Program-made: the position numbers and the translations under genes
Part shown: piece by piece, positions 1 to 64,000 of the stretch
Layout: each line of letters opens with the position of its first letter
Numbering within the stretch: the first letter of the stretch is position 1
Source of the DNA: a virus
IMG/VR virus record: IMGVR_UViG_3300043803_002519
Direction: 5' to 3' (one strand)
DNA: 64,000 bases
The notes under the pieces: generated by a model
What the model saw: only the letters and a program-made list of their open reading frames with translations
Told to the model about the DNA's origin: nothing
The model's database searches: none

Positions 1-140
1 GACGGGCGACCGCGCCACGACGGGCGACCGCGCCACGACGGGCGACCGCGCCACGACGGGCGACCGCGCCACGACGGGCGACCGCGCCACGACGGGCGAC
101 CGCGCCACGACGGGCGACCGCGCCACGACGGGCGACCGCG
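1..140. repeat. Perfect 18-bp tandem repeat GACGGGCGACCGCGCCAC: 7 full copies plus a 14-bp partial copy, truncated by the window edge
   Basis: Read directly: copies at 1-18, 19-36 ... 109-126, partial copy 127-140. Non-coding, upstream of the first ORF. Confidence 0.95.
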
Positions 141-230
141 GCGGAGCTCGGGTCCGGGCACAACAAGGAAGGAGCCACGAAGGGCCGCCGGCAGTGGGCG
201 CCGGGCCGCCAGGCCCCAGCGGCCTGAAGG

Positions 231-563
231 ATGTGCTTGCACAAACGATGCAGGGCGTGCTACATGTTCGAAGCACCCGAGGACTACATGACCGACGAGA
301 CCCGCAAGACCCTCATCCAGAGCCTCCGCCGCTGCGCGACTCTGGAAATCACGGCAGCGAAGCTCTACACGGAGTGCGCCCAGGCCTTGCTGGCCGCGCC
401 CGGCGGGGCGTGCGCTGCGGATGCTTCGTCGGCGCTACTGCTCGGCCTGCAGGGACAGGACTCTGTGGGGCGGTCCCGGTGGTGTTCCCAGGCGGCAGAC
501 TCGATGGAAGGGGGGACCGTCGAGTCTGCCGCCTCTCTCCCTGGTGTGGGAGACCTGTCGTGA
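231..563 (+). CDS. Hypothetical Cys-rich protein (110 aa)
   Basis: GAAGGA lies just upstream of the ATG at 231. The stop overlaps the next start (TGATG at 561-565). The peptide looks natural, whereas the competing frame 194.. is R/G/P-rich. Confidence 0.45.
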   Translation: MCLHKRCRACYMFEAPEDYMTDETRKTLIQSLRRCATLEITAAKLYTECAQALLAAPGGACAADASSALLLGLQGQDSVGRSRWCSQAADSMEGGTVESAASLPGVGDLS

Positions 564-1774
564 TGGACAAGGTCGAGAAGCTCAGCGCGGGTGTGGCGAA
601 GATGGAACTGGAGCATCACGCTCGTGGCGAGGTCATCAAGCACCTGCGCGAGGAACGAGCGGACCACCTCGCCACCACCCTCCGCATCCGCACTCTCCTG
701 GCCCCGCTGTTGGGCGTGGACGTGAACAACGAGCCGGCGGACGAGATGGTGGGGCGGTTGGTGGCGCTGTACGCCGCGCGAGACGAGCGCGTCGCCGAGC
801 AGCGCGGTCACGACAAGGGCCTGCTCTGGGCAGCCACCCTCGCGGGCGACTTCGACCCCTTCTCAGAGGACTGGACCGACGAGCAACGTGGCGCTGGTGA
901 GCGCGTGCTCGGGCTGTTCGCGGAGCGCCTGAGGGACGAGTGGACCCGCGCGGTGGGGACGGTGAAGGAGGTGGCCTCGCCTCTGCCAGGCGTCAAGCCG
1001 GTGGTGGACCCGAAGCTGCCCGAGGGGGTGTGGGGGTTCACGAGCCCGGCGATGCCTTCCGGGGGCCGCTGCATCCGTGACGACGGTGTCGATCTCCGCC
1101 AGACGGAGACGGGGTTCGTGGATGGCCGGGCCTACGAAAGCGGTGGGCGCTTTCGGCACTCCATGGGCGGCCCCGTCGTTCACGAGTTCTCCAGCATCGG
1201 GTCGGATACGGCACGCTGCGGCTTCCTGTCTCGCGGCCCGTACACTCCGAGCGCTGGGCCGACGACCTGTCCTGGGTGCCTTGACCCTGACCGCTACTGC
1301 CTCCAGCACGCCCACATGGGGTGGCCGCGCACGTTGAAGGTGGACTGCATTGAGTGTTCGCCCATGCCGCAGGCAGTCGAGAAGTCGATCGACAATGTGA
1401 CGGACCCTCCTGGCATGGCGCCCGTCCAGCCCACCGCGGGCTTCTACCGCGTGTACGACAGCAACCAGACGGGCGCCGAGGAGGCGCTGTACGTCATGGT
1501 GACGAAGGATGGAGAGGTGTGGGGCTACTCGGAGTTCGAAGGGGTGCCCGGCTACCGCACGCTGGGGCGGCCGTGGGTGGCGTTCGCGACGGAGCCAGGC
1601 AACGAGCGGATGCGGTGGATGCCGGACCGAGATCGGGCGGCGGAGAAGGTGGCCCTGCTCGTGACGCTGCGGACGTGGAATCCTCCGCTGGTGCCGGTGC
1701 CCTCGCTCGACGGTGGGCTGACCAACGAAGAGGTGGCCGCCGTTCGCGCGCTGCTGAAGAGGGAGGGAAAGTGA
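563..1774 (+). CDS. Hypothetical protein (403 aa), Cys-rich central region
   Basis: This is the 3' part of ORF 194..1774. The ATG at 563 is coupled to the upstream stop. No motif recognised. Confidence 0.6.
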   Translation: MDKVEKLSAGVAKMELEHHARGEVIKHLREERADHLATTLRIRTLLAPLLGVDVNNEPADEMVGRLVALYAARDERVAEQRGHDKGLLWAATLAGDFDPFSEDWTDEQRGAGERVLGLFAERLRDEWTRAVGTVKEVASPLPGVKPVVDPKLPEGVWGFTSPAMPSGGRCIRDDGVDLRQTETGFVDGRAYESGGRFRHSMGGPVVHEFSSIGSDTARCGFLSRGPYTPSAGPTTCPGCLDPDRYCLQHAHMGWPRTLKVDCIECSPMPQAVEKSIDNVTDPPGMAPVQPTAGFYRVYDSNQTGAEEALYVMVTKDGEVWGYSEFEGVPGYRTLGRPWVAFATEPGNERMRWMPDRDRAAEKVALLVTLRTWNPPLVPVPSLDGGLTNEEVAAVRALLKREGK

Positions 1775-1929
1775 TCGCTCTTCTTCTCCTTCTGGCAGCG
1801 TGTCCTACTCCTCAGGACTACGCGTTCTGCGATACGAAGTGCGCGGCCATCGGGGCATGGCGAGCGGAGGCCGGCGTCTACACGGGCGGCGTTAGGTGCG
1901 GTTGCCTGTTCTCTGTGAGCAGGCCGTGA
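1771..1929 (+). CDS. Small putative lipoprotein (52 aa)
   Basis: GTG start in a GTGA overlap with the upstream stop. N-terminus VIALLLLLAAC has a lipobox-like LAAC. Five further Cys residues. Confidence 0.45.
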   Translation: MIALLLLLAACPTPQDYAFCDTKCAAIGAWRAEAGVYTGGVRCGCLFSVSRP

Positions 1930-2048
1930 GCGGCTACCCCTGGGACACCCTGTTCGGCTGGGAGTTCATCAAGGCGGTGATGGTGTCGCTGTTCATCGGG
2001 GCGGCGGCTGGCGGCGCGGCTGTGTACCTGTTCCTCGGAGGTGGGTGA
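1926..2048 (+). CDS. Single-pass membrane miniprotein (40 aa)
   Basis: GTGA-coupled start. Hydrophobic stretch AVMVSLFIGAAAGGAAVYLFL. Below the ORF-track size cutoff; translated by hand. Confidence 0.4.
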   Translation: MSGYPWDTLFGWEFIKAVMVSLFIGAAAGGAAVYLFLGGG

Positions 2049-2176
2049 TGGGCATGTCCAGTCCGGGTCCGTTCCCTTGGTGGATGGACGTGTTGGTGTT
2101 CCTCATCGAGCGTCCGTGGGCGGCGCTCGTTGGGGTGCTCTGGGCGGTGGGGGTGTGGTGGGGGGTGACGTCGTGA
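2048..2176 (+). CDS. Trp-rich membrane miniprotein (42 aa)
   Basis: TGATG-coupled start. Peptide MGMSSPGPFPWWMDVLVFLIERPWAALVGVLWAVGVWWGVTS, translated by hand. Confidence 0.4.
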   Translation: MGMSSPGPFPWWMDVLVFLIERPWAALVGVLWAVGVWWGVTS

Positions 2177-2283
2177 TCGAGTTCGGCTTCGGCCTCATGG
2201 CAGTCGGCGTCGGCATGGTCATGCTCGCAGCAGGGCTGGGGGCGCTGTGGATGGTGGTGCAGCTCGTGCGGGAGTCACGATGA
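2173..2283 (+). CDS. Membrane miniprotein (36 aa)
   Basis: GTGA-coupled start. Peptide VIEFGFGLMAVGVGMVMLAAGLGALWMVVQLVRESR. This is the 3' part of ORF 2041..2283, whose 5' part looks non-coding. Confidence 0.4.
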   Translation: MIEFGFGLMAVGVGMVMLAAGLGALWMVVQLVRESR

Positions 2284-2555
2284 GTGCTCCATCGGAGTGG
2301 GCGATGAAGCAGGCCGCCAGCTACGCGGCGGTGTCGAGCGCCGTTCGGGCGGTGGGCGTGGTCGAGTTGGCGTACTGCTTGGACAAGGCACGCGAGTACG
2401 GCAACGCAGAGCGCGACGGTGATGTAGAACGGGCCCGCGAGGTCTTGCTGGAGTCGGCGAGGAACTCGACATTGGAGGAGGAGGCGGCGCGGGTGTGTGA
2501 CACGGGCGCTCTGGCATCGCGGTGCGCTTCGTCCATCCGGTCGATGAAGTCGTGA
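2280..2555 (+). CDS. Hypothetical protein (91 aa)
   Basis: ATGA-coupled start inside ORF 2247..2555. Confidence 0.5.
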   Translation: MSAPSEWAMKQAASYAAVSSAVRAVGVVELAYCLDKAREYGNAERDGDVERAREVLLESARNSTLEEEAARVCDTGALASRCASSIRSMKS

Positions 2556-2674
2556 TCGGCTACTACTGCCGTCACTGCGGCACGCCCTACGCTACGGGCG
2601 GCTGTCCGTACTACCTCTGTCCGTCGAAGGTGCGGCTGTCCAACGGAACACTTCTGGAGGTGGAAGGTGCCTGA
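2552..2674 (+). CDS. Zinc-ribbon miniprotein (40 aa)
   Basis: GTGA-coupled start. Contains CRHC...CPYYLC (CxxC + CxxxxC). Confidence 0.4.
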   Translation: MIGYYCRHCGTPYATGGCPYYLCPSKVRLSNGTLLEVEGA

Positions 2675-2876
2675 GACGTGGAAAGCCCAACGCCGGCGCG
2701 AGTTGATGGAGGAGCGTCGCGACCTGCACGAGGAGGCGAAGGCCACCTGCTTCGGCGGGCAAGAGCCTCTGCACTCCTGGCAGGTGGCGATGGCCCTCAA
2801 CACCCAGTCCTTGGATCGCTTGGAGAAGACCGAGAGTCTGTGGGACCACCTGCGCTTGGGGGCGTCCGGTGGCTGA
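2667..2876 (+). CDS. Hypothetical charged protein (69 aa)
   Basis: ORF track; GTG start overlaps the upstream gene by 8 nt. Confidence 0.45.
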   Translation: MPETWKAQRRRELMEERRDLHEEAKATCFGGQEPLHSWQVAMALNTQSLDRLEKTESLWDHLRLGASGG

Positions 2877-3102
2877 CCTCTCCACCATCCAGAAGAGCGC
2901 CTACTTCCCGGCCAACAGCAACACGCTGGACTACTTCATTCGCGACCTGTCCGCGTCCTGCTGGCGCTGCCCGCGTTGCCAAGGCGTCGTGGTCACGGAG
3001 GCCGAGGTACACGACGCCCGCGACCCCGAGGCCCTTGAGTTCGTCGTGAAGCAGGCGGAGCGCCGGCACCGCGACGTGTGCTCCGCACGGCGGGCGCCGT
3101 GA
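2869..3102 (+). CDS. Hypothetical protein with a CWRCPRC motif (77 aa)
   Basis: ORF track; GTG start overlaps the upstream gene. Confidence 0.5.
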   Translation: MADLSTIQKSAYFPANSNTLDYFIRDLSASCWRCPRCQGVVVTEAEVHDARDPEALEFVVKQAERRHRDVCSARRAP

Positions 3103-3449
3103 CCCGCCTCTCCGAGTGCGCCGTCTGCCTCAACAGCGAGGAGATTGCCGTCCTCTGCGGAGACGCCCTCGTTCCGATGGTCGGGCCCGACAACGTGACG
3201 CACGTCTGCTCGAACTGCCTCGCCGACCCCGACATCCAGCCCTGGCGCGCGGTAGTCGACGCTTCCGCGGGGTGCTGCAACCACATCGTCACCGACGACG
3301 GGAACTGCGGGAACGACTCGCTGGCGTACTGCCGGGAGCAGGCCGAGCGGGCAGGCCACACCTTCTGCTTGGAGGTCAACCGCCGGTTCGCTGCGATGAC
3401 GTACTCGGAGCGACGCGCAGTCATTGGGTATGGGGGAGGGGCTCCGTGA
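3099..3449 (+). CDS. Cys-rich hypothetical protein (116 aa)
   Basis: GTGA-coupled start (alternative GTG at 3078). Multiple CxxC-type pairs (CAVC, CSNC, CC..C). Confidence 0.5.
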   Translation: MTRLSECAVCLNSEEIAVLCGDALVPMVGPDNVTHVCSNCLADPDIQPWRAVVDASAGCCNHIVTDDGNCGNDSLAYCREQAERAGHTFCLEVNRRFAAMTYSERRAVIGYGGGAP

Positions 3450-3649
3450 CCCGCACCGCCGCCGCCCTTGCCCGCCTCTCCAAGTACCTGCGGAAGGTGT
3501 TGCCCATCGGCCCCTACGCCCCGAGGCACTGGCTCGACACCGACCGCCGCGGGGAGTGGCTGCTGCCGGTGTGCGTGGCGCTGTGTCTGGCTGCCGTGTA
3601 CGTGCCCCTCTTCCTGCTGTTCCTACGTCTTGGAGACCGCCATGAGTGA
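3446..3649 (+). CDS. Membrane protein (67 aa)
   Basis: GTGA-coupled start. C-terminal TM segment LLPVCVALCLAAVYVPLFLLFL. Confidence 0.45.
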   Translation: MTRTAAALARLSKYLRKVLPIGPYAPRHWLDTDRRGEWLLPVCVALCLAAVYVPLFLLFLRLGDRHE

Positions 3650-3977
3650 CCGCGTGACCTTGCTTCGGCAGGTGTTGGATGACCCAGACCTTCTGTTCTG
3701 TGTCTTGGACTCCGCGGCCCTCCGCCATGTGCGCGTCCTCGGGCCGTGGCGTCGAGACATCAACGACGTGCGGAGCGAGCGCTTCGAGCCCGGCGACGCT
3801 GTGGAGCCCTCCGCGGAGTGCTGTCCCATCGGCAAGGAGTGGTCAGCAGGCGTAGACGGGCAGTACCAGATGTGCCCCAGTCGCCGGGAGGCAGAGGCTT
3901 ATTGCGATGCCGTAGCGACCGCGCGAGGCTACCTCCTGTGCAACGAGGACCTCCGACACAGGGACACCTACCCATGA
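3642..3977 (+). CDS. Hypothetical protein (111 aa)
   Basis: ATG inside ORF 3468..3977, overlapping the upstream gene by 8 nt. Confidence 0.5.
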   Translation: MSDRVTLLRQVLDDPDLLFCVLDSAALRHVRVLGPWRRDINDVRSERFEPGDAVEPSAECCPIGKEWSAGVDGQYQMCPSRREAEAYCDAVATARGYLLCNEDLRHRDTYP

Positions 3978-4132
3978 CCTTCGACCCCTGCCCTCAGTGC
4001 AACGCCACCGGAGTGGTCCATGTCCACACCGTGCCCGTGCGCTGCGGCCTGTGCCAGGGGGCACGGCTGCGTGGAGGTCCGAAGGCCCCGGCCCCAACAC
4101 CGCCCAGCCGCCCCGCTGCCCGACCACATTGA
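3974..4132 (+). CDS. DnaJ-type zinc-finger-like miniprotein (52 aa)
   Basis: ATGA-coupled start. Contains CPQCNATG and CGLCQGAR (two CxxCxGxG-like units). Confidence 0.45.
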   Translation: MTFDPCPQCNATGVVHVHTVPVRCGLCQGARLRGGPKAPAPTPPSRPAARPH

Positions 4133-4261
4133 GCACCTCCTCACCATTGCGACGAGCCTCATGGTGAACCGCGAGGCTCACCCCGACCTGCACCGACTCG
4201 CAGTGTTGGGATGGGAGGCGGAGATGCGGAAGTGCCTGGACGACCTCGTGGAGGATGACGA

Positions 4262-4675
4262 ATGACACCTGATGCACGCAGTGCTACACTGAGGCCTGTG
4301 ACCACAGCCGTTCCCTCTCCCCCCAGCGCATCCGCCGACGCGGCGCTGCACCTCTCCCTCGCCCTCGCGGCGCTGCCGGGCAACCTCGAGCAGAAGGCCG
4401 CGGCGCTGGGTGCTCATCGCACCACCCTGTACCGGTGGACCTCGGGGCGCACCATCCCCCGTGAAGAGGACTGGGCTCTCCTCGCCCGCCTTCTGGACAT
4501 CCCCGTCGCGGTCCTTCGCTACGGCCCCACCCCGGTCCTCCGCAGCTGCCTCCCTGCACCGAAGCCCTCTCGCGAGGAGACCGTCCGCATGACGGGCACC
4601 GTCGGTGAGGTAGCGGCCCGCACGGGGCACAACCGCTCCACCGTCCTGAGGTGGCGGCGTGCCGCACAAGCGTAG
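4262..4675 (+). CDS. DNA-binding protein with two helix-turn-helix-like segments (137 aa)
   Basis: ATGA-coupled start. LEQKAAALGAHRTTLYRWTSGRTIP and TVGEVAARTGHNRSTVLRWRR both look like HTH units. Confidence 0.6.
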   Translation: MTPDARSATLRPVTTAVPSPPSASADAALHLSLALAALPGNLEQKAAALGAHRTTLYRWTSGRTIPREEDWALLARLLDIPVAVLRYGPTPVLRSCLPAPKPSREETVRMTGTVGEVAARTGHNRSTVLRWRRAAQA

Positions 4676-4812
4676 GCCCCGCGGCGAGGGCGTGCCCATC
4701 GTCCTGCCCGGTGTCGTCGTAGCGCCCCTGCGCTACCGAGCCGATACCATGGACGTGCGCGACCCCTCCGGTCGTATCGTCCACCCCCCGTACCCACACC
4801 CGAGAGACACCC

Positions 4813-5412
4813 ATGCCCCGCAAGCCGACGAAGACCCCCGCGACCCCTGACGCACCCGTCGAGCCCGCCGCACCCGTCGAGCCCGCCGCACCCGCGACCA
4901 CCGACATCGCCCTCCTCGACCGGCTCTCGGACCTCGTGACCCCTCAGGACAGCGAGTCGGGCATCGCCGCGCTGTTCCGCACCCTCGACGATTACCGATG
5001 CACCGCCAAGGCCCTCGGCCTGCCGGCGGGGCACTCCCTCTACAATCGCGTGATGTGGGATGCAGAGAACGCCGCGAAGTACCTCGCGAAGGCCGAGCAT
5101 CTCGGCGCTGTGGTGACGCGCATCGGCGTCCTCACCAAGCTCCGATCCGGCGAGGACGTGGTGATGGCGACGGAGCGCGTGGTCGAGTCCGTCAAGGTCG
5201 CCTCGCAGGCCTCCAGCACCCACTTCGTGTTCAACCAGGATGCGGTGAACCCCCCGGCCCCCGTGGAGGTCCCCCTCCCGGCGCCGTCCCTCTCCGACAC
5301 CGACGACCTGTTCATCCGGCGCACGCTCGGCAGCTTGCTCGGCATGGGCCCGAATGAGGCCACCGCCGCGTCCATGGCCAGCATGCTGTCGAAGAAGCTC
5401 CGGGCTCGGTAG
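4813..5412 (+). CDS. Putative terminase small subunit (199 aa)
   Basis: Called from position only: it ends 2 nt before the large terminase. N-terminal APVEPA duplication. Confidence 0.4.
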   Translation: MPRKPTKTPATPDAPVEPAAPVEPAAPATTDIALLDRLSDLVTPQDSESGIAALFRTLDDYRCTAKALGLPAGHSLYNRVMWDAENAAKYLAKAEHLGAVVTRIGVLTKLRSGEDVVMATERVVESVKVASQASSTHFVFNQDAVNPPAPVEVPLPAPSLSDTDDLFIRRTLGSLLGMGPNEATAASMASMLSKKLRAR

Positions 5413-5414
5413 CC

Positions 5415-7598
5415 GTGGCGGCCTCCGCCCAGGTCAGCCCGGCGGAGCAGCGGGCAGCGATTCGGCAGCTGGCGCAGCTGGAGCTCGCCGGCACGGACTT
5501 CTACGAGTTCGTGCGGTACATGTGGCCGGTGCTGCACCCCGCGGCGCCCCTCGTCGATGGCAAGCACCTTCGTGTGGTCTGCACGGCCATCGACCTCCAG
5601 TTGCGGGGCGACCCTCGCTACAAGCGGCTGATGCTGCTGATCCCTCCGGGCTTCAGCAAGTCCATCCTCGCCTCGGTGATGCGGCCGGCGTGGGTGTGGT
5701 TGCACTGGCCGTCCCGGTCGAGCACCTACGTGTCGGGCATGGAGAACCTGGCCGAGCGCGACTCGCGCCGCACCCGCCTGCTCCTGCAGTCCGAAGAGTA
5801 CCAGGCCCTCCAGCAGCACCTCGCGGGCACGACCCCGAGAGCCCCATGCAAGGTGTGTGGCAAGTCGGCGCACCCCGTGTGGGCGTTCGCCGAAGACCAG
5901 AACGTGAAGGTCAACTTCGAGAACACCCTGCGGGGGGTGCGGCAGTGCATCGGCATCAGCAGCAAGTCGACGGGTAAGCGCGGCGACGACATCCTCTTCG
6001 ACGACATCCTCGACGCCCGCGAGGTGCGCGAGGCCTCCCCGCAGCGGCTGCAGGAACTGCTCACCGAGGTCGACGACCAGGCGGGCTACTTCGAGTCCAC
6101 CCGCGTCAACGACCTCCGCACCGCGACCATCACGCTCATCATGCAGCGCCTCTGCGACGGCGACCCCGCGGCCCGGCGCATCGCCGAGGGTGGGTGGAAG
6201 GTCATCTGCCTGCCCATCCAGTTCGACCCCGAGCACCCCAACCGCTGCCCCGAGGACTGGCGCAAGGCCCCTGGGGAGTGGCTGCACCCCCAGCGGTTCG
6301 GCCCCGAAGAGGCGACCTTCGTGAAGCGGAAGCTGGGCGACGAGGCCTTCGCGGCTCAGTACGAGATGCGGGCCCGGCCGAAGCAGGGAACCCTCGTCCG
6401 CCAGGCGTGGGTGGAGCGCTACTACATGGACGCGCCCGAGGCCCTCAAGGCCATCGCCGAGGAGGTGGTCATCGTCATCGACTCGGCGGTGAAGGGCGCG
6501 GCCTCCAACGACCCGGTGTCGATGGCGTGCTGGGCGCTGGTGCACAACCGCAAGTACCTCATCGACCTGGTGAACGAGCGCATGGGCTGGCTGGCCCTGA
6601 AGAACCGCACCCGGTCCTTCCTCAAGCAGCACCCCGAGGCGCGCATCAAGCTCATCGAGGACAAGGCCTCCGGGTCGCAGCTGGCCGAAGAGCTCAAGGA
6701 GGAAGGCGTCTCGGGCGTGGTGCTGTTCAACCCCGGAGTGAAGGACAAGCTGACGCGGTTCAAGATGTGGGCGGTCCCCGACCTTGAGGCGGGTGACGTG
6801 CTGCTCCCCTCACCCGAGCGCTTCCCCTGGGTGCGCGGCTACCAGTCGCGCCTCGTGGCCCTGCGCCCTGGCGGTGGCGACGACGACGACGCGGACACCA
6901 CCGCGATGGTCCTGCACCGGTGGAGCAGTGGTCGGAACGCCCCGGCCCTCGCCCGCGTCGAGGGCGAGCCCGTCCTCCGCGCGGGGCACCTGACGCGCTG
7001 GCAGCGTCGGGACGCCATGGGCTCGTACCGCATGGGGGTGTGCTGCAACTGGTCGCTGAGCAACGCGACGGCGACGTGGGCGGTGGTGGTCGACCATGAC
7101 TCCGGCGTCGAGGTGTCGAAGCTGGTCGTCCCTGAGAACGGCGAAGGCGCGGCCGTCGTCGCCGTGGCCGAGGAGGCGGCGTACTGGGGGGCCACCATCC
7201 GCGTGGGCTCCCTGAACCCCAACATGGCCTTCCGCTTCGCCAAGGAGCTCGCACGCAGGCGCGTGCGCGTGGGGGGCCGGGACGGCAAGTACCTGGCCAC
7301 CGACGGCGAGCGCGCGGTGTGGGGCGCGCGGCAGTCGACGGAACTCTGGGCGGCGCTCGAGCGCGCCGGCCGCGAGCGCATCCTCACCCTGCGCTCCATC
7401 GACCTTGAGAGCGAGGTGGCCGCGGGCTCCATCGACGACACGATGAGCGCCCCGGTGATGGCCCTCGCCCTCGCCGCCGTGGGCTCTCGCGACCCCAAGC
7501 CCCCGCCCGCCGGCGGCCCGCGCCTTCAGATTCTGGGCGCTGGTGGCCCCTCGGGCGATGCGTGGTCGTCGACCGCGACGGTGCCGAGGCGGCAGTGA
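5415..7598 (+). CDS. terL: Terminase large subunit (727 aa)
   Basis: Walker A-like LIPPGFSKS. Acidic GKRGDDILFDDILD. C-terminal nuclease-type acidic motifs VIVIDSAVKG, KLIEDKASG and GGDDDDADTTAM. Size and position fit. Confidence 0.85.
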   Translation: MAASAQVSPAEQRAAIRQLAQLELAGTDFYEFVRYMWPVLHPAAPLVDGKHLRVVCTAIDLQLRGDPRYKRLMLLIPPGFSKSILASVMRPAWVWLHWPSRSSTYVSGMENLAERDSRRTRLLLQSEEYQALQQHLAGTTPRAPCKVCGKSAHPVWAFAEDQNVKVNFENTLRGVRQCIGISSKSTGKRGDDILFDDILDAREVREASPQRLQELLTEVDDQAGYFESTRVNDLRTATITLIMQRLCDGDPAARRIAEGGWKVICLPIQFDPEHPNRCPEDWRKAPGEWLHPQRFGPEEATFVKRKLGDEAFAAQYEMRARPKQGTLVRQAWVERYYMDAPEALKAIAEEVVIVIDSAVKGAASNDPVSMACWALVHNRKYLIDLVNERMGWLALKNRTRSFLKQHPEARIKLIEDKASGSQLAEELKEEGVSGVVLFNPGVKDKLTRFKMWAVPDLEAGDVLLPSPERFPWVRGYQSRLVALRPGGGDDDDADTTAMVLHRWSSGRNAPALARVEGEPVLRAGHLTRWQRRDAMGSYRMGVCCNWSLSNATATWAVVVDHDSGVEVSKLVVPENGEGAAVVAVAEEAAYWGATIRVGSLNPNMAFRFAKELARRRVRVGGRDGKYLATDGERAVWGARQSTELWAALERAGRERILTLRSIDLESEVAAGSIDDTMSAPVMALALAAVGSRDPKPPPAGGPRLQILGAGGPSGDAWSSTATVPRRQ

Positions 7599-7669
7599 CT
7601 GTTCGTTTGATGCACTTCGTGGCGCGTTATTCCGACTGGGTGTAATGTTGTAGCGGAGAGTGCATCCAC

Positions 7670-8488
7670 ATGTCTACCGACTTCGACAAGCTCCTCGACG
7701 ACGACCAGGTCACCGCGCAGCGCCGCGGGCGCGTGGTCGACCCTGCCGCGGACAACGCCCCCGAGTACGTGCGCGACTCGGTGCACATGAAGGAGCTCAT
7801 CTCCGAGGTGCTCGAGCGGTCCAAGCCCCCGGCCGAGGACCTGCAGAAGTGGGCCGCGGCGGGGCACCGCACGGTGGTTCTGCACGAGGGGCCCATGAGC
7901 ATCGAGGGCGTGGTGAGCGCCCCCGAGCGGGTCAGCGTGAACGGATTCAAGTGGATGATCCGCCGGCTCCTCGACAAGGAGAACCTGTCGACGGCCATCT
8001 ACGCTGAGTCCCGCAAGCAGTTCACCGGTCGGTGGGAGGTGGCGGCGTACCGCATCACCGACGTGACGGAGATGAAGCAGGACGTGCGGGTCAGCCGCGC
8101 GAAGATGGAGGGGCTCACGGATGAGATCGTCCCGCTGAACGCCAACCAGACCTTCGACGACTTCCAGTCCCGCAAGGTGGGGTCGCTCAACATCGCGGTG
8201 GTCTGGATTGACGCCGTCAACGGCGAGCCCGTCCGCTACGACGTGCACGGCAAGCCCGTGGACGCCCCGACGGTGGTGGTGAACAACGTGCCCGCCGCGG
8301 CCGCCCCCGCCCAGCCCCCGCAGGTCATCATCATGCAGCCCGGGCAGAACCCCACCGTGGAAGAGCTCGTGGCCATGGTCCAGAACAAGACGCGCATCGA
8401 GACCCCCCCGGCCGCGCCGTCCTCGGCCTCCGTGCGAGAGGAAGCCATCCGCAAGGCCGCCGCTGCGGCCGCGGCGAAGAAGGAGTAG
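7670..8488 (+). CDS. Hypothetical protein between terminase and portal (272 aa)
   Basis: Clean ORF with an intergenic cassette upstream. No motif recognised. Confidence 0.65.
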   Translation: MSTDFDKLLDDDQVTAQRRGRVVDPAADNAPEYVRDSVHMKELISEVLERSKPPAEDLQKWAAAGHRTVVLHEGPMSIEGVVSAPERVSVNGFKWMIRRLLDKENLSTAIYAESRKQFTGRWEVAAYRITDVTEMKQDVRVSRAKMEGLTDEIVPLNANQTFDDFQSRKVGSLNIAVVWIDAVNGEPVRYDVHGKPVDAPTVVVNNVPAAAAPAQPPQVIIMQPGQNPTVEELVAMVQNKTRIETPPAAPSSASVREEAIRKAAAAAAAKKE

Positions 8489-8516
8489 ACTGCGAGGAAT
8501 CGGATAGAGGGCCCCC

Positions 8517-10884
8517 ATGCCGACGGACCAGTACAATCCGGACAACGTCCGGCGCCTTCTCGCCCTGCACTCGCGTCGGCTGGACAAGCGCGCCAACGTC
8601 TGGAGGATGCTGAACGCGGCGTACCTCACCCGGTTCTGGGAGTACGTCGGCAACGTCCCCGACACCGCCCGCTGGTCGAAGTGGAACATCAACGGCACCG
8701 AGGTCGAGGTCAACCGCCTGTGGCGTCGGGTGATGACCTACAAGGCGGCCCTGTACCGCAAGACCTCCCGCATCGAGTGCGGACCCGACCCCATCACCGA
8801 CCGGGGCGACCCGGTCATTGGCTCGGCCGTGGCCAACGCCATGTGGATGGACGAGTCCAGCGCCGAGCAGATGGACCGGGCCGTGGAGCTCGCCATCCTG
8901 TTCCCGGGCTCTGGCTTCAAGGTGGGCGTGGACGAGGGGCGCGCCCCGGCCCTACGGCGGGTGTGGACCCGCGTCGTTCCGTGGTGGGAGCTCGTCCTGG
9001 ACTCCGACGTCAGCGACGTGAAGGACGAGCGCTTCCGCGGCCACCGGTACTGGGCGCCGAAGAACCTCATCGCCGACAAGTACAACCTGACGGGCCTCAT
9101 CGGCTCCCGCCGCCGGGACTTCCTGGCGCAGGACAACGACGTCGTGAACGTCCAGACGACGGACAATCAGGACGGCGACGACGATGACGGCGAGTTCGTC
9201 GAGGTGCTGGAGTTCTCCAACCTCGTCGACTGGGTCACGGGAAAGAGCGGCGAGAAGTACAAGGGGCGGCAGGAAATCTACGTTCTGAACCAGAACGACA
9301 AGTTCAAGGAGCCGGTCGACCGCAGCCCCCTGGCGTTCGCGGACGCCGACGGCGTGGGCATCTCGCACATCGAGTACCTCATCTTCTGCCACGAGCCGTC
9401 GTTCCCCTTGCGTGGGGTGAGCCCTTGCGAGCGCATCCTTCCTCAGATGCGGGAGACCAACGTGTACCGCACGAAGCTGGCGGAGCTCCTCCGTCGCAAC
9501 GCGCGGAAGTACTTCTACAAGCGGGGCACGCTGGGCGACGACCAGGTTACCAAGCTGCTCGACGGCAACGACCAGTGCCTGATTGCCGCCGAAGAAGCGG
9601 GTGACGTCGACCTCCGGACCCTCGTGGTCCCGGTGCCGCACATTCCCATCGCGTCGGAGTTCTGGCAGTGGATGGGCCAGGTGCAGGCCGACGACGACCA
9701 AGCGTGGGGGCAGATCACCCCCGCAAGCGGCGGGTCGACGGAGCGCAACAAGACGGCCTACGCCAACCAGATCGAACAGTTCTGGACCGAGAGTGAGATT
9801 GGATACCACGGGCAGTGCCTCACCTCGTCGGTGAAGCGCCTCACGCGGCTGCGGAACCGCGCGGTCATCCACGCCATGCAGAGCGCCGGCGACGCTGTCG
9901 GCGGCCATGGGGTCTCCGCAAACGGAGCGGTGCCCGAAGGAACCGACCTCGCGCCCATTGGAGCCACCACCGGCAAGGACGCCTCCACCGAGGCTGCGAT
10001 GCGTGCGGATGCCGCCGGCAGCGCTGGCCCCGCAGTGTCCGCCGAGGAAACCGCCGCGGTAGCCGTCGCCACCGGGGACGCCGAGCAGGCCTCGGCCCGG
10101 GAGACGAGCAGCGGCGCGGCGAAGGTCGTGGTCAGCGAGTTCCTCGTGAAGGACATCGACGGGAACCCCCACACCGTGACCGTGGGGGCCCTCGACGCCG
10201 ACTTCGAGATCAAGTTCGTGGACGGCGGCCGCACGCCGATGGCGGACGCTGCGCTCCTGCAGTTCCTCTCGACGCAAGGCGCGCAGTACTTCGAATGGTT
10301 CGCCATGGTGGTGAAGGGCGGCCCGGCCGCGGTCATGGCCCGCGCGTGGATGCAGGAGGTAGCGGCCATCGCCCAGCTGCCGCCGTCGCTCCACGTCGAC
10401 ACCCTCGAGCGCAAGCTCGCGGAGGAAGGCCAGACCCCCGAGCAGGCCGTGGCGAAGGAGTTGCCCGCCGGAGCCGAGGAGGCCCCGCCGGATGAGCAGG
10501 TCGAGCCCGCTGCGCCCGCGCCCGAGGGCACCGCCGGCGCGCCGGCCGACCCGCTCGGCATGGCACTGGGGGAGATTGCCCACGCGCTGAAGGGCGCGGC
10601 CGAGGGAGCTCCCGAAGCTGCCGGCCCCATTCAGGCCTCGATGCAGGCGCTGCAGGGGGCCATGACGGCGAAGGAAGCCGGCGACCTCACTGGGGTCATC
10701 GAGGCCCTCAACGCGGCGCTCGACGCGCTCGAGCCCCTCGCCGAGAGCATCCCCGACGGCGCGGCGCCTGCCTTGGCCCGCGCGGTGGAGATCATGGACC
10801 AGGTGCGCCGGGCGCTGATGAAGGGCGCGGCCGCCGAGGGCGCGCCAGCCCCCGAAGAACCCCCCGTCGAAGAGGTTCCCCCCG

Positions 10885-10895
<11 letters not shown>
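8517..10895 (+). CDS. Putative portal protein with an Ala/Glu-rich C-terminal extension (792 aa)
   Basis: Called from size and position downstream of terL and upstream of the scaffold and capsid genes. Not verified by motif. Confidence 0.6.
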
Positions 10896-11520
<625 letters not shown>

Positions 11521-11522
11521 GC

Positions 11523-12173
11523 ATGCCCCTGTACACCTACCGCTGCCCCGAAGGGCACGCCATCGACCACCTCTGCCGCTACGAGCAGCGGCCCGCTACC
11601 TTGGCCTGCTCCTGCGGCCGGGACGCCACGCAGGCCCTCGCCCTGACGGCGCCGGGCATCGTCGTCGGCGGCACCTCGGGGGGCAAGGGGCGCTTCGCTG
11701 CCGACCGCACCGGGTACGTCGAGGAGTCCCCCGGAGTGTGGGTGAAGGGCGCGAGCGCCTTGAACCCCAACTTCGTCGACTACCGCTGCATCGCCTGCTC
11801 GCACAAGGATGTCGCCGTGGACGAGCCCGTCCCCGCGGCGTGTCCCTCGTGCGGCGGCACGCTGGAGACCTACCTCAACACCGCGGCCACGCACGTCGAC
11901 TGGTTCCCGCACGGTGGCTACTACGACCGGGCGCTCGGGGTCCACCTCAACAGCAGGGCGCATCGGGCCCAGGTGCTGGCGGAGCGGGGGCTGCGGGAGT
12001 CGGACGACGCTGAGATCGACAACAACTTCCGCGCGGCCTCGGCGCTGCGCGCGGAGCAGGACCGCGACATCGCCGAGATGCTCGACGAGTGGGACGACGA
12101 CAAGGACCGAGCTCGCCTCGTGGACGAGGGGCGCGCCCCCGACCACTCCTGGGCCCGGGACGTACTGCGATAG
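11523..12173 (+). CDS. FmdB-like zinc-ribbon protein (216 aa)
   Basis: N-terminus MPLYTYRCPEGH...CSCG resembles the FmdB-type zinc ribbon. A second ribbon is CIAC...CPSCGG. The ATG at 11523 lies inside ORF 11310..12173. Confidence 0.55.
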   Translation: MPLYTYRCPEGHAIDHLCRYEQRPATLACSCGRDATQALALTAPGIVVGGTSGGKGRFAADRTGYVEESPGVWVKGASALNPNFVDYRCIACSHKDVAVDEPVPAACPSCGGTLETYLNTAATHVDWFPHGGYYDRALGVHLNSRAHRAQVLAERGLRESDDAEIDNNFRAASALRAEQDRDIAEMLDEWDDDKDRARLVDEGRAPDHSWARDVLR

Positions 12174-12176
12174 TGA

Positions 12177-12203
12177 CCGGCGGGTCAGAATGTGGTATCT
12201 TGG
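12177..12203 (+). promoter_or_regulatory. Degenerate cassette copy (CCGGCGGGTCAGAATGTGGTATCTTGG)
   Basis: Same hairpin + TGnTATCnT layout, upstream of 12223. Confidence 0.4.
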
Positions 12204-12222
12204 AGCGCACTCCGAGAGTTTC

Positions 12223-12825
12223 ATGCCTCAACCCGCCGACATGCCCCCCGAGATGCCCGCTGACGCGATGCCCCCGGGCGGTCCTCCGATGGAAGGGCCT
12301 CCGATGGAAGGGCCTCCGCCGGGCGGCGCCTCCGACAACCCGGTCGCCGAGGTGCAGGCCCCGCCGCCGCCGGCCGAAGGCTACAGCGAGAAGTGCGTCA
12401 AGGACCTGCTGAAGGCCCTGGGCCTCGCGCTCAAGGCCGCGACGAAGGCGATGGGCCGCGAGGCTCCGTCGGTCCCCGAGGCGCCGGCCGAGGTCTTCGA
12501 GAAGGGGAAGATGCGCCAGCCGTTCCCCGGCGTCATCGTGCAGGAGATTGCCATGCTCCTGATGATGGCCTCCCAGATCGGGGGCAAGCACGAGGGCCGC
12601 TACGACGGGGACCTCATGGAGCTCCTCGCCTCCGACGACGGCCTCGACCGCCTGGCCACCCTGCTCGAGCTCCTCTCCAAGGACAAGGTCCTCCTCTCCG
12701 CGCTCAAGGAAGCGCAGAAGGCGGCGCCGGCCAAGGGCCCCGTGGCCGAGACCGAAGAGGTCGAGGTGGCCGCTGGACCCGAGGGCGAAGAGGTCGAAGC
12801 CATGGACGCCCGCGAGTACGCTTGA
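12223..12825 (+). CDS. Hypothetical Pro/Met-rich head-module protein (200 aa)
   Basis: ATG at 12223 inside ORF 11809..12825. GPPMEGPPMEGPP duplication. Promoter-like cassette upstream. Confidence 0.6.
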   Translation: MPQPADMPPEMPADAMPPGGPPMEGPPMEGPPPGGASDNPVAEVQAPPPPAEGYSEKCVKDLLKALGLALKAATKAMGREAPSVPEAPAEVFEKGKMRQPFPGVIVQEIAMLLMMASQIGGKHEGRYDGDLMELLASDDGLDRLATLLELLSKDKVLLSALKEAQKAAPAKGPVAETEEVEVAAGPEGEEVEAMDAREYA

Positions 12826-12850
12826 TGGAGCTCCGCGAAAAATCTCTCCA

Positions 12851-12885
12851 AACTGACTCGCCGGTCAGTTTTGTGTTATCGTTGC
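12851..12885 (+). promoter_or_regulatory. Intergenic cassette copy A: hairpin AACTGAC-TCGCCG-GTCAGTT, then TTGTGTTATCGTTGC
   Basis: 27 nt (12859-12885) match 41015-41041 at 26 of 27 positions. Contains an extended -10-like TGTTATCGT. Confidence 0.6.
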
Positions 12886-12889
12886 ACCC

Positions 12890-13867
12890 ATGAGCACCTC
12901 ACTCGACACCACGACCCTGGAAGGCGGAGCCGGCAACGGCGCCGAGGGCGTGCAGGTTGAGCTGGCTCCTGTCGCCTCGCCGGCGACGGGGCCCGCCCAA
13001 GTTGCCGCATCGGCATCTGAGGGCACGCCTCCCGACAGCAAGACCTTCCTCGAGCAGATCGCCGAGGCCTTCGAAGGCGAGGACGCTGATGCTGTCAAGC
13101 AGCACGTCGCCGTCTCGGACATCAACGCCCTGAGCGGGAAGGAGCGCGGCATCGTCCGCGCTCTCCTCGCCCACCGCCAGGAGGAGGCGTCCAAGAACGC
13201 CGCCGCCGAAGCGGAGCGCGTTGCTGCCATCGGCGCTCGCGAGAAGGCTCTCGCCCAGTCCGCCGCCGACCTCCGCCGCCGGGAAGCCGCGCTCTACGCG
13301 CTGGCCAACAGCCCGGAGCTCGACGCCGCGCGCCGTGGCCAGAAGCCCAAGGTCGACCCCCTGTCGCCCGAGGGCATGGAGCAGCTGGCCGCCTACAACG
13401 CCAGCCTCGGCGTGGCCAAGGCTCTCGACCCCATCTTCCAGCGCAGCGAGCAGGCCCGCAAGGACTACGCCTACGCTGAGCTCCAGGAAAAGTTCCCGGT
13501 CATCAAGGAGAAGGATGCGGAGTTCCGCACCTTCATGGCCGAGCAGAACGCGGGCATCAGTCGCGACGACGTGCTGGCGGGCAAGGCCCGGTGGCGCGTC
13601 ACCGTGGACGTGGGTGCCCGCCTCTTCGCCGCCGAGCAGCGGGCCGAGGAGGCCGCTCGCGCCGTCGAGCAGCGCCGTGCCGCCGAAGTGGCCGACCGCG
13701 CCGGCGCCGCCCGAGCGCTGAATCGCGTCAACTCCAACGGCTTCTCCGAGGCCGACCTCCGCATCCCCGACGAAGTCTTCGAGAAGGGCAACGTCACCGA
13801 GTACCTGGCGAAGTTCTCCCCCGAGCGCCGCGCCGCCATCGTCCGCTTCAACGCGGCCAACGCCTGA
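12890..13867 (+). CDS. Putative scaffolding protein (325 aa)
   Basis: Ala/Glu/Arg-rich and helical-looking. Sits immediately upstream of the capsid gene. Confidence 0.6.
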   Translation: MSTSLDTTTLEGGAGNGAEGVQVELAPVASPATGPAQVAASASEGTPPDSKTFLEQIAEAFEGEDADAVKQHVAVSDINALSGKERGIVRALLAHRQEEASKNAAAEAERVAAIGAREKALAQSAADLRRREAALYALANSPELDAARRGQKPKVDPLSPEGMEQLAAYNASLGVAKALDPIFQRSEQARKDYAYAELQEKFPVIKEKDAEFRTFMAEQNAGISRDDVLAGKARWRVTVDVGARLFAAEQRAEEAARAVEQRRAAEVADRAGAARALNRVNSNGFSEADLRIPDEVFEKGNVTEYLAKFSPERRAAIVRFNAANA

Positions 13868-13890
13868 GTTTCTTCCGCTCCTGAAACATT

Positions 13891-13920
13891 CCGACCAGTC
13901 GGTTTTTCTGAGGATTCACC
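13891..13920 (+). promoter_or_regulatory. Degenerate cassette copy (CCGACCAGTCGGTTTTTCTGAGGATTCACC)
   Basis: Shares GTCGGTTTT with copy B; lies upstream of the capsid gene. Confidence 0.35.
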
Positions 13921-13923
13921 ACC

Positions 13924-14994
13924 ATGCCCGCAGCGACCATCACCCCCTCCATCGACCTCGAAGCACTCACCCTGGTCGGCATCAAGGCGGCCGCCAAGTC
14001 CACGGACGCCCAGGCGGTGACCAACGGCTGGAAGGCGCTCTGTGAGTCCGTGCACGGCAAGTCCCCGATGCAGTGGACCTTCGGCGAGCGCCGCACCACC
14101 GAGGTGCAGGTCATCGACCACACCGGCGTGACGAACTTCTCGTCCGGCTTCGAGTCCTACGAGGAGTCGGCGCTGACCACCGGTCGCCCCGCGGCCTACG
14201 GCTTCGCCATCTCCGGCCTCGCCGCGAAGATCGGCCAGCGCCAGATTCGCACCTACCAGAACGCGAAGGCCTTCGAAGAGTGGGTCAAGCGCACCATCGG
14301 CAACTGCAACGGCATCCTGAGCCGCGGCTACAACAAGCGCGTCGTCGCCGGCACCGGCGCGGGCTTCGCCGACTTCCAGACCCTCAACGGCTTCGACAGC
14401 TCCACCGGCTTCTTCGAGTCCGGCGCCAAGGGCACCCAGACCAACGTCGTCGGCGGGCTCTCCAAGGCCACCTACGCCTACACCCCGGGCTGGAACAACA
14501 TGGTCGTGGACATGTCCAACGCCATGGGCAGCAACTTCTTCCAGTTCGACGCCGCGCTGAGCTCCATCCGGATTCTCGGCGCCCCCATGGACAAGACCGC
14601 GGGCCTCGGCTCGCAGAACTTCATGGACAACGCCAAGCGCTACCTCCGCGCCTACGAGCGCTACACCGGCGGCAAGTACGACGCTGGCGTGCCCTTCGAG
14701 GTCTTCGGCGGGGTGAAGTTCTTCCTCGACTTCTACATGCCGTCCACCGGCTCGATCACGATCAACAACGCCATCTCGGCGTACATCATCGACGGCAGCC
14801 AGATTCCGGCCTTCTGGATGCCGGCCTGCAAGATCGGCGACACCGAGCTCCCCGACGGCCACTTCGGCGTCGGCTCCTGGCGCCCGGTCAGCGGCATGCA
14901 GGACGTGTTCGTGATGCCCATGGCCTGCGCCGGCCAGGTCTGCGCCGACCTCCTCGGCACCTCGGGCGTCATCCGCCGCGGCAACACCTACTGA
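13924..14994 (+). CDS. Putative major capsid protein (356 aa)
   Basis: Called from position after the scaffold gene, size and composition. No diagnostic motif can be checked by eye. Confidence 0.65.
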   Translation: MPAATITPSIDLEALTLVGIKAAAKSTDAQAVTNGWKALCESVHGKSPMQWTFGERRTTEVQVIDHTGVTNFSSGFESYEESALTTGRPAAYGFAISGLAAKIGQRQIRTYQNAKAFEEWVKRTIGNCNGILSRGYNKRVVAGTGAGFADFQTLNGFDSSTGFFESGAKGTQTNVVGGLSKATYAYTPGWNNMVVDMSNAMGSNFFQFDAALSSIRILGAPMDKTAGLGSQNFMDNAKRYLRAYERYTGGKYDAGVPFEVFGGVKFFLDFYMPSTGSITINNAISAYIIDGSQIPAFWMPACKIGDTELPDGHFGVGSWRPVSGMQDVFVMPMACAGQVCADLLGTSGVIRRGNTY

Positions 14995-15045
14995 GCGTAG
15001 GCTCGGTCCCCATCAACCGCCCCCTCTGAACTTCCGGAGTCTTCC

Positions 15046-15543
15046 ATGTCCCTCATCAAGGCCGACGGCTACATCGCCAACGGCGGCACCGGTCGCACCG
15101 GCCCCTCCAAGACGCAGGTCTGGATCACCGACCAGACGGTCACCGTTGGTCAGTGGGTCGCTTCCTACGCGGGCGACACCACGAGCCCTTCGGGTCTCGC
15201 GAACGGTCCGCAGGGGTCGTTCCGCCTGGCCGACTCGAGCAACGCCGACGCGGTCTACAACACCGTGGGCGTCGTGATGGAGGCTGTGGACAACAGCCCT
15301 TCCAGCACCGCCGCCGGCTACGTCGAGATCGCCATCGCCGGCGCCGTCGACACCATGAACCTCGTGTCGGCCAGCGTGGCCGCGGGCGACAACCTGATCA
15401 TCAGCACCACCGCCGGTGTCGCAACCGTCGTGGGCACCCCGACCGCCGACGTGCGGGTCATCGGCCAGTGCCTCACGGACGGCGGCTCCGACCAGGGCTC
15501 GGGCATCATCTTCCCGCACCCGATGTTCGCCGGCCTGGTGTAG
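15046..15543 (+). CDS. Small virion protein, possibly capsid decoration (165 aa)
   Basis: Follows the capsid gene. Gly/Ala/Val-rich, beta-like sequence. Confidence 0.5.
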   Translation: MSLIKADGYIANGGTGRTGPSKTQVWITDQTVTVGQWVASYAGDTTSPSGLANGPQGSFRLADSSNADAVYNTVGVVMEAVDNSPSSTAAGYVEIAIAGAVDTMNLVSASVAAGDNLIISTTAGVATVVGTPTADVRVIGQCLTDGGSDQGSGIIFPHPMFAGLV

Positions 15544-15651
15544 TCCTCGCCCTCGGGCGCGTCAGTTGGCGTCGGTTGGCGCGCCCCGGGGAGCCCTTCC
15601 TTCCCCTGAGCGTGCTGGCCGACGCCTTCCTCGTTTTGGAGTACCTTCACC

Positions 15652-16998
15652 ATGTCCTACGGCAACGTCCGCACCCTGCTCGACCGCGTCGGCGTGAAGG
15701 TCGAGCACAGTCCGCAGGACCGTGACTCTCGAGCGGCGCGGCTCGACATCTTCAACCGGCACCTGTCGGACGTGTCCTCGGCCCAGCCGTGGCGCTTCCT
15801 GCAGACCGAGGCCGACTTCAAGGTCTGGTACAAGCGGGACAACTCCACCACCGCCTTCACGGTGGCGGTCACCAACGGCTCCACCGCGGTCACCGTGAGT
15901 GGGGACTTGGGCACGGACTTCGCCCTCAGCAACGCGGGCATGGAGTTCAACGACGGGCTGGATGCTGTGGGAGGGGCATCGGTCTACACCATCGCGCGCT
16001 TCACGAGCGCCACCGGCGCCGCATTCGTTCTGGACCGCCCCTACGAGGGGGCCACGAACGCGGCCTTGACGACCTGGTACATCGGCAACGACAAGGTTCT
16101 GCTCCCCTTCGACTGCGGCCAGCCCATGGGCTTCATCGACCGGGTGAACGGCCGTGGCCGGCTCATCTCGTGGGACCGCCGGCGGGAGGAACTCTACCTG
16201 TCGACGATGACGGGGACGGGGGACGTGTGGTGGATCGTAGACGGGGACACCCCCTACGACCGGCCGCCGGACTCCACCTTCGCAGGGGTCCTCAGCACCG
16301 CAGCAGGCACGCTCTTGGCGAGCTCCATCTTTCAGTACGCCTACACCTTCGAGCAGTTCGGGCGGGAGTCCCCCCCGGCCATCATCGTCGAGGTCACAAC
16401 GGGGGCCGGGGCCAACAACCAGGTGGTGCTGTCGGGCATCGAGAACACCGAGTACTCCGCCGGCGTCAGCGTCGGGAAGCGGAAGTACCTCTACCGCCGG
16501 CAGGTGTCGCGGTCGTCCACGACGCTGGGCAACGTCAACGGGCCGTGGCTGCGCCTCGCCACCATCTCCGAGAGCGCCACCACCTACACCGACGACGGCT
16601 CCATCACCCCGACGCGCGCCGACAACAGCGCCATGTACTTCGAGGGGCCGTCCCAGTACATGCGGCCGAAGGCCGACCCTCAGGAGGACGAGGTGCTCCG
16701 GGTCCGCTACCTCCAGCGCGTCCGGAAGCTGGTGAGCGACTCCGACGTGCCGTCGAAGTGGCCGTCGGAGTACTACGACATGTTCGTGCTGCTCACCGCC
16801 ATGGACATCGTCGGGAGCAACTCCGAGCTCGCCAAGTCCCGGAACTGGGAGGTCGCCGCGATGAACATGCAGAAGCGGGCGATGGCCGGCTGGGTGCAGG
16901 TGCCGGACCTCCCCACCCAGAAGCAGGGGTGGGGCGTGGGCGGCTTCGGGTCCTACGTGGTCCGCGCGGGCACGGTCACCTCCGACTTCGGGTCCTGA
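15652..16998 (+). CDS. Virion structural protein, adaptor or tail candidate (448 aa)
   Basis: Clean ORF in the structural block. Function inferred from position only. Confidence 0.6.
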   Translation: MSYGNVRTLLDRVGVKVEHSPQDRDSRAARLDIFNRHLSDVSSAQPWRFLQTEADFKVWYKRDNSTTAFTVAVTNGSTAVTVSGDLGTDFALSNAGMEFNDGLDAVGGASVYTIARFTSATGAAFVLDRPYEGATNAALTTWYIGNDKVLLPFDCGQPMGFIDRVNGRGRLISWDRRREELYLSTMTGTGDVWWIVDGDTPYDRPPDSTFAGVLSTAAGTLLASSIFQYAYTFEQFGRESPPAIIVEVTTGAGANNQVVLSGIENTEYSAGVSVGKRKYLYRRQVSRSSTTLGNVNGPWLRLATISESATTYTDDGSITPTRADNSAMYFEGPSQYMRPKADPQEDEVLRVRYLQRVRKLVSDSDVPSKWPSEYYDMFVLLTAMDIVGSNSELAKSRNWEVAAMNMQKRAMAGWVQVPDLPTQKQGWGVGGFGSYVVRAGTVTSDFGS

Positions 16999-17001
16999 GC
17001 C

Positions 17002-19077
17002 ATGCAGAGCAAGGCCCTCGTCATCCCCGGCATCAAGGGCATCGACCAGCGGTGGTCGGCGGGCGCGTCCAGCGCGACTCGCGCCCGAGACCTGCGCTGG
17101 GACGGCCGCGGCTTCTGGACCTCCTCCGGGGGCTACGGCCTCTACATGGAGAGCAACGAGAACGCGAACCCCTTCGCCGGCGTCGGGCGCATCAACTCGG
17201 CGCACTACTTCAGCCAGCACAACGGAGCGCGCAGCTGGCTCATCTACGAGGCGGCCAACGGCAACCTCTACACGTTCAACCCCTCCACTGCGGCGCGGAG
17301 CGGCTCCCCTGGCGACATCGCCGAGGACCGCGCGGCCCAGCAGCAGACCGACCGCGCGAGCCCCACGACCCCGTGGCAGCACAGCCAGTCGGCGACCTGG
17401 GGCGACAACTTCTACATCGTCAACGGCATCAACCGGCCCCTCGTGTTCGACGGGTACTGCTGGGACTACGCGGGGTTCAGTGGACCCGCCGGGTCGCCGT
17501 CGGCAGTGGTAATGGCCCGGCCGTTCGCGACCACAGGGAGCGGAATCAAGCTGACCTCCGTCGGCCTGGGTCCGACGAGCAGCGACGCCGATGTTGATTA
17601 CAAGGTGGCCTACCGCTGGCGTGTGGCGTTCCGGAATGTCCGAAAGCAGTTGTCGCCGCTGTCGTCGCCCTCGGAAATCGTGAGCTTCACCAACTCTGGA
17701 GGGTCTGAGGAGTCTGACGGGGGGCACCTGGCGGCCCTCAACCTGCCGATTGGCGGGCCGGAGGTGACTACCCGGGTGCTGTTCCGCACCCAGAACATAT
17801 ACGACTCCACAGGGAACCCCATCCAGGGGTACGCCGATCAGTTCTTCTTCCACTCGGAGATTCCGGACAACGTCACCGCAGTGGTTCTCGACGGGTTGCT
17901 CGACAGCAATCTCGGCACCCCGGTGGACGACCTGGACTACGGGCCGTGGCCGACGGGGGCGAAGTTCATCGCGCCGTTCAAGGGGTGCATGTTCGCCACG
18001 GGCAGCACCCAGACGGACGTGTTCTACTCGGCCCCCGGCTCCCCGGAGAACTTCCCCATCGACAACGTGTTGCCGGTGGGCGACGCCTACCTCGGGCCCA
18101 TCACGGGCCTGTACGGCACCCGAAACGCGCTGGTGGTGTTCAAGGAGCACGGCATCTACTTCATCAAGGGCGACCCGGTGAACGGCTTCACCGCCTCGCT
18201 CTTCACGAAGACCACGGGCTGTGTGGCGGGCAACACCGTGCGCGAGGTGCCCGGGCTCGGCCTGGTGTTCCTCGGCAGCAGCGGGGTGTTCCTGCTCCGC
18301 GGCACCCTTGAGAACGAGGGGGTGCAGACCGAGGTGGTGCCCCTGCACGTTCCCATCACGGAGTGGATGAAGAAGCTGAACCGCTCCGCGCTCATCGGGG
18401 CGGTGGCCGCGGTCTACCACCGGGACAAGGAGTATTGGCTGGCGGTGCCATCGGTCGGGTCGGCGGAGAACGACCTGGTCCTCGTCTTCCACTACGAGGT
18501 GGGGGAGTGGACGACCCGCGAGGACTTCCCCATCTCGTGCATGCTCGAGACCCCCGACCACCGGGGGCACCTCGTCTTCGGCAGCTGGGACCCCAACAGC
18601 GAGGGCATCCACCTGTACTCCCCCGCCTTCGCCGACAAGAACGGCACCGCCATCGCGCCGCTGTACCAGACCGGCTGGTTCAACGTGGGGGCCATCTGGC
18701 GCTCGATGCGGCCGAAGTACGTGCAGGTCCAGTGCGGCCTCCACGGCGACAACGGGCTCAACCTCGAGGTCACCACCAACCGAAAGCTCGCTGCCTGGCC
18801 CGCCCAGCCCGCCGAGCCACAGCAGTACCCAGGCGACGCCCAGCCCGTGTACGGCACGGCCACCTTCGACTCCGACATCAACTGGACCGCGTTCCGCCCG
18901 GGGACGCTCCGGTTCGACATCGTGGACGCCAAGCAGGCTATGGTTCACGAGATGAGCGTGGCCTTCACCCCGGACAGCGGCAAGCGGTGGATGTCGCTGG
19001 TCGTCATCGACCCCGAGATTTCCCCCGACGACCCCAACGAGGCGAAGCCCATCGGGCCCGGCCGAGGGGGGCGCTGA
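17002..19077 (+). CDS. Large virion structural protein, tail or nozzle candidate (691 aa)
   Basis: Clean ORF in the structural block. Function inferred from position only. Confidence 0.6.
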   Translation: MQSKALVIPGIKGIDQRWSAGASSATRARDLRWDGRGFWTSSGGYGLYMESNENANPFAGVGRINSAHYFSQHNGARSWLIYEAANGNLYTFNPSTAARSGSPGDIAEDRAAQQQTDRASPTTPWQHSQSATWGDNFYIVNGINRPLVFDGYCWDYAGFSGPAGSPSAVVMARPFATTGSGIKLTSVGLGPTSSDADVDYKVAYRWRVAFRNVRKQLSPLSSPSEIVSFTNSGGSEESDGGHLAALNLPIGGPEVTTRVLFRTQNIYDSTGNPIQGYADQFFFHSEIPDNVTAVVLDGLLDSNLGTPVDDLDYGPWPTGAKFIAPFKGCMFATGSTQTDVFYSAPGSPENFPIDNVLPVGDAYLGPITGLYGTRNALVVFKEHGIYFIKGDPVNGFTASLFTKTTGCVAGNTVREVPGLGLVFLGSSGVFLLRGTLENEGVQTEVVPLHVPITEWMKKLNRSALIGAVAAVYHRDKEYWLAVPSVGSAENDLVLVFHYEVGEWTTREDFPISCMLETPDHRGHLVFGSWDPNSEGIHLYSPAFADKNGTAIAPLYQTGWFNVGAIWRSMRPKYVQVQCGLHGDNGLNLEVTTNRKLAAWPAQPAEPQQYPGDAQPVYGTATFDSDINWTAFRPGTLRFDIVDAKQAMVHEMSVAFTPDSGKRWMSLVVIDPEISPDDPNEAKPIGPGRGGR

Positions 19078-19078
19078 G

Positions 19079-19741
19079 ATGGGCCAGCGCTACCGGTTCA
19101 CCTTCACCGAGACCGGCGACGTCCTCGACCCGGCTGCGTGGGTGGAGGACAACAACGAGCTCGCCTCGGAGCTCAACGGCTACCTCGACCGCGACAACTT
19201 CGCACGGAACGACATCCTTCAGGCAGAGATCACCGCGAACGCCTTCACCAAGGTAGAACCGTTCTACTCCACGTCCATCTACACCCCAGACAACACCGTC
19301 ATCTCCTGGCAGGGCGGCACGGGGAATGACGCGGACGGCATCTTTCAAGAAGCGGTGACCTGCGAGGTCGACTGCCTCTTGGTGTGCGAGTTGAGCTTGG
19401 GGTGGGTGTGGGACAAGGATGTCACGCGGTACTCCCTCGCGGGCCTCGGTCCCACGACGTCGGGGGACATCTTCGTGAGCGACTCCACCGTGGATACCAT
19501 CCAGTTCCGCATTGCGGTGGATGGGGTTGAGGTGGCGCGGAGCGGGCTTTTTGAGGACATGCACCACCGCTACGGCACGTACATCCTCGGGGCCAAGGTG
19601 GTCACCTCCGGGGTCCACACGGTGTCCGCGGAGTGCGTCCTCATGCGTCGCCGGTGGGAGGGGCTTCGGCAAGACGGGGCCAACACCTACACGGTCGACA
19701 TCTCCAATCGGGTACTGCTGGTGACCCAGGAGAAGAGGTAG
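19079..19741 (+). CDS. Structural protein (220 aa)
   Basis: ORF track; starts 2 nt after the upstream stop. Confidence 0.6.
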   Translation: MGQRYRFTFTETGDVLDPAAWVEDNNELASELNGYLDRDNFARNDILQAEITANAFTKVEPFYSTSIYTPDNTVISWQGGTGNDADGIFQEAVTCEVDCLLVCELSLGWVWDKDVTRYSLAGLGPTTSGDIFVSDSTVDTIQFRIAVDGVEVARSGLFEDMHHRYGTYILGAKVVTSGVHTVSAECVLMRRRWEGLRQDGANTYTVDISNRVLLVTQEKR

Positions 19742-19742
19742 C

Positions 19743-20375
19743 ATGTCCCGTGTAGTCGTCACCGACCTTGTGCCGGGCACCGAGGCCACCAGCGCCGACG
19801 TCAACGCCACGATCACGTCGTGGAACGCTGCTGCTGGCGCAGGGGACATCGGCCCCAACAATGTGCGTCAGGAGGGCATTGACCGGCGCACCTTGGCTCT
19901 CGGGGGGCAGGCGATTCAAGCCCCTCCAGCGGACTTCGCCGCCTGCTTCGAGAGCGGGTCCACTGCCACGGTCAACGCAATCACAGCGACGTGGGGGATT
20001 GTCGACGTAGGGGCCACGCTCTACATCGGCCCGATGACCGACCTCTCGTCGTCGTCTTCCGAGACGGTGGTCGTTCGGGCGAGCGTGTGGTTCGCTGGAC
20101 CAGCGCTGGATGGGGCCACCGACCCCGCGCTGTACGAGTTCATCATCCAGAGCAGCGTGGATGCCGCGACGTGGGTCGACTACGACGAGTCGTACCAGCC
20201 GTTCCAAGTTACGGCGTTCGCCACTGACGTTCAGCCGAGGTGCGTCGGGGTGTACACGTCCCTTGTGGCCACCACCCCGGCCGGGAGTCGGGTGTATTGG
20301 CGGGTGGCGTACAAGGCGAGCGCGGCCGTGGAGTGCGACGGCGGCACCATCTACATCGAGGAGTACGCGCGGTAA
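19743..20375 (+). CDS. Structural protein (210 aa)
   Basis: ORF track; tightly packed with its neighbours. Confidence 0.6.
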   Translation: MSRVVVTDLVPGTEATSADVNATITSWNAAAGAGDIGPNNVRQEGIDRRTLALGGQAIQAPPADFAACFESGSTATVNAITATWGIVDVGATLYIGPMTDLSSSSSETVVVRASVWFAGPALDGATDPALYEFIIQSSVDAATWVDYDESYQPFQVTAFATDVQPRCVGVYTSLVATTPAGSRVYWRVAYKASAAVECDGGTIYIEEYAR

Positions 20376-21127
20376 TGCCGATCTCCATCAGCACGTTCTC
20401 CTCGGGGGCCGTCATCAGCGCCACGGAGCTTCGCTCCCGCGCAGCGGCCATTGAGGACTACGTCAACAAGCAGATTGAAGCCGGGGATCGCACCACGAAC
20501 TGGATGACATCCGGGCACGTCTACGGCCCCGATTTCCAGTACGGCAGCGGCTACGACGCGCACCTGCCCTTCACCGGCGGCCACGCCTACTGGTCCCAGC
20601 GCCCCAACGACGACGGCCGCCGCGCCATCTTCTCCTGGTTCGCTGGGGAAGGACCCGCGATGGTGCCGGGCCTCACGCGCACGATTCAGCTTCCGGAGGC
20701 TATGCCTTCTGGGAAGTACCGGGCGTTGGTCCTGGCCTCGTTCTGGGGCTACGAGTACGGCGGGCTGGGAGAGAACAACACGGCCACCGTGACGGTTACG
20801 CCCTTCCAAGACGAGGAGAGCGCCCCCGCGTGCTCCTTCCGACTCTACGAAGACGGGGCCGAGGTGCCCGCTACCTCGCGGAAGGTGTACCCCTCCAGCT
20901 GCGCGACAGACAACGGGTGGGTGGGGGGATCGAGCGGCACCTGGGGCGCCGCCTCGGGGCTCATCTACTGCCGGAAGCAGATCAGCATGGTCCACGCGGT
21001 GCATTGGGGCACCGCCGGTGTCCACACGGTCGGGGTCGGGGTCACCTGTCCCGCCGCCGGGGCAGGGCAGTGGAAGCACATTTTCGTGCGCGAGGGGTCG
21101 TTCTACGTGCGGTATCGCATCCGGTGA
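20375..21127 (+). CDS. Structural protein (250 aa)
   Basis: TAATG-coupled ATG at 20375 inside ORF 20240..21127. Confidence 0.6.
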   Translation: MPISISTFSSGAVISATELRSRAAAIEDYVNKQIEAGDRTTNWMTSGHVYGPDFQYGSGYDAHLPFTGGHAYWSQRPNDDGRRAIFSWFAGEGPAMVPGLTRTIQLPEAMPSGKYRALVLASFWGYEYGGLGENNTATVTVTPFQDEESAPACSFRLYEDGAEVPATSRKVYPSSCATDNGWVGGSSGTWGAASGLIYCRKQISMVHAVHWGTAGVHTVGVGVTCPAAGAGQWKHIFVREGSFYVRYRIR

Positions 21128-21154
21128 ATATTCTGAGAGCAGGAAGGTGACTCC

Positions 21155-21415
21155 ATGACTCTGCTTCTGCTCGTCTCCGGTTGCGCTGAGGTTTCCGAGA
21201 GCGTCGAAGTCGCCCCGCGGTGGTACGTCTACGAGGCCGAGTGTGCGGATGCCGCGGCGGTCTGGGAGGCACCCCCGGGGCTGGTCGCTCTCACGATTCG
21301 ACGGCCGGACTCCGGCGGCGCCGACTTCTACATCGGCGGCAGCGTCTCGGCAGACGGGCTGCTCTCGGTGACCTGCACCGACGACGTGAGCATCCTGTAC
21401 GCCGTCGTGGAGTAG
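21155..21415 (+). CDS. Small lipoprotein (86 aa)
   Basis: MTLLLLVSGC has a signal peptide plus lipobox (LVSGC). AGGAAGG Shine-Dalgarno sequence upstream. Confidence 0.6.
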   Translation: MTLLLLVSGCAEVSESVEVAPRWYVYEAECADAAAVWEAPPGLVALTIRRPDSGGADFYIGGSVSADGLLSVTCTDDVSILYAVVE

Positions 21416-21480
21416 GACATTGCGGAGTAGGCCCCCGCGCCGCCAGAAAACGGGGTAGAATCCCCCCGGGGAACTGCGCC

Positions 21481-21921
21481 ATGGCTGAAGCCCAGAAGTA
21501 CGACAAGACCCGCAACGCCAACGCGGCCGGCACCGGGGCCTTGACGGGCGCCTCTGGTGGGGTGGCTACGGGGGCCACCATTGGCGGTGCGCTGGGAACG
21601 GCGCTGGCCCCAGGCGTCGGGACGCTGATCGGCGCGGGCATTGGCGCCGCCATCGGCGCGGGCACGGGTGCCGGGGCCAGCGCTTGGATGGATGACGCGG
21701 CCCAGAAGCAGGAGATCAAGACCTCCGAGGAGAACGTCGCCATGGCGCAGAAGGCCGAGAAGGAGGCCGCCATCGACTCCGCCGCCCTGGCGCGGTCGAT
21801 GCAGAAGCCCGCCTCGGGGCGCGCCGGCGGCGCCGGTCTGCCCAGCGGCTCGGCGTACCTCCCCGCCTCGGGGGTCACCAGCTACGACTCCTGGAAGTCC
21901 CGCATCTCCGGCGGGTACTGA
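21481..21921 (+). CDS. Glycine-zipper membrane protein (146 aa)
   Basis: ATG at 21481 inside ORF 21220..21921. Contains GGALGTALAPGVGTLIGAGIGAAIGAGTGAGA. Confidence 0.6.
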   Translation: MAEAQKYDKTRNANAAGTGALTGASGGVATGATIGGALGTALAPGVGTLIGAGIGAAIGAGTGAGASAWMDDAAQKQEIKTSEENVAMAQKAEKEAAIDSAALARSMQKPASGRAGGAGLPSGSAYLPASGVTSYDSWKSRISGGY

Positions 21922-21922
21922 G

Positions 21923-22768
21923 GTGGCCGCGTCGACTCGCCAGTTCATGTACACGGGGGCCGACGGCAAGCCCGTGTACGTGGACGCTGTGATGGCCCCC
22001 GACTACCACGACGAGTACACCACGCCCGGCGACATCAAGCGGGCGCAGGACGCGGCGTTCGCCGAGTACGGCATGAACGCGGCCGCCGGCGGGCTGGGGC
22101 TCCTTGGGCAGACGGCGCTCTCCTACGTGGATACCGCTCAGGACACCAAGAACAAGTCCGAGCTCAAGAAGCTCGAGGGCCTCGAGAAGCGCGGGAAGCT
22201 GGGCCTCACGGGCGAGGAGCGCACCACCTACGAACGGGGACTCCTGAACCCGGTCAAGGCCGCCGCGGCCGAGCAGGGGCGCCGGGACGAGGCGCGCCTG
22301 GCCTCCGGCAGCGCGGGCCGCAGCGCGGCTGACGTGGTCCGTGCTCAGCGCGAGACCGACCGACGTCTCGACGACGCGGGCCTCTCCGCGGCGCAGAAGA
22401 TCGAACAGGCTCACCTCGGGCGCAAGGCCGAGCAGCGCACCGAGATGGAAGAGCGCCGCAGCTACGAGAGCGGCCGCGAGACCCAGCGCCTGAACCTCGT
22501 GGGGCAGACCATCCCCGGCGTGCTCGCCAACGTGGGGAAGGTCATGGCAGGGGTCGCCGCGCCGGCGGCCATGACCGACGCTCAGGTGCTCCGCATGCAG
22601 GCGGCGACCGACGCCAAGGGCCAGCCCCTCTGGCCGGGCCTGCAGGGCAAGACCCTCGACGAACTCCGGACGCTCCTCAAGGGCGCCGCGTGGCAGAAGA
22701 ATGCCCTCGGCGCCGCGCAGGCCGCTGACGCAGGCGTCGCAGACACCTCCACCGGCCGGACGGACTGA
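21923..22768 (+). CDS. Putative internal virion protein (281 aa)
   Basis: GTG at 21923 (alternative ATG at 21947) inside ORF 21641..22768. Helical and charged. Confidence 0.55.
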   Translation: MAASTRQFMYTGADGKPVYVDAVMAPDYHDEYTTPGDIKRAQDAAFAEYGMNAAAGGLGLLGQTALSYVDTAQDTKNKSELKKLEGLEKRGKLGLTGEERTTYERGLLNPVKAAAAEQGRRDEARLASGSAGRSAADVVRAQRETDRRLDDAGLSAAQKIEQAHLGRKAEQRTEMEERRSYESGRETQRLNLVGQTIPGVLANVGKVMAGVAAPAAMTDAQVLRMQAATDAKGQPLWPGLQGKTLDELRTLLKGAAWQKNALGAAQAADAGVADTSTGRTD

Positions 22769-22770
22769 CC

Positions 22771-25302
22771 ATGGCGCGCATCCAGGACTACTACCAGAAC
22801 CGCCGCGACCTCGGCCCGTCGGCGATGGTGGCGTACCTCGACGCCTGGCTCGACGAGCGCGCGGGGATGAACAAGTCGCTGATGGCCTCCGAGGGGAAGC
22901 AGGCCGACCCCAGCCGCCTGGCTGAGCAGGAGGCCCGCATCCGCGCGGCCATGGCGGACCTCCTCAAAGCGAAGGTGAGCGGCTCCGTCGAGCAGATGAA
23001 GGCCGCCGACGACCTGGCCAAGCAGGCGCTGTCGTCCTACGAGCAGGTCACCGTCGCCAACGTCAAGGCGGGCTCCGACCGGGCCGTCGCGCTGATCCAG
23101 TCCCGCACGGACCTCTCGAAGCAGGACGTCGACTCCCGGGCGGCCATCGCCAAGGAGTTGACGCTGACCAACCCGGACGGCATCAAGATCATCGCGTCGG
23201 CCTACGACACCGCCACCACGGAGATGGGCGGTGACCCAGATCGTGTCGCGGACGCGCTCGTTCGGATGGTCACCGACGTCACCAAGACCCACGAGGGCGG
23301 GCACAAGGCCAAACGAGATGCGGCAGCTGCTGAGGTCCTGCGCCAGGCGACCGAGGCCGGGAATGCCCACGTAGTGGCGCGAATCGAGAAGGCGTTCTTC
23401 AGCGGCTCCGCGGCCGACGACTACTTTGAGAGGGTCTACCCCGGATTCACTCCCGAGGAGCAGGCCAAGGTGTACGAGGAGGTCAAGAAGCTCGGTGCGG
23501 GCGCGGACCCGGAGAAGGTCGTAGCCCTCTACGAGAAGCTCACCGCAGCGGGCAAGGGCGGGGGCGGCACGAAGACCAGCACCTCGTACTCGGACATCGT
23601 TCCAGACCTCGACGCCAAGCTCAAGTCCCTCGAGGACGCCGCCGACGACCTCGCCAAGGCGCGGCGCGAGGCGATGACCTCGCCCAAGCGCTTCCCGCGC
23701 CCCAACTACATGATCGCCAACCCCAACACCTTCACCGACCCGCGGCAGGTGGCGGAACTCCGGAAGTGGGGGGTCTTGGACCCGACCTACGTCGAGGAGA
23801 TGGTCACGGCTCGCCAGCGGGAGGGCACCTGGGCGGGCGCCCTCAAGTCCGTTGGGGAGCGCGGCGGTGCCTCGCAGAGCATCGAGAAGGTCGCCCCGCT
23901 GGTCTTGACCGAGGAGCCCGGCGCACAGGTCACCTACACCGACGCCGAGGCGGCGTGGCTGGGCACGCTCAAGCGGGCCGGTTCCGGCGAGCCCTTTCCG
24001 GGGAAGGGGGGCTACACCTACACCCTGAACGCCGACGGCTCCATCACGTCTCTGGCCCCGGAGAAGGGCAAGAAGCCCGTGAAGGTGGAGAAGGGTTCCG
24101 CGCCCCACACTGCCATCTTGGAGGAGGTGTTCCCCGCACCTGGCCTCCCCGACGAGGTCTCGGACCTCTACGCCCCGTCCATCGAACTCGCCAAGGCGGG
24201 ACAGTGGGCGAAGGCGGCCGAAGCAGCCGAGAAAGTGAGCCACGACGACGTGCGCTCGGCCTACGCCCAGGCACTAGTCGACGTGGCCTCTGGCCGGTCG
24301 GCGTTCTCCGGCGTGCCTTCCGAGGGCCAGATGGAGGCCATGGCCGCCAGCATCGGCGAGGGCGGCGGGAAGTGGGGAGAGCACTTCCGCGACCTCCTGC
24401 GCCTGCCCGTGTCCGACCAGTACGCCAAGAGCAGGGTCATGGGCGCCGTCGACAGCCTCGGCAAGGCCCTGCACAAGACCCCGGATGTCGAGCGTGATCT
24501 CGACGAGTCCGACATCGACGAGCGGGCGTATGGCCTCGCCGAACTCCGTGCGGGGCGGGAGTTGAACACCGGCGCCTACGCCCGCGGCGTGGAAGATGCG
24601 ACCGGTCCGGTCAAGGCCCTCGTAGAGTCCTCGTCGCCCGAGGTCGTGCGGGAGCAGCTGCGAGGCCTCCCGGCAGAGCGCAAGGGAGTCGTTCCCGACT
24701 ACGAAGCGGGCGTCCCGCGCGTGGTGGGGGACGCCCTAACCAATGCGAGCCCGCGGACGTTCTCTCCGGTCGTCTACTTCGACGAGCCGGAGCGGGAGTC
24801 CCCGCTGGCTGCGCCGGACGCGCGTCTCGCGGCGGCCGACGGGGCCCTCGGAGAGTCGGGCCCGGGGCTCGACCTTCACGCCGACGTGTCCGAGGCCCAG
24901 CGGGTGCTGGCGACCCTGGACCAGTGGGAGAAGGACAACCCGCTCTCGGCGGACGCCCCCGCTTCGAAGCAGGACCGGGAGGCTGTGGCGTTCACTCGGA
25001 AGGAGTGGGAGAAGAAGCTGGACAGCGCCCGCGCAAAGGCGCGTGCCTCGCGCGATTACGTCGCTCCGGAGGAGCGCGGCGCGGCACTGCTCCGCGACCG
25101 TGTGCAGAAGGAAGCCGAAACGGTGGCGCCCCCGACCGTCCGACCCCCGATCCGGCAGGCTCCGCCTGTGTCGGCGGCGAAGCCCCCTCCGGCCGCGCTC
25201 GACTACGCGGAGCTCTTCAGCGCGTCGGCCACTCCGACGGACGAGTTGGACTACGACCTCGACGAACTGATGGGCCGTGCGCCCGCTGGAGCGAAGCGAT
25301 GA
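22771..25302 (+). CDS. Large helical internal-virion or ejection protein candidate (843 aa)
   Basis: Clean ORF directly upstream of the giant gene. No catalytic motif seen. Confidence 0.6.
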   Translation: MARIQDYYQNRRDLGPSAMVAYLDAWLDERAGMNKSLMASEGKQADPSRLAEQEARIRAAMADLLKAKVSGSVEQMKAADDLAKQALSSYEQVTVANVKAGSDRAVALIQSRTDLSKQDVDSRAAIAKELTLTNPDGIKIIASAYDTATTEMGGDPDRVADALVRMVTDVTKTHEGGHKAKRDAAAAEVLRQATEAGNAHVVARIEKAFFSGSAADDYFERVYPGFTPEEQAKVYEEVKKLGAGADPEKVVALYEKLTAAGKGGGGTKTSTSYSDIVPDLDAKLKSLEDAADDLAKARREAMTSPKRFPRPNYMIANPNTFTDPRQVAELRKWGVLDPTYVEEMVTARQREGTWAGALKSVGERGGASQSIEKVAPLVLTEEPGAQVTYTDAEAAWLGTLKRAGSGEPFPGKGGYTYTLNADGSITSLAPEKGKKPVKVEKGSAPHTAILEEVFPAPGLPDEVSDLYAPSIELAKAGQWAKAAEAAEKVSHDDVRSAYAQALVDVASGRSAFSGVPSEGQMEAMAASIGEGGGKWGEHFRDLLRLPVSDQYAKSRVMGAVDSLGKALHKTPDVERDLDESDIDERAYGLAELRAGRELNTGAYARGVEDATGPVKALVESSSPEVVREQLRGLPAERKGVVPDYEAGVPRVVGDALTNASPRTFSPVVYFDEPERESPLAAPDARLAAADGALGESGPGLDLHADVSEAQRVLATLDQWEKDNPLSADAPASKQDREAVAFTRKEWEKKLDSARAKARASRDYVAPEERGAALLRDRVQKEAETVAPPTVRPPIRQAPPVSAAKPPPAALDYAELFSASATPTDELDYDLDELMGRAPAGAKR

Positions 25303-26273
25303 CCCGCGAAGAAGCCAAGGCCGCGCTCATGGAGCGCGAGAAGCTGACTGCCGACGAGGCGGAGGCGCGCATCTCCGCATTCGAGATGAAGAAGCGTGGT
25401 GGGGGGGCGGCCCCGGTCGCGAAGCCCGCCGCGCGGCCGACCCCCGCCCCAGCGCCAGCCCCGGCCGCGCGGCCGACCCCCGCCCCAGCGCCGGCCGTAG
25501 CTCGACCGATGGCCCCCACGCCGGCGCCAGCCGTCGCGCGACCGATGGCCCCCACGCCGGCCATGACCGACAAGGCCCCCGCAGGGGGGTACACCGAGTC
25601 CGCCGGCGGGTACACGGAGGGCACGCCTGCCCCAGCTGCGAAGTACTACATGGACGACCCGGCCCCCGTGACGACTCGGGAGGGGAGGGCCGTGCGCCGG
25701 TGGCTGGACCACGGCGGGCAGGCTTCAATCGACGCGGCGAAGGCTGTGGGGCGAGGGGCGCAGTCGGCAGCGCGGGGCTTCCACCGCGCGGAGATGGACG
25801 CAGGCAAGGCCGCGCTCGGGGCGGGAAAGGAGATTCTGAAGGCCCCGCTGACCGTCTTGCGCGCAGGCGCCGGAATGGGGCATCAGATGCGGGAGCAGCG
25901 CGACCTGGCGCAGCAGAGCCGCAGACCGGCATTCGACCCGAAGGGCGTGGAGGAGGCGAAGAGCGTCCTTCGCGACGCCCTCGGCATGGCCCCCGCGGTG
26001 GACCTGCAGGGCTCACAGGGGCCGGACTACTACGACGAGTCCATCGCCGCCCCGCCCGCGGCGCCCGGACCCCGCCACGGGCCGGAGCGGCCTGCCTCCA
26101 GCGCCCCGCCCGCGGCGGGCCTCTCGGCGGAGGCGTTCGACACGCTCACCGAGGCGGATGCGTACCTCAAGCAGAAGGCCCCCCAGCGGGACATCAACGA
26201 GTGGGGCACCCCGGAAGAGCGCGTGACCGTGTACGAGTATCTCCGGACGAAGGACGCCGCGCGGAAGAGGTGA
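25299..26273 (+). CDS. Pro/Ala-repeat protein (324 aa)
   Basis: ATGA-coupled ATG at 25299 inside ORF 24924..26273. Duplicated ARPTPAPAPA and VARPMAPTPA units at about 25431-25560. Confidence 0.55.
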   Translation: MTREEAKAALMEREKLTADEAEARISAFEMKKRGGGAAPVAKPAARPTPAPAPAPAARPTPAPAPAVARPMAPTPAPAVARPMAPTPAMTDKAPAGGYTESAGGYTEGTPAPAAKYYMDDPAPVTTREGRAVRRWLDHGGQASIDAAKAVGRGAQSAARGFHRAEMDAGKAALGAGKEILKAPLTVLRAGAGMGHQMREQRDLAQQSRRPAFDPKGVEEAKSVLRDALGMAPAVDLQGSQGPDYYDESIAAPPAAPGPRHGPERPASSAPPAAGLSAEAFDTLTEADAYLKQKAPQRDINEWGTPEERVTVYEYLRTKDAARKR

Positions 26274-26285
26274 TAGACTGGGGGG

Positions 26286-29200
26286 ATGCCGAGCCCGCGA
26301 TCTCCCCAAGAAATCCTTGATGCGCTGGGGATGACCGAGGACGAGGTTCTCGGGCCCCTCCCGCCCAAGGACGCCGTCGAGCTCGCACCCGAGGACTACC
26401 GCGACCCGGAGGTCCTGCCCGTGGGCGAGGAGCCCCCGGAGGGTGGCGCGCGGACCCCGCGGGGTCGCATCGCCAAGGGCTACGCGAGTGCCGTCTACGA
26501 GGATGGGAACACTGCCCTCCGCTCGCTTCGCGGGGACGTGGCGGACCACCTCATCACCCAGGGGCTTGCCCCTGAAGACGCCAGGCTCACGGCCTACGAG
26601 GACACCCGGCACCTCGAGGCCACCGGCCACGTCGAGGACAGCGAGGACGCGGCCGACGCCATCCGCGCGCGTGAGGGGGAGCCGACCGTCGGCAAGGCCC
26701 TCACCATGGCGGTCAACCGCGTCACCCCCATCGGGCTGGACCAGGGCCCGGAGGAGTGGGGTCGCCGCGTCCGCGAGAACGAGAAGGCCACCTGGGGCGA
26801 GCGGTCCGACGCGCTCGGCAAGGCCTTGCAGGGCGAGGAGATCACCGAGGCGGACGCCAAGGCGGCGGGCATTGACCTCCCGCTCGTGCAAGAGCTCAAG
26901 AAGGCCTACGTCTCCCACTTCGGGGAGATGGTCTACACTGCCGGCTCGGCGGGCATCCTCCCGACCATCGGCTCCATCACGGGGCTGATTCCGGGCTGGA
27001 GCGACGTCGTCGAGCAGTCGGGCAAGAACCTCGAGGTGGCGAAGGAGGGGAAGAAGTATGTTACCTCCGAGGAGCTCGTCAAGATCGCCGCCTACGGCGG
27101 GGTCAACTCCCCCATCGGCGACGCCATCCCCTACATCGTGGATGCCGCGGTCGACTTCCATGACGTGGTCACCGGCGAGGACAAGCAGGGCAGGCTCCGC
27201 AGCGCGACCGGCGGGACCGTGGGGGACGTGTTCTGGGACTTCGTCTCCAAGGGCCGGCACAACGAGAAGTTCGACCCCGCGGCCAAGGCCCTGTACGAAG
27301 AGGGGGATGTCGCTGGCTTGGGGCAGCTGGGCATGGTCGACATCCCTGAGCACGTTCCGGCGGTCAAGGTTGACCTGCCGACGTTGAAGAGCGCCGTGGA
27401 GGCGGGGGGTCTGCTGGCCGAGGCGCCCGAAGCAGATCGGTTCCGGGTGGGGATGTCCAGTGGTCTGTCCGACGAGGTGCTCCAGACCCTCGCTGACGCC
27501 ATTCCTCTGGACGTGGTGCGCCGCGCGCAGCCGGACGCGGGCCCGACGTTGAAGTCCGTGCTCGCGGCCTACACGGCTCGCAAGAAGATTCAGGAGATCG
27601 TAGGCACCCCCGAGGCAGACGACGCCCTCAAGGTGGCCGCGGCCGCGCTCCACGACCGCGAGGTGCGGGAGGACGGCTCGGTGTACTTCGTGCCGTCCAC
27701 CACGCAGAAGGTCCTGACCGCAATCAATGCGGCCGTGCCTCTCGTCATCGAGGCAGATGTTCCCGTTCTCGGGCCCGTCGCCGGCGTCTACGGGGGCGTG
27801 CTCAAGGCCATGGGCTTCGAGAAACTCGGGGGCATGGCGGAGTCGGCGAGGTTCCCGACGGCAGCTGGCAACGAGTCCATGGTCGCTTCCGGCGACTTCG
27901 ATTGGGTCCTTGAGGGCATGGGCCTTCAGGGCAGCACCTCTTCCGAGCGTCGGCGCGACATCGGGGAGTCTCGGTACATCGACCGCGTGTTGGCCGACAT
28001 GCAACTGCCCCAGTACCAGAACTGGGGCCTGAAGGAGCTCGGCCGCGACCTTGGGGTGAAGCCGGGCTCCACGGCGGACGTGGCCCTCGGGACCGCGGAC
28101 CTTGGGGCGGACACCGTCGTGCCCTTCGAGGAGATGTTCCTCGGGCCCGCCGGCTCGGCGGTCACCATGGCCTCGCGCGCGGCGACGGCGGCGAAGCTCA
28201 GCAAGATGCTCGGGCGGAGCAACTCCCAGGCGGCACGCGTTGCGGTGCGAGCGGCGCTTCCCCAGTTCCTGGGCGGGTCGACGGATGCCGTCGCGGCCAT
28301 GGACGCGGCCCTGCGGACGGCCGTCGCCGACTCGGTGGCGGCGGGCGAGGTGCTCTTCACGGTTGGCCGCGGCGAGGACGCCGTGAAGGGGACGCTCTCC
28401 AAGGAGGTCCAGCGTGCCGTCGGCAACCTCCTCGAGGACGTGGGCATCCGCAAGGAGGACGTGTTTCGCACGGTCAACGACCTCTCCTTCGCGCAGAAGG
28501 CCAAGAACACCGTCATCGTGAAGGACTGGATGGCCCGGGGCACTCCCGAGCAGAAGGCCCTCCGCGAGACGGCGGAGTGGAAGGCGGTGCGACAGGGGCT
28601 GGAGGAGTCGGCCCCGCCAGAGGTCGTGGACGCTGGCATGGCGCTCAACGAGTGGATGGCGCACCAGGCAGTGGTGCTGGGCGAGTTCCGCTCCCCCAAG
28701 GACTGGTTCGCCGCGCAGCGCGTGGGCAAGGCCATCGACGGTGCCGCGCCTCCTCCGCCGCGCCCGACCACGGTCGCTGACGCCCTGCGCGCGGCCGCTA
28801 CGGATGCGGACGGCGAAGTGTCGGCAATGGCTGCGCGCCTCTTGGCGATGAACCATCCGGCGGTGACGTCCGCCGCGCTCGACGTGGGCGTGGACCTCGG
28901 GCCCGGCGTGCACGGCCGCTACGACATCGCGGACAACCACATCGTCCTGTCGCCGAGCGCGACCGCGAGCACCCTCGTCCACGAGGTGGCGCACGCGGTC
29001 ACGGCCCACGCCCTTCGCAACGTCGACACCCTGTCGCCCGCCGGTCGCAAGGCGGTGGCGGACCTGCAGGCCCTGTACGCCAAGGCCTCGGAGTCCCCCG
29101 ACCTGCAGGCCGTCGGCCTGGGTCTGGACAACCTCGACGAGTTCATCGCTGAGGCCTACTCCAACCCGGCCTTCCGCGCGGCCTTGCGGAAGGTGAAGGT

Positions 29201-32200
29201 CACCCCCACCAAGAGCGCCTGGCGGGTGTTCGTCGACACCGTGGGACAGCTCCTGGGTCTCAAGACCAAGCCTGAGCTCGACGCCCTCGACCGGACGCTG
29301 AGCAAGATCGAAGTCGTGGCCAAGGAGCGCGTGGTGCCGGGCCGCGGCGGAGGGTCTCTGGCTTCTCGGGCGGCGCTGGTCAAAGACCCGCCGGCCCCGG
29401 AGCCCCCCGACGTTCTTCCAGAGCGGCACCCCGCCGACACCTGGGCGGACGTCCGCGGTCCCATTGGGTGGTGGATGCCTCTCGACGAGGTCGAGTTCCG
29501 CATCGGTCAGATGGCGGAAGAGCACGCCATCTTCTTCGACCGCGAGGGGCGCCAGATTGCGCGCTTCGGGCCGGAGGACACTCGTCGGGACGCCCCGGGG
29601 TACGATCCTGCCACCGCGTGCATCATCTACCCCAAGGCGCTGGACGACCTCGCGGCCTCGGGTGGCGGGGTCTACACCCACAACCACCCCAGCGGCAGCG
29701 CCCCGTCCATCGACGACGTTCTCGTGGCACGTCGCGGGAACGTGGACGCACTGCGCGCTGTCGCACGGAACGACGGATTCACCTGGGTCGTTCGCCGGCC
29801 AGAGGCGGGCTGGCCAGAGACCGATGTGTTGCGAAGGGCGTGGAAGGACCTCGCGCACACCGTGTACCTGTCTGCCAAGAAGCGCATGGACGCCCGCATC
29901 AAGGCTGCGGGGGGGAACCTCTGGGAGGGCGACCGGGCGGCTGGCTTCTCTGAAACCGTATGGAAGGAGTACCTCACGAATGGCTACGACACCCACTGGG
30001 CCGAATACTTCGGGGACCTTGGCATCGTCCTCGAGCGGGAACGGCACCCCCATCTTGGTCAACTCGGACTGGACGCCCCGGTACGGGGAGCCGCTGGTGC
30101 TCCCGGAGCCGGACCCGCAGTTGCTGGAGCCACCGAAGCGGCCCGCTACCCCGCCGTCGGAGTAGGCGAGCAGGGCAGGCTGTTCTCCCGTGCTGCGCCG
30201 GAAGGCGGCACTGTTCGGAAGGGCCGGCTGGGTTCGGACCTCCCCCGACTGCTGGACCTGCTCGGAGCGAGCATGTACTCCAAGCCGCTCGCAGAGGTGG
30301 CTGTCAAGGAGTTGGTGCAGAACGCATTCGATGCAATCAAGGCCACTGCCCGCACGGATGGGCAGATTCACGTCACCCTGAACGCCCAGGAGCGCACCCT
30401 CTCGGTGGCGGACAACGGCAAGGGGATGACCCCGGAAGTCGTGCAGGACGCGCTGTTCACGGTCGGAGGAACCAACAAGGAGGGGCTCGCCGTGGGAGAC
30501 CGCTCGGGCGGGCTGGGGTTGGCCAAGATGGCCTTCCTGTTCGGGTCCGAGTGGGTCGATGTGGACACGGTGCATGGGGGGGTTCGCACCCGCGTTCACG
30601 CCACGTCGGCGCAGATCAAGGCCTCCGACTTTGACATCGTGACTGAGCCTGCCCCCGGCGCGCCCAACGGAACCAATGTCACTCTCAAGATTCCGGAGAC
30701 GTACCGAGACCCTGCCTCTGGAGCGGACCGCACCATCTACCTCTTCAAGGAGCAGATGACGAGCGAGCAGGGGTCGGGGGTGCTGGACAGGCCGCTTTTC
30801 GGGAACGTCGAGGTCCTGTTCACGGAGGTTCCGCGGTACGGAACGCCGTCAACCGCCACGCTGCCCGTTGGCAGGAACACTGACCCGCTCGCAACCCCCC
30901 TCCTGACCCGCGCAGCGTTCGACTGGGGCTCCGCGGACGTCTACATGGGGGACGCCCGGAAGAAGTACCCCCGGCACCGAGTACTGTCTGCGGGACTGCA
31001 TCAGTTTGATACTGCCATTCTCGCAGGTAACGAGCGCATCCCCTACGACATCGTAGTTGACATTCGCCCGGGAGTGGACCCGCTCCACCCACACTACCCG
31101 TTCAACAACCAGCGGGAGGGGTGGCGCGGTACGGTCGAGGCCGACGTCAAGGCCCTGAACGGCTACATCGCCAAGCACTCCAGCGGCCGCGCCGCCGCAG
31201 AGACGTCGGACGTGTTCAAGGGGGCCGTCACGATGCCCCGTGTGGCGCCCGACGACCTGGATGTCGGAGCGGCCGCTCCCGCGGCTGTGAAGGCGTTTGC
31301 GCCGAAGGCTCCCCCTTCTCCACCCCCCGAGGGCGCCGCGGCCCCGAGGGCGCCCGACGTAATCAAGATCAGCGCCGGCGCTGTGGCCCCTTCGGTATCG
31401 GAGCGGGCGGCCCCAGACAGCTTCCGTCCCGAGAGGGCGGCCCCCGACCTTCAGTCCTTCGTCGGGTCCGTGGCCGTGGACCCCCTGAAGCCGCTCTTCC
31501 ACAACAACACGGGAGTCGACTACATCGGCGCGGTGCGGGCGGCGCTGCCTGGCGCCGAGCCCGAGCGGTTCCTCGCGGAGATGGGGTCGCTGGTCCTCGA
31601 CTTCAAGGAGGCCGCGGCCAAGCAGGACAAGTACGGTCTGGCCGATCTGGTCTCGTTGGAGAACCCCTACGCTGCAGGCATCTCCATCGACAAGGACTAC
31701 CGAGGGGTTCACGTCAAGGTCCCGTACCGCGCGTTCTTCCTGAATCCCCTCGCGGCCACCAACGAGACCGCGTCGGGCCTTGCGGAGAGCATGCTCCACA
31801 CGCTGGTCCACGAAGTGGCGCACACGACCGTGATGGCGCACAACGAGAACTTCGCTCTCGCGCTGGCGGACGTTTACGACCGGCTCGGAGACTCCGGGGA
31901 CACAGACATCTTCCGGGCGCGGCTGCGGAAAATACTGACGCGGCACCAAGACACCTTCAACGAGATGAGGCGCATCTATGACAGCCCCCGCACAAGCAAT
32001 CTCCGAGGCGCTCTGGAAAACGGCGAGCAGCTTTCCACCCGAGGAGCGCCCGGCCCAGGTGAAGGCGGCCCTGGAGCAGCACCTGGAGATGCTGCAGCAG
32101 TCGGGGGGCTCGACGGAGATGCAGGCCCCGCTCGTCGAGGCGTTGGAGAGCCTTCTGCTCGAGAACTGATCGAGGCGGCTCTGCCGGGTCTCTCCGGGCA

Positions 32201-35200
32201 CGGGAACGCCGCGCGGCCGGGTCCGCTCTACTCCCGCGCGGCCCCGGCCCCCTCGGCAGTCCCGAAGCCGTCGCTTCCTGAACCCACCGACGAGGTGCGT
32301 CGAGCGCATCAAGCCCTCGTCGTCAAGCGACTGCTGTCGCCGAGCGCAGAGACGCGCGCGGCGCACCAGGCGTACCAGGCGGAGCACCCCGAGGTGCTTG
32401 CATGGGCGGAGTACCGGGCGGCTGTCGCCGACGCAGAGTTGGCTCAAGCGCGCGAAGCTGCCCGCGCGGAGTACGAGGCCGGAGCCCCCGCCCGTCAGGC
32501 TGCAGCGGACGCGAAGGCGGCACGGTATGCGGACGCGAAGGCGACCGGAAAGAAGCTGCCCCCGGAAGAGCGGGCGATGAATCGTCGCGAGTGGTTCGGG
32601 GACTCCGCGGTGACGACCACGGGCGAGGCCGGTGGGAAGCCGCTGGTCGTCACGCACGAGTCGCCGTCAAAGTTCTCGGAGTTCCGGGCAGGGGAGTTCG
32701 GCTTTCACTTCGGGGTCGGCATCCCCGACGGGATGTTCGGCAGCAACCGGGTGTCGGGGCTGCTCCGCATCAACAACCCGATGCGGATGGCTGACCTCGG
32801 GGTGTGGACGCCGGAGCGGGTCCTTGCGGAGGGCGGGTTCAGCACCGCGGAGCAACCGCGCCTGCTGGCGGAGGTTGAACGGATTCGGGCGGAGGCGGAC
32901 GCGCCGACGAAGGCCATGGTCGCGAAAGCACGGGCTTCTGGAGACGTGGCCACGGCCGAGAAGTGGCAGGCCCTCTTGGAAGATGGCAGCGATGCGGCGA
33001 CCTTCCGCGACCGCCGCGGGAACTACCTGGCGAGCCGGCCGGTGCATGACGCCCTCCGCGAGAAGGGCTACGACGGCATCGTGTACCGCAACGAGGCGGA
33101 GGGGGTCGACGACTCCTACATCGCCTTCGAGCCGCAGCAGTTCAAGTCGAACAAGAACGTCGGGACCTACGACGCCACCGACCCCCGCTTCCTGTACAGC
33201 CGCGCCGCGCCAGCCCGCGCCGCCGAGGAGGCGGCCGAGCCCCTGCCCGTGTTTCGATCTCCTGCCGCCACAGAGCAGCGCTGGCATCGGATTGGCGACG
33301 ACCATCAGTACACCGAGTTGACCATCTCCCCTGAGGGGGCGCTGGACCCGTCGTTGCCGAGCTACGCGAAGCGGGGAAGGATGTCCAGCGGTCGCGGGAC
33401 AGGGTTCGCCTCTGGCATGTACGCATTCGCTGACGCGCGCCAGGGGACGGTTCCCGTTCTCCCCGCCCGGAACCCCCTGACGCTTCGGTCGTGGGGGCTT
33501 GAGGTGCCCAACGCGGCGGCCGAGTTCCAGCGGGATGCGTCGTCTCTCCTGTTCCTCGCGGAGCGCCTTCGCGACCTGTCTCCGGCGAAGCGCGCAGAGG
33601 CCATCGATCTGTTGCGCGCGAGGGTGTCCTCCTCCTTCGAGGAAGTGTACGACGCCGAGAAGCGCCTTGCCTCCCCCGAGTTCGGCATTGGTCGGGGTGT
33701 GTTTGGCGGGGAGCCCAAGTTCCCGTCCGACCTCGCGACCGCCCTTGACCCCCTCCTCTCGCGCTGGCGGAGGGTGGGTGTGCCTGCGGGCCTCGACGGA
33801 GCCGGCACGGTGGACGCGCTGATCGATGCGGCGGCGACGTGGGGCAAGCACCAGCATGTCCACCCGGTGAACATCCTGCTGAGTCGAATGGGCCACGACG
33901 GCATCGAATGGGCGGGAGGGGCGCTCAAGGAAGGCAACACCGGCGCCCACGGCTTCGTCAAGTTCCCGCCCATCACCGCAGACGGCGCTCTCGTTGACGT
34001 CGTTCCAGACCCTCGTCATGGCTACGCGGTGACGCACGGTGGGCGCGACCCGCGGGTGCTGTACTCCCGCGCCGCGCCAGCCCGCGCCGCCGAGTACCGC
34101 GGTGTAGACGGCAAGCCCCGCACCGCCACCATGTTCAGCGGCGGTGGGCTGGTCGAGGCGGGTCTCCGCAAGTACATCGACCCGGTGTTCGCGGTCGAGG
34201 TGAGCCCTGAGATCGGAGCCGCGTACAAGGCGGCCCACGGCGACCACGTCCGCATCGACGACGTCCGCAACGTCGACCTCGGCGAGGCTGGCGACGTGGA
34301 CTACCTGCACGCCTCCCCGGTCTGCAAGAACTTCAGCGCCGCCAAAGCCGTCACGGAGTCCGGTGAGCAGCCCCTGGACCTTGAGACGGCTCGGGCCACC
34401 GCCGACGCCGTCCACCGCACCCAGCCCGCGGTCTTCACGCTGGAGAACGTGCGGGGCTACCAGGGCACCGAGGCCATGGGGCTGGTCGAAGCCGCGCTCC
34501 GCGAGGAGGGCTACACCTTCGACGCCAACGTCTACGACGCGGCCGACTACGGCGCGGCCACCCGACGCAAGCGTCTGCTGCTCCGGGCGGTGAAGGACGG
34601 GGACCTCCCCCCGGTCCCGGCGCCCACGCACGGGCCCGGCCGGGCGCAGCCCTACGCCGACTGGTACGCCGCCGTTGAGGACCTCGTAGATGACCTGCCC
34701 GACGACGTGGTCCCCCCGTGGATGCGACGGCGCCTCGAGGCGGCGGGGATCGATCCCGACGCGCCGGCGAAGCCCACCATCGTCATGGGCGGCAGCGCTG
34801 GGAAGAACGTGCCCTACGCGGAAGCGGGGGGGCCTGCCCCCACGTTCAAGGCCACGCCGGGCGAAGCGCACCGCATCATCTTCCCCGACGGGCGGGTCAA
34901 GCGGGTCACGCCCCGCGCAGCCGCTCGCATCACGGGCCTGCCTGACGACTACCCGCTGCCCACCAAGAACGCGACGGCGACGACGGTCATCGGCAACGGC
35001 GTGCCCCCGGCCCTGAGCGAGGCGGTGTTCGCGCCGCTCTTGGCGGGCGACCATGTGCCGGGGACGCTCTACTCCCGCGCGGCGCCTATTGAAGACGCCG
35101 CGCCCGGCATCGTGGCCCTCCGCAAATACATGCTGGATGCGGCCGGCGACGATACGGCGTTCGACGCCAAGGTCTACGCTGAGCGCAAGCAGGTCTGCGC

Positions 35201-38200
35201 GTTGACCGGGCACTGCAACGCGGCGGCGTACATCGTTCAGAAGCGCTACGGCGGCGAGCTTCTGAGTGCGAAAGTCGACGGCGAAACGCATGTATGGAAC
35301 CGGCTCGCCGACGGCACCGAGATCGACCTCACCGGTTCGCAGTACGGCGGGGACGGGTTTCACCCGGTAGCGAAGAATGGAAAGGTGGTGCCACTGCGAT
35401 CCACGGTGAACCCGCGGTTTGCAGCGTTTGAAGACCGCGTGGCCGCTGCGGAGCTGCGCGCTGCGCGCGACCCTCGGTTCCTCTACTCCCGCGCCCCCGG
35501 CAACCAGACCGACACGCCCGCCTTCCAGCGCTTCATCGAGGGCACCAAGGCCGTGGACGAGGACGGCGCGCCGAAGCGGCTGTACCACGGCACCACGCAC
35601 GACTTCGAGGCCTTCGACGCGCAGAGTGGGAACGTCGAGAACCACCACGGCCGTGGCATCTACCTGACCTCGTCGGAAGGCGACGTCGGGTCCAACTACG
35701 CCACCCGCGAGGGGCCCGACCTCAAGAGCCGCATCGAGTCCCAGATGGAGTCCCTCCTCGACGTCTGGGACGACCCCAGCGTGGCGCAGGACTTCGTCGA
35801 GCGGTGGCTGGAGGCGCACCCTGAGCGCGCCGCCGAGGGCGAGCGGCTGGTCCAGGTGCTGGACGACGGGGGGAACCCCGACGCGAATCTCTTGCAGGAG
35901 ATCACTCGGTGGGTAGCCGAGCAGGAGATTGCTGGCTCGCACGGGGGCGCAGTCCTGCCCGTCTACGCCGCCATCAAGAACCCCGTCGATTTGCGGCCCG
36001 GCAAGGTGACACGCTTCGACATCGAGACGAAGTGGTCCGAGGACGGTGAGGACTTCCTCGGCGAGACCGGGGCCGGCGTGGAGGCCATCGACGCCATCCG
36101 CCGCATGGCCAACTCCTCCGACACGGCGGACCTGATCATCGAGGCGCTCGGGGACATCTCCGAAGGGTTCGACGCCGCTGACCTCGAGCGCGCAGTGCGG
36201 GACAACTCCATCGAGTTCCTCGACGACGACTCTTCAGCGGGGCAGTTCCTTCAGGACGTCTACCGCGAGCTGGGCTTCGACGGCATCGTCATCGACGCCT
36301 ACAAGACCTTCGGCCCCCGGCGCGCAGGGTGGGGGGTAAACCTCCCCGGCATGGCGGGGCTGACCCCCGGCACGGAGCACTGGGTCGCCTTCGAGCCCAC
36401 CCAGGTCAAGTCCGCCACGGGCAACCGCGGCACGTTCGACCCGAAGGACAAGCGCCTCTTGTACAGCCGCGCGCCTGACGGCCCGACGTGGACCGCCGAG
36501 CCCCCGCCCCCGGGCGACAAGGTCCCCGGCATCGTCGACAACCCCGCCCACGCGGCTTGGTCCAAGACGAAGCGTGACCTTGCGAAGGATGTCGCGGACC
36601 TCGAGGACGCGGAGCTATCCGCGTGGTGGGAGCACTACGGGCCCTCTCCGGACGCGCCGACGGTCGCGCCCAGGCCGAAGAACTTCGCCGAGGCTCAGGC
36701 CTACTGGACCGAGCACGGCGACGACCCGGCGGAGTTCCCCGAGCCCTCCCCCGAGCTCTCTGCGAAGCTGCAGGCCCTCGACGATGCCAACGCCGCGCCC
36801 GAGCCCTCGCGCACCACCGCAGGCTTGGTGAACGACCCGGCCCGCGTCATCGTCCGCTACTTCAAGACCGCCAACATGCAGGCCCTGCTCGAGCAGAACG
36901 CTCAGGTCATCCGCATGCTGCTCGGGGAGAAGTGGGCGGGCGACCTCATGCGCTTCTTCGACCACGAGGTCGACACAGCCTCCGGCCAGGTGCGCCTCAC
37001 GAAGAAGGGCGAGGAGCAGTTCAACGTGGCCCTCGCCCGCGTCCTGCGCGGCGACCTCGCGCCCCGCGGCCGGGTGCGGGCGTACTTCGAAGAGCTCCGC
37101 GATGCGCTGAGCGACATCTGGCTGAACCTCCGCGGCAAGCCCATGTCGCTGCCCCCCGGCTTCCGCCAGTGGTGGGACGCCACCCTCGACCCGGCCAAGC
37201 ACCTCCGCGCCCGGGTGAAGGTCTCCGACGAACGCTTCGGGCGCCAGCCGCTCGAGGTCAACGTCACCGTGAAGGCGAACGACCCCGACGCTCCCCCGCC
37301 GCCGGACCCCACGCGCCTCGGGCGGGAGCTCGCCGACGTCACGGACGTCATCTACCGAGAGGACTTCAAGCGCGCCAACGCTCTGCACGAGTACTGGAAC
37401 CTGCCCCTGACGCCCGGGCAGAAGCGCCACGCCCTCGGCATCCTGGGCAGCGACACCGACGTGGATGCTGTCGAGGCCGTGGCCAAGGCCATCGCGCTCC
37501 TCGGCACGACGCAGGCCCGCCGCCGCTGGGGCTTCTCCGGCAAGGTGGTGCGGGTGGGTCGGCGCAGCCAGGTCTCCGAAGACCGCAAGGAGAGCGTGCT
37601 GAAGCGCGCCCGCGAGGCCTTGCACGGGGCCATCGGCGGCGACGTGGTGGCCGCTCCCGACGGCGGGGTGACCCTCACCCCCGAGCAGGCCAAGGGCCTC
37701 GCCGCACACCTCGACCACCTCGTGGACGCCGGGTGGGGCGAGCAGCTGCCGGACGAGTTGATCAGTCCGCAGAAGGACCTCACCAAGCTGACCGAGCAGG
37801 AGTGGTCGGACATCGCCAACACCACGGTCGACGACGTGGCGGGCCCTGGCAGCTACCGCGACCGCCAGGCCGACCGGGTCGTGGGCAACGCCGCGGAGAG
37901 CCTCCTCGGCCGCGCGGTCGACGCACTGTCCACCGTGCCCATCTTCAACGGCGTGCGCCGGAAGCTGACCGAGGCCTTCGACACGACCTTCGCCGGCAGC
38001 AAGAACATCAACCCCGCCGTGGCCGAGGTGGTGGACGGGTGGCGTCGCGAGTTCAGCGACGTGGCATCCCAGATTGCCCGCCTTCGTGAGCATGTTCGCG
38101 CGGGCACTGCAGACGAGACGGCCGAAGTCCTGATTCGGAAGATTGCCAAGGAACTGCCCGCCGTGGGCCCCGACCCCAAGGTGGTCGACGACCTGGTGGT

Positions 38201-41000
38201 GCTGAACCGCGCCCTCAACCCTGAGGGGGACGTCACGCCGACCGTGCAGACCTTCCTCGACAACAAGGCCGCACTACGCGCGCTGTTCGACGCGACGCCG
38301 GCCCACGGTCCCGCGGGCATCGTCGAGGCCGACGCGCTCCCCCGCCTCCTCCGCCTCGACGCGACGTCGGACATCAAGGACCCGGTCATCGCCGCGGCGA
38401 TTGAGGTGATCCAGACCGGCATCCGCCGACGCTACGAGGCGGTGCGTGACACCGGCCTCCGCATCGAGCAGCGTATGTCCGGCCGCGCCGACCTCGGCGT
38501 GGCGACGGGCGACCCCAACCTCCCCATCAACGCCTACAAGCTGTGGTACGCGGGCAAGTACCAGGAGCTCGCCGCTCAAGCCCAGCGCCGCGGCCAAACC
38601 ACCGACCCAGGCAAGTCCGGCGCGTCGGGGAGCTCGAGCGACGCGGCGGGCCTCGTGTTCGACCCAGTGTCCGGCGCCCTCGCGGTGGTGACGGGTCTCC
38701 TCGCCGACGGCGTGCTGGCCTCGGCGGCGGCCGATATGATGCGCCTCGGCCTGCCGGTGCACACCGACAGCGTCAACTTCGGCGGGCGCAACTTCGACCA
38801 GTGGGTGCCGCTCGGCAGCACCTCGATGTCCCGGGCGAAGTACCGGGCGCTGGTGCAGGAGTACATGAACGCCATCCTCAGCTTCCAGGGTTCGCAGTCC
38901 AAGCAGTTCAACGAGGCGCGGGAGTTCGTGGGGACCGAGATGCTCCCGGTCCAGGTGTCGGGGCTGAACGATGGAAAGTTCGACCCGTCCGCCTGGGCAG
39001 ACGCGCACCGCATCCTCGACTCTTGGGGCATCAAGAGCAACACCTCCGGGATGGAGACGATGGTCCTCCCGACGGGCGAAGAAGTGTTCATGCCCAAGAT
39101 CATCAAGGACGAGCTCACCGGACTCTTCGACCGCACGGCGAAGGCTGGGCTCCCCTGGACGAAGTCGGCGGAGGGCGAGCCCGACAAGATTCTCGGCCGG
39201 TTCGGCGAGTTCGTGGACGGGAGGCTCTACCCCAACAACAACCTCCAGTACAAGGGCAAGGGGAGCCTCGCCGACAACGTCAACATCGCCGTCCGGACGA
39301 TGGTCAACATCCCCGGCCGCACTCTCGCCATGGCGCGGGTCGGCGTCACCACGGGCGTCGGCATCCCCAACCCCGCCTTCTACATCGGCAACGTCTTCGG
39401 CGGCCTCCTGCAAGCCGTCCAGAGCAAGGGCGCTGTGGGCACGGCGCGAATGCTGGGCCGCTACCTGCCCGGCGTCGGCGGAGATGCCGGCAAGGTCCTC
39501 CGCAGCGTGTTCTGTCGGGTGTGGGGCGACTCTCAGGGCTACTTCAAGCCTGCTTCGGGGTCGTTCATCGCCGACAACGGCGCGGTCATCAGCGACGACT
39601 TCATCACCAAGACCGTGGTCAAGTACGGTCTGCACACGTCGCAGCCGCGGGCCGAGTCGGCCATCCGCATCATCGACGACCTTCGCAACCATGAAGGCAC
39701 GTTCTGGACGCGGGTGAAGCGCGACCGCATCTTCGACGTGCCGCTCCTCGGCACTGCGGAGAGCGCGGTCCGGACGGGCGTGTCTACGACCTTCCGCTAC
39801 TGGCAGGGCATCCTCGGAGACGCAGCCACCGCAGTGGACGACCTCTTCCGCGTGGCGACCTACGTCGACGAGCTCGCCGGCGGGGTCGCCCCGGCCGAGG
39901 CCGCCGCCGTCGCCCGCCGCACTTCCTTCGACTACGCTGACCTCACGGACTTCGAGAAGGAGCACCTGCGTCGGTTCATCATGTTCTACACCTTCCAGCG
40001 TCGCAACGCCGACCTGTTCTGGTGGACGATGCTGAACCACCCTTCCCGCATCATGGGCCAGGTGCGTGCGGTGCGGGACGCGCAGGAGCACTTCCTCGGA
40101 GAGGACGACTCCGAGAGCATCCTCCCCGAGCACCTCGACGGGCGCCTCATCATCGGGATGCGGAAGACTCTCGGCGACGAAGCGGCCCTGCGGGGCTCCC
40201 TCGGCACGATGACCGTCGCACCTCCGCTCCCGGCGATGGACCACCTCGGGCTGTGGGTCTCCATCTTCCGGTCCTTGAACAGCGACGAGCCGCGGGGCGG
40301 GCGCGAGATCATCTCCCGCCTGGCCCCCGAGTACCAGGCGCCGTTCGTCCTCGGCCTGGAGGTCGACATCTTCTCCGGCCGCGACCTCGCCGCCTTCAAC
40401 ACTGTCCCCTCGTGGATGGTGGAGATGGACCGCCAGATTTCCGGCGGGGCCATGGTCGACGACCTGTTCAAGGTCCGCAAGACGGAGAACAGCGACCCCT
40501 CCCGTGACGAGGCCCCCGGCGTAGATCGCTGGGAGCCCACGGGAGAGGGCGCGAAGTGGTGGTGGGTCTTCCGCAACCTCGTGCAGGTCCCGCCGTTCGG
40601 CCGGGGCACCGATACCATCACCCAGATGGCTCGGGCGGACTGGATTGTCGGGGACGTCGTGAACGGTGCCCGGTGGTATCGAGCCACTCAGGGCCCCGTG
40701 GGGGCCATCCGCGACAACCTCACCGACCCCTTCTTCCGCAGCGTGGTCCGCCCGATGATGGACGCCCTCCCTCACGTCGACCCTTCGGCGGTGCAGGTCT
40801 ACGAGCCCCCGGCCATCGTGGAGGACCTCAACATTGAGCGCGCCGGCTACACGCCGGGCCTTGAGGCCGCGCAGCTGTTCGGCGTCAAGAGCGTCATCGT
40901 ACCGACGGCCGCCATCGCGGCGGACGAGGACGAGGTAGGTCGCCGTCGCCGCATCAGCACCGCGGCCTCCGAGGAGCGGAAGCGCGACCCCTACCGGTAG
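26286..41000 (+). CDS. Giant multi-domain polyvalent virion protein (4904 aa)
   Basis: A single uninterrupted ORF of 14.7 kb with coding-like composition throughout. It carries the enzymatic motifs listed as sub-features below and sits inside the structural module. Confidence 0.9.
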   Translation: MPSPRSPQEILDALGMTEDEVLGPLPPKDAVELAPEDYRDPEVLPVGEEPPEGGARTPRGRIAKGYASAVYEDGNTALRSLRGDVADHLITQGLAPEDARLTAYEDTRHLEATGHVEDSEDAADAIRAREGEPTVGKALTMAVNRVTPIGLDQGPEEWGRRVRENEKATWGERSDALGKALQGEEITEADAKAAGIDLPLVQELKKAYVSHFGEMVYTAGSAGILPTIGSITGLIPGWSDVVEQSGKNLEVAKEGKKYVTSEELVKIAAYGGVNSPIGDAIPYIVDAAVDFHDVVTGEDKQGRLRSATGGTVGDVFWDFVSKGRHNEKFDPAAKALYEEGDVAGLGQLGMVDIPEHVPAVKVDLPTLKSAVEAGGLLAEAPEADRFRVGMSSGLSDEVLQTLADAIPLDVVRRAQPDAGPTLKSVLAAYTARKKIQEIVGTPEADDALKVAAAALHDREVREDGSVYFVPSTTQKVLTAINAAVPLVIEADVPVLGPVAGVYGGVLKAMGFEKLGGMAESARFPTAAGNESMVASGDFDWVLEGMGLQGSTSSERRRDIGESRYIDRVLADMQLPQYQNWGLKELGRDLGVKPGSTADVALGTADLGADTVVPFEEMFLGPAGSAVTMASRAATAAKLSKMLGRSNSQAARVAVRAALPQFLGGSTDAVAAMDAALRTAVADSVAAGEVLFTVGRGEDAVKGTLSKEVQRAVGNLLEDVGIRKEDVFRTVNDLSFAQKAKNTVIVKDWMARGTPEQKALRETAEWKAVRQGLEESAPPEVVDAGMALNEWMAHQAVVLGEFRSPKDWFAAQRVGKAIDGAAPPPPRPTTVADALRAAATDADGEVSAMAARLLAMNHPAVTSAALDVGVDLGPGVHGRYDIADNHIVLSPSATASTLVHEVAHAVTAHALRNVDTLSPAGRKAVADLQALYAKASESPDLQAVGLGLDNLDEFIAEAYSNPAFRAALRKVKVTPTKSAWRVFVDTVGQLLGLKTKPELDALDRTLSKIEVVAKERVVPGRGGGSLASRAALVKDPPAPEPPDVLPERHPADTWADVRGPIGWWMPLDEVEFRIGQMAEEHAIFFDREGRQIARFGPEDTRRDAPGYDPATACIIYPKALDDLAASGGGVYTHNHPSGSAPSIDDVLVARRGNVDALRAVARNDGFTWVVRRPEAGWPETDVLRRAWKDLAHTVYLSAKKRMDARIKAAGGNLWEGDRAAGFSETVWKEYLTNGYDTHWAEYFGDLGIVLERERHPHLGQLGLDAPVRGAAGAPGAGPAVAGATEAARYPAVGVGEQGRLFSRAAPEGGTVRKGRLGSDLPRLLDLLGASMYSKPLAEVAVKELVQNAFDAIKATARTDGQIHVTLNAQERTLSVADNGKGMTPEVVQDALFTVGGTNKEGLAVGDRSGGLGLAKMAFLFGSEWVDVDTVHGGVRTRVHATSAQIKASDFDIVTEPAPGAPNGTNVTLKIPETYRDPASGADRTIYLFKEQMTSEQGSGVLDRPLFGNVEVLFTEVPRYGTPSTATLPVGRNTDPLATPLLTRAAFDWGSADVYMGDARKKYPRHRVLSAGLHQFDTAILAGNERIPYDIVVDIRPGVDPLHPHYPFNNQREGWRGTVEADVKALNGYIAKHSSGRAAAETSDVFKGAVTMPRVAPDDLDVGAAAPAAVKAFAPKAPPSPPPEGAAAPRAPDVIKISAGAVAPSVSERAAPDSFRPERAAPDLQSFVGSVAVDPLKPLFHNNTGVDYIGAVRAALPGAEPERFLAEMGSLVLDFKEAAAKQDKYGLADLVSLENPYAAGISIDKDYRGVHVKVPYRAFFLNPLAATNETASGLAESMLHTLVHEVAHTTVMAHNENFALALADVYDRLGDSGDTDIFRARLRKILTRHQDTFNEMRRIYDSPRTSNLRGALENGEQLSTRGAPGPGEGGPGAAPGDAAAVGGLDGDAGPARRGVGEPSARELIEAALPGLSGHGNAARPGPLYSRAAPAPSAVPKPSLPEPTDEVRRAHQALVVKRLLSPSAETRAAHQAYQAEHPEVLAWAEYRAAVADAELAQAREAARAEYEAGAPARQAAADAKAARYADAKATGKKLPPEERAMNRREWFGDSAVTTTGEAGGKPLVVTHESPSKFSEFRAGEFGFHFGVGIPDGMFGSNRVSGLLRINNPMRMADLGVWTPERVLAEGGFSTAEQPRLLAEVERIRAEADAPTKAMVAKARASGDVATAEKWQALLEDGSDAATFRDRRGNYLASRPVHDALREKGYDGIVYRNEAEGVDDSYIAFEPQQFKSNKNVGTYDATDPRFLYSRAAPARAAEEAAEPLPVFRSPAATEQRWHRIGDDHQYTELTISPEGALDPSLPSYAKRGRMSSGRGTGFASGMYAFADARQGTVPVLPARNPLTLRSWGLEVPNAAAEFQRDASSLLFLAERLRDLSPAKRAEAIDLLRARVSSSFEEVYDAEKRLASPEFGIGRGVFGGEPKFPSDLATALDPLLSRWRRVGVPAGLDGAGTVDALIDAAATWGKHQHVHPVNILLSRMGHDGIEWAGGALKEGNTGAHGFVKFPPITADGALVDVVPDPRHGYAVTHGGRDPRVLYSRAAPARAAEYRGVDGKPRTATMFSGGGLVEAGLRKYIDPVFAVEVSPEIGAAYKAAHGDHVRIDDVRNVDLGEAGDVDYLHASPVCKNFSAAKAVTESGEQPLDLETARATADAVHRTQPAVFTLENVRGYQGTEAMGLVEAALREEGYTFDANVYDAADYGAATRRKRLLLRAVKDGDLPPVPAPTHGPGRAQPYADWYAAVEDLVDDLPDDVVPPWMRRRLEAAGIDPDAPAKPTIVMGGSAGKNVPYAEAGGPAPTFKATPGEAHRIIFPDGRVKRVTPRAAARITGLPDDYPLPTKNATATTVIGNGVPPALSEAVFAPLLAGDHVPGTLYSRAAPIEDAAPGIVALRKYMLDAAGDDTAFDAKVYAERKQVCALTGHCNAAAYIVQKRYGGELLSAKVDGETHVWNRLADGTEIDLTGSQYGGDGFHPVAKNGKVVPLRSTVNPRFAAFEDRVAAAELRAARDPRFLYSRAPGNQTDTPAFQRFIEGTKAVDEDGAPKRLYHGTTHDFEAFDAQSGNVENHHGRGIYLTSSEGDVGSNYATREGPDLKSRIESQMESLLDVWDDPSVAQDFVERWLEAHPERAAEGERLVQVLDDGGNPDANLLQEITRWVAEQEIAGSHGGAVLPVYAAIKNPVDLRPGKVTRFDIETKWSEDGEDFLGETGAGVEAIDAIRRMANSSDTADLIIEALGDISEGFDAADLERAVRDNSIEFLDDDSSAGQFLQDVYRELGFDGIVIDAYKTFGPRRAGWGVNLPGMAGLTPGTEHWVAFEPTQVKSATGNRGTFDPKDKRLLYSRAPDGPTWTAEPPPPGDKVPGIVDNPAHAAWSKTKRDLAKDVADLEDAELSAWWEHYGPSPDAPTVAPRPKNFAEAQAYWTEHGDDPAEFPEPSPELSAKLQALDDANAAPEPSRTTAGLVNDPARVIVRYFKTANMQALLEQNAQVIRMLLGEKWAGDLMRFFDHEVDTASGQVRLTKKGEEQFNVALARVLRGDLAPRGRVRAYFEELRDALSDIWLNLRGKPMSLPPGFRQWWDATLDPAKHLRARVKVSDERFGRQPLEVNVTVKANDPDAPPPPDPTRLGRELADVTDVIYREDFKRANALHEYWNLPLTPGQKRHALGILGSDTDVDAVEAVAKAIALLGTTQARRRWGFSGKVVRVGRRSQVSEDRKESVLKRAREALHGAIGGDVVAAPDGGVTLTPEQAKGLAAHLDHLVDAGWGEQLPDELISPQKDLTKLTEQEWSDIANTTVDDVAGPGSYRDRQADRVVGNAAESLLGRAVDALSTVPIFNGVRRKLTEAFDTTFAGSKNINPAVAEVVDGWRREFSDVASQIARLREHVRAGTADETAEVLIRKIAKELPAVGPDPKVVDDLVVLNRALNPEGDVTPTVQTFLDNKAALRALFDATPAHGPAGIVEADALPRLLRLDATSDIKDPVIAAAIEVIQTGIRRRYEAVRDTGLRIEQRMSGRADLGVATGDPNLPINAYKLWYAGKYQELAAQAQRRGQTTDPGKSGASGSSSDAAGLVFDPVSGALAVVTGLLADGVLASAAADMMRLGLPVHTDSVNFGGRNFDQWVPLGSTSMSRAKYRALVQEYMNAILSFQGSQSKQFNEAREFVGTEMLPVQVSGLNDGKFDPSAWADAHRILDSWGIKSNTSGMETMVLPTGEEVFMPKIIKDELTGLFDRTAKAGLPWTKSAEGEPDKILGRFGEFVDGRLYPNNNLQYKGKGSLADNVNIAVRTMVNIPGRTLAMARVGVTTGVGIPNPAFYIGNVFGGLLQAVQSKGAVGTARMLGRYLPGVGGDAGKVLRSVFCRVWGDSQGYFKPASGSFIADNGAVISDDFITKTVVKYGLHTSQPRAESAIRIIDDLRNHEGTFWTRVKRDRIFDVPLLGTAESAVRTGVSTTFRYWQGILGDAATAVDDLFRVATYVDELAGGVAPAEAAAVARRTSFDYADLTDFEKEHLRRFIMFYTFQRRNADLFWWTMLNHPSRIMGQVRAVRDAQEHFLGEDDSESILPEHLDGRLIIGMRKTLGDEAALRGSLGTMTVAPPLPAMDHLGLWVSIFRSLNSDEPRGGREIISRLAPEYQAPFVLGLEVDIFSGRDLAAFNTVPSWMVEMDRQISGGAMVDDLFKVRKTENSDPSRDEAPGVDRWEPTGEGAKWWWVFRNLVQVPPFGRGTDTITQMARADWIVGDVVNGARWYRATQGPVGAIRDNLTDPFFRSVVRPMMDALPHVDPSAVQVYEPPAIVEDLNIERAGYTPGLEAAQLFGVKSVIVPTAAIAADEDEVGRRRRISTAASEERKRDPYR
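28860..29180 (+). other. Domain of the giant ORF: zincin-like metallopeptidase 1
   Basis: LVHEVAHAV (H899-E900-xx-H903), followed by NLDEFIAEAY. Confidence 0.6.
29470..29810 (+). other. Domain of the giant ORF: RadC/JAB (MPN)-like
   Basis: AEEH...GGVYTHNHPSGSAPSIDD matches the JAB signature E...HxHPSG..PSxxD (H1132-N-H-P-S-G). Confidence 0.65.
30240..30700 (+). other. Domain of the giant ORF: GHKL (HATPase_c-type) ATPase
   Basis: N box KELVQNAFDA, G1 box VADNGKGMT, G2 box GGLGLAKMAF. Confidence 0.65.
31650..31980 (+). other. Domain of the giant ORF: zincin-like metallopeptidase 2
   Basis: HTLVHEVAHTTVMAH gives HExxH plus a third His at metzincin-like spacing (H1842, H1846, H1852). Confidence 0.5.
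32244..33185 (+). other. Domain of the giant ORF: ART-like / polyvalent-associated module ending in GYDGIVY...FEPQQFKS
   Basis: VVTHESPSKFSEF...FGFHFG near the start and GYDGIVYRNE...IAFEPQQFKSNKNVGTYD at the end. The resemblance to ART-type modules of polyvalent proteins is from memory only. Confidence 0.35.
34110..35060 (+). other. Domain of the giant ORF: DNA cytosine-5 methyltransferase
   Basis: Motif I MFSGGGL, motif IV ASPVCKNFS, motif VI LENVRG, motif VIII TRRKRLLL, motif X GNGVPP, in canonical order. Confidence 0.85.
35085..35471 (+). other. Domain of the giant ORF: small Cys/His module
   Basis: CALTGHCNAAAYIVQKRYGG...THVWNRLADGTEIDLTGSQY. It vaguely recalls YunG-type small proteins; this is unverified. 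Confidence 0.25.
35496..36455 (+). other. Domain of the giant ORF: ART-like module 2
   Basis: LYHGTTHDFEAFD...GIYLTSSEGDVGSNYA at the start and GFDGIVIDAY...VAFEPTQVKSATGNRGTFD at the end. Confidence 0.4.
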
Positions 41001-41041
41001 CTGTAAAACCTACCCGCCGGTCGGTTTTGTGTTATCGTTGC
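41001..41041 (+). promoter_or_regulatory. Intergenic cassette copy B (hairpin + TTTTGTGTTATCGTTGC)
   Basis: CGCCGGTCGGTTTTGTGTTATCGTTGC lies directly after the giant-ORF stop and upstream of 41076. Confidence 0.6.
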
Positions 41042-41075
41042 CTCCTCTTCGTTCTCTTCCCTTTCGAGGTCTCCA

Positions 41076-42068
41076 ATGAAGCTCGCCGCCGCCGATACCA
41101 TCATCGAGGAAAGCCTCCTTCTCGACACCGGCTTCGTGTTCTACAACCGTGCGCGCACGGCCAGCATCACTGCGGGGACCTCGGGGTTCTCCGTCGTGGG
41201 CGACGCCTCTGACACCGGCATCGCCGGTACGGCGGGCTCCTCGGGTACGGGCACCACCTCCGGCACCGCCGGCGGTGCGATGGCTCGCACCGGCGGCGCG
41301 GGGGGCTCGGCCACCTCGACCGCGGGGGCGGGCGGCGGCGCCGGCGGTGCGGTCGCCAACACCGGCGGTGCGGGCGGCAGTGCCGCAGGCACCTCGGCAG
41401 CTGGCGCAGGCGGCGCGGTCACCAACACCGGCGGCGTCGGCGGAGCGAAGACCGGAACCGGCACCGCCAATGGCGGGGCGGGCGGCGGGGTCTCCTCTCG
41501 GGGCGGCGACGGTGGGGCCACGGCCTCTTCCAACGCGGGCTCCGCGGGCGGCGCTGGCGGCACCGCCGGTCTCCGCGGCGGCGCGGGCGGCGCGGCCACT
41601 GCCGGCGCGGTCAGCGGCAACGGCGGTGGCATCCCCCTCCAGCCCGGCGCGGCCGGCGCGGCCTCTGGTGGAAGCACCGTCGGCAATGCCGGCATCGTCT
41701 ACGTGGCCACGGCCACCACCCCGGTGGCCGCCACCGGCGCGGTCGACCAGACCGCCGCGACGGTCGCCAACGCGGGGACCATCTCCGCGGCCCAGCATCG
41801 TGGCCAGCAGGTCTACCAGGACGCATCTGGCGGCAACGTGACCATGACGACCCTGTCCGCCACCCTGTTGGCGGGGGCGCTGCCCAGCCTCCCCACCGGC
41901 GGCTTCATCATGCTGTACTGCGCCAGCAATCACGCCAGCAACACCTCCACCATCGCAGGAGGGACCGGCGTGACCGTGGTGGGCGCCGCCTCGTTCACCC
42001 AGACGGGCGCCACCTTCCTCCTCCGCAAGACCGGCGCCGCGGCCTTCGACCTCATCCGGGTCGGGTAG
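41076..42068 (+). CDS. Glycine-rich repeat protein, tail fibre or spike candidate (330 aa)
   Basis: About 190 aa of (T/A/S)GG(A/V/S)GG-type repeats between globular-looking ends. Promoter cassette and GAGG Shine-Dalgarno sequence upstream. Confidence 0.65.
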   Translation: MKLAAADTIIEESLLLDTGFVFYNRARTASITAGTSGFSVVGDASDTGIAGTAGSSGTGTTSGTAGGAMARTGGAGGSATSTAGAGGGAGGAVANTGGAGGSAAGTSAAGAGGAVTNTGGVGGAKTGTGTANGGAGGGVSSRGGDGGATASSNAGSAGGAGGTAGLRGGAGGAATAGAVSGNGGGIPLQPGAAGAASGGSTVGNAGIVYVATATTPVAATGAVDQTAATVANAGTISAAQHRGQQVYQDASGGNVTMTTLSATLLAGALPSLPTGGFIMLYCASNHASNTSTIAGGTGVTVVGAASFTQTGATFLLRKTGAAAFDLIRVG

Positions 42069-42071
42069 TCC

Positions 42072-42482
42072 GTGGCGAGGGCCTTCTCGGTCAGCGTCGA
42101 GGTCTCCGACAGCGGGGACATGAAGTTCCATGTCGACGTGGCGGACGGCGACGACGTCCGCTTCTACGACGTGGTCCATCACCTGCGCCAGGTGCTGACC
42201 GACTGCGAGTCTCGGGGAGCTCTCCGCGTGTCCACGCGCACGGAGTTCGCCGAGGCCTGCGACAAGGCCGTCGCCCAGCGCGACTGGGCCGAGGGCGTCC
42301 TCGCGGACTGGGAGCCCACGCTGGACGGGGTGTCGAACTACGGCACCCACTACACGCGGACGTTCGTGAAGAGCGGCTACCTCGAGCACGTCGAGGCACC
42401 TTGTGACATCAACGGCGGCGGCACCTTGGCCACTGCTGCGGTGCTGGCTGAGTGGGTTCCCACTGCAACGGCGGAGGCGTAG
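42072..42482 (+). CDS. Hypothetical protein (136 aa)
   Basis: ORF track; GTG start 3 nt after the upstream stop. Confidence 0.55.
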   Translation: MARAFSVSVEVSDSGDMKFHVDVADGDDVRFYDVVHHLRQVLTDCESRGALRVSTRTEFAEACDKAVAQRDWAEGVLADWEPTLDGVSNYGTHYTRTFVKSGYLEHVEAPCDINGGGTLATAAVLAEWVPTATAEA

Positions 42483-42484
42483 TC

Positions 42485-42934
42485 ATGGCGCAGGGGTTCA
42501 TCAGCGAAGAAGCGGCCGTTGCGAGCATCTCGACGCCAGCGGCCCTCGCTCGGGTCATCACCCTGTCGGGACGGGCCGCCGCCGTTGCGCGCGACCCCCT
42601 GGCGGTGTCGAGCCCTGCGGGCGGGTACTTCTCCCACCTCGACCTGGTGGTGCTGGCCACGGCGGGCACGCCCACCGGTTGCAGCATCGTCCTCACCTAC
42701 GACGCCGCGGGCGACGAGGTGTTCGCGGTCATCCCCGCCACCGACGTCACCTTGGTGCCCGCGCTCACCACGGCGAGCACCTACCTGGCGACTGCCAAGC
42801 TCGACAAGTGGTGTCGCCTGCCAACGGGCGGCGTGGCGGGCATCGTCTACGCCTTCCTCGCGATGACTGGCGGGGCCACGGTGACGCTGCAGACGATGCG
42901 CCTGCACTGGCGCGACGGCCACAGCGGAGGGTAG
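42485..42934 (+). CDS. Hypothetical protein (149 aa)
   Basis: ATG at 42485 inside ORF 42452..42934. Confidence 0.55.
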   Translation: MAQGFISEEAAVASISTPAALARVITLSGRAAAVARDPLAVSSPAGGYFSHLDLVVLATAGTPTGCSIVLTYDAAGDEVFAVIPATDVTLVPALTTASTYLATAKLDKWCRLPTGGVAGIVYAFLAMTGGATVTLQTMRLHWRDGHSGG

Positions 42935-42935
42935 C

Positions 42936-43877
42936 ATGCCCCCTCGGCCGAGCCTGACCCGCGCGGACATCGTTCAGATCGTCAACGCCATCGTCGACCG
43001 CCTGCACAACCTCCCCCTGGGCCTCGGCGGCCTCCGGCGCATCGGAACCGACGCGAGCTCGGCCGCGCCTGGCACCCTCGCCGCCAACGACTTCCTGGTG
43101 AAGACCGCCTCGAGCACGCTGTCGGCGGAGCGGGTGGTCACGGACACGGCAACGGTCACCTGGGACTGGGGCACCGCGGGCCAGGCGAAGGCCAACGCCT
43201 CAACCTCGGGGCTGTCGGTGCTCACCACCAAGGGCGACCTGTGGGGCTTCTCCACCGTCAACGCGCGCATCCCCGTCGGCACCAACGGCCAGGTACTGAC
43301 GGCGGACTCGACGCAGGCTCTGGGCGTGAAGTGGGCGGCGGTCGGCGGCGGCTCCGGCGATGTCGTCGGCCCGGCGTCGTCGGTCGTCAACGAGCTCATG
43401 GTGTACGCGGACACCAGCGGCAAGCTGGCTGGGCGGGCAACCGGGACCGGCCTCGCCAAGCTCACGTCGGGCGTGCTCTCGGCGGTGACGACGTGGACCG
43501 GCGCGGGGCTCACGGGCACGGCCTCGCGGCTCGCCTCGTTCGATGGCTCGGGGAACCCAACCTCCGTGGCGATCGGAACCACGGCGGGTACTGTGGCGGC
43601 GGGGGACGACTCCCGGTTTACGGACGCGCGGACTCCCACGGGTGCAGCGGGCGGCCAACTCGGCGGCACTTACCCCAATCCCGACGTGCGCGGGCTGCGG
43701 GAAACGTCCGGCCCCACCAGCCTGACGATGGGCGCCGTGGCTGATGGGCAGGTTCTCCAGCGGAGCGGCAACACCATCGTCGGCACGTTTCTTCTCCTCG
43801 CCGTGGCCGCCATCGCCGCGCCAGAACTGGCCGCCGGGATTGACGGTTCGGCCGCTACCACGGGGACTCTCGTATAA
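42936..43877 (+). CDS. Tail fibre protein (313 aa)
   Basis: TKGDLWGFSTVNARIPVGTNGQVLTADSTQALGVKW and AAGDDSRFTDARTPTG are motifs I recall as common in phage tail-fibre proteins. Confidence 0.65.
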   Translation: MPPRPSLTRADIVQIVNAIVDRLHNLPLGLGGLRRIGTDASSAAPGTLAANDFLVKTASSTLSAERVVTDTATVTWDWGTAGQAKANASTSGLSVLTTKGDLWGFSTVNARIPVGTNGQVLTADSTQALGVKWAAVGGGSGDVVGPASSVVNELMVYADTSGKLAGRATGTGLAKLTSGVLSAVTTWTGAGLTGTASRLASFDGSGNPTSVAIGTTAGTVAAGDDSRFTDARTPTGAAGGQLGGTYPNPDVRGLRETSGPTSLTMGAVADGQVLQRSGNTIVGTFLLLAVAAIAAPELAAGIDGSAATTGTLV

Positions 43878-44887
43878 TGGCACTCCCACTCGCCGCGCTC
43901 ACGTTCTACCGCATGGCCGACGCCAGCCCCGCTTCGGCGGACATCAACGGGCTTCTCGACGCCATCTTCACGGCCGGGTCAGCAGCCAACGACTACCGCG
44001 GGACCGCGCTTCCATCGTCGCACGTCTGGACGTGGGCGCGTCAGGTGACCGGCGTCACCGTGGCGACCTACGTCACGCCGCCGGCCGGCACCGGAATGGG
44101 GCTCTCTCCGGGGCTGATCTTCGCGGGCGCCACCGGCGCTCCGACGCCAACGATGGCGAGCCCCGACACGTTCACCGCGTCGAACCTCCTGCTCGGCATC
44201 GTAAAGAACCGAGGCGCGTGGAACGACTGGGCCAATGCGGCACCGTTCACCAGCGGCACCTTCTCCGGATACTGGCGGGCGGCAGGTACGACGTGGAACG
44301 CCACGGGCGCAAAGGTGCGCGTCTACATCTCCGAGGAGGTGATCTTCGTCCAGTTGATCGGCGTGACAGTCACTCAGCAGGCTTGGATGGCTCTCGGCGC
44401 TATCGTCGAGCCGCACCAAACCAACTCCGCGTCTGGCGGGCTTGACGCAGAGACGGACGATCGGCTCTACGGAATGTGGGCAACGGGGGGCGGAGCCACA
44501 ATGACTACAACCTGGCTGAACTCGAACGCCCCCCAGAGCCCGTTCAATCATGGCGTCTCTGCTGGCCAGACCCACGGCATGGTCTGGCAGCCAGGGACGA
44601 GCACGCTCTACACCAGTGGCCGGAAGATACACTTTTCGGCAGCGGGCTCTGTAGCAGAAACTACGACCCCAGGGGGCATGTTCGTTGGTGACCTAATGCC
44701 CTTCCACAGGTCTACCGGCGGAACAGCGAACAACGGAAGCCGTCTCGGAATGCTCCGGGGCATCTACCCCAGCGGGCAGTTCCAGAGCGGCAAGACGATC
44801 CGCAACGGCTCGACCGACCTCTACCACTGCATCTCGACGGATACGAGCGCGACGGCTGACGGCCTCATGCTGAAGGCCGCTGCGTAG
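43877..44887 (+). CDS. Tail fibre / receptor-binding candidate (336 aa)
   Basis: TAATG-coupled to the fibre gene. Last gene of the structural block. Confidence 0.55.
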   Translation: MALPLAALTFYRMADASPASADINGLLDAIFTAGSAANDYRGTALPSSHVWTWARQVTGVTVATYVTPPAGTGMGLSPGLIFAGATGAPTPTMASPDTFTASNLLLGIVKNRGAWNDWANAAPFTSGTFSGYWRAAGTTWNATGAKVRVYISEEVIFVQLIGVTVTQQAWMALGAIVEPHQTNSASGGLDAETDDRLYGMWATGGGATMTTTWLNSNAPQSPFNHGVSAGQTHGMVWQPGTSTLYTSGRKIHFSAAGSVAETTTPGGMFVGDLMPFHRSTGGTANNGSRLGMLRGIYPSGQFQSGKTIRNGSTDLYHCISTDTSATADGLMLKAAA

Positions 44888-44936
44888 CCACGTCGAGCCA
44901 AGTACCAAAAACGCTAAGAACGTGGTATGCAGACGC

Positions 44937-45338
44937 ATGGCCGAGCCAGCGACCAGAGACGACCTCCGCGAGATCGCCGACGCGGTGCGCGACCTCGCGA
45001 GCGCGATGGCGGCCGGCGCGGGCGCTCGCGAGGCTCAGCGGCAGGAAGGGCAGGCCCGCGGGGAAACGGTGGTCGCTCAGATCGCCGCCCACCACAGCAC
45101 GAGCACGGCGATCATGGGCGAGCTTGTGCGGCGGATTGACTCGCTGGAGCGCACCAAGTCAGGAGCGCCCTACCTACTTGTTTACACGTTGATTGCCGCG
45201 ATTGTGGTACAGGGTGGCGTGGTGTTGCACCTTTACGGCCAATCGAAAGGGCAGGATGCGAGCGCCGCATTCCGTGACGCCTCCCACGCTGCGGAGACGC
45301 TGGTGCCGACGATGCCCGGCGAGGAGTCGCCCGAATGA
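44937..45338 (+). CDS. Membrane protein, holin candidate (133 aa)
   Basis: One TM segment (YLLVYTLIAAIVVQGGVVLHLY). An extended -10-like TGGTATGCA ends 5 nt upstream of the ATG. Alternative GTG start at 44922. Confidence 0.45.
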   Translation: MAEPATRDDLREIADAVRDLASAMAAGAGAREAQRQEGQARGETVVAQIAAHHSTSTAIMGELVRRIDSLERTKSGAPYLLVYTLIAAIVVQGGVVLHLYGQSKGQDASAAFRDASHAAETLVPTMPGEESPE

Positions 45339-45496
45339 CGACCGACCACGCGACCGAGATGGCGTTGATCGAAGCGGCCCGCGCGAAGGCAGAGGCGGTG
45401 TGGCTCCGGTGCTCCTCCCCCGGTGCCCCGTCACAGGCTCAGCCCGCAAAGGCCAGCGTCACACCACGCCGCCCTACCGCCGCTGCTGGCGGGTAG
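45335..45496 (+). CDS. Possible small protein (53 aa)
   Basis: ATGA-coupled to the upstream gene; translated by hand. Its 3' end overlaps the convergent minus-strand gene. Confidence 0.25.
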   Translation: MTTDHATEMALIEAARAKAEAVWLRCSSPGAPSQAQPAKASVTPRRPTAAAGG

Positions 45497-45785
45497 GTCG
45501 CTGGCGCACCTTCGGCGCCCGGTGGCGTCGGGCCTCGACGGCGGCCACGGCCTCATCGAGCGCGGCGAGGCTCTCCGCGTTCGCGGCATCGATCGCCTGC
45601 CGGCGAGCGGCATCCATGGCATCGCGCTCTCGCTCGCGTCGCAGGTCTGACAGGTAGTCGCGGACGACGGCGGCGAGGATAGCGCCCACGACCAACAGGA
45701 GCGACGGCCGGAGGAGCGGTGCCCACGCCTCGCCCGCGATCGTCAGCCACGCGGGCGCCTCGATGCGGTGGGGGGGCGTGGCCAT
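45474..45785 (-). CDS. Membrane / coiled-coil protein (103 aa)
   Basis: ATG at 45785 inside ORF 45474..45863. TM segment LLLVVGAILAAVV followed by a charged helix. Divergent from the endolysin gene. Confidence 0.5.
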   Translation of the reverse strand: MATPPHRIEAPAWLTIAGEAWAPLLRPSLLLVVGAILAAVVRDYLSDLRRERERDAMDAARRQAIDAANAESLAALDEAVAAVEARRHRAPKVRQRPTRQQRR

Positions 45786-45830
45786 TCTGTATGCTACCCC
45801 GGTGGAAAGTCGCCGTGCTACACTCGTCGG

Positions 45831-46361
45831 ATGACCGACACCGAGCACCTCGCCCAAATGCACCCGTGGCTTCGCGAGCGCGTGGCCGCTGCCATCGCCG
45901 ACTGGCGGGCGGGCGCTCTCGAGGGGGAGACGATTCGGATCGTGGAGTCGGTGCGGGCTACGTCCACGCAGGCCAAGTACTTCGCCGAGGGCCGATCGAA
46001 AGCCGACGGCGTGAACCGGCTGAGCCTACACCAGTTCCGGCCAGCCCTTGCAGCCGATGTCGCCGTGATTCGCGGTGGCAAGGTGGTAGCGAAGGCGTCC
46101 GATCCAGCGTGGGCGCTGTGGGGCGTGTGCGCCCTCGCGCATGGCCTGGAATGGGGCGGCGCATGGACCGGCCTCGTGGACTGCCCCCATGTGCAAGTGC
46201 CCGTCAAGCAGCGCGTGCGGCTCGCTCAGGTGGCCGCGGGCGTCGAGGCCGATGGCCTGTGGGGACCGGCGACCGAGCGCGCGATCAAAGGCCCGTTCCG
46301 CGGTGGGAGCGGGTGGGAGCGAATGAGCCTCGCGGCGTGGGCCGCATTGGAGCACGGATGA
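45831..46361 (+). CDS. Endolysin: M15-type peptidoglycan peptidase plus a PG-binding repeat (176 aa)
   Basis: SLHQ...AADV and EWGGAWTGLVDCPHVQ fit the VanY/M15-like H..D...H zinc site. C-terminal VEADGLWGPATERAIK looks like PG_binding_1. Confidence 0.8.
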   Translation: MTDTEHLAQMHPWLRERVAAAIADWRAGALEGETIRIVESVRATSTQAKYFAEGRSKADGVNRLSLHQFRPALAADVAVIRGGKVVAKASDPAWALWGVCALAHGLEWGGAWTGLVDCPHVQVPVKQRVRLAQVAAGVEADGLWGPATERAIKGPFRGGSGWERMSLAAWAALEHG

Positions 46362-46600
46362 CCATCCCCGACACCATCGAGGCGCTGAGGCGCAAGGCGA
46401 TCAACCGCGAGCAGGCGATCGACCTCCTCGTGCCCGAGCTTGACCGGCTCCTCGCGTTCGAGCTCCTGCCCGTGGTGGGCGGGTTCGCCGAGGCGCTTAG
46501 CGATCAGTTCCTTCGCCCGATGGCGGGCGGCATCGTCAACGCGGCGCAGGCGCGGTGGGCGAAAGAGCGCCGGGCCGCGAGGGTGGCGGGGAGGCGGTGA
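46358..46600 (+). CDS. Hypothetical protein (80 aa), lysis-cassette position
   Basis: ATGA-coupled to the endolysin gene. Confidence 0.5.
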   Translation: MTIPDTIEALRRKAINREQAIDLLVPELDRLLAFELLPVVGGFAEALSDQFLRPMAGGIVNAAQARWAKERRAARVAGRR

Positions 46601-46631
46601 CCGTCGCCAAGTGGGCGCCCTTGGTCGGGGG

Positions 46632-46886
46632 TTAGCCGGAGCCGTAGCCGGAGCCGGAGCCGTAGCCGTAGCCGGAGCCGGAGCCGTCGCCGTAGCCGGA
46701 GCCGGAGCCGTCGCCGTAGCCGTAGCCGTAGCCGTAGCCGTAGCCGTAGCCGTAGCCGGAGCCGGAGCCGTCGCCGTCGCCGTCGCCGTAGCCGGAGCCG
46801 GAGCCGTCGCCGTAGCCGTAGCCGTAGCCGTAGCCGTAGCCGGAGCCGTCGTCGTCGCCGGAGCCGTCGTGCTCTACTTCGTCCAC
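46632..46886 (-). CDS. Extreme Gly/Tyr/Ser/Asp low-complexity protein (84 aa)
   Basis: MDEVEHDGSGDDDGSG(YG)4-6...(DG)(SG) repeats. The ATG overlaps the 3' end of the upstream minus gene by 13 nt. Confidence 0.5.
   Translation of the reverse strand: MDEVEHDGSGDDDGSGYGYGYGYGYGDGSGSGYGDGDGDGSGSGYGYGYGYGYGYGYGDGSGSGYGDGSGSGYGYGSGSGYGSG
46636..46860. repeat. Hexanucleotide microsatellite-like array (GCCGTA / GCCGGA / GCCGTC units)
   Basis: Read directly. Several frames on both strands are open across the array. Confidence 0.9.
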
Positions 46887-47260
46887 GGCGATACCTTGTT
46901 CACCGCGTCCACCGCCGCTGACGACATCAGGTGCGCCTCCAGCACTTCCGCGACGATGGGCGCCGCGGCTGGCCCGATCTTACCGCCGCTCGGCCCGGTC
47001 AACGCGAGTGAGGAGCACTCGCCCGCGCCCGTCCACGACCAGAGGCGCCGCGCGGTGCTGAGCGTGAGCGTGTGGCCGGCGGCGCCCTCGTGGGCCGACT
47101 CGACCACGCCGGCCCACACGCCGGAACCGCGCGAACGAACCAGCGCGACCTTGCCGACGAGCGGCGCGAACGGGGAGGCGGTGGGGGCGACGGTCGCGCC
47201 ACCGAACAGGGAGGCGAGCCGCTTGGCCTCGCCGATGGTGAGAGAGTCGAGGTCGATCAT
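46874..47260 (-). CDS. Hypothetical protein (128 aa)
   Basis: Clean ORF. LTIGEAKRLASLFGG...ARRLWSWTGAGECSSLA resembles a conserved phage protein of unknown function, from memory only. Confidence 0.6.
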   Translation of the reverse strand: MIDLDSLTIGEAKRLASLFGGATVAPTASPFAPLVGKVALVRSRGSGVWAGVVESAHEGAAGHTLTLSTARRLWSWTGAGECSSLALTGPSGGKIGPAAAPIVAEVLEAHLMSSAAVDAVNKVSPWTK

Positions 47261-47359
47261 GGTTGCTCCTGGAGTGGTCCCCGTCCGTGGGGCAAGGCCC
47301 CCATCCTTGCAGGGGGCTACGTCGCCTGGATGGCGATGCGGGGGCGAGGCCCCCTTCGG

Positions 47360-47521
47360 TTAGGCGCCATCCACCTCCCCCGCCGGCACCCACAGCGCGA
47401 GCCCGCACGGCAGCACGACGAGGAGCACCTGACCCGCGGCGGTGTAGTTGGCGTCGGCGATGGTGACGGGGAGGGAGAGGTAGCGCATGGGATGGGTATC
47501 GGCATCGGCGAGGGTGGGCAT
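47360..47521 (-). CDS. Possible small hydrophobic protein (53 aa)
   Basis: Hand-translated as MPTLADADTHPMRYLSLPVTIADANYTAAGQVLLVVLPCGLALWVPAGEVDGA. Confidence 0.3.
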   Translation of the reverse strand: MPTLADADTHPMRYLSLPVTIADANYTAAGQVLLVVLPCGLALWVPAGEVDGA

Positions 47522-47573
47522 TAGGGCGACTGGCGGGCAGCGGCGAGGGCCTTCCGCACTCCTGGAGTAGTTG

Positions 47574-47611
47574 CCGGGGGGGCATTCCCTGCACCGAGTT
47601 TGCCCCCCCGG
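47574..47611. terminator. GC-rich hairpin (11-bp perfect stem CCGGGGGGGCA / TGCCCCCCCGG, 16-nt loop)
   Basis: Read directly. Lies downstream of minus gene 47702..47938. No U-tract. Confidence 0.4.
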
Positions 47612-47701
47612 ACCCCGCGGGATTGCGGGGAAGTGAAGGCGCCAGCCTCGCCCGACCCCAAGGCGGAGAAGCCTGTACGGGCGAGGCCGGCGCGGAGGGG
47701 G

Positions 47702-47938
47702 TTACGGAGGGGACGCGAGGAACAGCCAGAGCAGTAGCGTGCCAACGCTGCCCACGAGGCCGAGGAACACCGCAGGCGGCTCCTCCGAGCACCGCGGGCA
47801 CTCGTCCTCGACCAGCTCCACGTCCTCGCCACGCGACCAGCAGTAGCCGCAGAGGGTGCCCTCTTCAGGCGCCCGCGCCTCGTACTCACGCTCGGCGCGG
47901 GAGAAGCCGCTGGCCAGGGCTCGGTTGAACGGGTTCAT
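47702..47938 (-). CDS. Zinc-ribbon protein with a C-terminal TM anchor (78 aa)
   Basis: ATG at 47938 with AAGGAG upstream. CGYC...CPRC, then FLGLVGSVGTLLLWLFL. Confidence 0.6.
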   Translation of the reverse strand: MNPFNRALASGFSRAEREYEARAPEEGTLCGYCWSRGEDVELVEDECPRCSEEPPAVFLGLVGSVGTLLLWLFLASPP

Positions 47939-48082
47939 CTGTTGTTCTCCTTCGGGGTTCGTGCGGCTCGGTGCCGCCACAGCATCATGCTCCGGCGCCT
48001 TTCGCGGCGCAACCCCCCAATGAAGAAAAAAGAACGCACGGTGAGTTGTTGTGTTCGCAGAGTGAGTCTGTTAGTGTGCAGT
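47939..48082. promoter_or_regulatory. Divergent regulatory region with direct repeats GTGAGTnGTTnGTGT (48041-48054, 48062-48078) and an A-rich tract
   Basis: Lower-GC intergenic region between divergent genes. TGTTAGTGT (extended -10-like) ends 5 nt before the ATG at 48083. Confidence 0.5.
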
Positions 48083-48310
48083 ATGCCGCTCACCCCGACG
48101 ACCTCGTTCCACCTTCTCCTAGCCGAGGCGCGACCGCGCTCCGTCAGCCAGGCCGCCGCCGCCCGCGCCCTGGGCGTTTGCCGCTCCACCCTCTCCCTGT
48201 GGGAGCGCGGCCAGCGGAAGCCCCCCTCCGGGGACCTGGCCAAGCTCCTCTTCTACTACGCCGTGAACGAGCAGGTCCGCCTTCAGGTGTACGATGCCGC
48301 CGGTGAATGA
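48083..48310 (+). CDS. XRE/Cro-CI-type HTH regulator (75 aa)
   Basis: SVSQAAAARALGVCRSTLSLWERGQRKP is a classic HTH_XRE pattern. No Shine-Dalgarno sequence. Confidence 0.75.
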   Translation: MPLTPTTSFHLLLAEARPRSVSQAAAARALGVCRSTLSLWERGQRKPPSGDLAKLLFYYAVNEQVRLQVYDAAGE

Positions 48311-48920
48311 CGACTACCGCGCCGCCCGCGAGGGGCATGGCTCAACCTCCCGTCCAATCCGGGTGGACGAACCACATGGCCTGCCCGGCCTGAGCGCTGC
48401 GGAGACGCAGCCGGCGCGACCCCCTTCCTACGTCGACCCCTTCGGGGGCTCCTTGACCCGTGAGGTCACCCGCTGCATCGACTGCGGCGTCGGCCCCCAG
48501 ACCTACCCCGGCCGCCGGTGCGGGGGCTGCTGGCGGGCGTCCACCGGGATTGTGCTGGCCCCGCCGGTGGCGCCTCCCCCGGCCCCCTCGCCGGTGTTGG
48601 TGGTGCTCAAGGAGGTCGCTCCCGCGGCGGCGCGGCCCCCCGTAGCGCGGGCGCCCAGCAAGCGGTGTCTGTGGGCCGGCTGCGACCGCAAGCACGCCCG
48701 CTACGGCGCGTGTCAGCGGGACTCCCGGCGGCTCGTCAGCATGGGTGCGGTAGGGACCGACCCTGACACCTGGCCCTCGGCGTGGGAGGTGTACCAGCAG
48801 GAGCTCGACGACCTCGCCGCCTGGAACGGCCAGGTCCACCGCGGGCTGGGCCGCGCGGAGTCCCGGCCGATGTTGACCCTCAAAGAATGGCGCGCCCTGC
48901 GCCGAAAGGCGGACGTGTGA
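48294..48920 (+). CDS. Cys-rich hypothetical protein (208 aa)
   Basis: CIDC...CGGC and CLWAGC..H....C clusters. Overlaps both neighbouring genes. Confidence 0.55.
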   Translation: MPPVNDDYRAAREGHGSTSRPIRVDEPHGLPGLSAAETQPARPPSYVDPFGGSLTREVTRCIDCGVGPQTYPGRRCGGCWRASTGIVLAPPVAPPPAPSPVLVVLKEVAPAAARPPVARAPSKRCLWAGCDRKHARYGACQRDSRRLVSMGAVGTDPDTWPSAWEVYQQELDDLAAWNGQVHRGLGRAESRPMLTLKEWRALRRKADV

Positions 48921-49444
48921 GACGCGACAACGATGCCTACTTCACGGCCCCGGCGTTAGCCCAGGCCCTCGTCGACACGCTGGACATCCTCCCCGGCGAC
49001 GAGGTGCTCGAGCCCCACGCCGGCGGCGGGGCCTTCGTCGAGGCCCTCCTGCGGCGCACGCCGGCGGTGGTCGCCTCTGACATCGCTCCCGGGACGGGGT
49101 GGTACGTGCAGGACTTCCTGACGCTGCTGCCCACCACGACGTTCGACTGGGTGGTGGGGAATCCCCCGTTCAAGAACTTCGAAGCCCATGTCGCCCAGGC
49201 CCTGACCATCGCGCCCCGGGTGGCCTTCCTCCTGCGCCTCGCGGCGATGGAGTCCATCGGGCGGATTGAGACGTGGAAGGTCTGGCCCCTGCGTCGGGTC
49301 AGGGTTCTGGCGGAGCGGCCCTCGTTCACGGGGGACGGTCGGTCGGACTCCTGCGCCTACGGGTGGTTCGAATGGGACCGGGCATGGGCGGGTAAGCCCG
49401 CCGAGGTCGTGCCCTGCTGGTCGTGGCGGAGGGTGGCCTCGTGA
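48917..49444 (+). CDS. DNA N6-adenine (or N4-cytosine) methyltransferase (about 175 aa)
   Basis: Motif I VLEPHAGGGAF and motif IV VVGNPPF. GTG start at 48917 in a GTGTGA overlap (alternative ATG at 48887). Confidence 0.75.
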   Translation: MRRDNDAYFTAPALAQALVDTLDILPGDEVLEPHAGGGAFVEALLRRTPAVVASDIAPGTGWYVQDFLTLLPTTTFDWVVGNPPFKNFEAHVAQALTIAPRVAFLLRLAAMESIGRIETWKVWPLRRVRVLAERPSFTGDGRSDSCAYGWFEWDRAWAGKPAEVVPCWSWRRVAS

Positions 49445-50655
49445 AGTACGGCTCCGTCTGCTCCGGCATCGAGGCCGCCACCGCGGCTTGGCACCCACTC
49501 GGCTGGACGCCGGCGTGGTTCGCTGAAATCGAAGCGTTCCCCAGCGCGGTCCTCGCGCATCACTACCCTCAGGTGCCCAACCATGGTGACTTCACCCAAC
49601 TCATCGACAACTCGCCGGAGGGCGTCGACGTCCTCGTCGGCGGAACCCCCTGCCAGGCCTTCTCCGTCGCAGGACTCCGACAGGGTCTTGCCGACCATCG
49701 CGGCGGCCTCACGCTGGAGTTCCTTCGACTGGCTCGAGCACTTCGCCCGAAGTGGATCGTCTGGGAAAACGTCCCCGGTGTCCTGTCGCAAGACGGAGGA
49801 CGGGCGTTTGGAGCCTTCCTCGGGGGGCTGGAAGACCTCAGGTATGGGTGGGCCTACCGGGTCCTGGACGCTCAGTACTTCGGACTAGCCCAGCGCCGCA
49901 AGCGTGTGTTCGTTGTCGGATGTGCTGGAGGAGACTTCGCGCGTGCCGCAGCGGTTCTCTTTGAGCCGGAGGGCCTGCGTAGGGATTCTCCGCCGCGCCG
50001 TGAAGCGGGGGCGGGGGCGGGAGTTGCCGGCGCCATTAGCACAGGCGCTTCTGGCGGTGGCGGGCGGCTGATCGGGGCTGACGAGGCCGCCGCAAGTCAG
50101 ATCGTACCGTATGGGGGTGGGGATGTGGCATGGCCCGCCACGATCGCCCCGACGCTCTACGCTCTGATGGGCGAGAAGATGGGCATGGAGAACCAGCACA
50201 TAAACAGCGGAGCGGGGCACTTTGTTCCCACGCTATCTCCGTGCCTCGAAACCCAGGTGGGTGGCCTGCGCCACCCCGACACGCAGGCCTATGTCGTCAA
50301 CGCGATGCCGGTCTCGCTTGGTAAGGGCCTTGGGCACAACAAAGATGACTACTGCGTGCCGTCAACACAGGGCGTCCGCCGCCTGACGCCGACCGAGTGC
50401 GAGCGGTTGCAGGGGTTTCCCGATGGCCACACCCTCGTTAGCTACCGAGGCAAGGCGGCCAAGGACTGCCCCGACGGCCCGCGCTACAAGGCCCTGGGGA
50501 ACTCGATGGCGGTGCCGGTCATGCGTTGGATCGGAGAGCGTATCGCTCTCGCGGAAGCCCTCGCGGAAGCCCTCGACCAGGCGCCCCCGGTGCCATCGGT
50601 GCCATCGGTGCCTGCGTGGTTGCAGACCTGGTCCGGTCGGCAGGAGCAGGATTGA
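49423..50655 (+). CDS. DNA cytosine-5 methyltransferase (410 aa)
   Basis: SVCSGIEAA (I), GGTPCQAFS (IV), ENVPGV (VI), QRRKRVFVVG (VIII), RLTPTECERLQGFPD, GNSMAVPV (X). Confidence 0.9.
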   Translation: MAEGGLVKYGSVCSGIEAATAAWHPLGWTPAWFAEIEAFPSAVLAHHYPQVPNHGDFTQLIDNSPEGVDVLVGGTPCQAFSVAGLRQGLADHRGGLTLEFLRLARALRPKWIVWENVPGVLSQDGGRAFGAFLGGLEDLRYGWAYRVLDAQYFGLAQRRKRVFVVGCAGGDFARAAAVLFEPEGLRRDSPPRREAGAGAGVAGAISTGASGGGGRLIGADEAAASQIVPYGGGDVAWPATIAPTLYALMGEKMGMENQHINSGAGHFVPTLSPCLETQVGGLRHPDTQAYVVNAMPVSLGKGLGHNKDDYCVPSTQGVRRLTPTECERLQGFPDGHTLVSYRGKAAKDCPDGPRYKALGNSMAVPVMRWIGERIALAEALAEALDQAPPVPSVPSVPAWLQTWSGRQEQD

Positions 50656-50673
50656 GCCTCCTTGGCGGGCGCC

Positions 50674-50919
50674 CTACGCGCCGACCTCGCCCTCGTCCAC
50701 GTCCACGTCCACGTCGAGGACCGGGTCAGGCGCAGGGTCATTGAGGTCCTCCACGGGTACGTCGAGGATGTGAGCCAGGCCTACGCGCAAGGCCGCCAGC
50801 ATCGCTGCGTGGCGGCTGACGCGCAGGCCCGTCCGCTTCGACAGCTTCTCGGCGGCGAGGTCGCCCGCCGCCCTCAGGAGGTCAGCGGCGGCGGTGTTGA
50901 AGGTGATGATGCGGTTCAT
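50674..50919 (-). CDS. Small protein, possibly DNA-binding, with an acidic DVDVDVDEGE tail (81 aa)
   Basis: ORF track; ATGA-type coupling to the upstream resolvase gene. Confidence 0.5.
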   Translation of the reverse strand: MNRIITFNTAAADLLRAAGDLAAEKLSKRTGLRVSRHAAMLAALRVGLAHILDVPVEDLNDPAPDPVLDVDVDVDEGEVGA

Positions 50920-51416
50920 GGGGTGACTCCGGGGTGCAGGGCGGGATGGATGCGTAGGTGGTGAAGACCTAGACCGATGGCGTCCCAGGTGTCGAGGGTG
51001 CAGGCGCGGCCGGGGCGAATCGCGGCGAGCTCACCCACGGACAGGCGGGCCTTCGACCGGGCGGCGATGACCTCCTTCGGGGCCTGCCCCTTCCACGCCG
51101 CGGGGTCGTAGTGGACGACCTTCGCGCCCAGGGAGGCCGCGATGGCCGCGAGGCCCCCCGCCACGCCGGCGACTTGCAGGACATCGTTGGGGTCGGCGAC
51201 CGCGTGGGGGTAGATGACCTGTCCCTCGAGCACGACGACGTCGACCCCGTGGAGCGCCAAGGGGGACCAGATGGCTGCGGCGACCTCCCCCCAGGACTTG
51301 GGGCCGCGCCCCGGCACACGCGGCCGCGCGGCGTAGGCGTCGACCAGACGCCCGTCGACGAAGAGGGCCACGCCCGTCGTGCGGAGGGCGGGGTCGAAGC
51401 AGACCAGGTGCTTCAC
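50916..51416 (-). CDS. RuvC-like Holliday-junction resolvase (166 aa)
   Basis: VCFDPALRTTG (D), VVVLEGQ (E) and LDTWDAIGLG (D..D), in RuvC order. Confidence 0.7.
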   Translation of the reverse strand: MKHLVCFDPALRTTGVALFVDGRLVDAYAARPRVPGRGPKSWGEVAAAIWSPLALHGVDVVVLEGQVIYPHAVADPNDVLQVAGVAGGLAAIAASLGAKVVHYDPAAWKGQAPKEVIAARSKARLSVGELAAIRPGRACTLDTWDAIGLGLHHLRIHPALHPGVTP

Positions 51417-51805
51417 TCAGTCCACCCGCCCCTGCCGGAGATATCGGAGCACCAGCCGCCGCTGTCGAGCGTCAGGTGGGGGAGAGGCAACTCTTGCTGC
51501 GCGGGGGCCATGGGGTCGCGCGCTTCGCGAAGGCCGCCATCCCCCCAAATCTCCCACACCCGCCAGCCGGGGAGCCAGCGTTGGTATGGGTCGGCGTGGT
51601 CAATCCAAGGCTCCCCGCTCGCGGAATCAGAGATGCAGATGAGGGTCCTGCCCTCGGCCCAGGGGAGCACTGCTGGGTGCGGGTCGGCGGCGGCCAGCTG
51701 CTCTCGCGTGACCACGCTGCCGTACTCGGCCTCCAGAGCGTACCACTTTCCGACGTCGAGTACCTCCTTGCGCTCGAGGTCCACGAGGTAGTAGTCGACG
51801 CCCAC
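51413..51805 (-). CDS. Hypothetical Trp-rich protein (130 aa)
   Basis: GTG at 51805 overlaps the polymerase stop (TAGTG). The rest of ORF 51413..52294 lies inside the polymerase gene. Confidence 0.5.
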   Translation of the reverse strand: MGVDYYLVDLERKEVLDVGKWYALEAEYGSVVTREQLAAADPHPAVLPWAEGRTLICISDSASGEPWIDHADPYQRWLPGWRVWEIWGDGGLREARDPMAPAQQELPLPHLTLDSGGWCSDISGRGGWTE

Positions 51806-53700
51806 TACCCCTCCGTCGGAGGTTTGGGGGTCCACACCTGCAGGCGGCCGTTCTCGTCGACCACCCGCTCGGCGCTCTTCGACCAGCGGTCGGAGGCCTC
51901 GGTCTCTACGCGGACGGCGACGTCCGGCATGTAGTACCGCATGCACTCGACCATGATCTCCTCGAGGCGGACCGCGGCCTCGTGCACCCGGGCGATGGGT
52001 GCGGACAGGAGCACCTCGTCGTGCACGAAGGCGTGGACCAGGCACCCGTACAGCGGGCTCGGCGCTTCGCCGGGAAGGGGCGGCAGGAAGCACTCCCGCA
52101 CGATGGCGCGCAGGGCCCGCTTCGCGCCGTCGGCGGCGAGGCCTTGGAAGAGGCTGTTGCACGCCGCGGTGTAGCGGCACCCGCCCCGCACACGCCCGGA
52201 GCGCAGCTGCGTCAGGTCGAAGGTCTCGCCGGTGCCCGCCAGCTGGGAGATGTAGGCGAAGTAGTCCTTCATCTCCGGGTAAGCGTCGAACCACACCTGC
52301 TTCAGCTCGGCGACGAAGTCCCGGTCGAGGACGAGCCCATACCCGAGGGCGAACTCCACGAAGGCGTCGGGGCCCATGCCGCCGGGGAAGCCGAAGTTCA
52401 AACTTTTCGATAGCTGGCGTTTTTCCTTTGCTTCGGGGTCTTTGGTCGTGTAACGGGCGAGGGCCTCCTCGTAGGGGATGCCCATGATCTGAGCCGCCGT
52501 CACGAGGTGCAAGTCCTTGCCCTCGTTGATGGCGTCCGCCATCGCCGAGTGGCCGAAGAGGTCAAGACAGACCTGGGCGAGCGCGACGAGCTCCACGGTG
52601 GAGTAGTCCGAGTCCACGAAGGCATACCCTTCCGGCGGCCGGTACAACTCTCGGATACCCCCCTTCCGGGGCATCTGCTGGATGTTGGGGTTGAAGCTGC
52701 TCGTGCGCCCGGTCTCCTTCAGCACGTCGTAGCTGGGGTTCACGATGCCCTGCTTCAGCATCGGGATGAACGCCGACAGCAGCTTCTCCGCGCTGGCGGC
52801 TTCTCCAATGGCGACGAGCAGGTCGTCACCAGAGGCGAGAAGGGTGTCGCCGGCGGTGGACGTCGCGCCCTTCTCCGTGACGGGCAGGGGCACGCCCCGC
52901 GCAGCGTAGGCGCGCTCCACGCGAGCCTTCAGCACCTTCATGTCCTTGGAGCCGTTGGCCCGCAGGATGCCCGCTTGCCGCATCTTGGCGTGCACGTCGG
53001 CCACGCTGGCTTGGAGCTCGGCCTCCAGCTTGGCGACCCCATCGAGGTCGACCTCGAGGCCGGACATGGAGATGAGATGCAGCGCCCACGCGGCGTCCGT
53101 CTGGGGAAGCTCGTCCACGAGGGTCTCGGTGCCCTGTGCGAGGAACACGTCGAGGGTGGTGATGGCGTCCGTCAGGGCGTAGGCCATCGCGTCCTGAGGG
53201 TACTTGTGGATGGGTACGCCGTCGAGCTCGGAGTACCGCAGGCGCCAGGTGTCCCCGCCCTTGTCCATGGGGGTGTTGAGGTAGCGCTCGCTGAGCGCCC
53301 CCAGCGAGAAGCTGGGCATCTTGTTGGTGATGGCGTCGAAGCTCAGCCGGCCCTGGGCCAGCATGAACAGCTTGTCGCGGACCTGTACGTCTCGGATGCG
53401 CTCGTTGTCGTAGGCCGCGAACACCAGCCGCATCATGCGGTCGGGCTCGGGCGCCCAGGTGACGGCGAGGCCGAGGTCATAGGCGACGTTGGCGCCGACG
53501 AGGATCACGTCGGTGTCCTCCAGCCAGCCGTAGAGGCGCTCCCACCCGTCGTCCACGGCGACAAGGTCGACCTCGCCTCCTTCGGCGAAGGACATGCACA
53601 CCGGCTTGGGTGCGAGGATGCCGGGCTCGATGAGGTACGACTCGAAGTCGAACGCCACGTAGCGTGGCGAAGGGGAGGGCATGGGGGTCTCCAGAGACAA
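51805..53700 (-). CDS. Family A DNA polymerase with 3'-5' exonuclease (631 aa)
   Basis: Exo I FDFES, Exo II NVAYD, Exo III YALTD. Pol motif A DSDYSTVEL, motif B RQLSKSLNFG, motif C VHDEV. Confidence 0.9.
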   Translation of the reverse strand: MSLETPMPSPSPRYVAFDFESYLIEPGILAPKPVCMSFAEGGEVDLVAVDDGWERLYGWLEDTDVILVGANVAYDLGLAVTWAPEPDRMMRLVFAAYDNERIRDVQVRDKLFMLAQGRLSFDAITNKMPSFSLGALSERYLNTPMDKGGDTWRLRYSELDGVPIHKYPQDAMAYALTDAITTLDVFLAQGTETLVDELPQTDAAWALHLISMSGLEVDLDGVAKLEAELQASVADVHAKMRQAGILRANGSKDMKVLKARVERAYAARGVPLPVTEKGATSTAGDTLLASGDDLLVAIGEAASAEKLLSAFIPMLKQGIVNPSYDVLKETGRTSSFNPNIQQMPRKGGIRELYRPPEGYAFVDSDYSTVELVALAQVCLDLFGHSAMADAINEGKDLHLVTAAQIMGIPYEEALARYTTKDPEAKEKRQLSKSLNFGFPGGMGPDAFVEFALGYGLVLDRDFVAELKQVWFDAYPEMKDYFAYISQLAGTGETFDLTQLRSGRVRGGCRYTAACNSLFQGLAADGAKRALRAIVRECFLPPLPGEAPSPLYGCLVHAFVHDEVLLSAPIARVHEAAVRLEEIMVECMRYYMPDVAVRVETEASDRWSKSAERVVDENGRLQVWTPKPPTEG

Positions 53701-53756
53701 GTACGGCCCGACCCCCGCGTGAGCGCAGGCCGGGCCGCCTTGGTGAGGGGTGGGGG

Positions 53757-54191
53757 CTACTCGGTGACCGCGTAGAAGTTGTGCTTGCTGAAGTCGCCGC
53801 CGGCCTTGGTCTTGGTCGGCTCGACCACGATGCGGAGCGCCGAGCCTGCGAGCGCGGTCCCGTCTCCCTCGAGGGCCTCCTCGATGGTCCCCTCGTCCAC
53901 GTCGTCCTCGTCAGCGTTGGTGGCCGCCATGATGAACGCCTTGATGTCGGCGAGCGCCATGTCGGGGTACTTCCCGTTGAGCTTGGTCATCCACGTCGCC
54001 GCCGTGCCCGCGGGCAGGTCGGGGTTGGTGGACTCCTGGATGTCGAAGTCGACGACGAAGAACTGGTCGCTGCCGACCTTGCTCTCGACGTGGCGGACGC
54101 TGACGACGCTGACGTCGTAGCGACCCTTCGTGAAGAACTGACCCTTGGGGCGCGCGGCCCCGACCTTGCCGATTTTGCTGAAGATGCCCAT
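53757..54191 (-). CDS. Hypothetical protein with its own strong promoter (144 aa), ssDNA-binding candidate by position only
   Basis: Clean ORF. A near-consensus sigma70-type promoter lies about 60 nt upstream. Confidence 0.6.
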   Translation of the reverse strand: MGIFSKIGKVGAARPKGQFFTKGRYDVSVVSVRHVESKVGSDQFFVVDFDIQESTNPDLPAGTAATWMTKLNGKYPDMALADIKAFIMAATNADEDDVDEGTIEEALEGDGTALAGSALRIVVEPTKTKAGGDFSKHNFYAVTE

Positions 54192-54254
54192 GTTGTTGTC
54201 CTGTTGCGTTGCGGTTTACGTTGTGGTTCCGTCGAACGGTTGCTCGACTCAGGG

Positions 54255-54282
54255 ATAGTATCAGAGTTCTATGTGGAGTCAA
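54255..54282 (-). promoter_or_regulatory. Near-consensus sigma70-type promoter TTGACT-16 nt-TACTAT (minus strand)
   Basis: Read directly: -35 is the reverse complement of 54277-54282 and -10 is the reverse complement of 54255-54260. It sits in a local low-GC island. Confidence 0.6.
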
Positions 54283-54460
54283 GAGGCGTAGCGCGAAGTG
54301 CATCATTTTTTCTGGCCACGGCCGGTCGTCCCTCGTCGGGTAGCAACGCCTCCCCCGCCGCCCGCAGCCGGTCGATGACCAGCGCGCGGGAGCAGCGGGG
54401 GATGTTGCGCGACTCGGCGGGGAGGGAGGAGAGGAGCGCGCGGGCGGCGGCGGGGGTCAA
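54269..54460 (-). CDS. Possible small protein (63 aa)
   Basis: TTG start in a TTGA overlap with the upstream stop. Peptide ...NIPRCSRALVIDRLRAAGEALLPDEGRPAV looks natural. Confidence 0.3.
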   Translation of the reverse strand: MTPAAARALLSSLPAESRNIPRCSRALVIDRLRAAGEALLPDEGRPAVARKNDALRATPLDST

Positions 54461-54660
54461 TAGTAGGAGCCCCCACCGCCAACCCGCTTGTTCCGTTCTA
54501 TGACCGCAGGGGCGCAGGCTGGGCAGTAGTCCACGCCCCGGCGCCAGTAGACCCAGCCCTTCGCCTTCAGCGTGCGCCGGGTGGTGTAGGTGTCGGCCGG
54601 CGGCGTAAGCCCCTCGACAGCGGCGCATGTGTTGCACACGAGGACGGTGCGGGCGCTCAC
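54457..54660 (-). CDS. Zinc-ribbon protein (67 aa)
   Basis: CNTC...CPAC. Confidence 0.55.
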   Translation of the reverse strand: MSARTVLVCNTCAAVEGLTPPADTYTTRRTLKAKGWVYWRRGVDYCPACAPAVIERNKRVGGGGSYY

Positions 54661-54875
54661 GACTTCGCCCCGGCGGCTAACCGCAACCGCTCCACCTCGG
54701 CGGTGAGTTCGTCCACGCGGGCGAGGGCGGCGCGGAGGTGCTTCTCCGCGTCGGTCAGTCGGCGGTTCATGGGCGCGGCCTTCATCTTGCCAGACAGGCG
54801 CTGGGCTACAATGAAGCGCGTGTGGAGATCGAACGCCGCCAACGCCTCCCGAGCGGCGGTGAGGGGGTCAGACAT
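54657..54875 (-). CDS. Small coiled-coil protein (72 aa)
   Basis: ORF track; 4-nt overlaps with both neighbours. Confidence 0.5.
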   Translation of the reverse strand: MSDPLTAAREALAAFDLHTRFIVAQRLSGKMKAAPMNRRLTDAEKHLRAALARVDELTAEVERLRLAAGAKS

Positions 54876-55257
54876 CGGAGGCTCCCTGGGTGGTGAGGGC
54901 GGCGAGCGCCCCGAGCAACCGGCGCACTTCGCCCTCCGTCAGCTCGACATTCCGATGGCAGCATTCGACACGGGCGGCCGACGCATTCAGCGCGGCATCG
55001 CGCCGCCAGAACGCGGCGCTCATGGCGGTGGTCTGGGTCTGTGGCTCGTCCGCGAGGAGCGCCGTGGCCTCGGCACGGTAGGCGCTGGTTCGGAATGCGT
55101 ATTGGTCCATCCACGCGATGCGTGAGTCCACCATGGCGGCCCCCAGCGCGAGCGTTGCCGCTTCGTAGGCGGCGATGGCGGCCTCGATGTTCTCGGGGGT
55201 GGGGTCGCTTTTGTGGAGCGTGGTGGCTACGGAGGCGATGAGGCTGTCGATGTTCAT
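54868..55257 (-). CDS. Hypothetical protein (129 aa)
   Basis: ATG at 55257 inside ORF 54868..55317. Confidence 0.5.
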   Translation of the reverse strand: MNIDSLIASVATTLHKSDPTPENIEAAIAAYEAATLALGAAMVDSRIAWMDQYAFRTSAYRAEATALLADEPQTQTTAMSAAFWRRDAALNASAARVECCHRNVELTEGEVRRLLGALAALTTQGASDV

Positions 55258-55298
55258 GGGATGTCCTTGAGGGTGCGAATCTGCCCTTGGGCGCGGGG

Positions 55299-55874
55299 TC
55301 ACGGCTTCACCGTCCACCCGCGGCGCGTGGCCTCGGCTTCGATGTAGGCGCGGGCCTCGACCTCGGTGGCGAAGCTACGCACGTTCGGGCGCCAGTGCGC
55401 GAGCCACGTCTCGCCGGATGCCCGCGGGCGGTCGACCTGCGCGAGCCTTCGATTGCTCCTGCCCAGGAGGAGGATGTACCCAGGATAGCGGAAGGGCTCC
55501 GTCTCCCACCTCGCTACGTTGGCGGGCTTCTCCGTTGCCTCCCCCGTGGACGCCCGCAGCCCCTTCATCAAGGACGAGTCCGGATTCAGAAGCTGGTAGC
55601 TCAGCCACTCCATCGCGGCATCGCGGCCCTCGTTGTAGTAGCCCCCCGCCGAGTCGCCGCTGGCGTGCATCGCCTTCGCCGTGGCCTTGGCCTCGGTGGA
55701 GATGTCGGAGCACGCGCGGGCGAGGTGGGCGAGGTGGGCGGGGTTCAGCGGGGCCTTCAGGGCACAGAGCAGGGCCTCCGCCTCGTTGGGGAGAACGGCC
55801 CAGGCGTAGCCGCCAGCGACGGCGCGCTCGAGGGCAGAGATGAGGTGCGGGGGTACGGTCGGCGGCGTCGACAT
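55299..55874 (-). CDS. Hypothetical protein (191 aa)
   Basis: ORF track; starts 2 nt after the helicase stop. Confidence 0.55.
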   Translation of the reverse strand: MSTPPTVPPHLISALERAVAGGYAWAVLPNEAEALLCALKAPLNPAHLAHLARACSDISTEAKATAKAMHASGDSAGGYYNEGRDAAMEWLSYQLLNPDSSLMKGLRASTGEATEKPANVARWETEPFRYPGYILLLGRSNRRLAQVDRPRASGETWLAHWRPNVRSFATEVEARAYIEAEATRRGWTVKP

Positions 55875-55876
55875 GG

Positions 55877-58591
55877 TCAGGTCTCCGAGGACTGCGAGTA
55901 GAACGATGCCAGCAGCAGCTTCTGCTGCTGGCCGGTGGACTGTTGAACGTAGGCCGCGTCGTCGCGCGCGGCGGTGAGGTAGGACAGGGCGATGCCGTCC
56001 CAGAAGGGCACCTCGACGAGGACGTCGTCCGCGTCCTGACCTTCCCTATGCGTGCGCCCGATGCAGTTGCCGACGACAGCGACCTTGCCGTTTCTCCGAG
56101 TGATGATTGCTCCGGACGCCACTTCAGCGCACCACACCCGCTCGGTATCCTGAGAGGGCACTACGCCCCAGGTCGGGCGGCTCAGCCACCTCTTGCAGGA
56201 CGCCGACCGAGAGGTCACGTCTTCTGAGTAGTGCAAGAACCACATCTTCTTGTGGACCGACACGTTGCATCGAATCCCCCGGCGAACGCACAAGGACTGA
56301 AGCTGGTCCGCCACGCCCTTCCTGCTGGAGCAGATCGTGGCCGTGTGCGGAGTGTACCGGTCACCGGTATAGGCGCCATTCGTTTTGTTACCGTCCCCGG
56401 CCCACATTCCGTGAAGTAGCACGAGAAGTTGCCTGCGCGTCAACTGCGTCAGGGTGTCGGGGAGGTCCTTGTTCAAGAACGGCTGGAGCACTCGCCACCC
56501 GCGGCACTCCGCGCCATCCTGTCCCCCCAGGTCTCGGAACCTGCGGTCCCCGGGAATCTTGCTGTTACCGGAAACTGTCCACTTGTGAAGGGCGAACCGA
56601 CGCTTTCCGAAGTTCGTCGGCGTAGTCACGAGGACGTGGCGGAATCGGAAGTTGCAAGCGCGCAGGGTGTCCTCGCAGAGGCGGACTATCTCTGGGTATC
56701 GGTCAGACTGAAACAAGCTGATCGTTCCGTTGGTCATGTTCCCGTCTGTCATGAACAGCCCAATGAACGTCAGTTCTGCATCGGTCAACGGAGCCTCCTC
56801 GCCCGGCTGTTCCCCCGCCACAGGAATCCGGAACGCTGGGGGCATCTCGGACGCCTGCACGAAGCTCCGCGGGCCGTACACGAGGCCGTCTCGCCCCGCA
56901 GGGCCGAGGCGCTTCGCGCGCTGGCACACCATTCGGTGGCCCGCCGTTACGCGAATGTCCAGGTGTGGATTGCTCAGTCCGAACATCTCCTCCTTGCCGA
57001 GAAGCCGCTCCACCCTCTTCCCGAAGGACCAGGTGACTGTGCCGTCTTCCACGGAATATGCCGCCACGTCCTCCCCCGCGGGCCACGGGTCGTCGATCCC
57101 TACCCAGCCGAGTCGCGTGAGGATTTCGGTCTTCTCATCCAAGCACTGTTCCCACACCTTCCCCGACGACGAGACCTCGGGGACCAGGTTGGTGTTCCAG
57201 GCCTGCAGGTTCCGCCCGGTGCCGAAGCTCGAGCGGGACAGCGCCACGGTGCGGGGCTTCTTGGGCACGGGCGCGCCGGGGCGGAGGACCGCCATGCCGC
57301 ACTCCTCCAGCGCGTCGAGCAGGGCGATGGACTCGCACCACACCAGCACCGGGCCGCGCTCGCGCTCGAGCCGGTCGACGCAGTCGAGCAGGTCGTCGAC
57401 GAAGGCGTAGGACAGCCACGTCGTCTTGACCGGCGGCGGGCGTTGGTACTGCTCGTCCCACCTGCCGAGGGCCATGCTGTCGACGGAGGTCCCTTGCCCG
57501 GCGCGCACGCGCTGCTCAACCTGCAGGGGGCTGTCGACGCCGGGTAGGCGTCGGGCGAGGGTGTTGCGGACGACGCGGGCCCAGCCCGCGCGGGCCTCCA
57601 GCCACTGCTGGTCGGGTCCTTTCGGGCCCCAGTCCCAGGTGTAGTAGAAGCCGGTCTGGAGCTGGCGCATGGCCGCGGCCTGCTCGCTGGCCCGGAGCAA
57701 CTCCGTTCCGTCGGGGAGCTCCCAGCGGGTGCGGAGGACCTTCATGGCCTCGACGAGGGCCTCGGGCTTGTTGAGGCGGCGGGTCCGCAGGATGATGCTG
57801 CACTCCGCCGCGGAGGTGTCGACGGTGCAGATGACGCCCGGCGCGGAGCGCAGGCGGGCGTAGTAGCTGGCCCGGGGAGTGTTCTCCGGGGTGGGGTAGG
57901 CGTCGACGAGGGGCTGCACCGCCGCGCGCTGGTGGTCGGTGGGCGGGGCCTCGGGGCGCGCGTCGATGCACGCCGCCCAGGCCTGCACCTCCACCCAGTC
58001 TCGGGGGAGGGGGCTGCGCTCGCGCAGGGCGAGCTCGGCGATGTGGTCGTAGTCGAGCAGGCTGCGGTTGGACATCGTCCCGCTGAGCGCCACGAGGCGC
58101 GTGTCGGGGTGCTCCTGGAACCACTGGATGAAGCGCCGCGTGCGCGCCGACTCCCGCCGGGCGAGGCAGTGGACCTCGTCCGCGACGATGAGGTCGGGCG
58201 CATGGGCCGTGAGCATCGCCTGCTTCTTGGCGCTGGAGAGGTCGTCGTAGCTCATCACGAGCAGGTTCTCGTGGATGCGGAAGTGGTCCCTCCACCGGTT
58301 CACTTCGGCCTTGGTCTGCGCGAGGAGCGAGGAGGGCACCAGCAGCAGCGGGCGGTAGGTGTTGGGGACGACCGACGGCGCGAGCACGGAGATGAGGAAC
58401 TTCCCCTGCCCGACACCGATGACGCCCAGCAGCCCGTCGCTGCGCTGGGCCTCCCCGAGCGCGGCGAGCTGGACCTGCCTCAGAGCGTGGGGGGTGCCCG
58501 GCACGAGCAGGTCCTCCGCGTGAGCGGGGGGCAGACGGTCCGCCGCATCGAGGCGGGGCAGCGACAGGATGCGGCGGACCTCAGGGAGCAT
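55877..58591 (-). CDS. SNF2/DEAH-type helicase interrupted by an intein (904-aa precursor)
   Basis: GVGQGKF (motif I-like), ADEVH (DExH), SGTMSN (III). Motif VI is split as ...WEQ / CIGRTHREGQ. Confidence 0.8.
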   Translation of the reverse strand: MLPEVRRILSLPRLDAADRLPPAHAEDLLVPGTPHALRQVQLAALGEAQRSDGLLGVIGVGQGKFLISVLAPSVVPNTYRPLLLVPSSLLAQTKAEVNRWRDHFRIHENLLVMSYDDLSSAKKQAMLTAHAPDLIVADEVHCLARRESARTRRFIQWFQEHPDTRLVALSGTMSNRSLLDYDHIAELALRERSPLPRDWVEVQAWAACIDARPEAPPTDHQRAAVQPLVDAYPTPENTPRASYYARLRSAPGVICTVDTSAAECSIILRTRRLNKPEALVEAMKVLRTRWELPDGTELLRASEQAAAMRQLQTGFYYTWDWGPKGPDQQWLEARAGWARVVRNTLARRLPGVDSPLQVEQRVRAGQGTSVDSMALGRWDEQYQRPPPVKTTWLSYAFVDDLLDCVDRLERERGPVLVWCESIALLDALEECGMAVLRPGAPVPKKPRTVALSRSSFGTGRNLQAWNTNLVPEVSSSGKVWEQCLDEKTEILTRLGWVGIDDPWPAGEDVAAYSVEDGTVTWSFGKRVERLLGKEEMFGLSNPHLDIRVTAGHRMVCQRAKRLGPAGRDGLVYGPRSFVQASEMPPAFRIPVAGEQPGEEAPLTDAELTFIGLFMTDGNMTNGTISLFQSDRYPEIVRLCEDTLRACNFRFRHVLVTTPTNFGKRRFALHKWTVSGNSKIPGDRRFRDLGGQDGAECRGWRVLQPFLNKDLPDTLTQLTRRQLLVLLHGMWAGDGNKTNGAYTGDRYTPHTATICSSRKGVADQLQSLCVRRGIRCNVSVHKKMWFLHYSEDVTSRSASCKRWLSRPTWGVVPSQDTERVWCAEVASGAIITRRNGKVAVVGNCIGRTHREGQDADDVLVEVPFWDGIALSYLTAARDDAAYVQQSTGQQQKLLLASFYSQSSET
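56066..57145 (-). mobile_element. Intein (360 aa, residues C483-N842) with a LAGLIDADG homing endonuclease
   Basis: Begins CLDEKTEIL, has TAGH (block B TxxH), has LAGLIDADG motifs FIGLFMTDGN and LLHGMWAGDGN, and ends VVGN followed by +1 Cys. Excision restores QCIGRTHREGQ. Confidence 0.8.
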
Positions 58592-58597
58592 GGCGGC

Positions 58598-60538
58598 TTA
58601 GCGCGTCCCGCGCAGGACGAACGCCGCGGTGGGGACGAGGGCCTGGGAGACCTCCTTCCACACGCCGTTCATGGAGTCGACCAGAAGCAGCGTGCCGTCC
58701 GCGGGCAGCGCGAGGCTGGCCATGTACGCCACCGTGCGCTCGCCGGCGCGGAAGTCCCGGAGGAACGCCGGGCCGCCGGTGGACTTCTCGTAGCTGGCGA
58801 TGATGGGGGCGAGGTAGGCCTCCATGGTCTGCACCGTCCACCCCTGCGGTGCGACGACGATGCCCACGTCGACGAGGAGGGCGAAGCCATTCTGTACGGA
58901 GGATGCGGGCAGCGTGGGGGTCTCGGTGGGGGTCTCGGTGGGGGTGGCCTTGACCACCTCGACGGGCTCGGCCCGCGCCACCACGTCGAGTGCGACCGCT
59001 TGGGCCACCTCCTCCGTGGGCGTGGTCGGGCCGACGAGCGACAGGTCGAGGCCCTTGAGCGTCAGGGCACCGGGCCACGCCGCGCAGGCGCGCTCGACGT
59101 GGGACCACGCCACGCGCTGCAGGTCGAGGGCCGAGCCCACGATGGCGCGCAGATCCTTCGAGGAGATGGTGGTCTTGCCGTCGGCGAGCTCGCGCTCGAT
59201 GGCCGCTTCGGCCACGGGGTAGTCGAAGCCTTGGTGCGCCACGGCGCGGGGGCCGGGGGGCGCGGTGGTGGCCCGCTCGGCGACGATGGGGGTGCCGGCC
59301 TGTTCTGCGATGGCCTTGGCCTGCGCCAGCGCGGTGGCCATGGCCTCGGCGGTGGTCTGGGCCTCGGCGCGCCGGGCCTCCTCCTCTTCCTTGGCCTTCG
59401 CCTTCTCGGCGGCCGCGCGCTCGATAGCGCGCTGGGCCTCGACGACCTCCACGGCGGCGGAGTCCCAGCCCTCCAGCCACGCGGTGTCCTTGGCCGAGCC
59501 CTCCTTGTACGGGGACTCGCGCCCCTCCTCGGCGGCGTAGGCCGTGCGCCCATCGAGGCGGAAAGCGACCTCGTCGACCGTGGGGGCGGCCTTGACCGTG
59601 GGGGTCTCGACCTGTGCGGCCTCGTCGACCGCGGCGATTGCCGCCGCGAGGGCAGGGGCACCCGTCGGGATGCTGGAGGGGGTCGGGGGGGTGCCTTCGG
59701 CCTTGGCGAGGGCGGCCTTCTCGGCCCGGGCGCGGATGAGGTCTTGGAGCTTGGACATGGGGGTTTCTCCTGAGGCAGTGGGAATGGTGGAGGCCTTGAT
59801 ACGGCCGATGTTGGCGAAGGGGGACGAGGGGTTGGCCTGGCCGCGCTGGCAGTGCGACAGGTACGGGCACCCGCCGAAGGCACTGCAGGCCTGGACGACG
59901 GCGGGGACCTTCGTCACCTCGAGGGTGGCCCACTCTGCCATGCGGTGGCTCAGGGGGACGATGGTCTCCGACCACACCTTGCGGGTGTGCCGGGTGTCGA
60001 GGACCGCGGAGACCTCGGCGGTCTGGGCGGTGGCCTTGTGGACCTGAAGGTGGGCCACCGACACAGCGTTGGGCTTGTAGGTGTTGAGCGCCCACACCGC
60101 GTAGGGCACCATCTGCAGGTCCGTGCGGAGCTCCTCCTCCGTCTTCGCCCACTTCCAGTCCCCGACCGTCTTGAAGTCGACGATGCCCAGGGTGTGGGGC
60201 AGAGCGGTCAGGTCGACAAGGTCGATGAAGCCCAACAGGGGGACGGCGAGGCCGGTGTCCGTCGGGGACAGCTTGACCTCCTGCTCCGAGATGAGCCGAC
60301 CGTTGCCGTGGCTGCGCGGGGGGTAGTGCCTGGTGAGGGCCGACGCACGGAGGTCGATGGGGGTCGTGCCGTGCTTGAGGTAGTCCTCCACCTGCTTGTG
60401 GATGGCGCTGCCCTCAATCAGGGCGCGGGTTGGCTCGGGCTTCGGCAGGTCCGACAGCTTCTCAAACCACCACTTGCGGGGGCAGAGCGCCGCCGTCTTG
60501 AGCTGGCTGGCGCTGGTGCGGTCATGGGTCTTGGGCAC
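58598..60538 (-). CDS. Cas4/RecB-like PD-(D/E)xK nuclease fused to a long C-terminal extension (646 aa)
   Basis: N-terminal CPRKWWF Cys, FIDLVD...IVDFKT core, and C-terminal CSAFGGCPYLSHC (a Cas4-type four-Cys arrangement). GTG at 60538 in a TAGTG overlap. Confidence 0.65.
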   Translation of the reverse strand: MPKTHDRTSASQLKTAALCPRKWWFEKLSDLPKPEPTRALIEGSAIHKQVEDYLKHGTTPIDLRASALTRHYPPRSHGNGRLISEQEVKLSPTDTGLAVPLLGFIDLVDLTALPHTLGIVDFKTVGDWKWAKTEEELRTDLQMVPYAVWALNTYKPNAVSVAHLQVHKATAQTAEVSAVLDTRHTRKVWSETIVPLSHRMAEWATLEVTKVPAVVQACSAFGGCPYLSHCQRGQANPSSPFANIGRIKASTIPTASGETPMSKLQDLIRARAEKAALAKAEGTPPTPSSIPTGAPALAAAIAAVDEAAQVETPTVKAAPTVDEVAFRLDGRTAYAAEEGRESPYKEGSAKDTAWLEGWDSAAVEVVEAQRAIERAAAEKAKAKEEEEARRAEAQTTAEAMATALAQAKAIAEQAGTPIVAERATTAPPGPRAVAHQGFDYPVAEAAIERELADGKTTISSKDLRAIVGSALDLQRVAWSHVERACAAWPGALTLKGLDLSLVGPTTPTEEVAQAVALDVVARAEPVEVVKATPTETPTETPTLPASSVQNGFALLVDVGIVVAPQGWTVQTMEAYLAPIIASYEKSTGGPAFLRDFRAGERTVAYMASLALPADGTLLLVDSMNGVWKEVSQALVPTAAFVLRGTR

Positions 60539-60957
60539 TAGGTCGCCTTGGCGGGGGTGGTGTGGGGGGTGGCGGGGGTGGTCGCGGGGAACAGCGGCAC
60601 CTGTGCGCCGGGGCCCTCGGTCGGGGGGTCGACGAGGGGGTCGGGGGCCTGGGCCGCTGCGGGCGGCGACAGGCGCTCGAAGGCGTGCTGCAAGGCGACG
60701 CCGGGGCAGAGTGCAGAGTGGCTGATGATGCTGCCGTTCTGGTCGACGACCACCCACTTGCCGCCGAAGTGCTCGACGTTCGCGGCGTCGTCGTTGGTGG
60801 CGATGCGGAAGAGGTCGAGCAGGTGGCCGACCGTGCCCGGGTCGTTGAGGTCCGGCTCGGTGTTGGGATCAGCCGGACGGCGGTTGTCCTGGAGGTGCAG
60901 GCCGCCGCCGGCGTACCGCATGCCCGCGCGCCAGCGGAAGTGAGGGTTCTGAGTCAT
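60538..60957 (-). CDS. Hypothetical protein (139 aa)
   Basis: ATG at 60957 inside ORF 60538..61026. Promoter-like TTGACC-16-TACACT upstream. Confidence 0.5.
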   Translation of the reverse strand: MTQNPHFRWRAGMRYAGGGLHLQDNRRPADPNTEPDLNDPGTVGHLLDLFRIATNDDAANVEHFGGKWVVVDQNGSIISHSALCPGVALQHAFERLSPPAAAQAPDPLVDPPTEGPGAQVPLFPATTPATPHTTPAKAT

Positions 60958-61065
60958 CGTTCTGCTCCTCGTCTCGGTTCGGGGTGGTGCTCGTAGTGTA
61001 TAGCGCTGACGGAAGGGGTCAAGCACTTTGATGCAGACAGTGCAACTAAATAAGCAGGGGGCCTA

Positions 61066-63657
61066 TTAGTGAGCGGGGGCGTCTGGGGCTGGGCGCGCGG
61101 TGGCTTGGGCGACGTGCACGCCGAGGGTCTGCGGCACCTCGTAGAGGGCGGGCCAGTTCCGGGCCCCGCCGCCGGCGCGCTCCTGCTTGTGGCCCTTCGA
61201 CACCATGCGCTGCGTGAGGCGGCGCTGGGAGGGGACGAAGCGCTCGCCGTTGCGCTCGCACCACGACTTGAACAGGGTGTAGAGGCGCTCGTTGGTGATG
61301 GGCTTCGACGCCGAGGTGGGCGGGGTGTCGGTGATGCGGTCGTCGAGGAACTGCGCCACCACGTCGCCGGCGAGGCGGACCTCGGCGGCCGCGTCCTGCA
61401 TCGCCTGCGGGATGGCGAGCCCTTGGCGGCGGTAGGCGTCGAAGCCGTCGACCAGCCAGCGGATGATGCCAGGCCCCTCGGCCCGCAGGGTGTCGCGCAG
61501 GGACAGGTCAGGGTTGTCGCGGAAGCTGCGGTTGAAGGGGATGAGGACGAAGCGACGCCGCATCGCCGGGTCGGAGACGTCAATCTCGTAGCCGGGGTTG
61601 GCCGAGAAGAAGAGCGTGAACTGCCCCTTGTACTCGAAGAAGTTCTCCCTCATCAGCCGCGCGCGGATGGGGTCCTCACCCGTGCAGGTCTTCAGGATGG
61701 CGGAGTCCATGCGGCGGTTCTGCGGGAGCTCCTCGGGGAAGACGAAGCGACGCCCCGCCCACGAGGCCAGGTCGACCGGGACCGCCGGGTCGCCGTGGCG
61801 CTCGATGAAGGTCTCCGCCTTCGCCGAGGTCGTGTACTCCGGGCCGAGGGCGTCGGAGATGGCGCGCTGCAGGACACCTTTGCCGTTGCCGCCGTCGCCC
61901 TGCATGAAGAACATCTTCTGCTCGCGGCAGTACCCCGACATGGCGTAGCCCAGGGCGCGCTGGAGGAAGGCCGCGTGCTCGGCGTTGCCGTCCATCACCT
62001 CGAGGATGAAGCGCTCGAAGCGAGGGCACCGGGCCTTGGGGTCGTAGGGCGGCATTGACGGCGGCGTCGCCCGGGTGAGGTAGTCCTCGCGCCGCGGCGC
62101 GCGGGGGACGATGGGGACGGCGGGGTCGAGGGGCAGGTGGAGGGTCTGGCCACCCGTGTTGATGACGCCGGGCAGCTGGTCGAAGACCTCGGCCGAGCCG
62201 CCTACCTCGGGGAAGCCGCCCATGCGCGCTACGTCCACCATCTCCCGGAGGCCCGAGGCGCTGGCCGCGTGGCGGTAGTTGGCCATGCGCTGCTTCAGGG
62301 GGGTCAGCGACATGGCGTTGGACACCTCGACACGGTGCACGTCGGCTACGCGGTGGGCCAGGTGGAAGACGTCGTTGGCCACGGTGGGGGACAGGTGCCA
62401 GTGTCCGCGGGTGGGGGACCACGTCGCCCACTCCTTCCTCTCCAGTGCCCAGCGGTAGTTGCCCTGCATCAAGGCGACGAGGGACCGGGCGTTCTCGATG
62501 CCCGTGCCGTCGGACTGCGGCGCGGCGGGGGGCGGGGGGTCTTCGTCCTGGACGAGGGACCGGGCGTTCTCGATGCCCGTGCCGTCGGACTGCGGCGCGG
62601 CGGGGGGCGGGGGGTCTTCGTCCTGGACGAGGGGCGGGGGCGCGTCGGCGGTGCGGGCGAGGGCCCGGGCTACCGCGGCGTGGGGGGCGGCGGGCTCGCT
62701 GGGGCCGGTCGGGGTGCTCGAGGAGGCCTCGTCCCACCAGGTGATGTCGCACTTCGAACAGTGCAGGTATCGCTGGTGCACGGTCTCGAAGCGGCCGTTG
62801 GCGCCGAGACGGCGGACGGGCTTGGCGGAGACGAAGGCCGATGGGTGCTGGTCAGGGTGCTCGGGGTTGATGCACCGGGTTTTTTGCTTGGCGCCGGGCT
62901 CGGGGTGCAGGTCGACGAGCTCGGGATAGTCGACGAAGCGGACGTCCACGGTGCGGGCCGGGGAGGTGGCCGCGGCGACGGCCTGCTGGGTGGCAGGGTC
63001 GGCGCGGAGCCGAGCCTCGGCCCACTGGGACATGGCGTCGAGGGTGTGGGTCGGCCCGTTGAAGTAGGCGATGGTCTGGTGTCGGCCCTCGTGGAGGCCG
63101 CCGGGAAGGCGCATGCGGCGGGAGGGGTCGGTCAGGCGACGGTCGGCGTCGGGGCCGAGGGCGACGGCGAGGGCCGTCTGGGTGGCGCGCCACCGGGTGA
63201 GGTCGTGGGCGTTGCGGGGGTCGACGGGGGGGTCAACCTGCCAATAGGCGTGCACCGACTTCCCCGGGGCGGCGTGGCGAGGGTCACCCGACAGGACCAG
63301 CATGGTGGGGTGAGGGATGCGGCCTCGGTCGACGAGGGTGGCGATGTGGCGGAGCTGCTCGTCGACACGGGCGGCGCACCAGAGGGGGTCTTGTTTCTGC
63401 TCGAGCGTGCCCTCGGGGTCGACCTCGGCGAAGCAGAAGGGCATGGCCACGACGTGGGCGGACGCGGCGCCCTCGCCCGTAGGACCGAAGGAGTGGTCGG
63501 CGAGGAATCGGGCCGGCGTCCAGTAGTGACCGCGGGCGCCGGGGATGTGGCCGTGCCAGTGCGACTGGTCCGGGGGCGGGGTGTAGTCGAGGTCCTCGTC
63601 CGTGAAGTCGCCGAAGTCGGGCGCTTCGTGCAGGCCGACGGGGAGAGGGAGGGGCAT
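61066..63657 (-). CDS. Bifunctional AEP primase-polymerase / P4-D5-type helicase (863 aa)
   Basis: AEP motifs FAEVD, SGDPRH..GKSVHAYW and RRMRLPG. Zinc motif C..H...C..C. Walker A GDGGNGKG and Walker B FVFPEE. ATG at 63657 with GAGG upstream. Confidence 0.8.
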   Translation of the reverse strand: MPLPLPVGLHEAPDFGDFTDEDLDYTPPPDQSHWHGHIPGARGHYWTPARFLADHSFGPTGEGAASAHVVAMPFCFAEVDPEGTLEQKQDPLWCAARVDEQLRHIATLVDRGRIPHPTMLVLSGDPRHAAPGKSVHAYWQVDPPVDPRNAHDLTRWRATQTALAVALGPDADRRLTDPSRRMRLPGGLHEGRHQTIAYFNGPTHTLDAMSQWAEARLRADPATQQAVAAATSPARTVDVRFVDYPELVDLHPEPGAKQKTRCINPEHPDQHPSAFVSAKPVRRLGANGRFETVHQRYLHCSKCDITWWDEASSSTPTGPSEPAAPHAAVARALARTADAPPPLVQDEDPPPPAAPQSDGTGIENARSLVQDEDPPPPAAPQSDGTGIENARSLVALMQGNYRWALERKEWATWSPTRGHWHLSPTVANDVFHLAHRVADVHRVEVSNAMSLTPLKQRMANYRHAASASGLREMVDVARMGGFPEVGGSAEVFDQLPGVINTGGQTLHLPLDPAVPIVPRAPRREDYLTRATPPSMPPYDPKARCPRFERFILEVMDGNAEHAAFLQRALGYAMSGYCREQKMFFMQGDGGNGKGVLQRAISDALGPEYTTSAKAETFIERHGDPAVPVDLASWAGRRFVFPEELPQNRRMDSAILKTCTGEDPIRARLMRENFFEYKGQFTLFFSANPGYEIDVSDPAMRRRFVLIPFNRSFRDNPDLSLRDTLRAEGPGIIRWLVDGFDAYRRQGLAIPQAMQDAAAEVRLAGDVVAQFLDDRITDTPPTSASKPITNERLYTLFKSWCERNGERFVPSQRRLTQRMVSKGHKQERAGGGARNWPALYEVPQTLGVHVAQATARPAPDAPAH
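62476..62625. repeat. Perfect 75-bp tandem duplication inside the primase gene (in frame, 25 aa x2)
   Basis: 62476-62550 equals 62551-62625, with an 8-bp third start. Encodes LVQDEDPPPPAAPQSDGTGIENARS twice. Confidence 0.95.
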
Positions 63658-63877
63658 GGGGACCTCGAGCGGCGGGGACAGGGCGCCGGGCCCCCCACCA
63701 CCTGCAATGGCGGAGGGCCGGCGGGGGCCACCGTTGGCCCCTGAACCTGTAGTGAGCAGGGTGTGCGCGGGGGTTGCAGGCCCCGAGGAGAGGAACCTAC
63801 CACACATTCGCGTGGCGTGGGAGTGGCGTGGGGGTGAGGGTGGAGAAATAAGTGCCCCCACCCAGGCCCCCGACCCG

Positions 63878-63963
63878 TCGCCTATTTAGCGGGTGTGCCC
63901 AGCCTCGGATAGGAGGGCTCGCATTTAGGCGAGGGCGACGGGGCCGGGCGCCTAAATAGGCGC
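63878..63963. promoter_or_regulatory. Three AT-core boxes related to CGCCTA-WW-TAGGCG, including a perfect 16-bp palindrome GCGCCTAAATAGGCGC (63948-63963)
   Basis: Read directly: CGCCTATTTAGCG (63879-63891), GCATTTAGGCG (63921-63931) and the palindrome. They lie upstream of the primase operon. Confidence 0.5.
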
Positions 63964-64000
63964 TGCGTAAGCCTCGGGGGTGGCATCGGAGAGGGTGTCG

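Follow-up and report, generated by a model that had tools for sequence, protein, structure and literature searches.

Polyvalent proteins are single polypeptides that combine several unrelated, mostly enzymatic domains, from 2 to 15 or more, and those of the phage type are typically the products of late, virion-linked genes (PMC5512222). Delivery with the DNA and zincin-mediated (MPTase) processing have been predicted for them, the term MPTase having also been given to the zincin region of the N4-like virion RNA polymerase (vRNAP) (PMC5512222). PhiM1 gp48 (PDB 8vb2), named a 'tetrameric ejection protein', has its packaged position above the portal and is later ejected (PMC11440229). N4 gp50, one giant chain that is packaged and then ejected, begins with an N-terminal domain, continues with a cargo region and closes with a C-terminal domain in which an HExxH domain, C1 (residues 2124-2375), is followed by a helical C2 without a structural homologue (PMC13434306). 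MuF toxins are associated with the phage head (PMC5576092). Polymorphic toxins, among them CdiA ('VENN'), Rhs ('PxxxxDPxGL') and MuF, join a conserved chassis to variable effectors that are swapped at a demarcating peptide. In Rhs proteins this peptide doubles as a cleavage site, and T7 gp16, which carries a lytic transglycosylase, provides a precedent for an enzymatic passenger on an ejected protein. To our knowledge, since the prediction of 2017 no cleavage sites have been defined in polyvalent proteins and no experiment on their self-processing has been performed.

The window analysed here, a stretch of 64,000 nucleotides of viral DNA, codes for TerL, a tail-hub-like protein, a tail-fibre-like gene, DNA polymerase A and a D5 primase-helicase, as well as for one giant protein that had originally been predicted to be polyvalent. 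The phage-type definition applies to it at the level of sequence, with unrelated enzymes encoded in a phage among late/virion genes: at least eight distinct modules were found, four of them over the Pfam gathering scores (DNA_methylase, ART-PolyVal, YunG and HATPase_c_3), and the signature domains were represented by ART-PolyVal and by an HExxH module, HExxH-899, whose homologue is the zincin region of N4-like vRNAP. ART-PolyVal, an MPTase-like zincin, a DNA methylase and a JAB/RadC-like domain are shared with described polyvalent proteins, in which RadC is listed as restricted to conjugative elements and the methylase belongs to an N6A methylase-helicase dyad (PMC5512222); here, in contrast, the JAB cassette lies in a phage protein and the methylase is of the C5 type. 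No mention of HSP90-like GHKL or YunG domains, and no description of a junction motif, was found in PMC5512222. A repeated, lineage-specific junction peptide delimiting every cassette, a fixed N-terminal domain and C-terminal anchor common to more than 1600 proteins, and direct comparative evidence that cassettes are gained, lost and swapped there all appear to be undescribed.

The giant reading frame and its cassettes

The ORF contains no internal stop across its 4904 codons and has a uniform coding signature, with a GC1/2/3 of 0.71/0.49/0.88 overall and a GC3 of 0.73-0.94 in all 200-codon blocks, so that a hidden frame change is not indicated. The ATG start is supported by conservation of the N-terminus with the family member P0004. 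Orthologues were present in two independent marine assemblies, as a 4881-aa ORF on the Tara scaffold L070, found in 2 samples, and as an ORF of ~4.7-4.8 k aa on L071, in which the sole break is a scaffold run of N. A single uninterrupted frame of 14.7 kb, as first proposed, is thus confirmed. No transmembrane segments were found in the 4904-aa protein. Its features, all on the + strand, are as follows.

26286..41000, +, whole ORF, 4904 aa, ATG start, stop codon 40998-41000
26286..28265, +, constant N-terminal domain, aa 1-660, its N-terminal position fixed in at least 16 family members
28761..29354, +, HExxH-899 zincin-like cassette, aa 826-1023, C1-type, HEVAH at nt 28980-28994
29355..29372, +, degenerate junction SLASRA, aa 1024-1029, pLDDT <50 in the AF2 model
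29373..30179, +, JAB/JAMM-like cassette, aa 1030-1298, with E1078, HNHPSG (aa 1132-1137) and S..D
30180..30194, +, junction J1, LFSRA, aa 1299-1303
30195..32225, +, cassette M2, aa 1304-1980, HSP90-like GHKL ATPase (aa 1337-1471) and second HExxH region
32226..32240, +, junction J2, LYSRA, aa 1981-1985
32241..33191, +, cassette M3, aa 1986-2302, ART-PolyVal-type ADP-ribosyltransferase
33192..33227, +, junction J3, LYSRAAPARAAE, left copy of the 36-nt direct repeat flanking M4
33207..34058, +, cassette M4, aa 2308-2591, missing from L071 and L070
34059..34094, +, junction J4, LYSRAAPARAAE, right copy of the 36-nt direct repeat flanking M4
34074..35066, +, cassette M5, aa 2597-2927, C5 cytosine DNA methyltransferase
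35067..35081, +, junction J5, LYSRA, aa 2928-2932
35082..35480, +, cassette M6, aa 2933-3065, YunG-family domain, missing from L071 and L070
35481..35495, +, junction J6, LYSRA, aa 3066-3070
35496..36458, +, cassette M7, aa 3071-3391, ART-PolyVal ADP-ribosyltransferase (LYHGT ... GIYLTS ... AFEP)
36459..36473, +, junction J7, LYSRA, aa 3392-3396, ILHSR in family member P0001
36474..40997, +, conserved C-terminal anchor M8, aa 3397-4904, ~1500 aa, at the extreme C-terminus of homologues
36783..37235, +, anchor-N zincin-like domain, aa ~3500-3650, HExxH degenerate in this phage
39273..40997, +, anchor core, aa 4330-4904, the most conserved part, predicted mostly alpha-helical

The N-terminal domain (aa 1-660) gave no Pfam or PDB match, and no solved ejection protein was recovered with it by profile. 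For the HExxH-899 cassette, matches were obtained to phrog_2206 (E=9e-12, profile positions 1947-2247 of 3406 only), by tblastn to aa ~2159-2302 of the PG11 vRNAP, and to the PDB chains 9sfn_G ('internal virion protein', E=2e-19), 8vb2_A (PhiM1 gp48, E=1e-9) and 11fw_A (a virion RNAP chain, E=5e-7), the matches to PG11 vRNAP and 11fw_A being to the C1-type HExxH domain of N4-like vRNAPs. Fold matches included anthrax lethal factor, with the evidence for a zincin fold remaining sub-threshold, and the MPTase-PolyVal Pfam model had no match anywhere in the 4904-aa protein. By these matches HExxH-899 belongs to the C1 type known from the ejection proteins of podoviruses and from the C-terminal domain of N4 vRNAP, although both HExxH modules and the JAB module have less strong support than the MTase, ART, GHKL and YunG calls. 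The second HExxH motif (HEVAH at aa 1842, in M2; HExxH-1842) gave matches to Zincin_1, WLM and YgjP, all sub-threshold, and is kept in P0004 at 28% identity. Of the two zincins originally proposed, then, the first stands by homology and the second by a sub-threshold call with a conserved motif.

A RadC/JAB domain had been proposed from the HNHPSG motif. Its E..HxH..S..D signature is kept in 7 homologues, which carry the JAB cassette at different positions; the spacer is of 6 residues, compared with HxH-x7-S-xx-D in JAB/JAMM. No Pfam RadC or Prok-JAB match was seen for this cassette even at E<=10, and Foldseek with the predicted structure returned JAMM1 (5ld9, probability 0.82, E=0.37), AMSH-LP, STAMBPL1 and dCMP deaminases, every one above E=1e-3. 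These fold matches to JAMM enzymes are weak but specific and, with the shared signature, point to a JAB-like cassette.

The remaining enzyme calls were clearer. The GHKL ATPase of M2 was confirmed by HATPase_c_3 (38.6 bits vs a cut-off of 25) and by its N (ELVQNAFDA), G1 (DNGKGM) and G2 (GGLGLAK) boxes; it is most closely related to the N-terminal domains of HSP90/TRAP1 (NCBIfam HSP90 family, E=7e-13), and the arrangement of GHKL followed by the second HExxH recurs in P0004. M5 is a complete C5 DNA methyltransferase, as predicted, scoring 106 bits against PF00145 DNA_methylase (cut-off 22) and E=1e-47 against phrog_116, with PDB matches to M.HhaI and DNMT1 and with motifs I (FSGGG), IV (SPVCKNFS), VI (ENV), VIII (RRKR) and X (GNGVPP). 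Motif IV is a P-V-C variant common to its homologues, and the score against TIGR00675 (NCBIfam) lies below the family cut-off. The expectation of at least two ART-like modules held as well: M7 matched PF18760 ART-PolyVal at 76 bits (cut-off 31) and has homologues in Myxococcus phage Mx1 and a Tunturiibacter phage, and M3, of which the C-terminal half alone matched ART-PolyVal below the Pfam cut-off (E=5.9e-6), is related to M7 (E=5e-7). Profile search added YunG to the list of enzyme-array domains, M6 matching PF24585 at E=2e-14 (54 bits vs a cut-off of 27), with homologues in P0087 and in P0016, where it also follows the MTase directly. For M4, no homologue was found among the 150 best family members.

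The conserved anchor, the gene neighbourhood and packaging

The ~1500 residues in which no recognisable catalytic motif had been seen proved to be a conserved anchor that opens with a zincin-like domain. A search with the anchor gave 1619 matches, 91 of them at E<=1e-30, and placed it at the C-terminal end of more than 1600 metagenomic giant proteins. The longest of these homologues has 7833 aa and a polyvalent protein of 12,242 aa has already been cited (PMC5512222), so the size of the protein is not unusual. In the anchor-N domain, HExxH has become EQxxQ in this phage (LLEQNAQVI, nt 36885-36911) and survives in ~30 of 44 members of the family, P0004 and P0001 among them; zincin profiles matched it only below threshold, and hhalign aligned it with the HExxH-899 cassette at E=5e-4 over 31 columns. 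The AF2 model of the anchor core (pLDDT 67, pTM 0.66) had no PDB match by fold, nor had the core one by sequence. In BFVD, it matched phage entries named 'large polyvalent protein', in pieces from their C-terminus, and, weakly, the C-terminal third of N4-like vRNAPs (E=0.25-1.2). The conserved N-terminal domain and C-terminal anchor define a large unannotated family without a Pfam or PHROG model.

The layout of the anchor, a zincin-like domain and then ~1200 residues predicted to be helical, resembles that of C1 and C2 in N4 gp50, the weak Foldseek match (E=0.25) making homology to C2 itself no more than possible. The cargo between the ends is an RNA polymerase in N4 gp50, whereas in the giant protein it is an exchangeable enzyme array. 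The giant protein has no RNA polymerase domain: no RNAP family was found in Pfam/NCBIfam, and the phrog_2206 match is confined to profile positions 1947-2247. With PhiM1 gp48 and 9sfn_G the giant protein has a homologous HExxH domain in common, and, like T7 gp16 and PhiM1 gp48, it would be the largest of a set of internal proteins, its gene lying next to a tail-fibre-like gene; it is, however, 3.7 times longer, and its predicted passengers are cytoplasm-directed enzymes, with no cell-wall hydrolase. Homology to the T7 gp16/PhiM1 gp48 class over the body of the protein was not detected, only the ~190-aa HExxH module giving matches.

The giant ORF lies downstream of TerL and the tail-hub-like gene and directly upstream of the tail-fibre-like gene, of which the N-terminal 41 aa are conserved and the rest is variable, as in fibres; the second gene 3' of the ORF has a segment in common with minor tail proteins. 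The original placement between internal-virion-like genes and tail fibres agrees with this fibre-like gene on the downstream side. The upstream proteins of 843 and 347 aa have no detectable homologues, and the 843-aa protein matched none of the solved ejection proteins. Most neighbours of the giant ORF could not be annotated.

Homology of HExxH-899 to packaged ejection proteins and the position directly upstream of a tail-fibre-like gene both strengthen the case for packaging and ejection, and the giant protein is probably a packaged virion component. Points against the ejection reading are that neither the two conserved ends nor the upstream 843-aa protein matched a solved ejection protein, that transmembrane segments are absent, and that the zincin and JAB folds are supported below threshold only. 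Alternatively, the giant protein could be a cytoplasmic multi-enzyme protein, made early or late and encoded in the structural module by chance. Such a protein would fit neighbours that are mostly unannotatable and the related small polyvalent protein of Mx1, which is encoded amid nucleotide-metabolism genes. We consider this very improbable, given that the HExxH-899 homologues include capsid-packaged ejection proteins and a virion RNAP, that the place beside the tail-fibre-like gene is fixed in three related contigs, and that at distant loci giant homologues sit in similar same-strand arrays; phage-type polyvalent proteins, moreover, are typically late and virion-linked.

Junction peptides and cassette exchange

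A short L[YF]SRA[AP] peptide, placed in a flexible linker, closes every cassette. Seven L[YF]SRA peptides were counted in the 4904-aa protein, with 0.02 expected, plus one degenerate copy, all in inter-module linkers, and the motif was absent from every other ORF and from the six frames elsewhere in the window. The junctions fall in low-pLDDT linkers of the AF2 model and flank the Pfam domain limits; MTase motif I, for example, begins 20 aa past J4 and motif X lies ~20 aa short of J5. At the degenerate SLASRA site, P0004 has LYSR and L071 has LYSE, and similarity to both stops there. These repeated junctions, with the exchange of cassettes at them, are the most informative feature of the locus and had been missed in the original prediction.

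Comparison with L071 revealed DNA blocks of 98.7%, 87.0% and 97.8% identity, parted by M4 and M6, which are absent there; the value of 98.7% is that of M3. The 97.8% block begins exactly at nt 35481 (J6), and the M5 MTase is a divergent allele (87% DNA and 81% synonymous-site identity). In L070, M3 and M7 have 96.4% and 92.1% DNA identity inside a backbone of 65-71%; at synonymous sites the values are 93.7% for M3 and 88.4% for M7 (range over cassettes 88-94%) vs 55-66% for the backbone. The high-identity block of M3 common to L071 and L070 begins exactly at nt 32226 (J2), and this pattern of identity indicates that M3 is a recently exchanged cassette between lineages. All 11 of 11 DNA breakpoints fell within 12 aa of a junction (P~5e-16), and the same cassettes were found at other positions in other family members. 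Related phages thus gain, lose and replace whole cassettes exactly at the junction peptides, and the junction is therefore the unit boundary of a combinatorial system.

The Ser codon of the junctions is TCC in 5 copies and AGC in 2, J1 differs from the other copies at several synonymous sites, and the two 36-nt repeat copies at J3 and J4 are identical at 33 of 36 bases, with the differences confined to the Ser codon. A core of only 15 nt, two unrelated Ser codon families and the synonymous differences of J1 argue for selection on the junction peptide and not on DNA homology. The motifs are uniform inside one protein and lineage-specific between proteins (LYSR, [LR]FSRR or LFQR), and the same MTase cassette bears LYSR, LFQR or L[LR]SS according to its host protein.

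These observations bear on whether the junctions are also cut. A packaged polyvalent protein might instead stay intact like N4 vRNAP, L[YF]SRA then marking linker ends and recombination joints and not protease sites, and persisting because recombinants that stay in frame form where short stretches of DNA are conserved. This would agree with breakpoints on junction-coding DNA, the 33/36 direct repeat around M4, the inactivated anchor zincin of this phage, and P0016, in which junction-like motifs are present and HExxH is wholly absent. N4 vRNAP, with the same type of HExxH domain, is itself packaged unprocessed (PMC5512222), so such a domain need not be an active protease. We nevertheless regard an uncut protein as rather unlikely, because the codon usage described above speaks for a selected peptide, because motifs that are uniform per protein and lineage-specific even around the same cassette are expected if the sites co-evolve with a recognition factor, and because HExxH is over-represented, occurring in 47 of 68 giant family members vs 6% expected by chance. 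The HExxH-899 and HExxH-1842 modules are themselves mobile cassettes, an observation that counts against cleavage in cis.

A trans-acting prohead maturation or host protease could also cut the junctions, at head assembly or after ejection, leaving the cis zincins uninvolved. Prohead proteases often trim the internal proteins of phages, and not every family member has a cis zincin. On the other hand, Pfam found no protease among the 20 ORFs of the structural module, and the motif is missing from all other ORFs, including the capsid-module genes whose products a prohead protease would normally cut; T7-like and N4-like podoviruses, moreover, are not known to have prohead proteases. Although the P1 Dar proteins (DarA/DdrB) are processed before packaging (PMC5512222), cleavage in trans appears improbable here.

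The resemblance to polymorphic toxins is that of a conserved chassis with variable effectors exchanged at a demarcating peptide. In those systems one C-terminal tip varies and is paired with an immunity gene, whereas the giant protein has an internal array of up to nine cassettes between two constant ends, with the motif recurring at each boundary. No small immunity-like gene follows the cassettes, since all of them lie within one ORF, and no sequence relationship to polymorphic toxin systems was found. Assignment to these systems was ruled out, the variable part being internal and the C-terminus most conserved; the resemblance is functional only.

A probable ejection protein carrying an effector array

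The reading that we favour, and consider reasonably probable, is that the giant ORF of this podovirus-like marine phage encodes an ejection protein enlarged into a polyvalent effector array, the junctions of which probably double as protease sites. The protein would be the largest of the phage's internal (ejection) proteins and would correspond in position to T7 gp16, PhiM1 gp48 and N4 gp50, with its conserved ends mediating packaging and with ejection occurring together with the DNA. The junction peptides would be recognised by a zincin in the same polypeptide, presumably, since the zincin of the anchor is inactive in this phage, HExxH-899 and/or HExxH-1842, and cleavage at them would free the enzymes. 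The C5-MTase might then methylate the incoming DNA and the ARTs modify host proteins ahead of any phage gene expression, roles comparable by analogy to in-cis DNA protection by P1 DarB and to ADP-ribosylation of host proteins by T4 Alt after injection. DarB, however, combines an N6A methylase with a helicase, and Alt, an R-S-E ART, is the product of a separate gene, whereas the ARTs of the giant protein are cassettes in one chain. The protein may have an anti-restriction role. Conserved junction-coding DNA and/or selection for intact sites may hold recombinants in frame.

We tentatively extend this, as a possibility that we would still doubt somewhat, to a class of 'effector polyproteins' in which an ejection chassis carries swappable cassettes and the junction is both a cis-zincin cleavage site and an exchange joint, widespread (more than 1600 proteins) and yet undescribed as a system. 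The locus offers candidate proteases, repeated candidate cleavage sites (L[YF]SR|A) and natural variants in which entire cassettes differ, and the self-processing prediction is therefore directly testable. It also links polyvalent proteins to podovirus ejection proteins and N4 vRNAP. By swapping cassettes a phage can refit its presumably injected 'first-strike' enzyme set and so adapt quickly to host defences, and phages that deliver chosen enzymes could be engineered along the junction rules. If the proposal is true, effector polyproteins would be the virion-delivered counterpart of polymorphic toxin systems, combined with viral polyprotein processing.

The giant reading frame and its surroundings

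The interval 26286-41000 (+) forms one open-reading frame of 4904 codons, with an ATG start and no internal stops. Because the G + C content of the window is ~70%, long spurious reading frames are common in it. The codon-position signature of the giant frame (GC1/2/3 of 0.71/0.49/0.88) is that of real genes, and GC3 remains between 0.73 and 0.94 across all 200-codon blocks, a uniformity that gives no hint of a hidden frame change. The very long antisense frames listed below, inside the gene, do not show the GC3 signature of coding sequence; they are artefacts that stem from the 70% G + C content.

26013-30599 (-), antisense frame of 1528 aa
32667-35942 (-), antisense frame of 1091 aa
38274-40775 (-), antisense frame of 833 aa

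Orthologues were present in two marine metagenome contigs, L070, a Tara scaffold whose 4881-aa frame is alignable at its N-terminus from the first methionine, and L071, in which a seeming split into two genes is a scaffold run of N. The coding signature and the orthologues in two independent assemblies therefore establish the single uninterrupted 14.7-kb frame as real, as originally predicted, and together with the uniform GC3 and the scaffold gap in L071 they rule out an assembly artefact or frameshift.

TerL shares no more than 33% identity with its counterparts in GenBank phages, and the window, as judged from such comparisons, represents a phage genome far removed from all isolates. The giant gene had neither a nucleotide nor a protein match among GenBank phages, where megablast and tblastn also failed to find the anchor (the C-terminal ~1500 aa of the giant protein), leaving the gene without a close relative among isolates, and no close relative was found in GTDB genomes. 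Most neighbours of the giant gene had no Pfam or PHROG match, no prohead protease was found in the structural module, and no tRNAs were found. The recognizable genes are as follows.

5415-7598, TerL
17002-19077, protein resembling P22-type 'phage stabilization'/tail-hub-like proteins
41076-42068 (+), gene directly after the giant frame, with only its first ~41 aa conserved among related contigs
49423-50655 (+), stand-alone C5 cytosine DNA methyltransferase (PF00145, E = 4.6e-48)
strand opposite to the giant gene, DNA polymerase A, D5-type primase-helicase and PD-(D/E)XK nuclease

The conserved start of the 41076-42068 product is 95% identical in L071, 54% in the related contig L001 and 50% in L070, beyond which the sequences are unrelated. 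Tail fibres typically join a conserved N-terminal adaptor to a variable remainder, and by this pattern the product resembles an exchangeable tail fibre or receptor-binding protein. A short segment of the next gene but one after the giant frame is also present in minor tail proteins. An assignment of the upstream 843-aa protein to the gp15 class found no match. The stand-alone methyltransferase has canonical TPCQAFS and ENVPG motifs, whereas the methyltransferase of the giant protein has an unusual SPVCKNFS motif IV; one of the two enzymes may serve packaged, immediate protection and the other replication-phase methylation.

Domain content and the anchor family

The domains assigned within the giant protein, with their modules (M), are listed below.

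C5 DNA methyltransferase (M5), 106 bits against a cut-off of 22, with motifs I, IV (P-V-C variant), VI, VIII and X
ART-PolyVal (M7), 76 bits against a cut-off of 31
ART-PolyVal (M3), match limited to the C-terminal half; related to M7 (E = 5e-7)
YunG (M6), 54 bits
GHKL ATPase (M2), 38.6 bits, with full N/G1/G2 boxes; nearest to HSP90/TRAP1 N-domains
HExxH-1842 (M2), sub-threshold matches only, all to minimal zincins (Zincin_1, WLM, YgjP); motif kept in the anchor-family protein P0004 at 28% identity
JAB ('HNHPSG'), no profile match; E...HxH-x6-S-xx-D kept in seven homologues, down to 31% identity

Profiles thus recovered the methyltransferase, both ART domains (M3 over half its length) and the GHKL ATPase that had been called by eye, but not the JAB domain or, above threshold, HExxH-1842. 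A confident AF2 model of residues 826-1298 (pLDDT 79) gave weak but specific fold matches, of its first domain to anthrax lethal factor and abylysin and of its second to JAMM1, AMSH-LP, STAMBPL1 and dCMP deaminases. The 284-aa module M4 had no match in Pfam, PHROG or PDB and no homologue in the family, and its reading as a third ART was rejected at the sequence level (E ~ 0.1). No domain could be assigned to it or to the N-terminal 660 aa. Module 1 gave no match in a word-indexed homology search, and the giant protein has no convincing TM segment, so that membrane insertion is not supported. By its predicted domain content, the giant protein is a phage-type polyvalent protein, as first proposed, and as such a member of an already known class.

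A word-indexed search with the C-terminal 1507 aa returned a single homologue, and an exhaustive HMMER search returned 1619, 91 of them at E ≤ 1e-30. Nearly all of these are giant proteins of 2000-7833 aa in which the match occupies the very C-terminus; a length of 4904 aa is therefore ordinary for the anchor family, and a polyvalent protein of 12,242 aa had already been mentioned in 2017 (Iyer et al., PMC5512222). The largest member here, of 7833 aa, is encoded at 1270-24771 of locus L072 (Logan SRR8811963) and has the same C-terminal anchor as the window protein, together with a DNA_methylase match, and further members (P0028, P0060, P0057 and P0068) reach 5000-7000 aa. Among the 150 best matches, at least 16 proteins conserve the N-terminal ~660 aa, always in the N-terminal position, while HExxH-899, JAB, both ARTs, the methyltransferase and YunG vary in position between proteins. 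Given these fixed ends and shifting modules, the architecture is therefore one of constant head, variable cassette array and constant anchor, and sequence comparison places the window protein in a large family with constant ends. The relatives covered by a Pfam scan proved to be polyvalent as well, with ART-PolyVal in three stretches and GHKL in P0004, and ART with a PBECR5 nuclease in P0066.

In the 6-kb contig L069 (ENA ERZ1300416 NODE_17556), JAB, ART-PolyVal and DNA_methylase segments are called as separate short genes; at a coverage of only 1.35x, the probable explanation is a giant frame broken up by fragmentation or frameshifts and not a genuinely split arrangement. Myxococcus phage Mx1 encodes a small polyvalent protein of 1480 aa (WNM70333.1; L075 2120-6559, annotated 'NUDIX hydrolase') among nucleotide-metabolism genes, in which a YunG-like N-terminus is followed by an M7-type ART-PolyVal and then NUDIX; it lacks LYSR-type junctions. 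A similar gene is present in Tunturiibacter phage Tunturi_5.

The junction peptide and exchange of cassettes

Seven copies of a short peptide, [LF][YF]SRA[AP], were read from the translation of the giant frame, at residues 1299, 1981, 2303, 2592, 2928, 3066 and 3392, with an eighth, degenerate copy (SLASRA) at residue 1024. A composition shuffle predicts 0.02 copies, and no further copy was found in six frames of the 64-kb window. All copies of this junction sit between independently recognizable domains, the methylase starting 20 residues past one and stopping ~20 residues ahead of the next. They are flanked by Pro/Ala/Gly-rich segments, and the sole low-confidence stretches of the AF2 model are two junction-bearing linkers. 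The serine codon is TCC in five copies and AGC in two, and it is therefore the peptide that is conserved, not the DNA. A 36-nt direct repeat encoding LYSRAAPARAAE flanks M4 (33192-33227 and 34059-34094; 33 of 36 positions identical), its copies differing only in the serine codon, AGC versus TCC; L071, which lacks M4, has one copy at the same position.

In unrelated viral polyvalent proteins, ART-PolyVal commonly ends in '...QIKSATGNRGTFDPKNPDI[RT][YFK]S', which was not seen after other domains; across 40 IMG/VR proteins, each ART domain has a single copy of this widespread tail, 'GTFDPKNPDI[RT][YFK]S'. That the junction is merely part of the ART fold is ruled out by the window protein, where the core also comes after five non-ART modules, and by the M7-type ART of Mx1, which lacks it. 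The junction is thus an autonomous element, and in the anchor family its core has become a general, lineage-dependent terminator. Observed against expected counts of [LFMR..][YF]S[RK] were 9/0.7, 8/0.6, 8/0.7, 7/0.8, 7/0.8 and 6/0.4 in six proteins, and those of [LM]F[QE][RT] were 4/0.1 and 3/0.3 in two others. Around one and the same methyltransferase cassette, the flanking motif is LYSR in the window phage and P0008, PLFQR in P0056 and P0028, and L[LR]SS in P0016. Co-evolution of the sites with a recognition factor would be expected to give uniformity within a protein and divergence between lineages, as would recombination that always resolves inside the recipient's junction; the two explanations are compatible and not exclusive. 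A second short motif, 'GSIEP', lies 6-12 residues past the junction in many family members (P0001, P0008, P0024, P0056, P0011 and P0004; e.g. LHSRTGPTIHGSIEP, LFQRTPTGIHGSIEP); the window protein has no such motif behind its junctions.

Exchange was apparent when the window protein was compared with its orthologues. L071, with an anchor 98% identical, lacks M4 and YunG and has other sequence, including two ARTs, in place of the JAB and M2 region; at the DNA level, M3 is 98.7%, the methyltransferase 87%, and M7 with the anchor 97.8% identical. Against L070, M3 (96.4%) and M7 (92.1%) are islands of near-identity in a 65-71% backbone. Third-position identity at conserved codons was 93.7% for M3, 88.4% for M7 and 55-66% for the backbone in the L070 comparison, and 81% for the methyltransferase and 98% for the anchor in the L071 comparison, differences that cannot be due to differential constraint and that demonstrate recent cassette exchange. 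Edges of identity blocks coincide with the initial base of the Leu codon in LYSR-1981 (nt 32226) and LYSR-3066 (nt 35481), and none of the 11 breakpoints is more than 12 residues away from a junction (chance ~5e-16). A conserved peptide thus marks the limits of the cassettes, and it is nearly certain that they are swapped at that peptide.

Zincin-like domains, ejection proteins and a proposed model for the giant protein

HExxH is present in 47 of 68 giants, compared to 6% expected by chance, and many carry it at the start of the anchor in one conserved context ('...GSIEP...F.TGD..TLLHE.GHLL...GD.W...FDH...LT..GEEQ.AEA'). This anchor-N motif is retained in ~30 of 44 aligned members, among them P0004 (65% identical anchor) and P0001 with LLHENAHLI, while the window phage (36885-36911, aa 3534-3542) and L071 have LLEQNAQVI, with H, E and H all replaced; about a third of the aligned members have lost it independently. 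The anchor-N domain itself gave sub-threshold zincin hints only, and an hhalign comparison with the HExxH-899 cassette gave only a 31-column match at 31% probability.

HExxH-899, by contrast, can be assigned clearly. Its family profile matched three solved structures in PDB, an 'internal virion protein' (9sfn_G, E = 2e-19), the PhiM1 'tetrameric ejection protein gp48' (8vb2_A, E = 1e-9) and a virion RNA polymerase chain (E = 5e-7), and the module is homologous to a domain found in proteins whose packaging and ejection are established. PhiM1 gp48 is the equivalent of T7 gp16, packaged above the portal and ejected, and its gene adjoins the tail fibre (PMC11440229). The tblastn match of HExxH-899 covers residues ~2159-2302 of an N4-like vRNAP, the region of the C1 HExxH subdomain of N4 gp50, in whose C-terminal domain C1 is followed by a ~110-kDa helical C2 without a structural homologue (PMC13434306). 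In gross layout the anchor is alike, with a zincin-like domain ahead of ~1200 mostly helical residues. The AF2 model of its core (pLDDT 67) had no fold match in PDB; in BFVD, its matches were to C-terminal portions of numerous 'large polyvalent protein' entries, with weak ones to the C-terminal third of N4-like vRNAPs, and homology of the anchor to N4 C2 is no more than tentative. The searches did not support a likeness of the anchor to any solved ejection protein, T7 gp16 included.

In the model that we propose, the giant protein would be packaged in the virion and ejected, its junctions would be cleaved by a cis-encoded zincin, and the released methyltransferase would protect DNA while the released ARTs modify host proteins, for which P1 DarB and T4 Alt are precedents. 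Such cleavage would be the MPTase processing of polyvalent proteins that Iyer et al. predicted (PMC5512222), with the junctions as its explicit sites. Packaging is quite probable. Cleavage at the junctions is a more tentative proposal, for which the balance tips slightly to the negative, given that N4 vRNAP is packaged uncleaved despite its C1 domain, that the anchor zincin is dead in the window phage, and that at least one junction-bearing relative lacks any HExxH. The model as a whole is moderately favoured.

The chassis, junction and exchange organization was not found in the 2017 paper, where linker, boundary and interdomain have zero occurrences, or in searches of later literature. Four features appear to be new: a chassis that stays fixed, a junction peptide that is specific to the lineage and marks each boundary between cassettes, a demonstrable plug-and-play exchange, and a connection with ejection proteins and N4 vRNAP. 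The interest of this organization lies mainly in its explicit candidate sites, which make the long-standing prediction of MPTase processing directly testable.

What the first reader, a model, noticed from the sequence alone, without database searches (positions are those of the whole stretch)
30180..36476. Seven-fold reuse of a (DPR)x-LYSRA(A)P linker at every module boundary of the giant protein
The motif occurs seven times. The instances are RLFSRAAP (aa 1299-1305), PLYSRAAP (1981-1987), DPRFLYSRAAP (2299-2309), DPRVLYSRAAP (2588-2598), TLYSRAAP (2928-2934), DPRFLYSRAP (3062-3071) and DPKDKRLLYSRAP (3385-3397). Instances 3 and 4 even continue identically (LYSRAAPARAAE). Each instance falls exactly between recognisable enzymatic modules. 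Conservation this strong in otherwise unrelated linkers suggests function. Three possibilities are a recurring protease cleavage site that would turn the ORF into a polyprotein, a recognition or packaging tag, or the scar of modular recombination. I vaguely recall GTFD....(I/L)(R)(F/Y)S tails at module ends in other polyvalent proteins, but not a seven-fold near-identical reuse.
Basis: seen in the sequence. Interest (0 to 1): 0.85.

Follow-up and report, generated by a model that had tools for sequence, protein, structure and literature searches.

The report
Junction motif bounding swappable phage-protein modules
A short peptide (L-Y-S-R-A) marks every boundary between the enzyme modules of a 4,904-residue phage protein, and related phages have added, lost and reordered modules exactly at this peptide, so it is a cassette junction that may also be a cutting site.

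Summary
[LF][YF]SRA occurs 7 times in the 4,904-aa ORF (26286-41000). Shuffles predict 0.016 copies, and the motif occurs nowhere else in six frames of the window. An eighth, degenerate copy (LASRA, aa 1025) sits after the first zincin. All eight copies lie in the central module array and none lies in the C-terminal backbone.

Four metagenomic relatives carry different module sets and orders. Every homology breakpoint falls inside the motif-coding DNA. Relative to the nearest relative (94-99% nt identity), the window has modX and YunG inserted at junctions. The modX insertion duplicated the junction, which explains the identical LYSRAAPARAAE of copies 3 and 4.

Codons differ synonymously, including Ser TCC versus AGC. 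Relatives with only 27-33% backbone identity carry eight [FY]SRR(A) copies. The peptide itself is therefore conserved, not just the DNA. AlphaFold places three copies in low-confidence coil.

Best reading: a cassette-junction motif that works like VENN in CdiA, inside a MARTX-like layout of conserved ends and a variable effector centre. It probably also has a protein-level role, most plausibly as a protease site, but that is untested. No description of such a motif in polyvalent proteins was found.

The parts
26286..41000 (+). Giant ORF of 4,904 aa: a polyvalent protein in the late/structural gene block of a phage.
   Evidence: ORF list and translation. Pfam domains. TerL at 5415-7598 and a virion-protein PHROG hit at 17002-19077, both upstream on the same strand.
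26286..29357 (+). Conserved N-terminal backbone (aa 1-1024), ending in zincin 1 (HEVAH at nt 28980-28994, then DEFIAEAYSN).
   Evidence: 51% aa identity to the L003/P0018 protein over its whole length and 90-94% nt identity to L018. phrog_2206 'virion RNA polymerase' region, E 1e-12. AF2 core pLDDT 80-95. Fold search gives only weak zincin matches such as anthrax LF and IrrE, all E>0.1.
29358..29372 (+). Degenerate eighth junction copy, LASRA (aa 1025-1029).
   Evidence: Aligns with LYSRA (P0018), LASRT (P0070) and LFSRK (P0028); P0032 has VLRSA at the same place. AF2 pLDDT about 30-34.
29373..30179 (+). Cassette 1 (aa 1030-1298) with a JAB/RadC-like string HNHPSGSAPSIDD (nt 29679-29717). Absent from L003.
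   Evidence: Sequence inspection only, with no Pfam hit. L003 goes from the N backbone straight to the HATPase module.
30180..30200 (+). Junction copy 1, LFSRAAP.
30201..32225 (+). Cassette 2: HATPase_c module plus zincin 2 (HEVAH at nt 31809-31823).
   Evidence: Pfam HATPase_c_3, E 1e-9. Sub-threshold Zincin_1, YgjP and WLM hits.
32226..32246 (+). Junction copy 2, LYSRAAP.
   Evidence: Similarity to L003 (96%) and L018 (98.7%) starts exactly here.
32247..33191 (+). Cassette 3: ART1 (ART-PolyVal-like).
   Evidence: Pfam ART-PolyVal E 6e-6, below the gathering score. 53-56% identity to P0002-P0004.
33192..33212 (+). Junction copy 3, LYSRAAP. It is the left arm of the 49-nt direct repeat 33179-33227.
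33213..34058 (+). Cassette 4: modX, of unknown function. It is inserted relative to the nearest relative L018/P0017.
   Evidence: No Pfam or PHROG hit. 92.7% nt identity to L001, where it follows the methylase instead. Absent between ART1 and the methylase in L018.
34059..34079 (+). Junction copy 4, LYSRAAP. It is the right arm of the direct repeat 34046-34094.
34080..35066 (+). Cassette 5: C5 cytosine DNA methyltransferase.
   Evidence: Pfam DNA_methylase, E 4e-30.
35067..35087 (+). Junction copy 5, LYSRAAP.
   Evidence: The same methylase tail, VFAPLL..PLYSR, occurs in the distant relative P0023.
35088..35480 (+). Cassette 6: YunG-family module. It is inserted relative to L018/P0017.
   Evidence: Pfam YunG, E 2e-14. 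L018 joins the methylase directly to ART2.
35481..35498 (+). Junction copy 6, LYSRAP.
   Evidence: The 97.8% similarity to L018 starts exactly at nt 35481. AF2 pLDDT <50, coil.
35499..36458 (+). Cassette 7: ART2 (ART-PolyVal).
   Evidence: Pfam ART-PolyVal, E 6e-21.
36459..36476 (+). Junction copy 7, LYSRAP.
   Evidence: Similarity to L003 and L001 ends here. AF2 pLDDT <50.
36477..40997 (+). Conserved C-terminal backbone (aa 3398-4904), with no junction motif.
   Evidence: 1,636 relatives at E<=1e-3 and 89 at E<=1e-30, many of them giant proteins of up to 7,833 aa. No motif copies in this region.

Best explanation
LYSRA(A)P is a cassette-junction motif. The giant protein has a conserved N-terminal part (ending in a zincin) and a conserved C-terminal part. 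Between them lies an array of independent effector modules, and each module ends in the motif followed by a flexible Ala/Pro-rich linker.

Shown: among related phages, modules are gained, lost and reordered by recombination whose crossovers fall inside the 12-27 nt that encode the motif. Each exchange is therefore in frame. An insertion duplicates the junction, so the number of copies equals the number of cassettes plus one.

Shown: the motif is conserved as a peptide. The same amino acids are written with different codons, and the motif recurs in relatives of very different sequence. It lies in predicted unstructured linker.

Inferred: the peptide has a protein-level function. The most plausible one is as the site where the modules are separated (or recognised) after the protein has been delivered with the phage DNA, by one of the embedded zincins or by another protease.
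For: - Count and position: 7 canonical copies plus 1 degenerate copy, all in the central array aa 1025-3397. No copy lies in the 1,507-aa C backbone, and there is no canonical copy elsewhere in six frames of the window.
- Four different arrays in close relatives, with every joint reading L[YF]SR:
  - Window: N|JAB-like|HATPase-zincin2|ART1|modX|MTase|YunG|ART2|C.
  - P0017/L018: N|..ART4|zincinX|ART3'|ART1|MTase|ART2|C.
  - P0018/L003: N|HATPase-zincin2'|ART3|ART1|ART2|Z|C.
  - P0001/L001: ..zincinX|MTase|modX|ART2|GNAT|Z.
- blastn segment ends overlap by about 27-33 nt at the motif.
- The L003 ART1|ART2 joint is a chimera of window copies 3 and 6, with the crossover inside GACCCTCGGTTCCTGTACAGCCGC.
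- L018 has one ART1|MTase joint where the window has two copies flanking modX (the 49-nt direct repeat is).
- Cassettes ART1 and ART2 are 92-96% nt identical to L003, while the backbones are only 65-72% identical. This points to horizontal cassette exchange.
- Peptide-level conservation: Leu is CTG/CTC/TTG, Ser is TCC or AGC, Arg is CGC/CGT and Ala is GCC/GCG/GCT.
- P0066 and P0079 (27-33% backbone identity) have about 8 copies each of [FY]SRR(A) and rearranged modules whose BLAST segment ends fall near the motif.
- The joint after zincin 1 is conserved as L[AYF]SR or LRSA in five diverged relatives.
- AF2 gives pLDDT <50 and coil at copies 6 and 7 and at the degenerate copy. The adjacent zincin 1 core is confident (pLDDT 80-95). 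The ART2 model is weak overall (mean pLDDT 57), although its flanking core blocks reach 72-92.
- The complete Pfam ART-PolyVal model ends about 8 residues before the motif in P0079.
Against: - No experiment or computation here shows cleavage.
- P0008 and P0009 carry five [FY]S/RS tails but no HExxH, so an in-cis zincin is not a general requirement.
- Most other giant proteins of the same C-terminal family (P0083, P0074, P0071 and others) show no recurrent motif above the null. The motif is therefore not needed for a multi-module protein of this family.
- Across three genomes the 19 copies fall into two DNA haplotypes (CTGTACAGCCGC and CTCTACTCCCGC). They are more alike than codon usage predicts (0.828 against 0.743, p about 6e-4; copies are not independent). 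Part of the uniformity is therefore concerted evolution by recombination rather than independent selection on each copy.
- The virion and delivery role is inferred from gene position and from analogy only.
Confidence: 0.7

Rival explanations
1. The motif is purely a protease recognition site, making the ORF a polyprotein. Breakpoints coincide with it only because selection removes recombinants that lose a site. The motif DNA itself plays no part in recombination.
For: - Peptide-level conservation with synonymous changes.
- Disordered context.
- Two HExxH zincins in cis.
- The Iyer et al. 2017 proposal that zincins process polyvalent proteins.
Against: - The linkers after the motif are 10-30 residues of low-complexity sequence where crossovers should be equally harmless, yet the resolved breakpoints sit within or at the edge of the motif-coding 12-27 nt.
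- The junction duplication around modX is a direct repeat, as expected from homology-guided insertion.
- The excess DNA identity and the two haplotypes indicate DNA-level exchange.
- No cleavage data exist.
Confidence: 0.15
2. The motif is a neutral recombination scar or micro-homology site. It is only a DNA-level handle for cassette exchange and the peptide has no function.
For: - Breakpoints fall at the motif.
- There are two DNA haplotypes, and identity exceeds the codon-usage expectation.
- Each insertion duplicates the junction.
Against: - The two haplotypes differ at 3 of 12 nt, including the two-step Ser switch TCC/AGC, yet encode the same peptide.
- The same peptide class recurs in sequences of quite different composition and identity: [FY]SRR(A) in P0066 and P0079, PLFSR, DIR[FY]S, and L[AYF]SR after zincin 1 in 25-33% identical relatives.
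- Within the window alone, DNA identity does not significantly exceed the codon-usage expectation (p = 0.09).
Confidence: 0.12
3. The motif is a structural C-terminal cap belonging to each module's fold. The reader recalled it as the tail of ART-PolyVal domains (GTFD....I/L-R-F/Y-S).
For: ART-PolyVal units of many polyvalent proteins end in G-x-F-D-x(4-6)-[IL]-x-[FY]-S, and the Z module ends in EGxPL[FY][SQ][RK] across distant relatives.
Against: - In this protein the motif follows unrelated folds: zincin, HATPase-zincin, methylase, YunG, modX and ART.
- AF2 gives it pLDDT <50 and no regular structure next to better-predicted core segments.
- Homologues of ART2 in cultured phages (Tunturi_5 gp321, Mx1) lack it.
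- The curated Pfam ART-PolyVal model ends before it.
Confidence: 0.05
4. The motif is a recognition tag for packaging, unfolding or translocation. A short linear motif would be bound by a chaperone, the portal or the ejection machinery at each module, without cleavage.
For: - Linear-motif properties: short, disordered, conserved as a peptide and repeated once per module.
- The gene lies in the structural block.
- Large polyvalent proteins are packaged in virions (phi24B gp47, bioRxiv 10.64898/2026.04.10.717836).
Against: - No candidate binding partner was identified.
- The motif is absent from all other ORFs of the window.
- It is absent from most other giants with the same backbone, which presumably use the same packaging route.
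Confidence: 0.1

Closest known systems
Polyvalent proteins of phages and conjugative elements (Iyer, Burroughs, Anand, de Souza, Aravind 2017, PMC5512222)
   Same: - Many unrelated effector domains sit in one giant polypeptide of a phage.
- The family-specific ART-PolyVal domain, a DNA methylase and zincin-type HExxH modules are present.
- Processing by zincins was proposed for this class, and extensive domain shuffling was noted.
   Different: Word searches of that paper (linker, boundary, junction, interdomain, cleavage) and five further literature searches found no description of a conserved junction peptide or of breakpoints mapped to it. Here the junction is explicit, repeated 8 times, and shown to be the crossover point.
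VENN motif of CdiA and related pre-toxin junctions of polymorphic toxins (Poole et al. 2011, PMC3150448)
   Same: A short conserved peptide demarcates variable modules. Homology between relatives begins at one motif-encoding sequence and ends at the next, and module exchange happens there (compared).
   Different: - CdiA has a single junction before one C-terminal toxin, with orphan toxin/immunity cassettes downstream.
- Here there are 8 junctions in series inside one ORF, no orphan cassettes in the window and no immunity genes.
- The modules are enzymes of a phage, not secreted bacterial toxins.
MARTX toxins (conserved repeat-containing ends, central effector array, autoprocessing cysteine protease domain)
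   Same: - The architecture matches: conserved N- and C-terminal delivery parts flank a variable array of independent effector domains (abstracts of PMC4453568 and PMC5218395).
- The array composition changes by recombination between strains (Kwak et al. 2011, cited in PMC6315884).
- An embedded protease is proposed to release the effectors.
   Different: - MARTX uses an InsP6-activated cysteine protease domain that cuts after Leu in the linkers (my own knowledge, not checked here). No such domain is found in this protein.
- Cleavage is not shown here.
- The target of MARTX is a eukaryotic cell.
Viral polyproteins with a consensus site at every boundary (for example 3C or NIa proteases cutting after L-x-x-Q, my own knowledge)
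   Same: A near-identical short motif sits at every module boundary. Variant flavours in related proteins end in Q (PLFQR, ILYQ, ILNQ, LLFQA).
   Different: No chymotrypsin-like protease was detected and no cleavage was shown. The resemblance is of pattern only.

Membership tests
Polyvalent proteins (Iyer et al. 2017) | Two to fifteen unrelated effector or enzymatic domains in one polypeptide | tested here: met
   HATPase_c, C5 DNA_methylase, YunG and ART-PolyVal pass Pfam cut-offs. A second ART-PolyVal-like module and two HExxH modules are also present.
Polyvalent proteins (Iyer et al. 2017) | Presence of domains specific to the class (ART-PolyVal, LPD, MPTase-PolyVal) | tested here: met
   ART-PolyVal, E 5.8e-21, 76 bits against a cut-off of 31.2. 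No LPD or MPTase-PolyVal model matched.
Polyvalent proteins (Iyer et al. 2017) | Encoded by a phage or conjugative element | tested here: met
   TerL (phrog_38, E 6e-67) and a virion-protein PHROG upstream. PolA, a PD-(D/E)XK nuclease and a D5-like primase-helicase lie downstream.
Polyvalent proteins (Iyer et al. 2017) | Zincin-like metallopeptidase that processes the protein | tested here: inconclusive
   Two HEVAH motifs. Zincin 1 has a conserved HExxH...DEFxAEA[YF]SN pattern in 6 relatives. Pfam hits are only sub-threshold. The fold search finds zincins only at E>0.1. Activity is not testable with these tools.
Polymorphic-toxin junction (CdiA VENN type) | A short conserved peptide demarcates the variable module | tested here: met
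Polymorphic-toxin junction (CdiA VENN type) | Sequence identity between relatives starts and stops at the motif-encoding DNA | tested here: met
Polymorphic-toxin junction (CdiA VENN type) | Orphan cassettes carrying the motif, with immunity genes, downstream of the main gene | tested here: not met
   No further motif copy in any frame of the 64-kb window. It is therefore not a member, although it works in the same way at the junction.
MARTX-type autoprocessed multi-effector protein | Conserved terminal regions flanking a recombining effector array | tested here: met
   N and C parts are 65-72% nt identical to L003, against 92-96% for shared cassettes, and there are four different arrays.
MARTX-type autoprocessed multi-effector protein | Embedded cysteine protease domain (CPD) and RTX-type repeats | tested here: not met
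   No such Pfam family in any of the ten pieces. This is an analogue, not a member.
Polyprotein with a consensus cleavage site | Demonstrated cleavage at the repeated site by a cognate protease | not testable with these tools
   Only indirect evidence: a disordered context, peptide-level conservation and HExxH modules in cis.

The most novel reading that the evidence does not exclude
The giant virion protein is a true phage polyprotein. After delivery into the host, an embedded zincin (most likely the conserved zincin 1 of the backbone) cuts at or next to L-Y-S|R-A at all eight junctions and releases seven or more free anti-defence enzymes. The same site-coding DNA has been co-opted as an in-frame recombination handle, so phages can trade ready-to-release effectors.
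Probability: 0.3. Interest if true: 0.8.

Novelty: new variant of a known kind. Interest (0 to 1): 0.6.

Why it matters
Polyvalent proteins are thought to be the payload that phages and plasmids inject to disarm host defences. Whether they act as one giant molecule or are cut into pieces, and where, has been open since they were defined in 2017.

This locus gives a concrete candidate site, repeated eight times, that can be mutated or looked for by mass spectrometry.

It also shows, at base-pair resolution, how the effector repertoire of such a protein is rebuilt. Cassettes that are 92-99% identical move between phages whose backbones are only 65-72% identical, always through the same 12-27 nt.

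That is the logic of CdiA/Rhs toxins and MARTX toxins, here found in a phage protein.

It also offers a simple rule for delimiting unknown effector modules such as modX in metagenomic giants: cut at [LF][YF]SR.

Tried and rejected
Searches that gave nothing useful:
- A homology search with the whole 4,904-aa protein timed out.
- A word-index search with zincin 1 found nothing.
- IMG/VR holds no relative. This was tested with the C-terminal alignment and with the junction DNA pattern, which gave four chance hits.
- The PDB sequence search with ART2 found nothing.
- The fold search with the zincin 1 model gave no match at E<=0.001.
- Pfam does not support the JAB call or any family for modX.

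Ideas rejected:
- A general prohead-protease site shared with capsid proteins. The motif is absent from every other ORF of the window, including the structural block.
- A nucleotide-level signal such as an internal start or a frameshift site. The codons vary synonymously.
- Recent tandem duplication of one linker. Only copies 3 and 4 share extended DNA identity, and that is explained by the modX insertion.
- An integral part of the ART fold.
- A strict link between the motif and a zincin in the same polypeptide. P0008 and P0009 have the tails but no HExxH.

Full report
**1. The observation**

The window is about 69% G+C. It carries a 4,904-codon ORF at 26286..41000 on the + strand.

- Shuffling the protein 20,000 times gives on average 0.016 matches and never more than 2.
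- A count that does not presuppose the motif gives the same answer. In a reduced alphabet, the most repeated 5-letter words containing an aromatic residue put 'lfska' = LYSRA first, at 7 copies against a null maximum of 4.
- In all six frames of the 64-kb window, [LIVMF][YF]SR[AR] occurs only at these seven places.
- An eighth, degenerate copy (SLASRAAL, aa 1025-1029) follows the first zincin. It aligns with LYSRA, LASRT and LFSRK in relatives, and P0032 has VLRSA at that place.
- All eight copies lie in the central 2,373 residues. The 1,507-residue C-terminal part has none. The N-terminal part has only a relaxed MASRA at aa 628, which may be chance.

**2. What lies between the copies**

Pfam recognises four kinds of module:
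- an HATPase_c module (aa about 1337-1470);
- two ART-PolyVal modules (aa about 2160-2290, sub-threshold, and 3091-3390, E 6e-21);
- a C5 cytosine DNA methylase (aa about 2614-2925);
- a YunG module (aa about 2968-3022).

Two HEVAH zincin signatures lie at aa 899 and 1842. The second draws only sub-threshold Zincin_1, YgjP and WLM hits. One module (modX, aa 2310-2591) matches nothing. The 'JAB' module rests only on the string HNHPSGSAPSIDD. Each motif copy falls between modules and is followed by an Ala/Pro-rich stretch.

The gene sits downstream of a large terminase (5415-7598, phrog_38, E 6e-67) and a virion-protein match (17002-19077) on the same strand. Replication genes lie on the opposite strand further on. 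The N-terminal zincin region matches a stretch of the PHROG for N4-type virion RNA polymerases. By its domains this is a polyvalent protein in the sense of Iyer et al. 2017 (PMC5512222). Its position suggests a virion-packaged, injected protein, as was shown by proteomics for the polyvalent protein gp47 of phage phi24B (bioRxiv 10.64898/2026.04.10.717836). That last step is inference.

**3. DNA level or peptide level**

The seven copies use Leu CTG/CTC/TTG, Ser TCC or AGC, Arg CGC/CGT and Ala GCC/GCG/GCT. Pairwise nucleotide identity over the four core codons is 0.80 in the window, against 0.74 expected from the ORF's own codon usage (p = 0.09). Only copies 3 and 4 share a longer identical run: 27 nt, within a 49-nt direct repeat of 88% identity at 33179-33227 and 34046-34094. 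The uniformity is therefore mainly one of amino acids.

When the 19 copies of the window and two relatives are pooled, two DNA haplotypes appear, CTG TAC AGC CGC and CTC TAC TCC CGC. Identity then exceeds expectation (0.828 against 0.743, p about 6e-4). These copies are partly orthologous, so that significance is overstated. Two haplotypes that differ at three positions, including the two-step Ser switch, yet spell the same peptide argue for selection on the peptide. Their sharing between junctions argues for DNA exchange between junctions.

**4. Relatives**

A protein search with aa 1988-3415 found 16 proteins. A full HMMER search with the C-terminal part found 1,636 relatives at E<=1e-3, many of them giants of up to 7,833 aa. 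A metagenome scan gave nine loci. IMG/VR and GenBank phages hold no close relative.

Four members of the window's own clade can be compared module by module:

| Member | Module array |
|---|---|
| Window | N, JAB-like, HATPase-zincin2, ART1, modX, MTase, YunG, ART2, C |
| P0017/L018 (nearest; 94-99% nt identity in most shared parts, 87% in the methylase) | N, unknown+ART4, zincinX, ART3', ART1, MTase, ART2, C |
| P0018/L003 (a TARA scaffold) | N, HATPase-zincin2', ART3, ART1, ART2, Z, C |
| P0001/L001 | ..zincinX, MTase, modX, ART2, GNAT, Z, then C |

Every joint in all four reads L[YF]SR.

**5. Breakpoints**

- blastn segments between the window and L003, L001 or L018 begin and end at the motif. 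Neighbouring segments overlap by about 27-33 nt there.
- The L003 ART1|ART2 joint is a chimera. It matches window copy 3 up to CTGTACAGCCGC and window copy 6 from GACCCTCGG onward, so the crossover lies inside the 24 nt coding DPRFLYSR.
- L018 has a single ART1|MTase joint where the window has two copies flanking modX. modX was therefore inserted (or lost) at the junction with duplication of ...LYSRAAPARAAE.
- YunG is likewise present in the window and absent in L018, between copies 5 and 6. The 97.8% similarity resumes exactly at nt 35481.
- The post-motif linker travels with the downstream module (APAPSAVPKPSLPEP with ART1), so a cassette consists of linker, domain and tail.
- Cassettes ART1 and ART2 are 96% and 92% identical in DNA between the window and L003, although their N and C backbones are only 65-72% identical. 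This means recent horizontal exchange of cassettes between diverged phages.

**6. Wider distribution**

- P0066 (5,508 aa) and P0079 (4,482 aa) share only 27-33% identity with the window in the C-terminal part. Each has about eight copies of [FY]SRR(A). Their modules are also rearranged relative to each other, with BLAST segment ends near the motif.
- P0023 has the same methylase tail, VFAPLL..PLYSR.
- The Z module ends in EGxPL[FY][SQ][RK] in P0001, P0002, P0008, P0054, P0057, P0066 and P0070.
- Pfam's ART-PolyVal model, matched end to end in P0079, stops about 8 residues before the motif.
- Against generality: most other giants of the family show no recurrent word above the null, and ART2 homologues in the cultured phages Tunturi_5 and Mx1 lack the motif.

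Over 81 family proteins of at least 1,500 aa, the loose pattern occurs 153 times against 75.5 expected, and the excess is driven by a few proteins. Multi-fold reuse is therefore a property of some lineages, not of this protein alone and not of all relatives.

**7. Structure**

An AlphaFold2 model of ART2 with both flanking junctions (16-row alignment) is weak overall, with mean pLDDT 57. Its segments next to the junctions are better predicted than the motif copies: pLDDT is 72-92 after copy 6 and 84/78 before copy 7, while both copies fall in segments below 50 with no regular structure. A model of zincin 1 (mean pLDDT 75, core 80-95) ends about 15 residues before the degenerate copy, which has pLDDT about 30-34. 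The fold search finds only weak zincin matches such as anthrax lethal factor, IrrE/PprI and jannalysin, all at E>0.1. The motif behaves as a short linear motif at the start of a flexible linker, not as part of a fold.

**8. Interpretation**

*Shown.* The motif is a cassette junction, and recombination that reshuffles the array crosses over in its coding sequence. [quoted passage not shown] The overall layout of conserved ends around a recombining effector centre is that of MARTX toxins (Kwak et al. 2011, cited).

A simple model accounts for the copy number. The ancestral protein had one junction after zincin 1, as P0032 still has (N backbone, VLRSA, then the C backbone). Each insertion duplicated it.

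*Inferred.* The peptide has a function of its own. The most plausible one is as the site at which modules are released, which is what Iyer et al. proposed zincins do in these proteins. I put this at about 0.3-0.4. It is weakened by P0008 and P0009, which have five tails and no HExxH, and by the absence of any direct evidence. A recognition or translocation tag, a neutral scar and a fold element are less likely, for the reasons given under the rival explanations.

**9. Novelty**

The class of protein, domain shuffling within it and the idea of zincin processing are all known. I found no description of a conserved junction peptide in polyvalent proteins, or of breakpoints mapped to one. This covers the founding paper and five further literature searches. 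A negative literature search in an open-access library is not proof of absence. I rate it a new variant of a known kind, with interest 0.6: a specialist would find it neat rather than astonishing, but it makes the question 'are polyvalent proteins cut, and where?' directly testable.

Noticed in passing
window 49423-50655 (+): A second, stand-alone C5 cytosine DNA methyltransferase gene (Pfam E 5e-48), in addition to the methylase cassette inside the giant protein.
   Followed up: no
window 5415-7598 (+); 51805-53700, 58598-60757 and 61066-63861 (-): Genome layout. A large terminase and a block of mostly unrecognisable structural genes lie on the + strand. A family A DNA polymerase, a PD-(D/E)XK nuclease and a D5-like primase-helicase lie on the - strand. 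Nearly all other large ORFs have no Pfam or PHROG match, and no relative exists in GenBank phages or IMG/VR.
   Followed up: partly
L003 9647-11614 and L018 6277-14107, compared with the window: Effector cassettes ART1 and ART2 are 92-99% nt identical between phages whose N- and C-terminal backbones are only 65-72% identical (L003). Cassettes therefore move horizontally faster than the gene that carries them diverges.
   Followed up: yes
L001 about 6182-6252: In this relative the polyvalent ORF stops and the C-terminal backbone starts as a separate ORF 70 nt later. In L003 the same region is continuous. This may be a real split or an assembly error; the scaffold also has an N gap inside the methylase.
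   Followed up: partly
P0066 aa 2751-2775; P0079 aa 1943-1972: Two junction motifs lie only about 18-24 residues apart, separated by a conserved mini-spacer (..AI[EQ]VEEVE[TP][KR]FSRR). It looks like an empty cassette slot or the remnant of a deletion between junctions.
   Followed up: no
L019 (LR756511.1, a 595-kb uncultured phage) 5986-6417: The YunG homologue there is a small stand-alone ORF. In frame just upstream of its first Met, the sequence reads ..RLFLYSRVGLGM... This may be a relic of the junction motif from a former cassette, or it may be chance.
   Followed up: no
window 29679-29717: The string HNHPSGSAPSIDD resembles the JAMM/RadC metal-binding signature, but no Pfam family matches the module even at E<=5. 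This module is absent from the L003 relative.
   Followed up: partly
window 33213-34058 (modX): A 282-residue cassette with no match in Pfam or PHROGs. It is conserved at 92.7% nt identity in L001, in a different position in the array. It is an unknown effector delimited cleanly by the junction rule.
   Followed up: no
family of the C-terminal backbone (P0017-P0165): The C-terminal roughly 1,200 residues define a large family: 1,636 representatives at E<=1e-3, including proteins of 5,000-7,833 aa. Its function is unknown and it has no Pfam or PHROG match.
   Followed up: partly
window 28167-28181 (aa 628-632): A relaxed match, TMASRAAT, lies inside the N-terminal backbone. It is not at a recognisable module boundary and is probably chance.
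   Followed up: no
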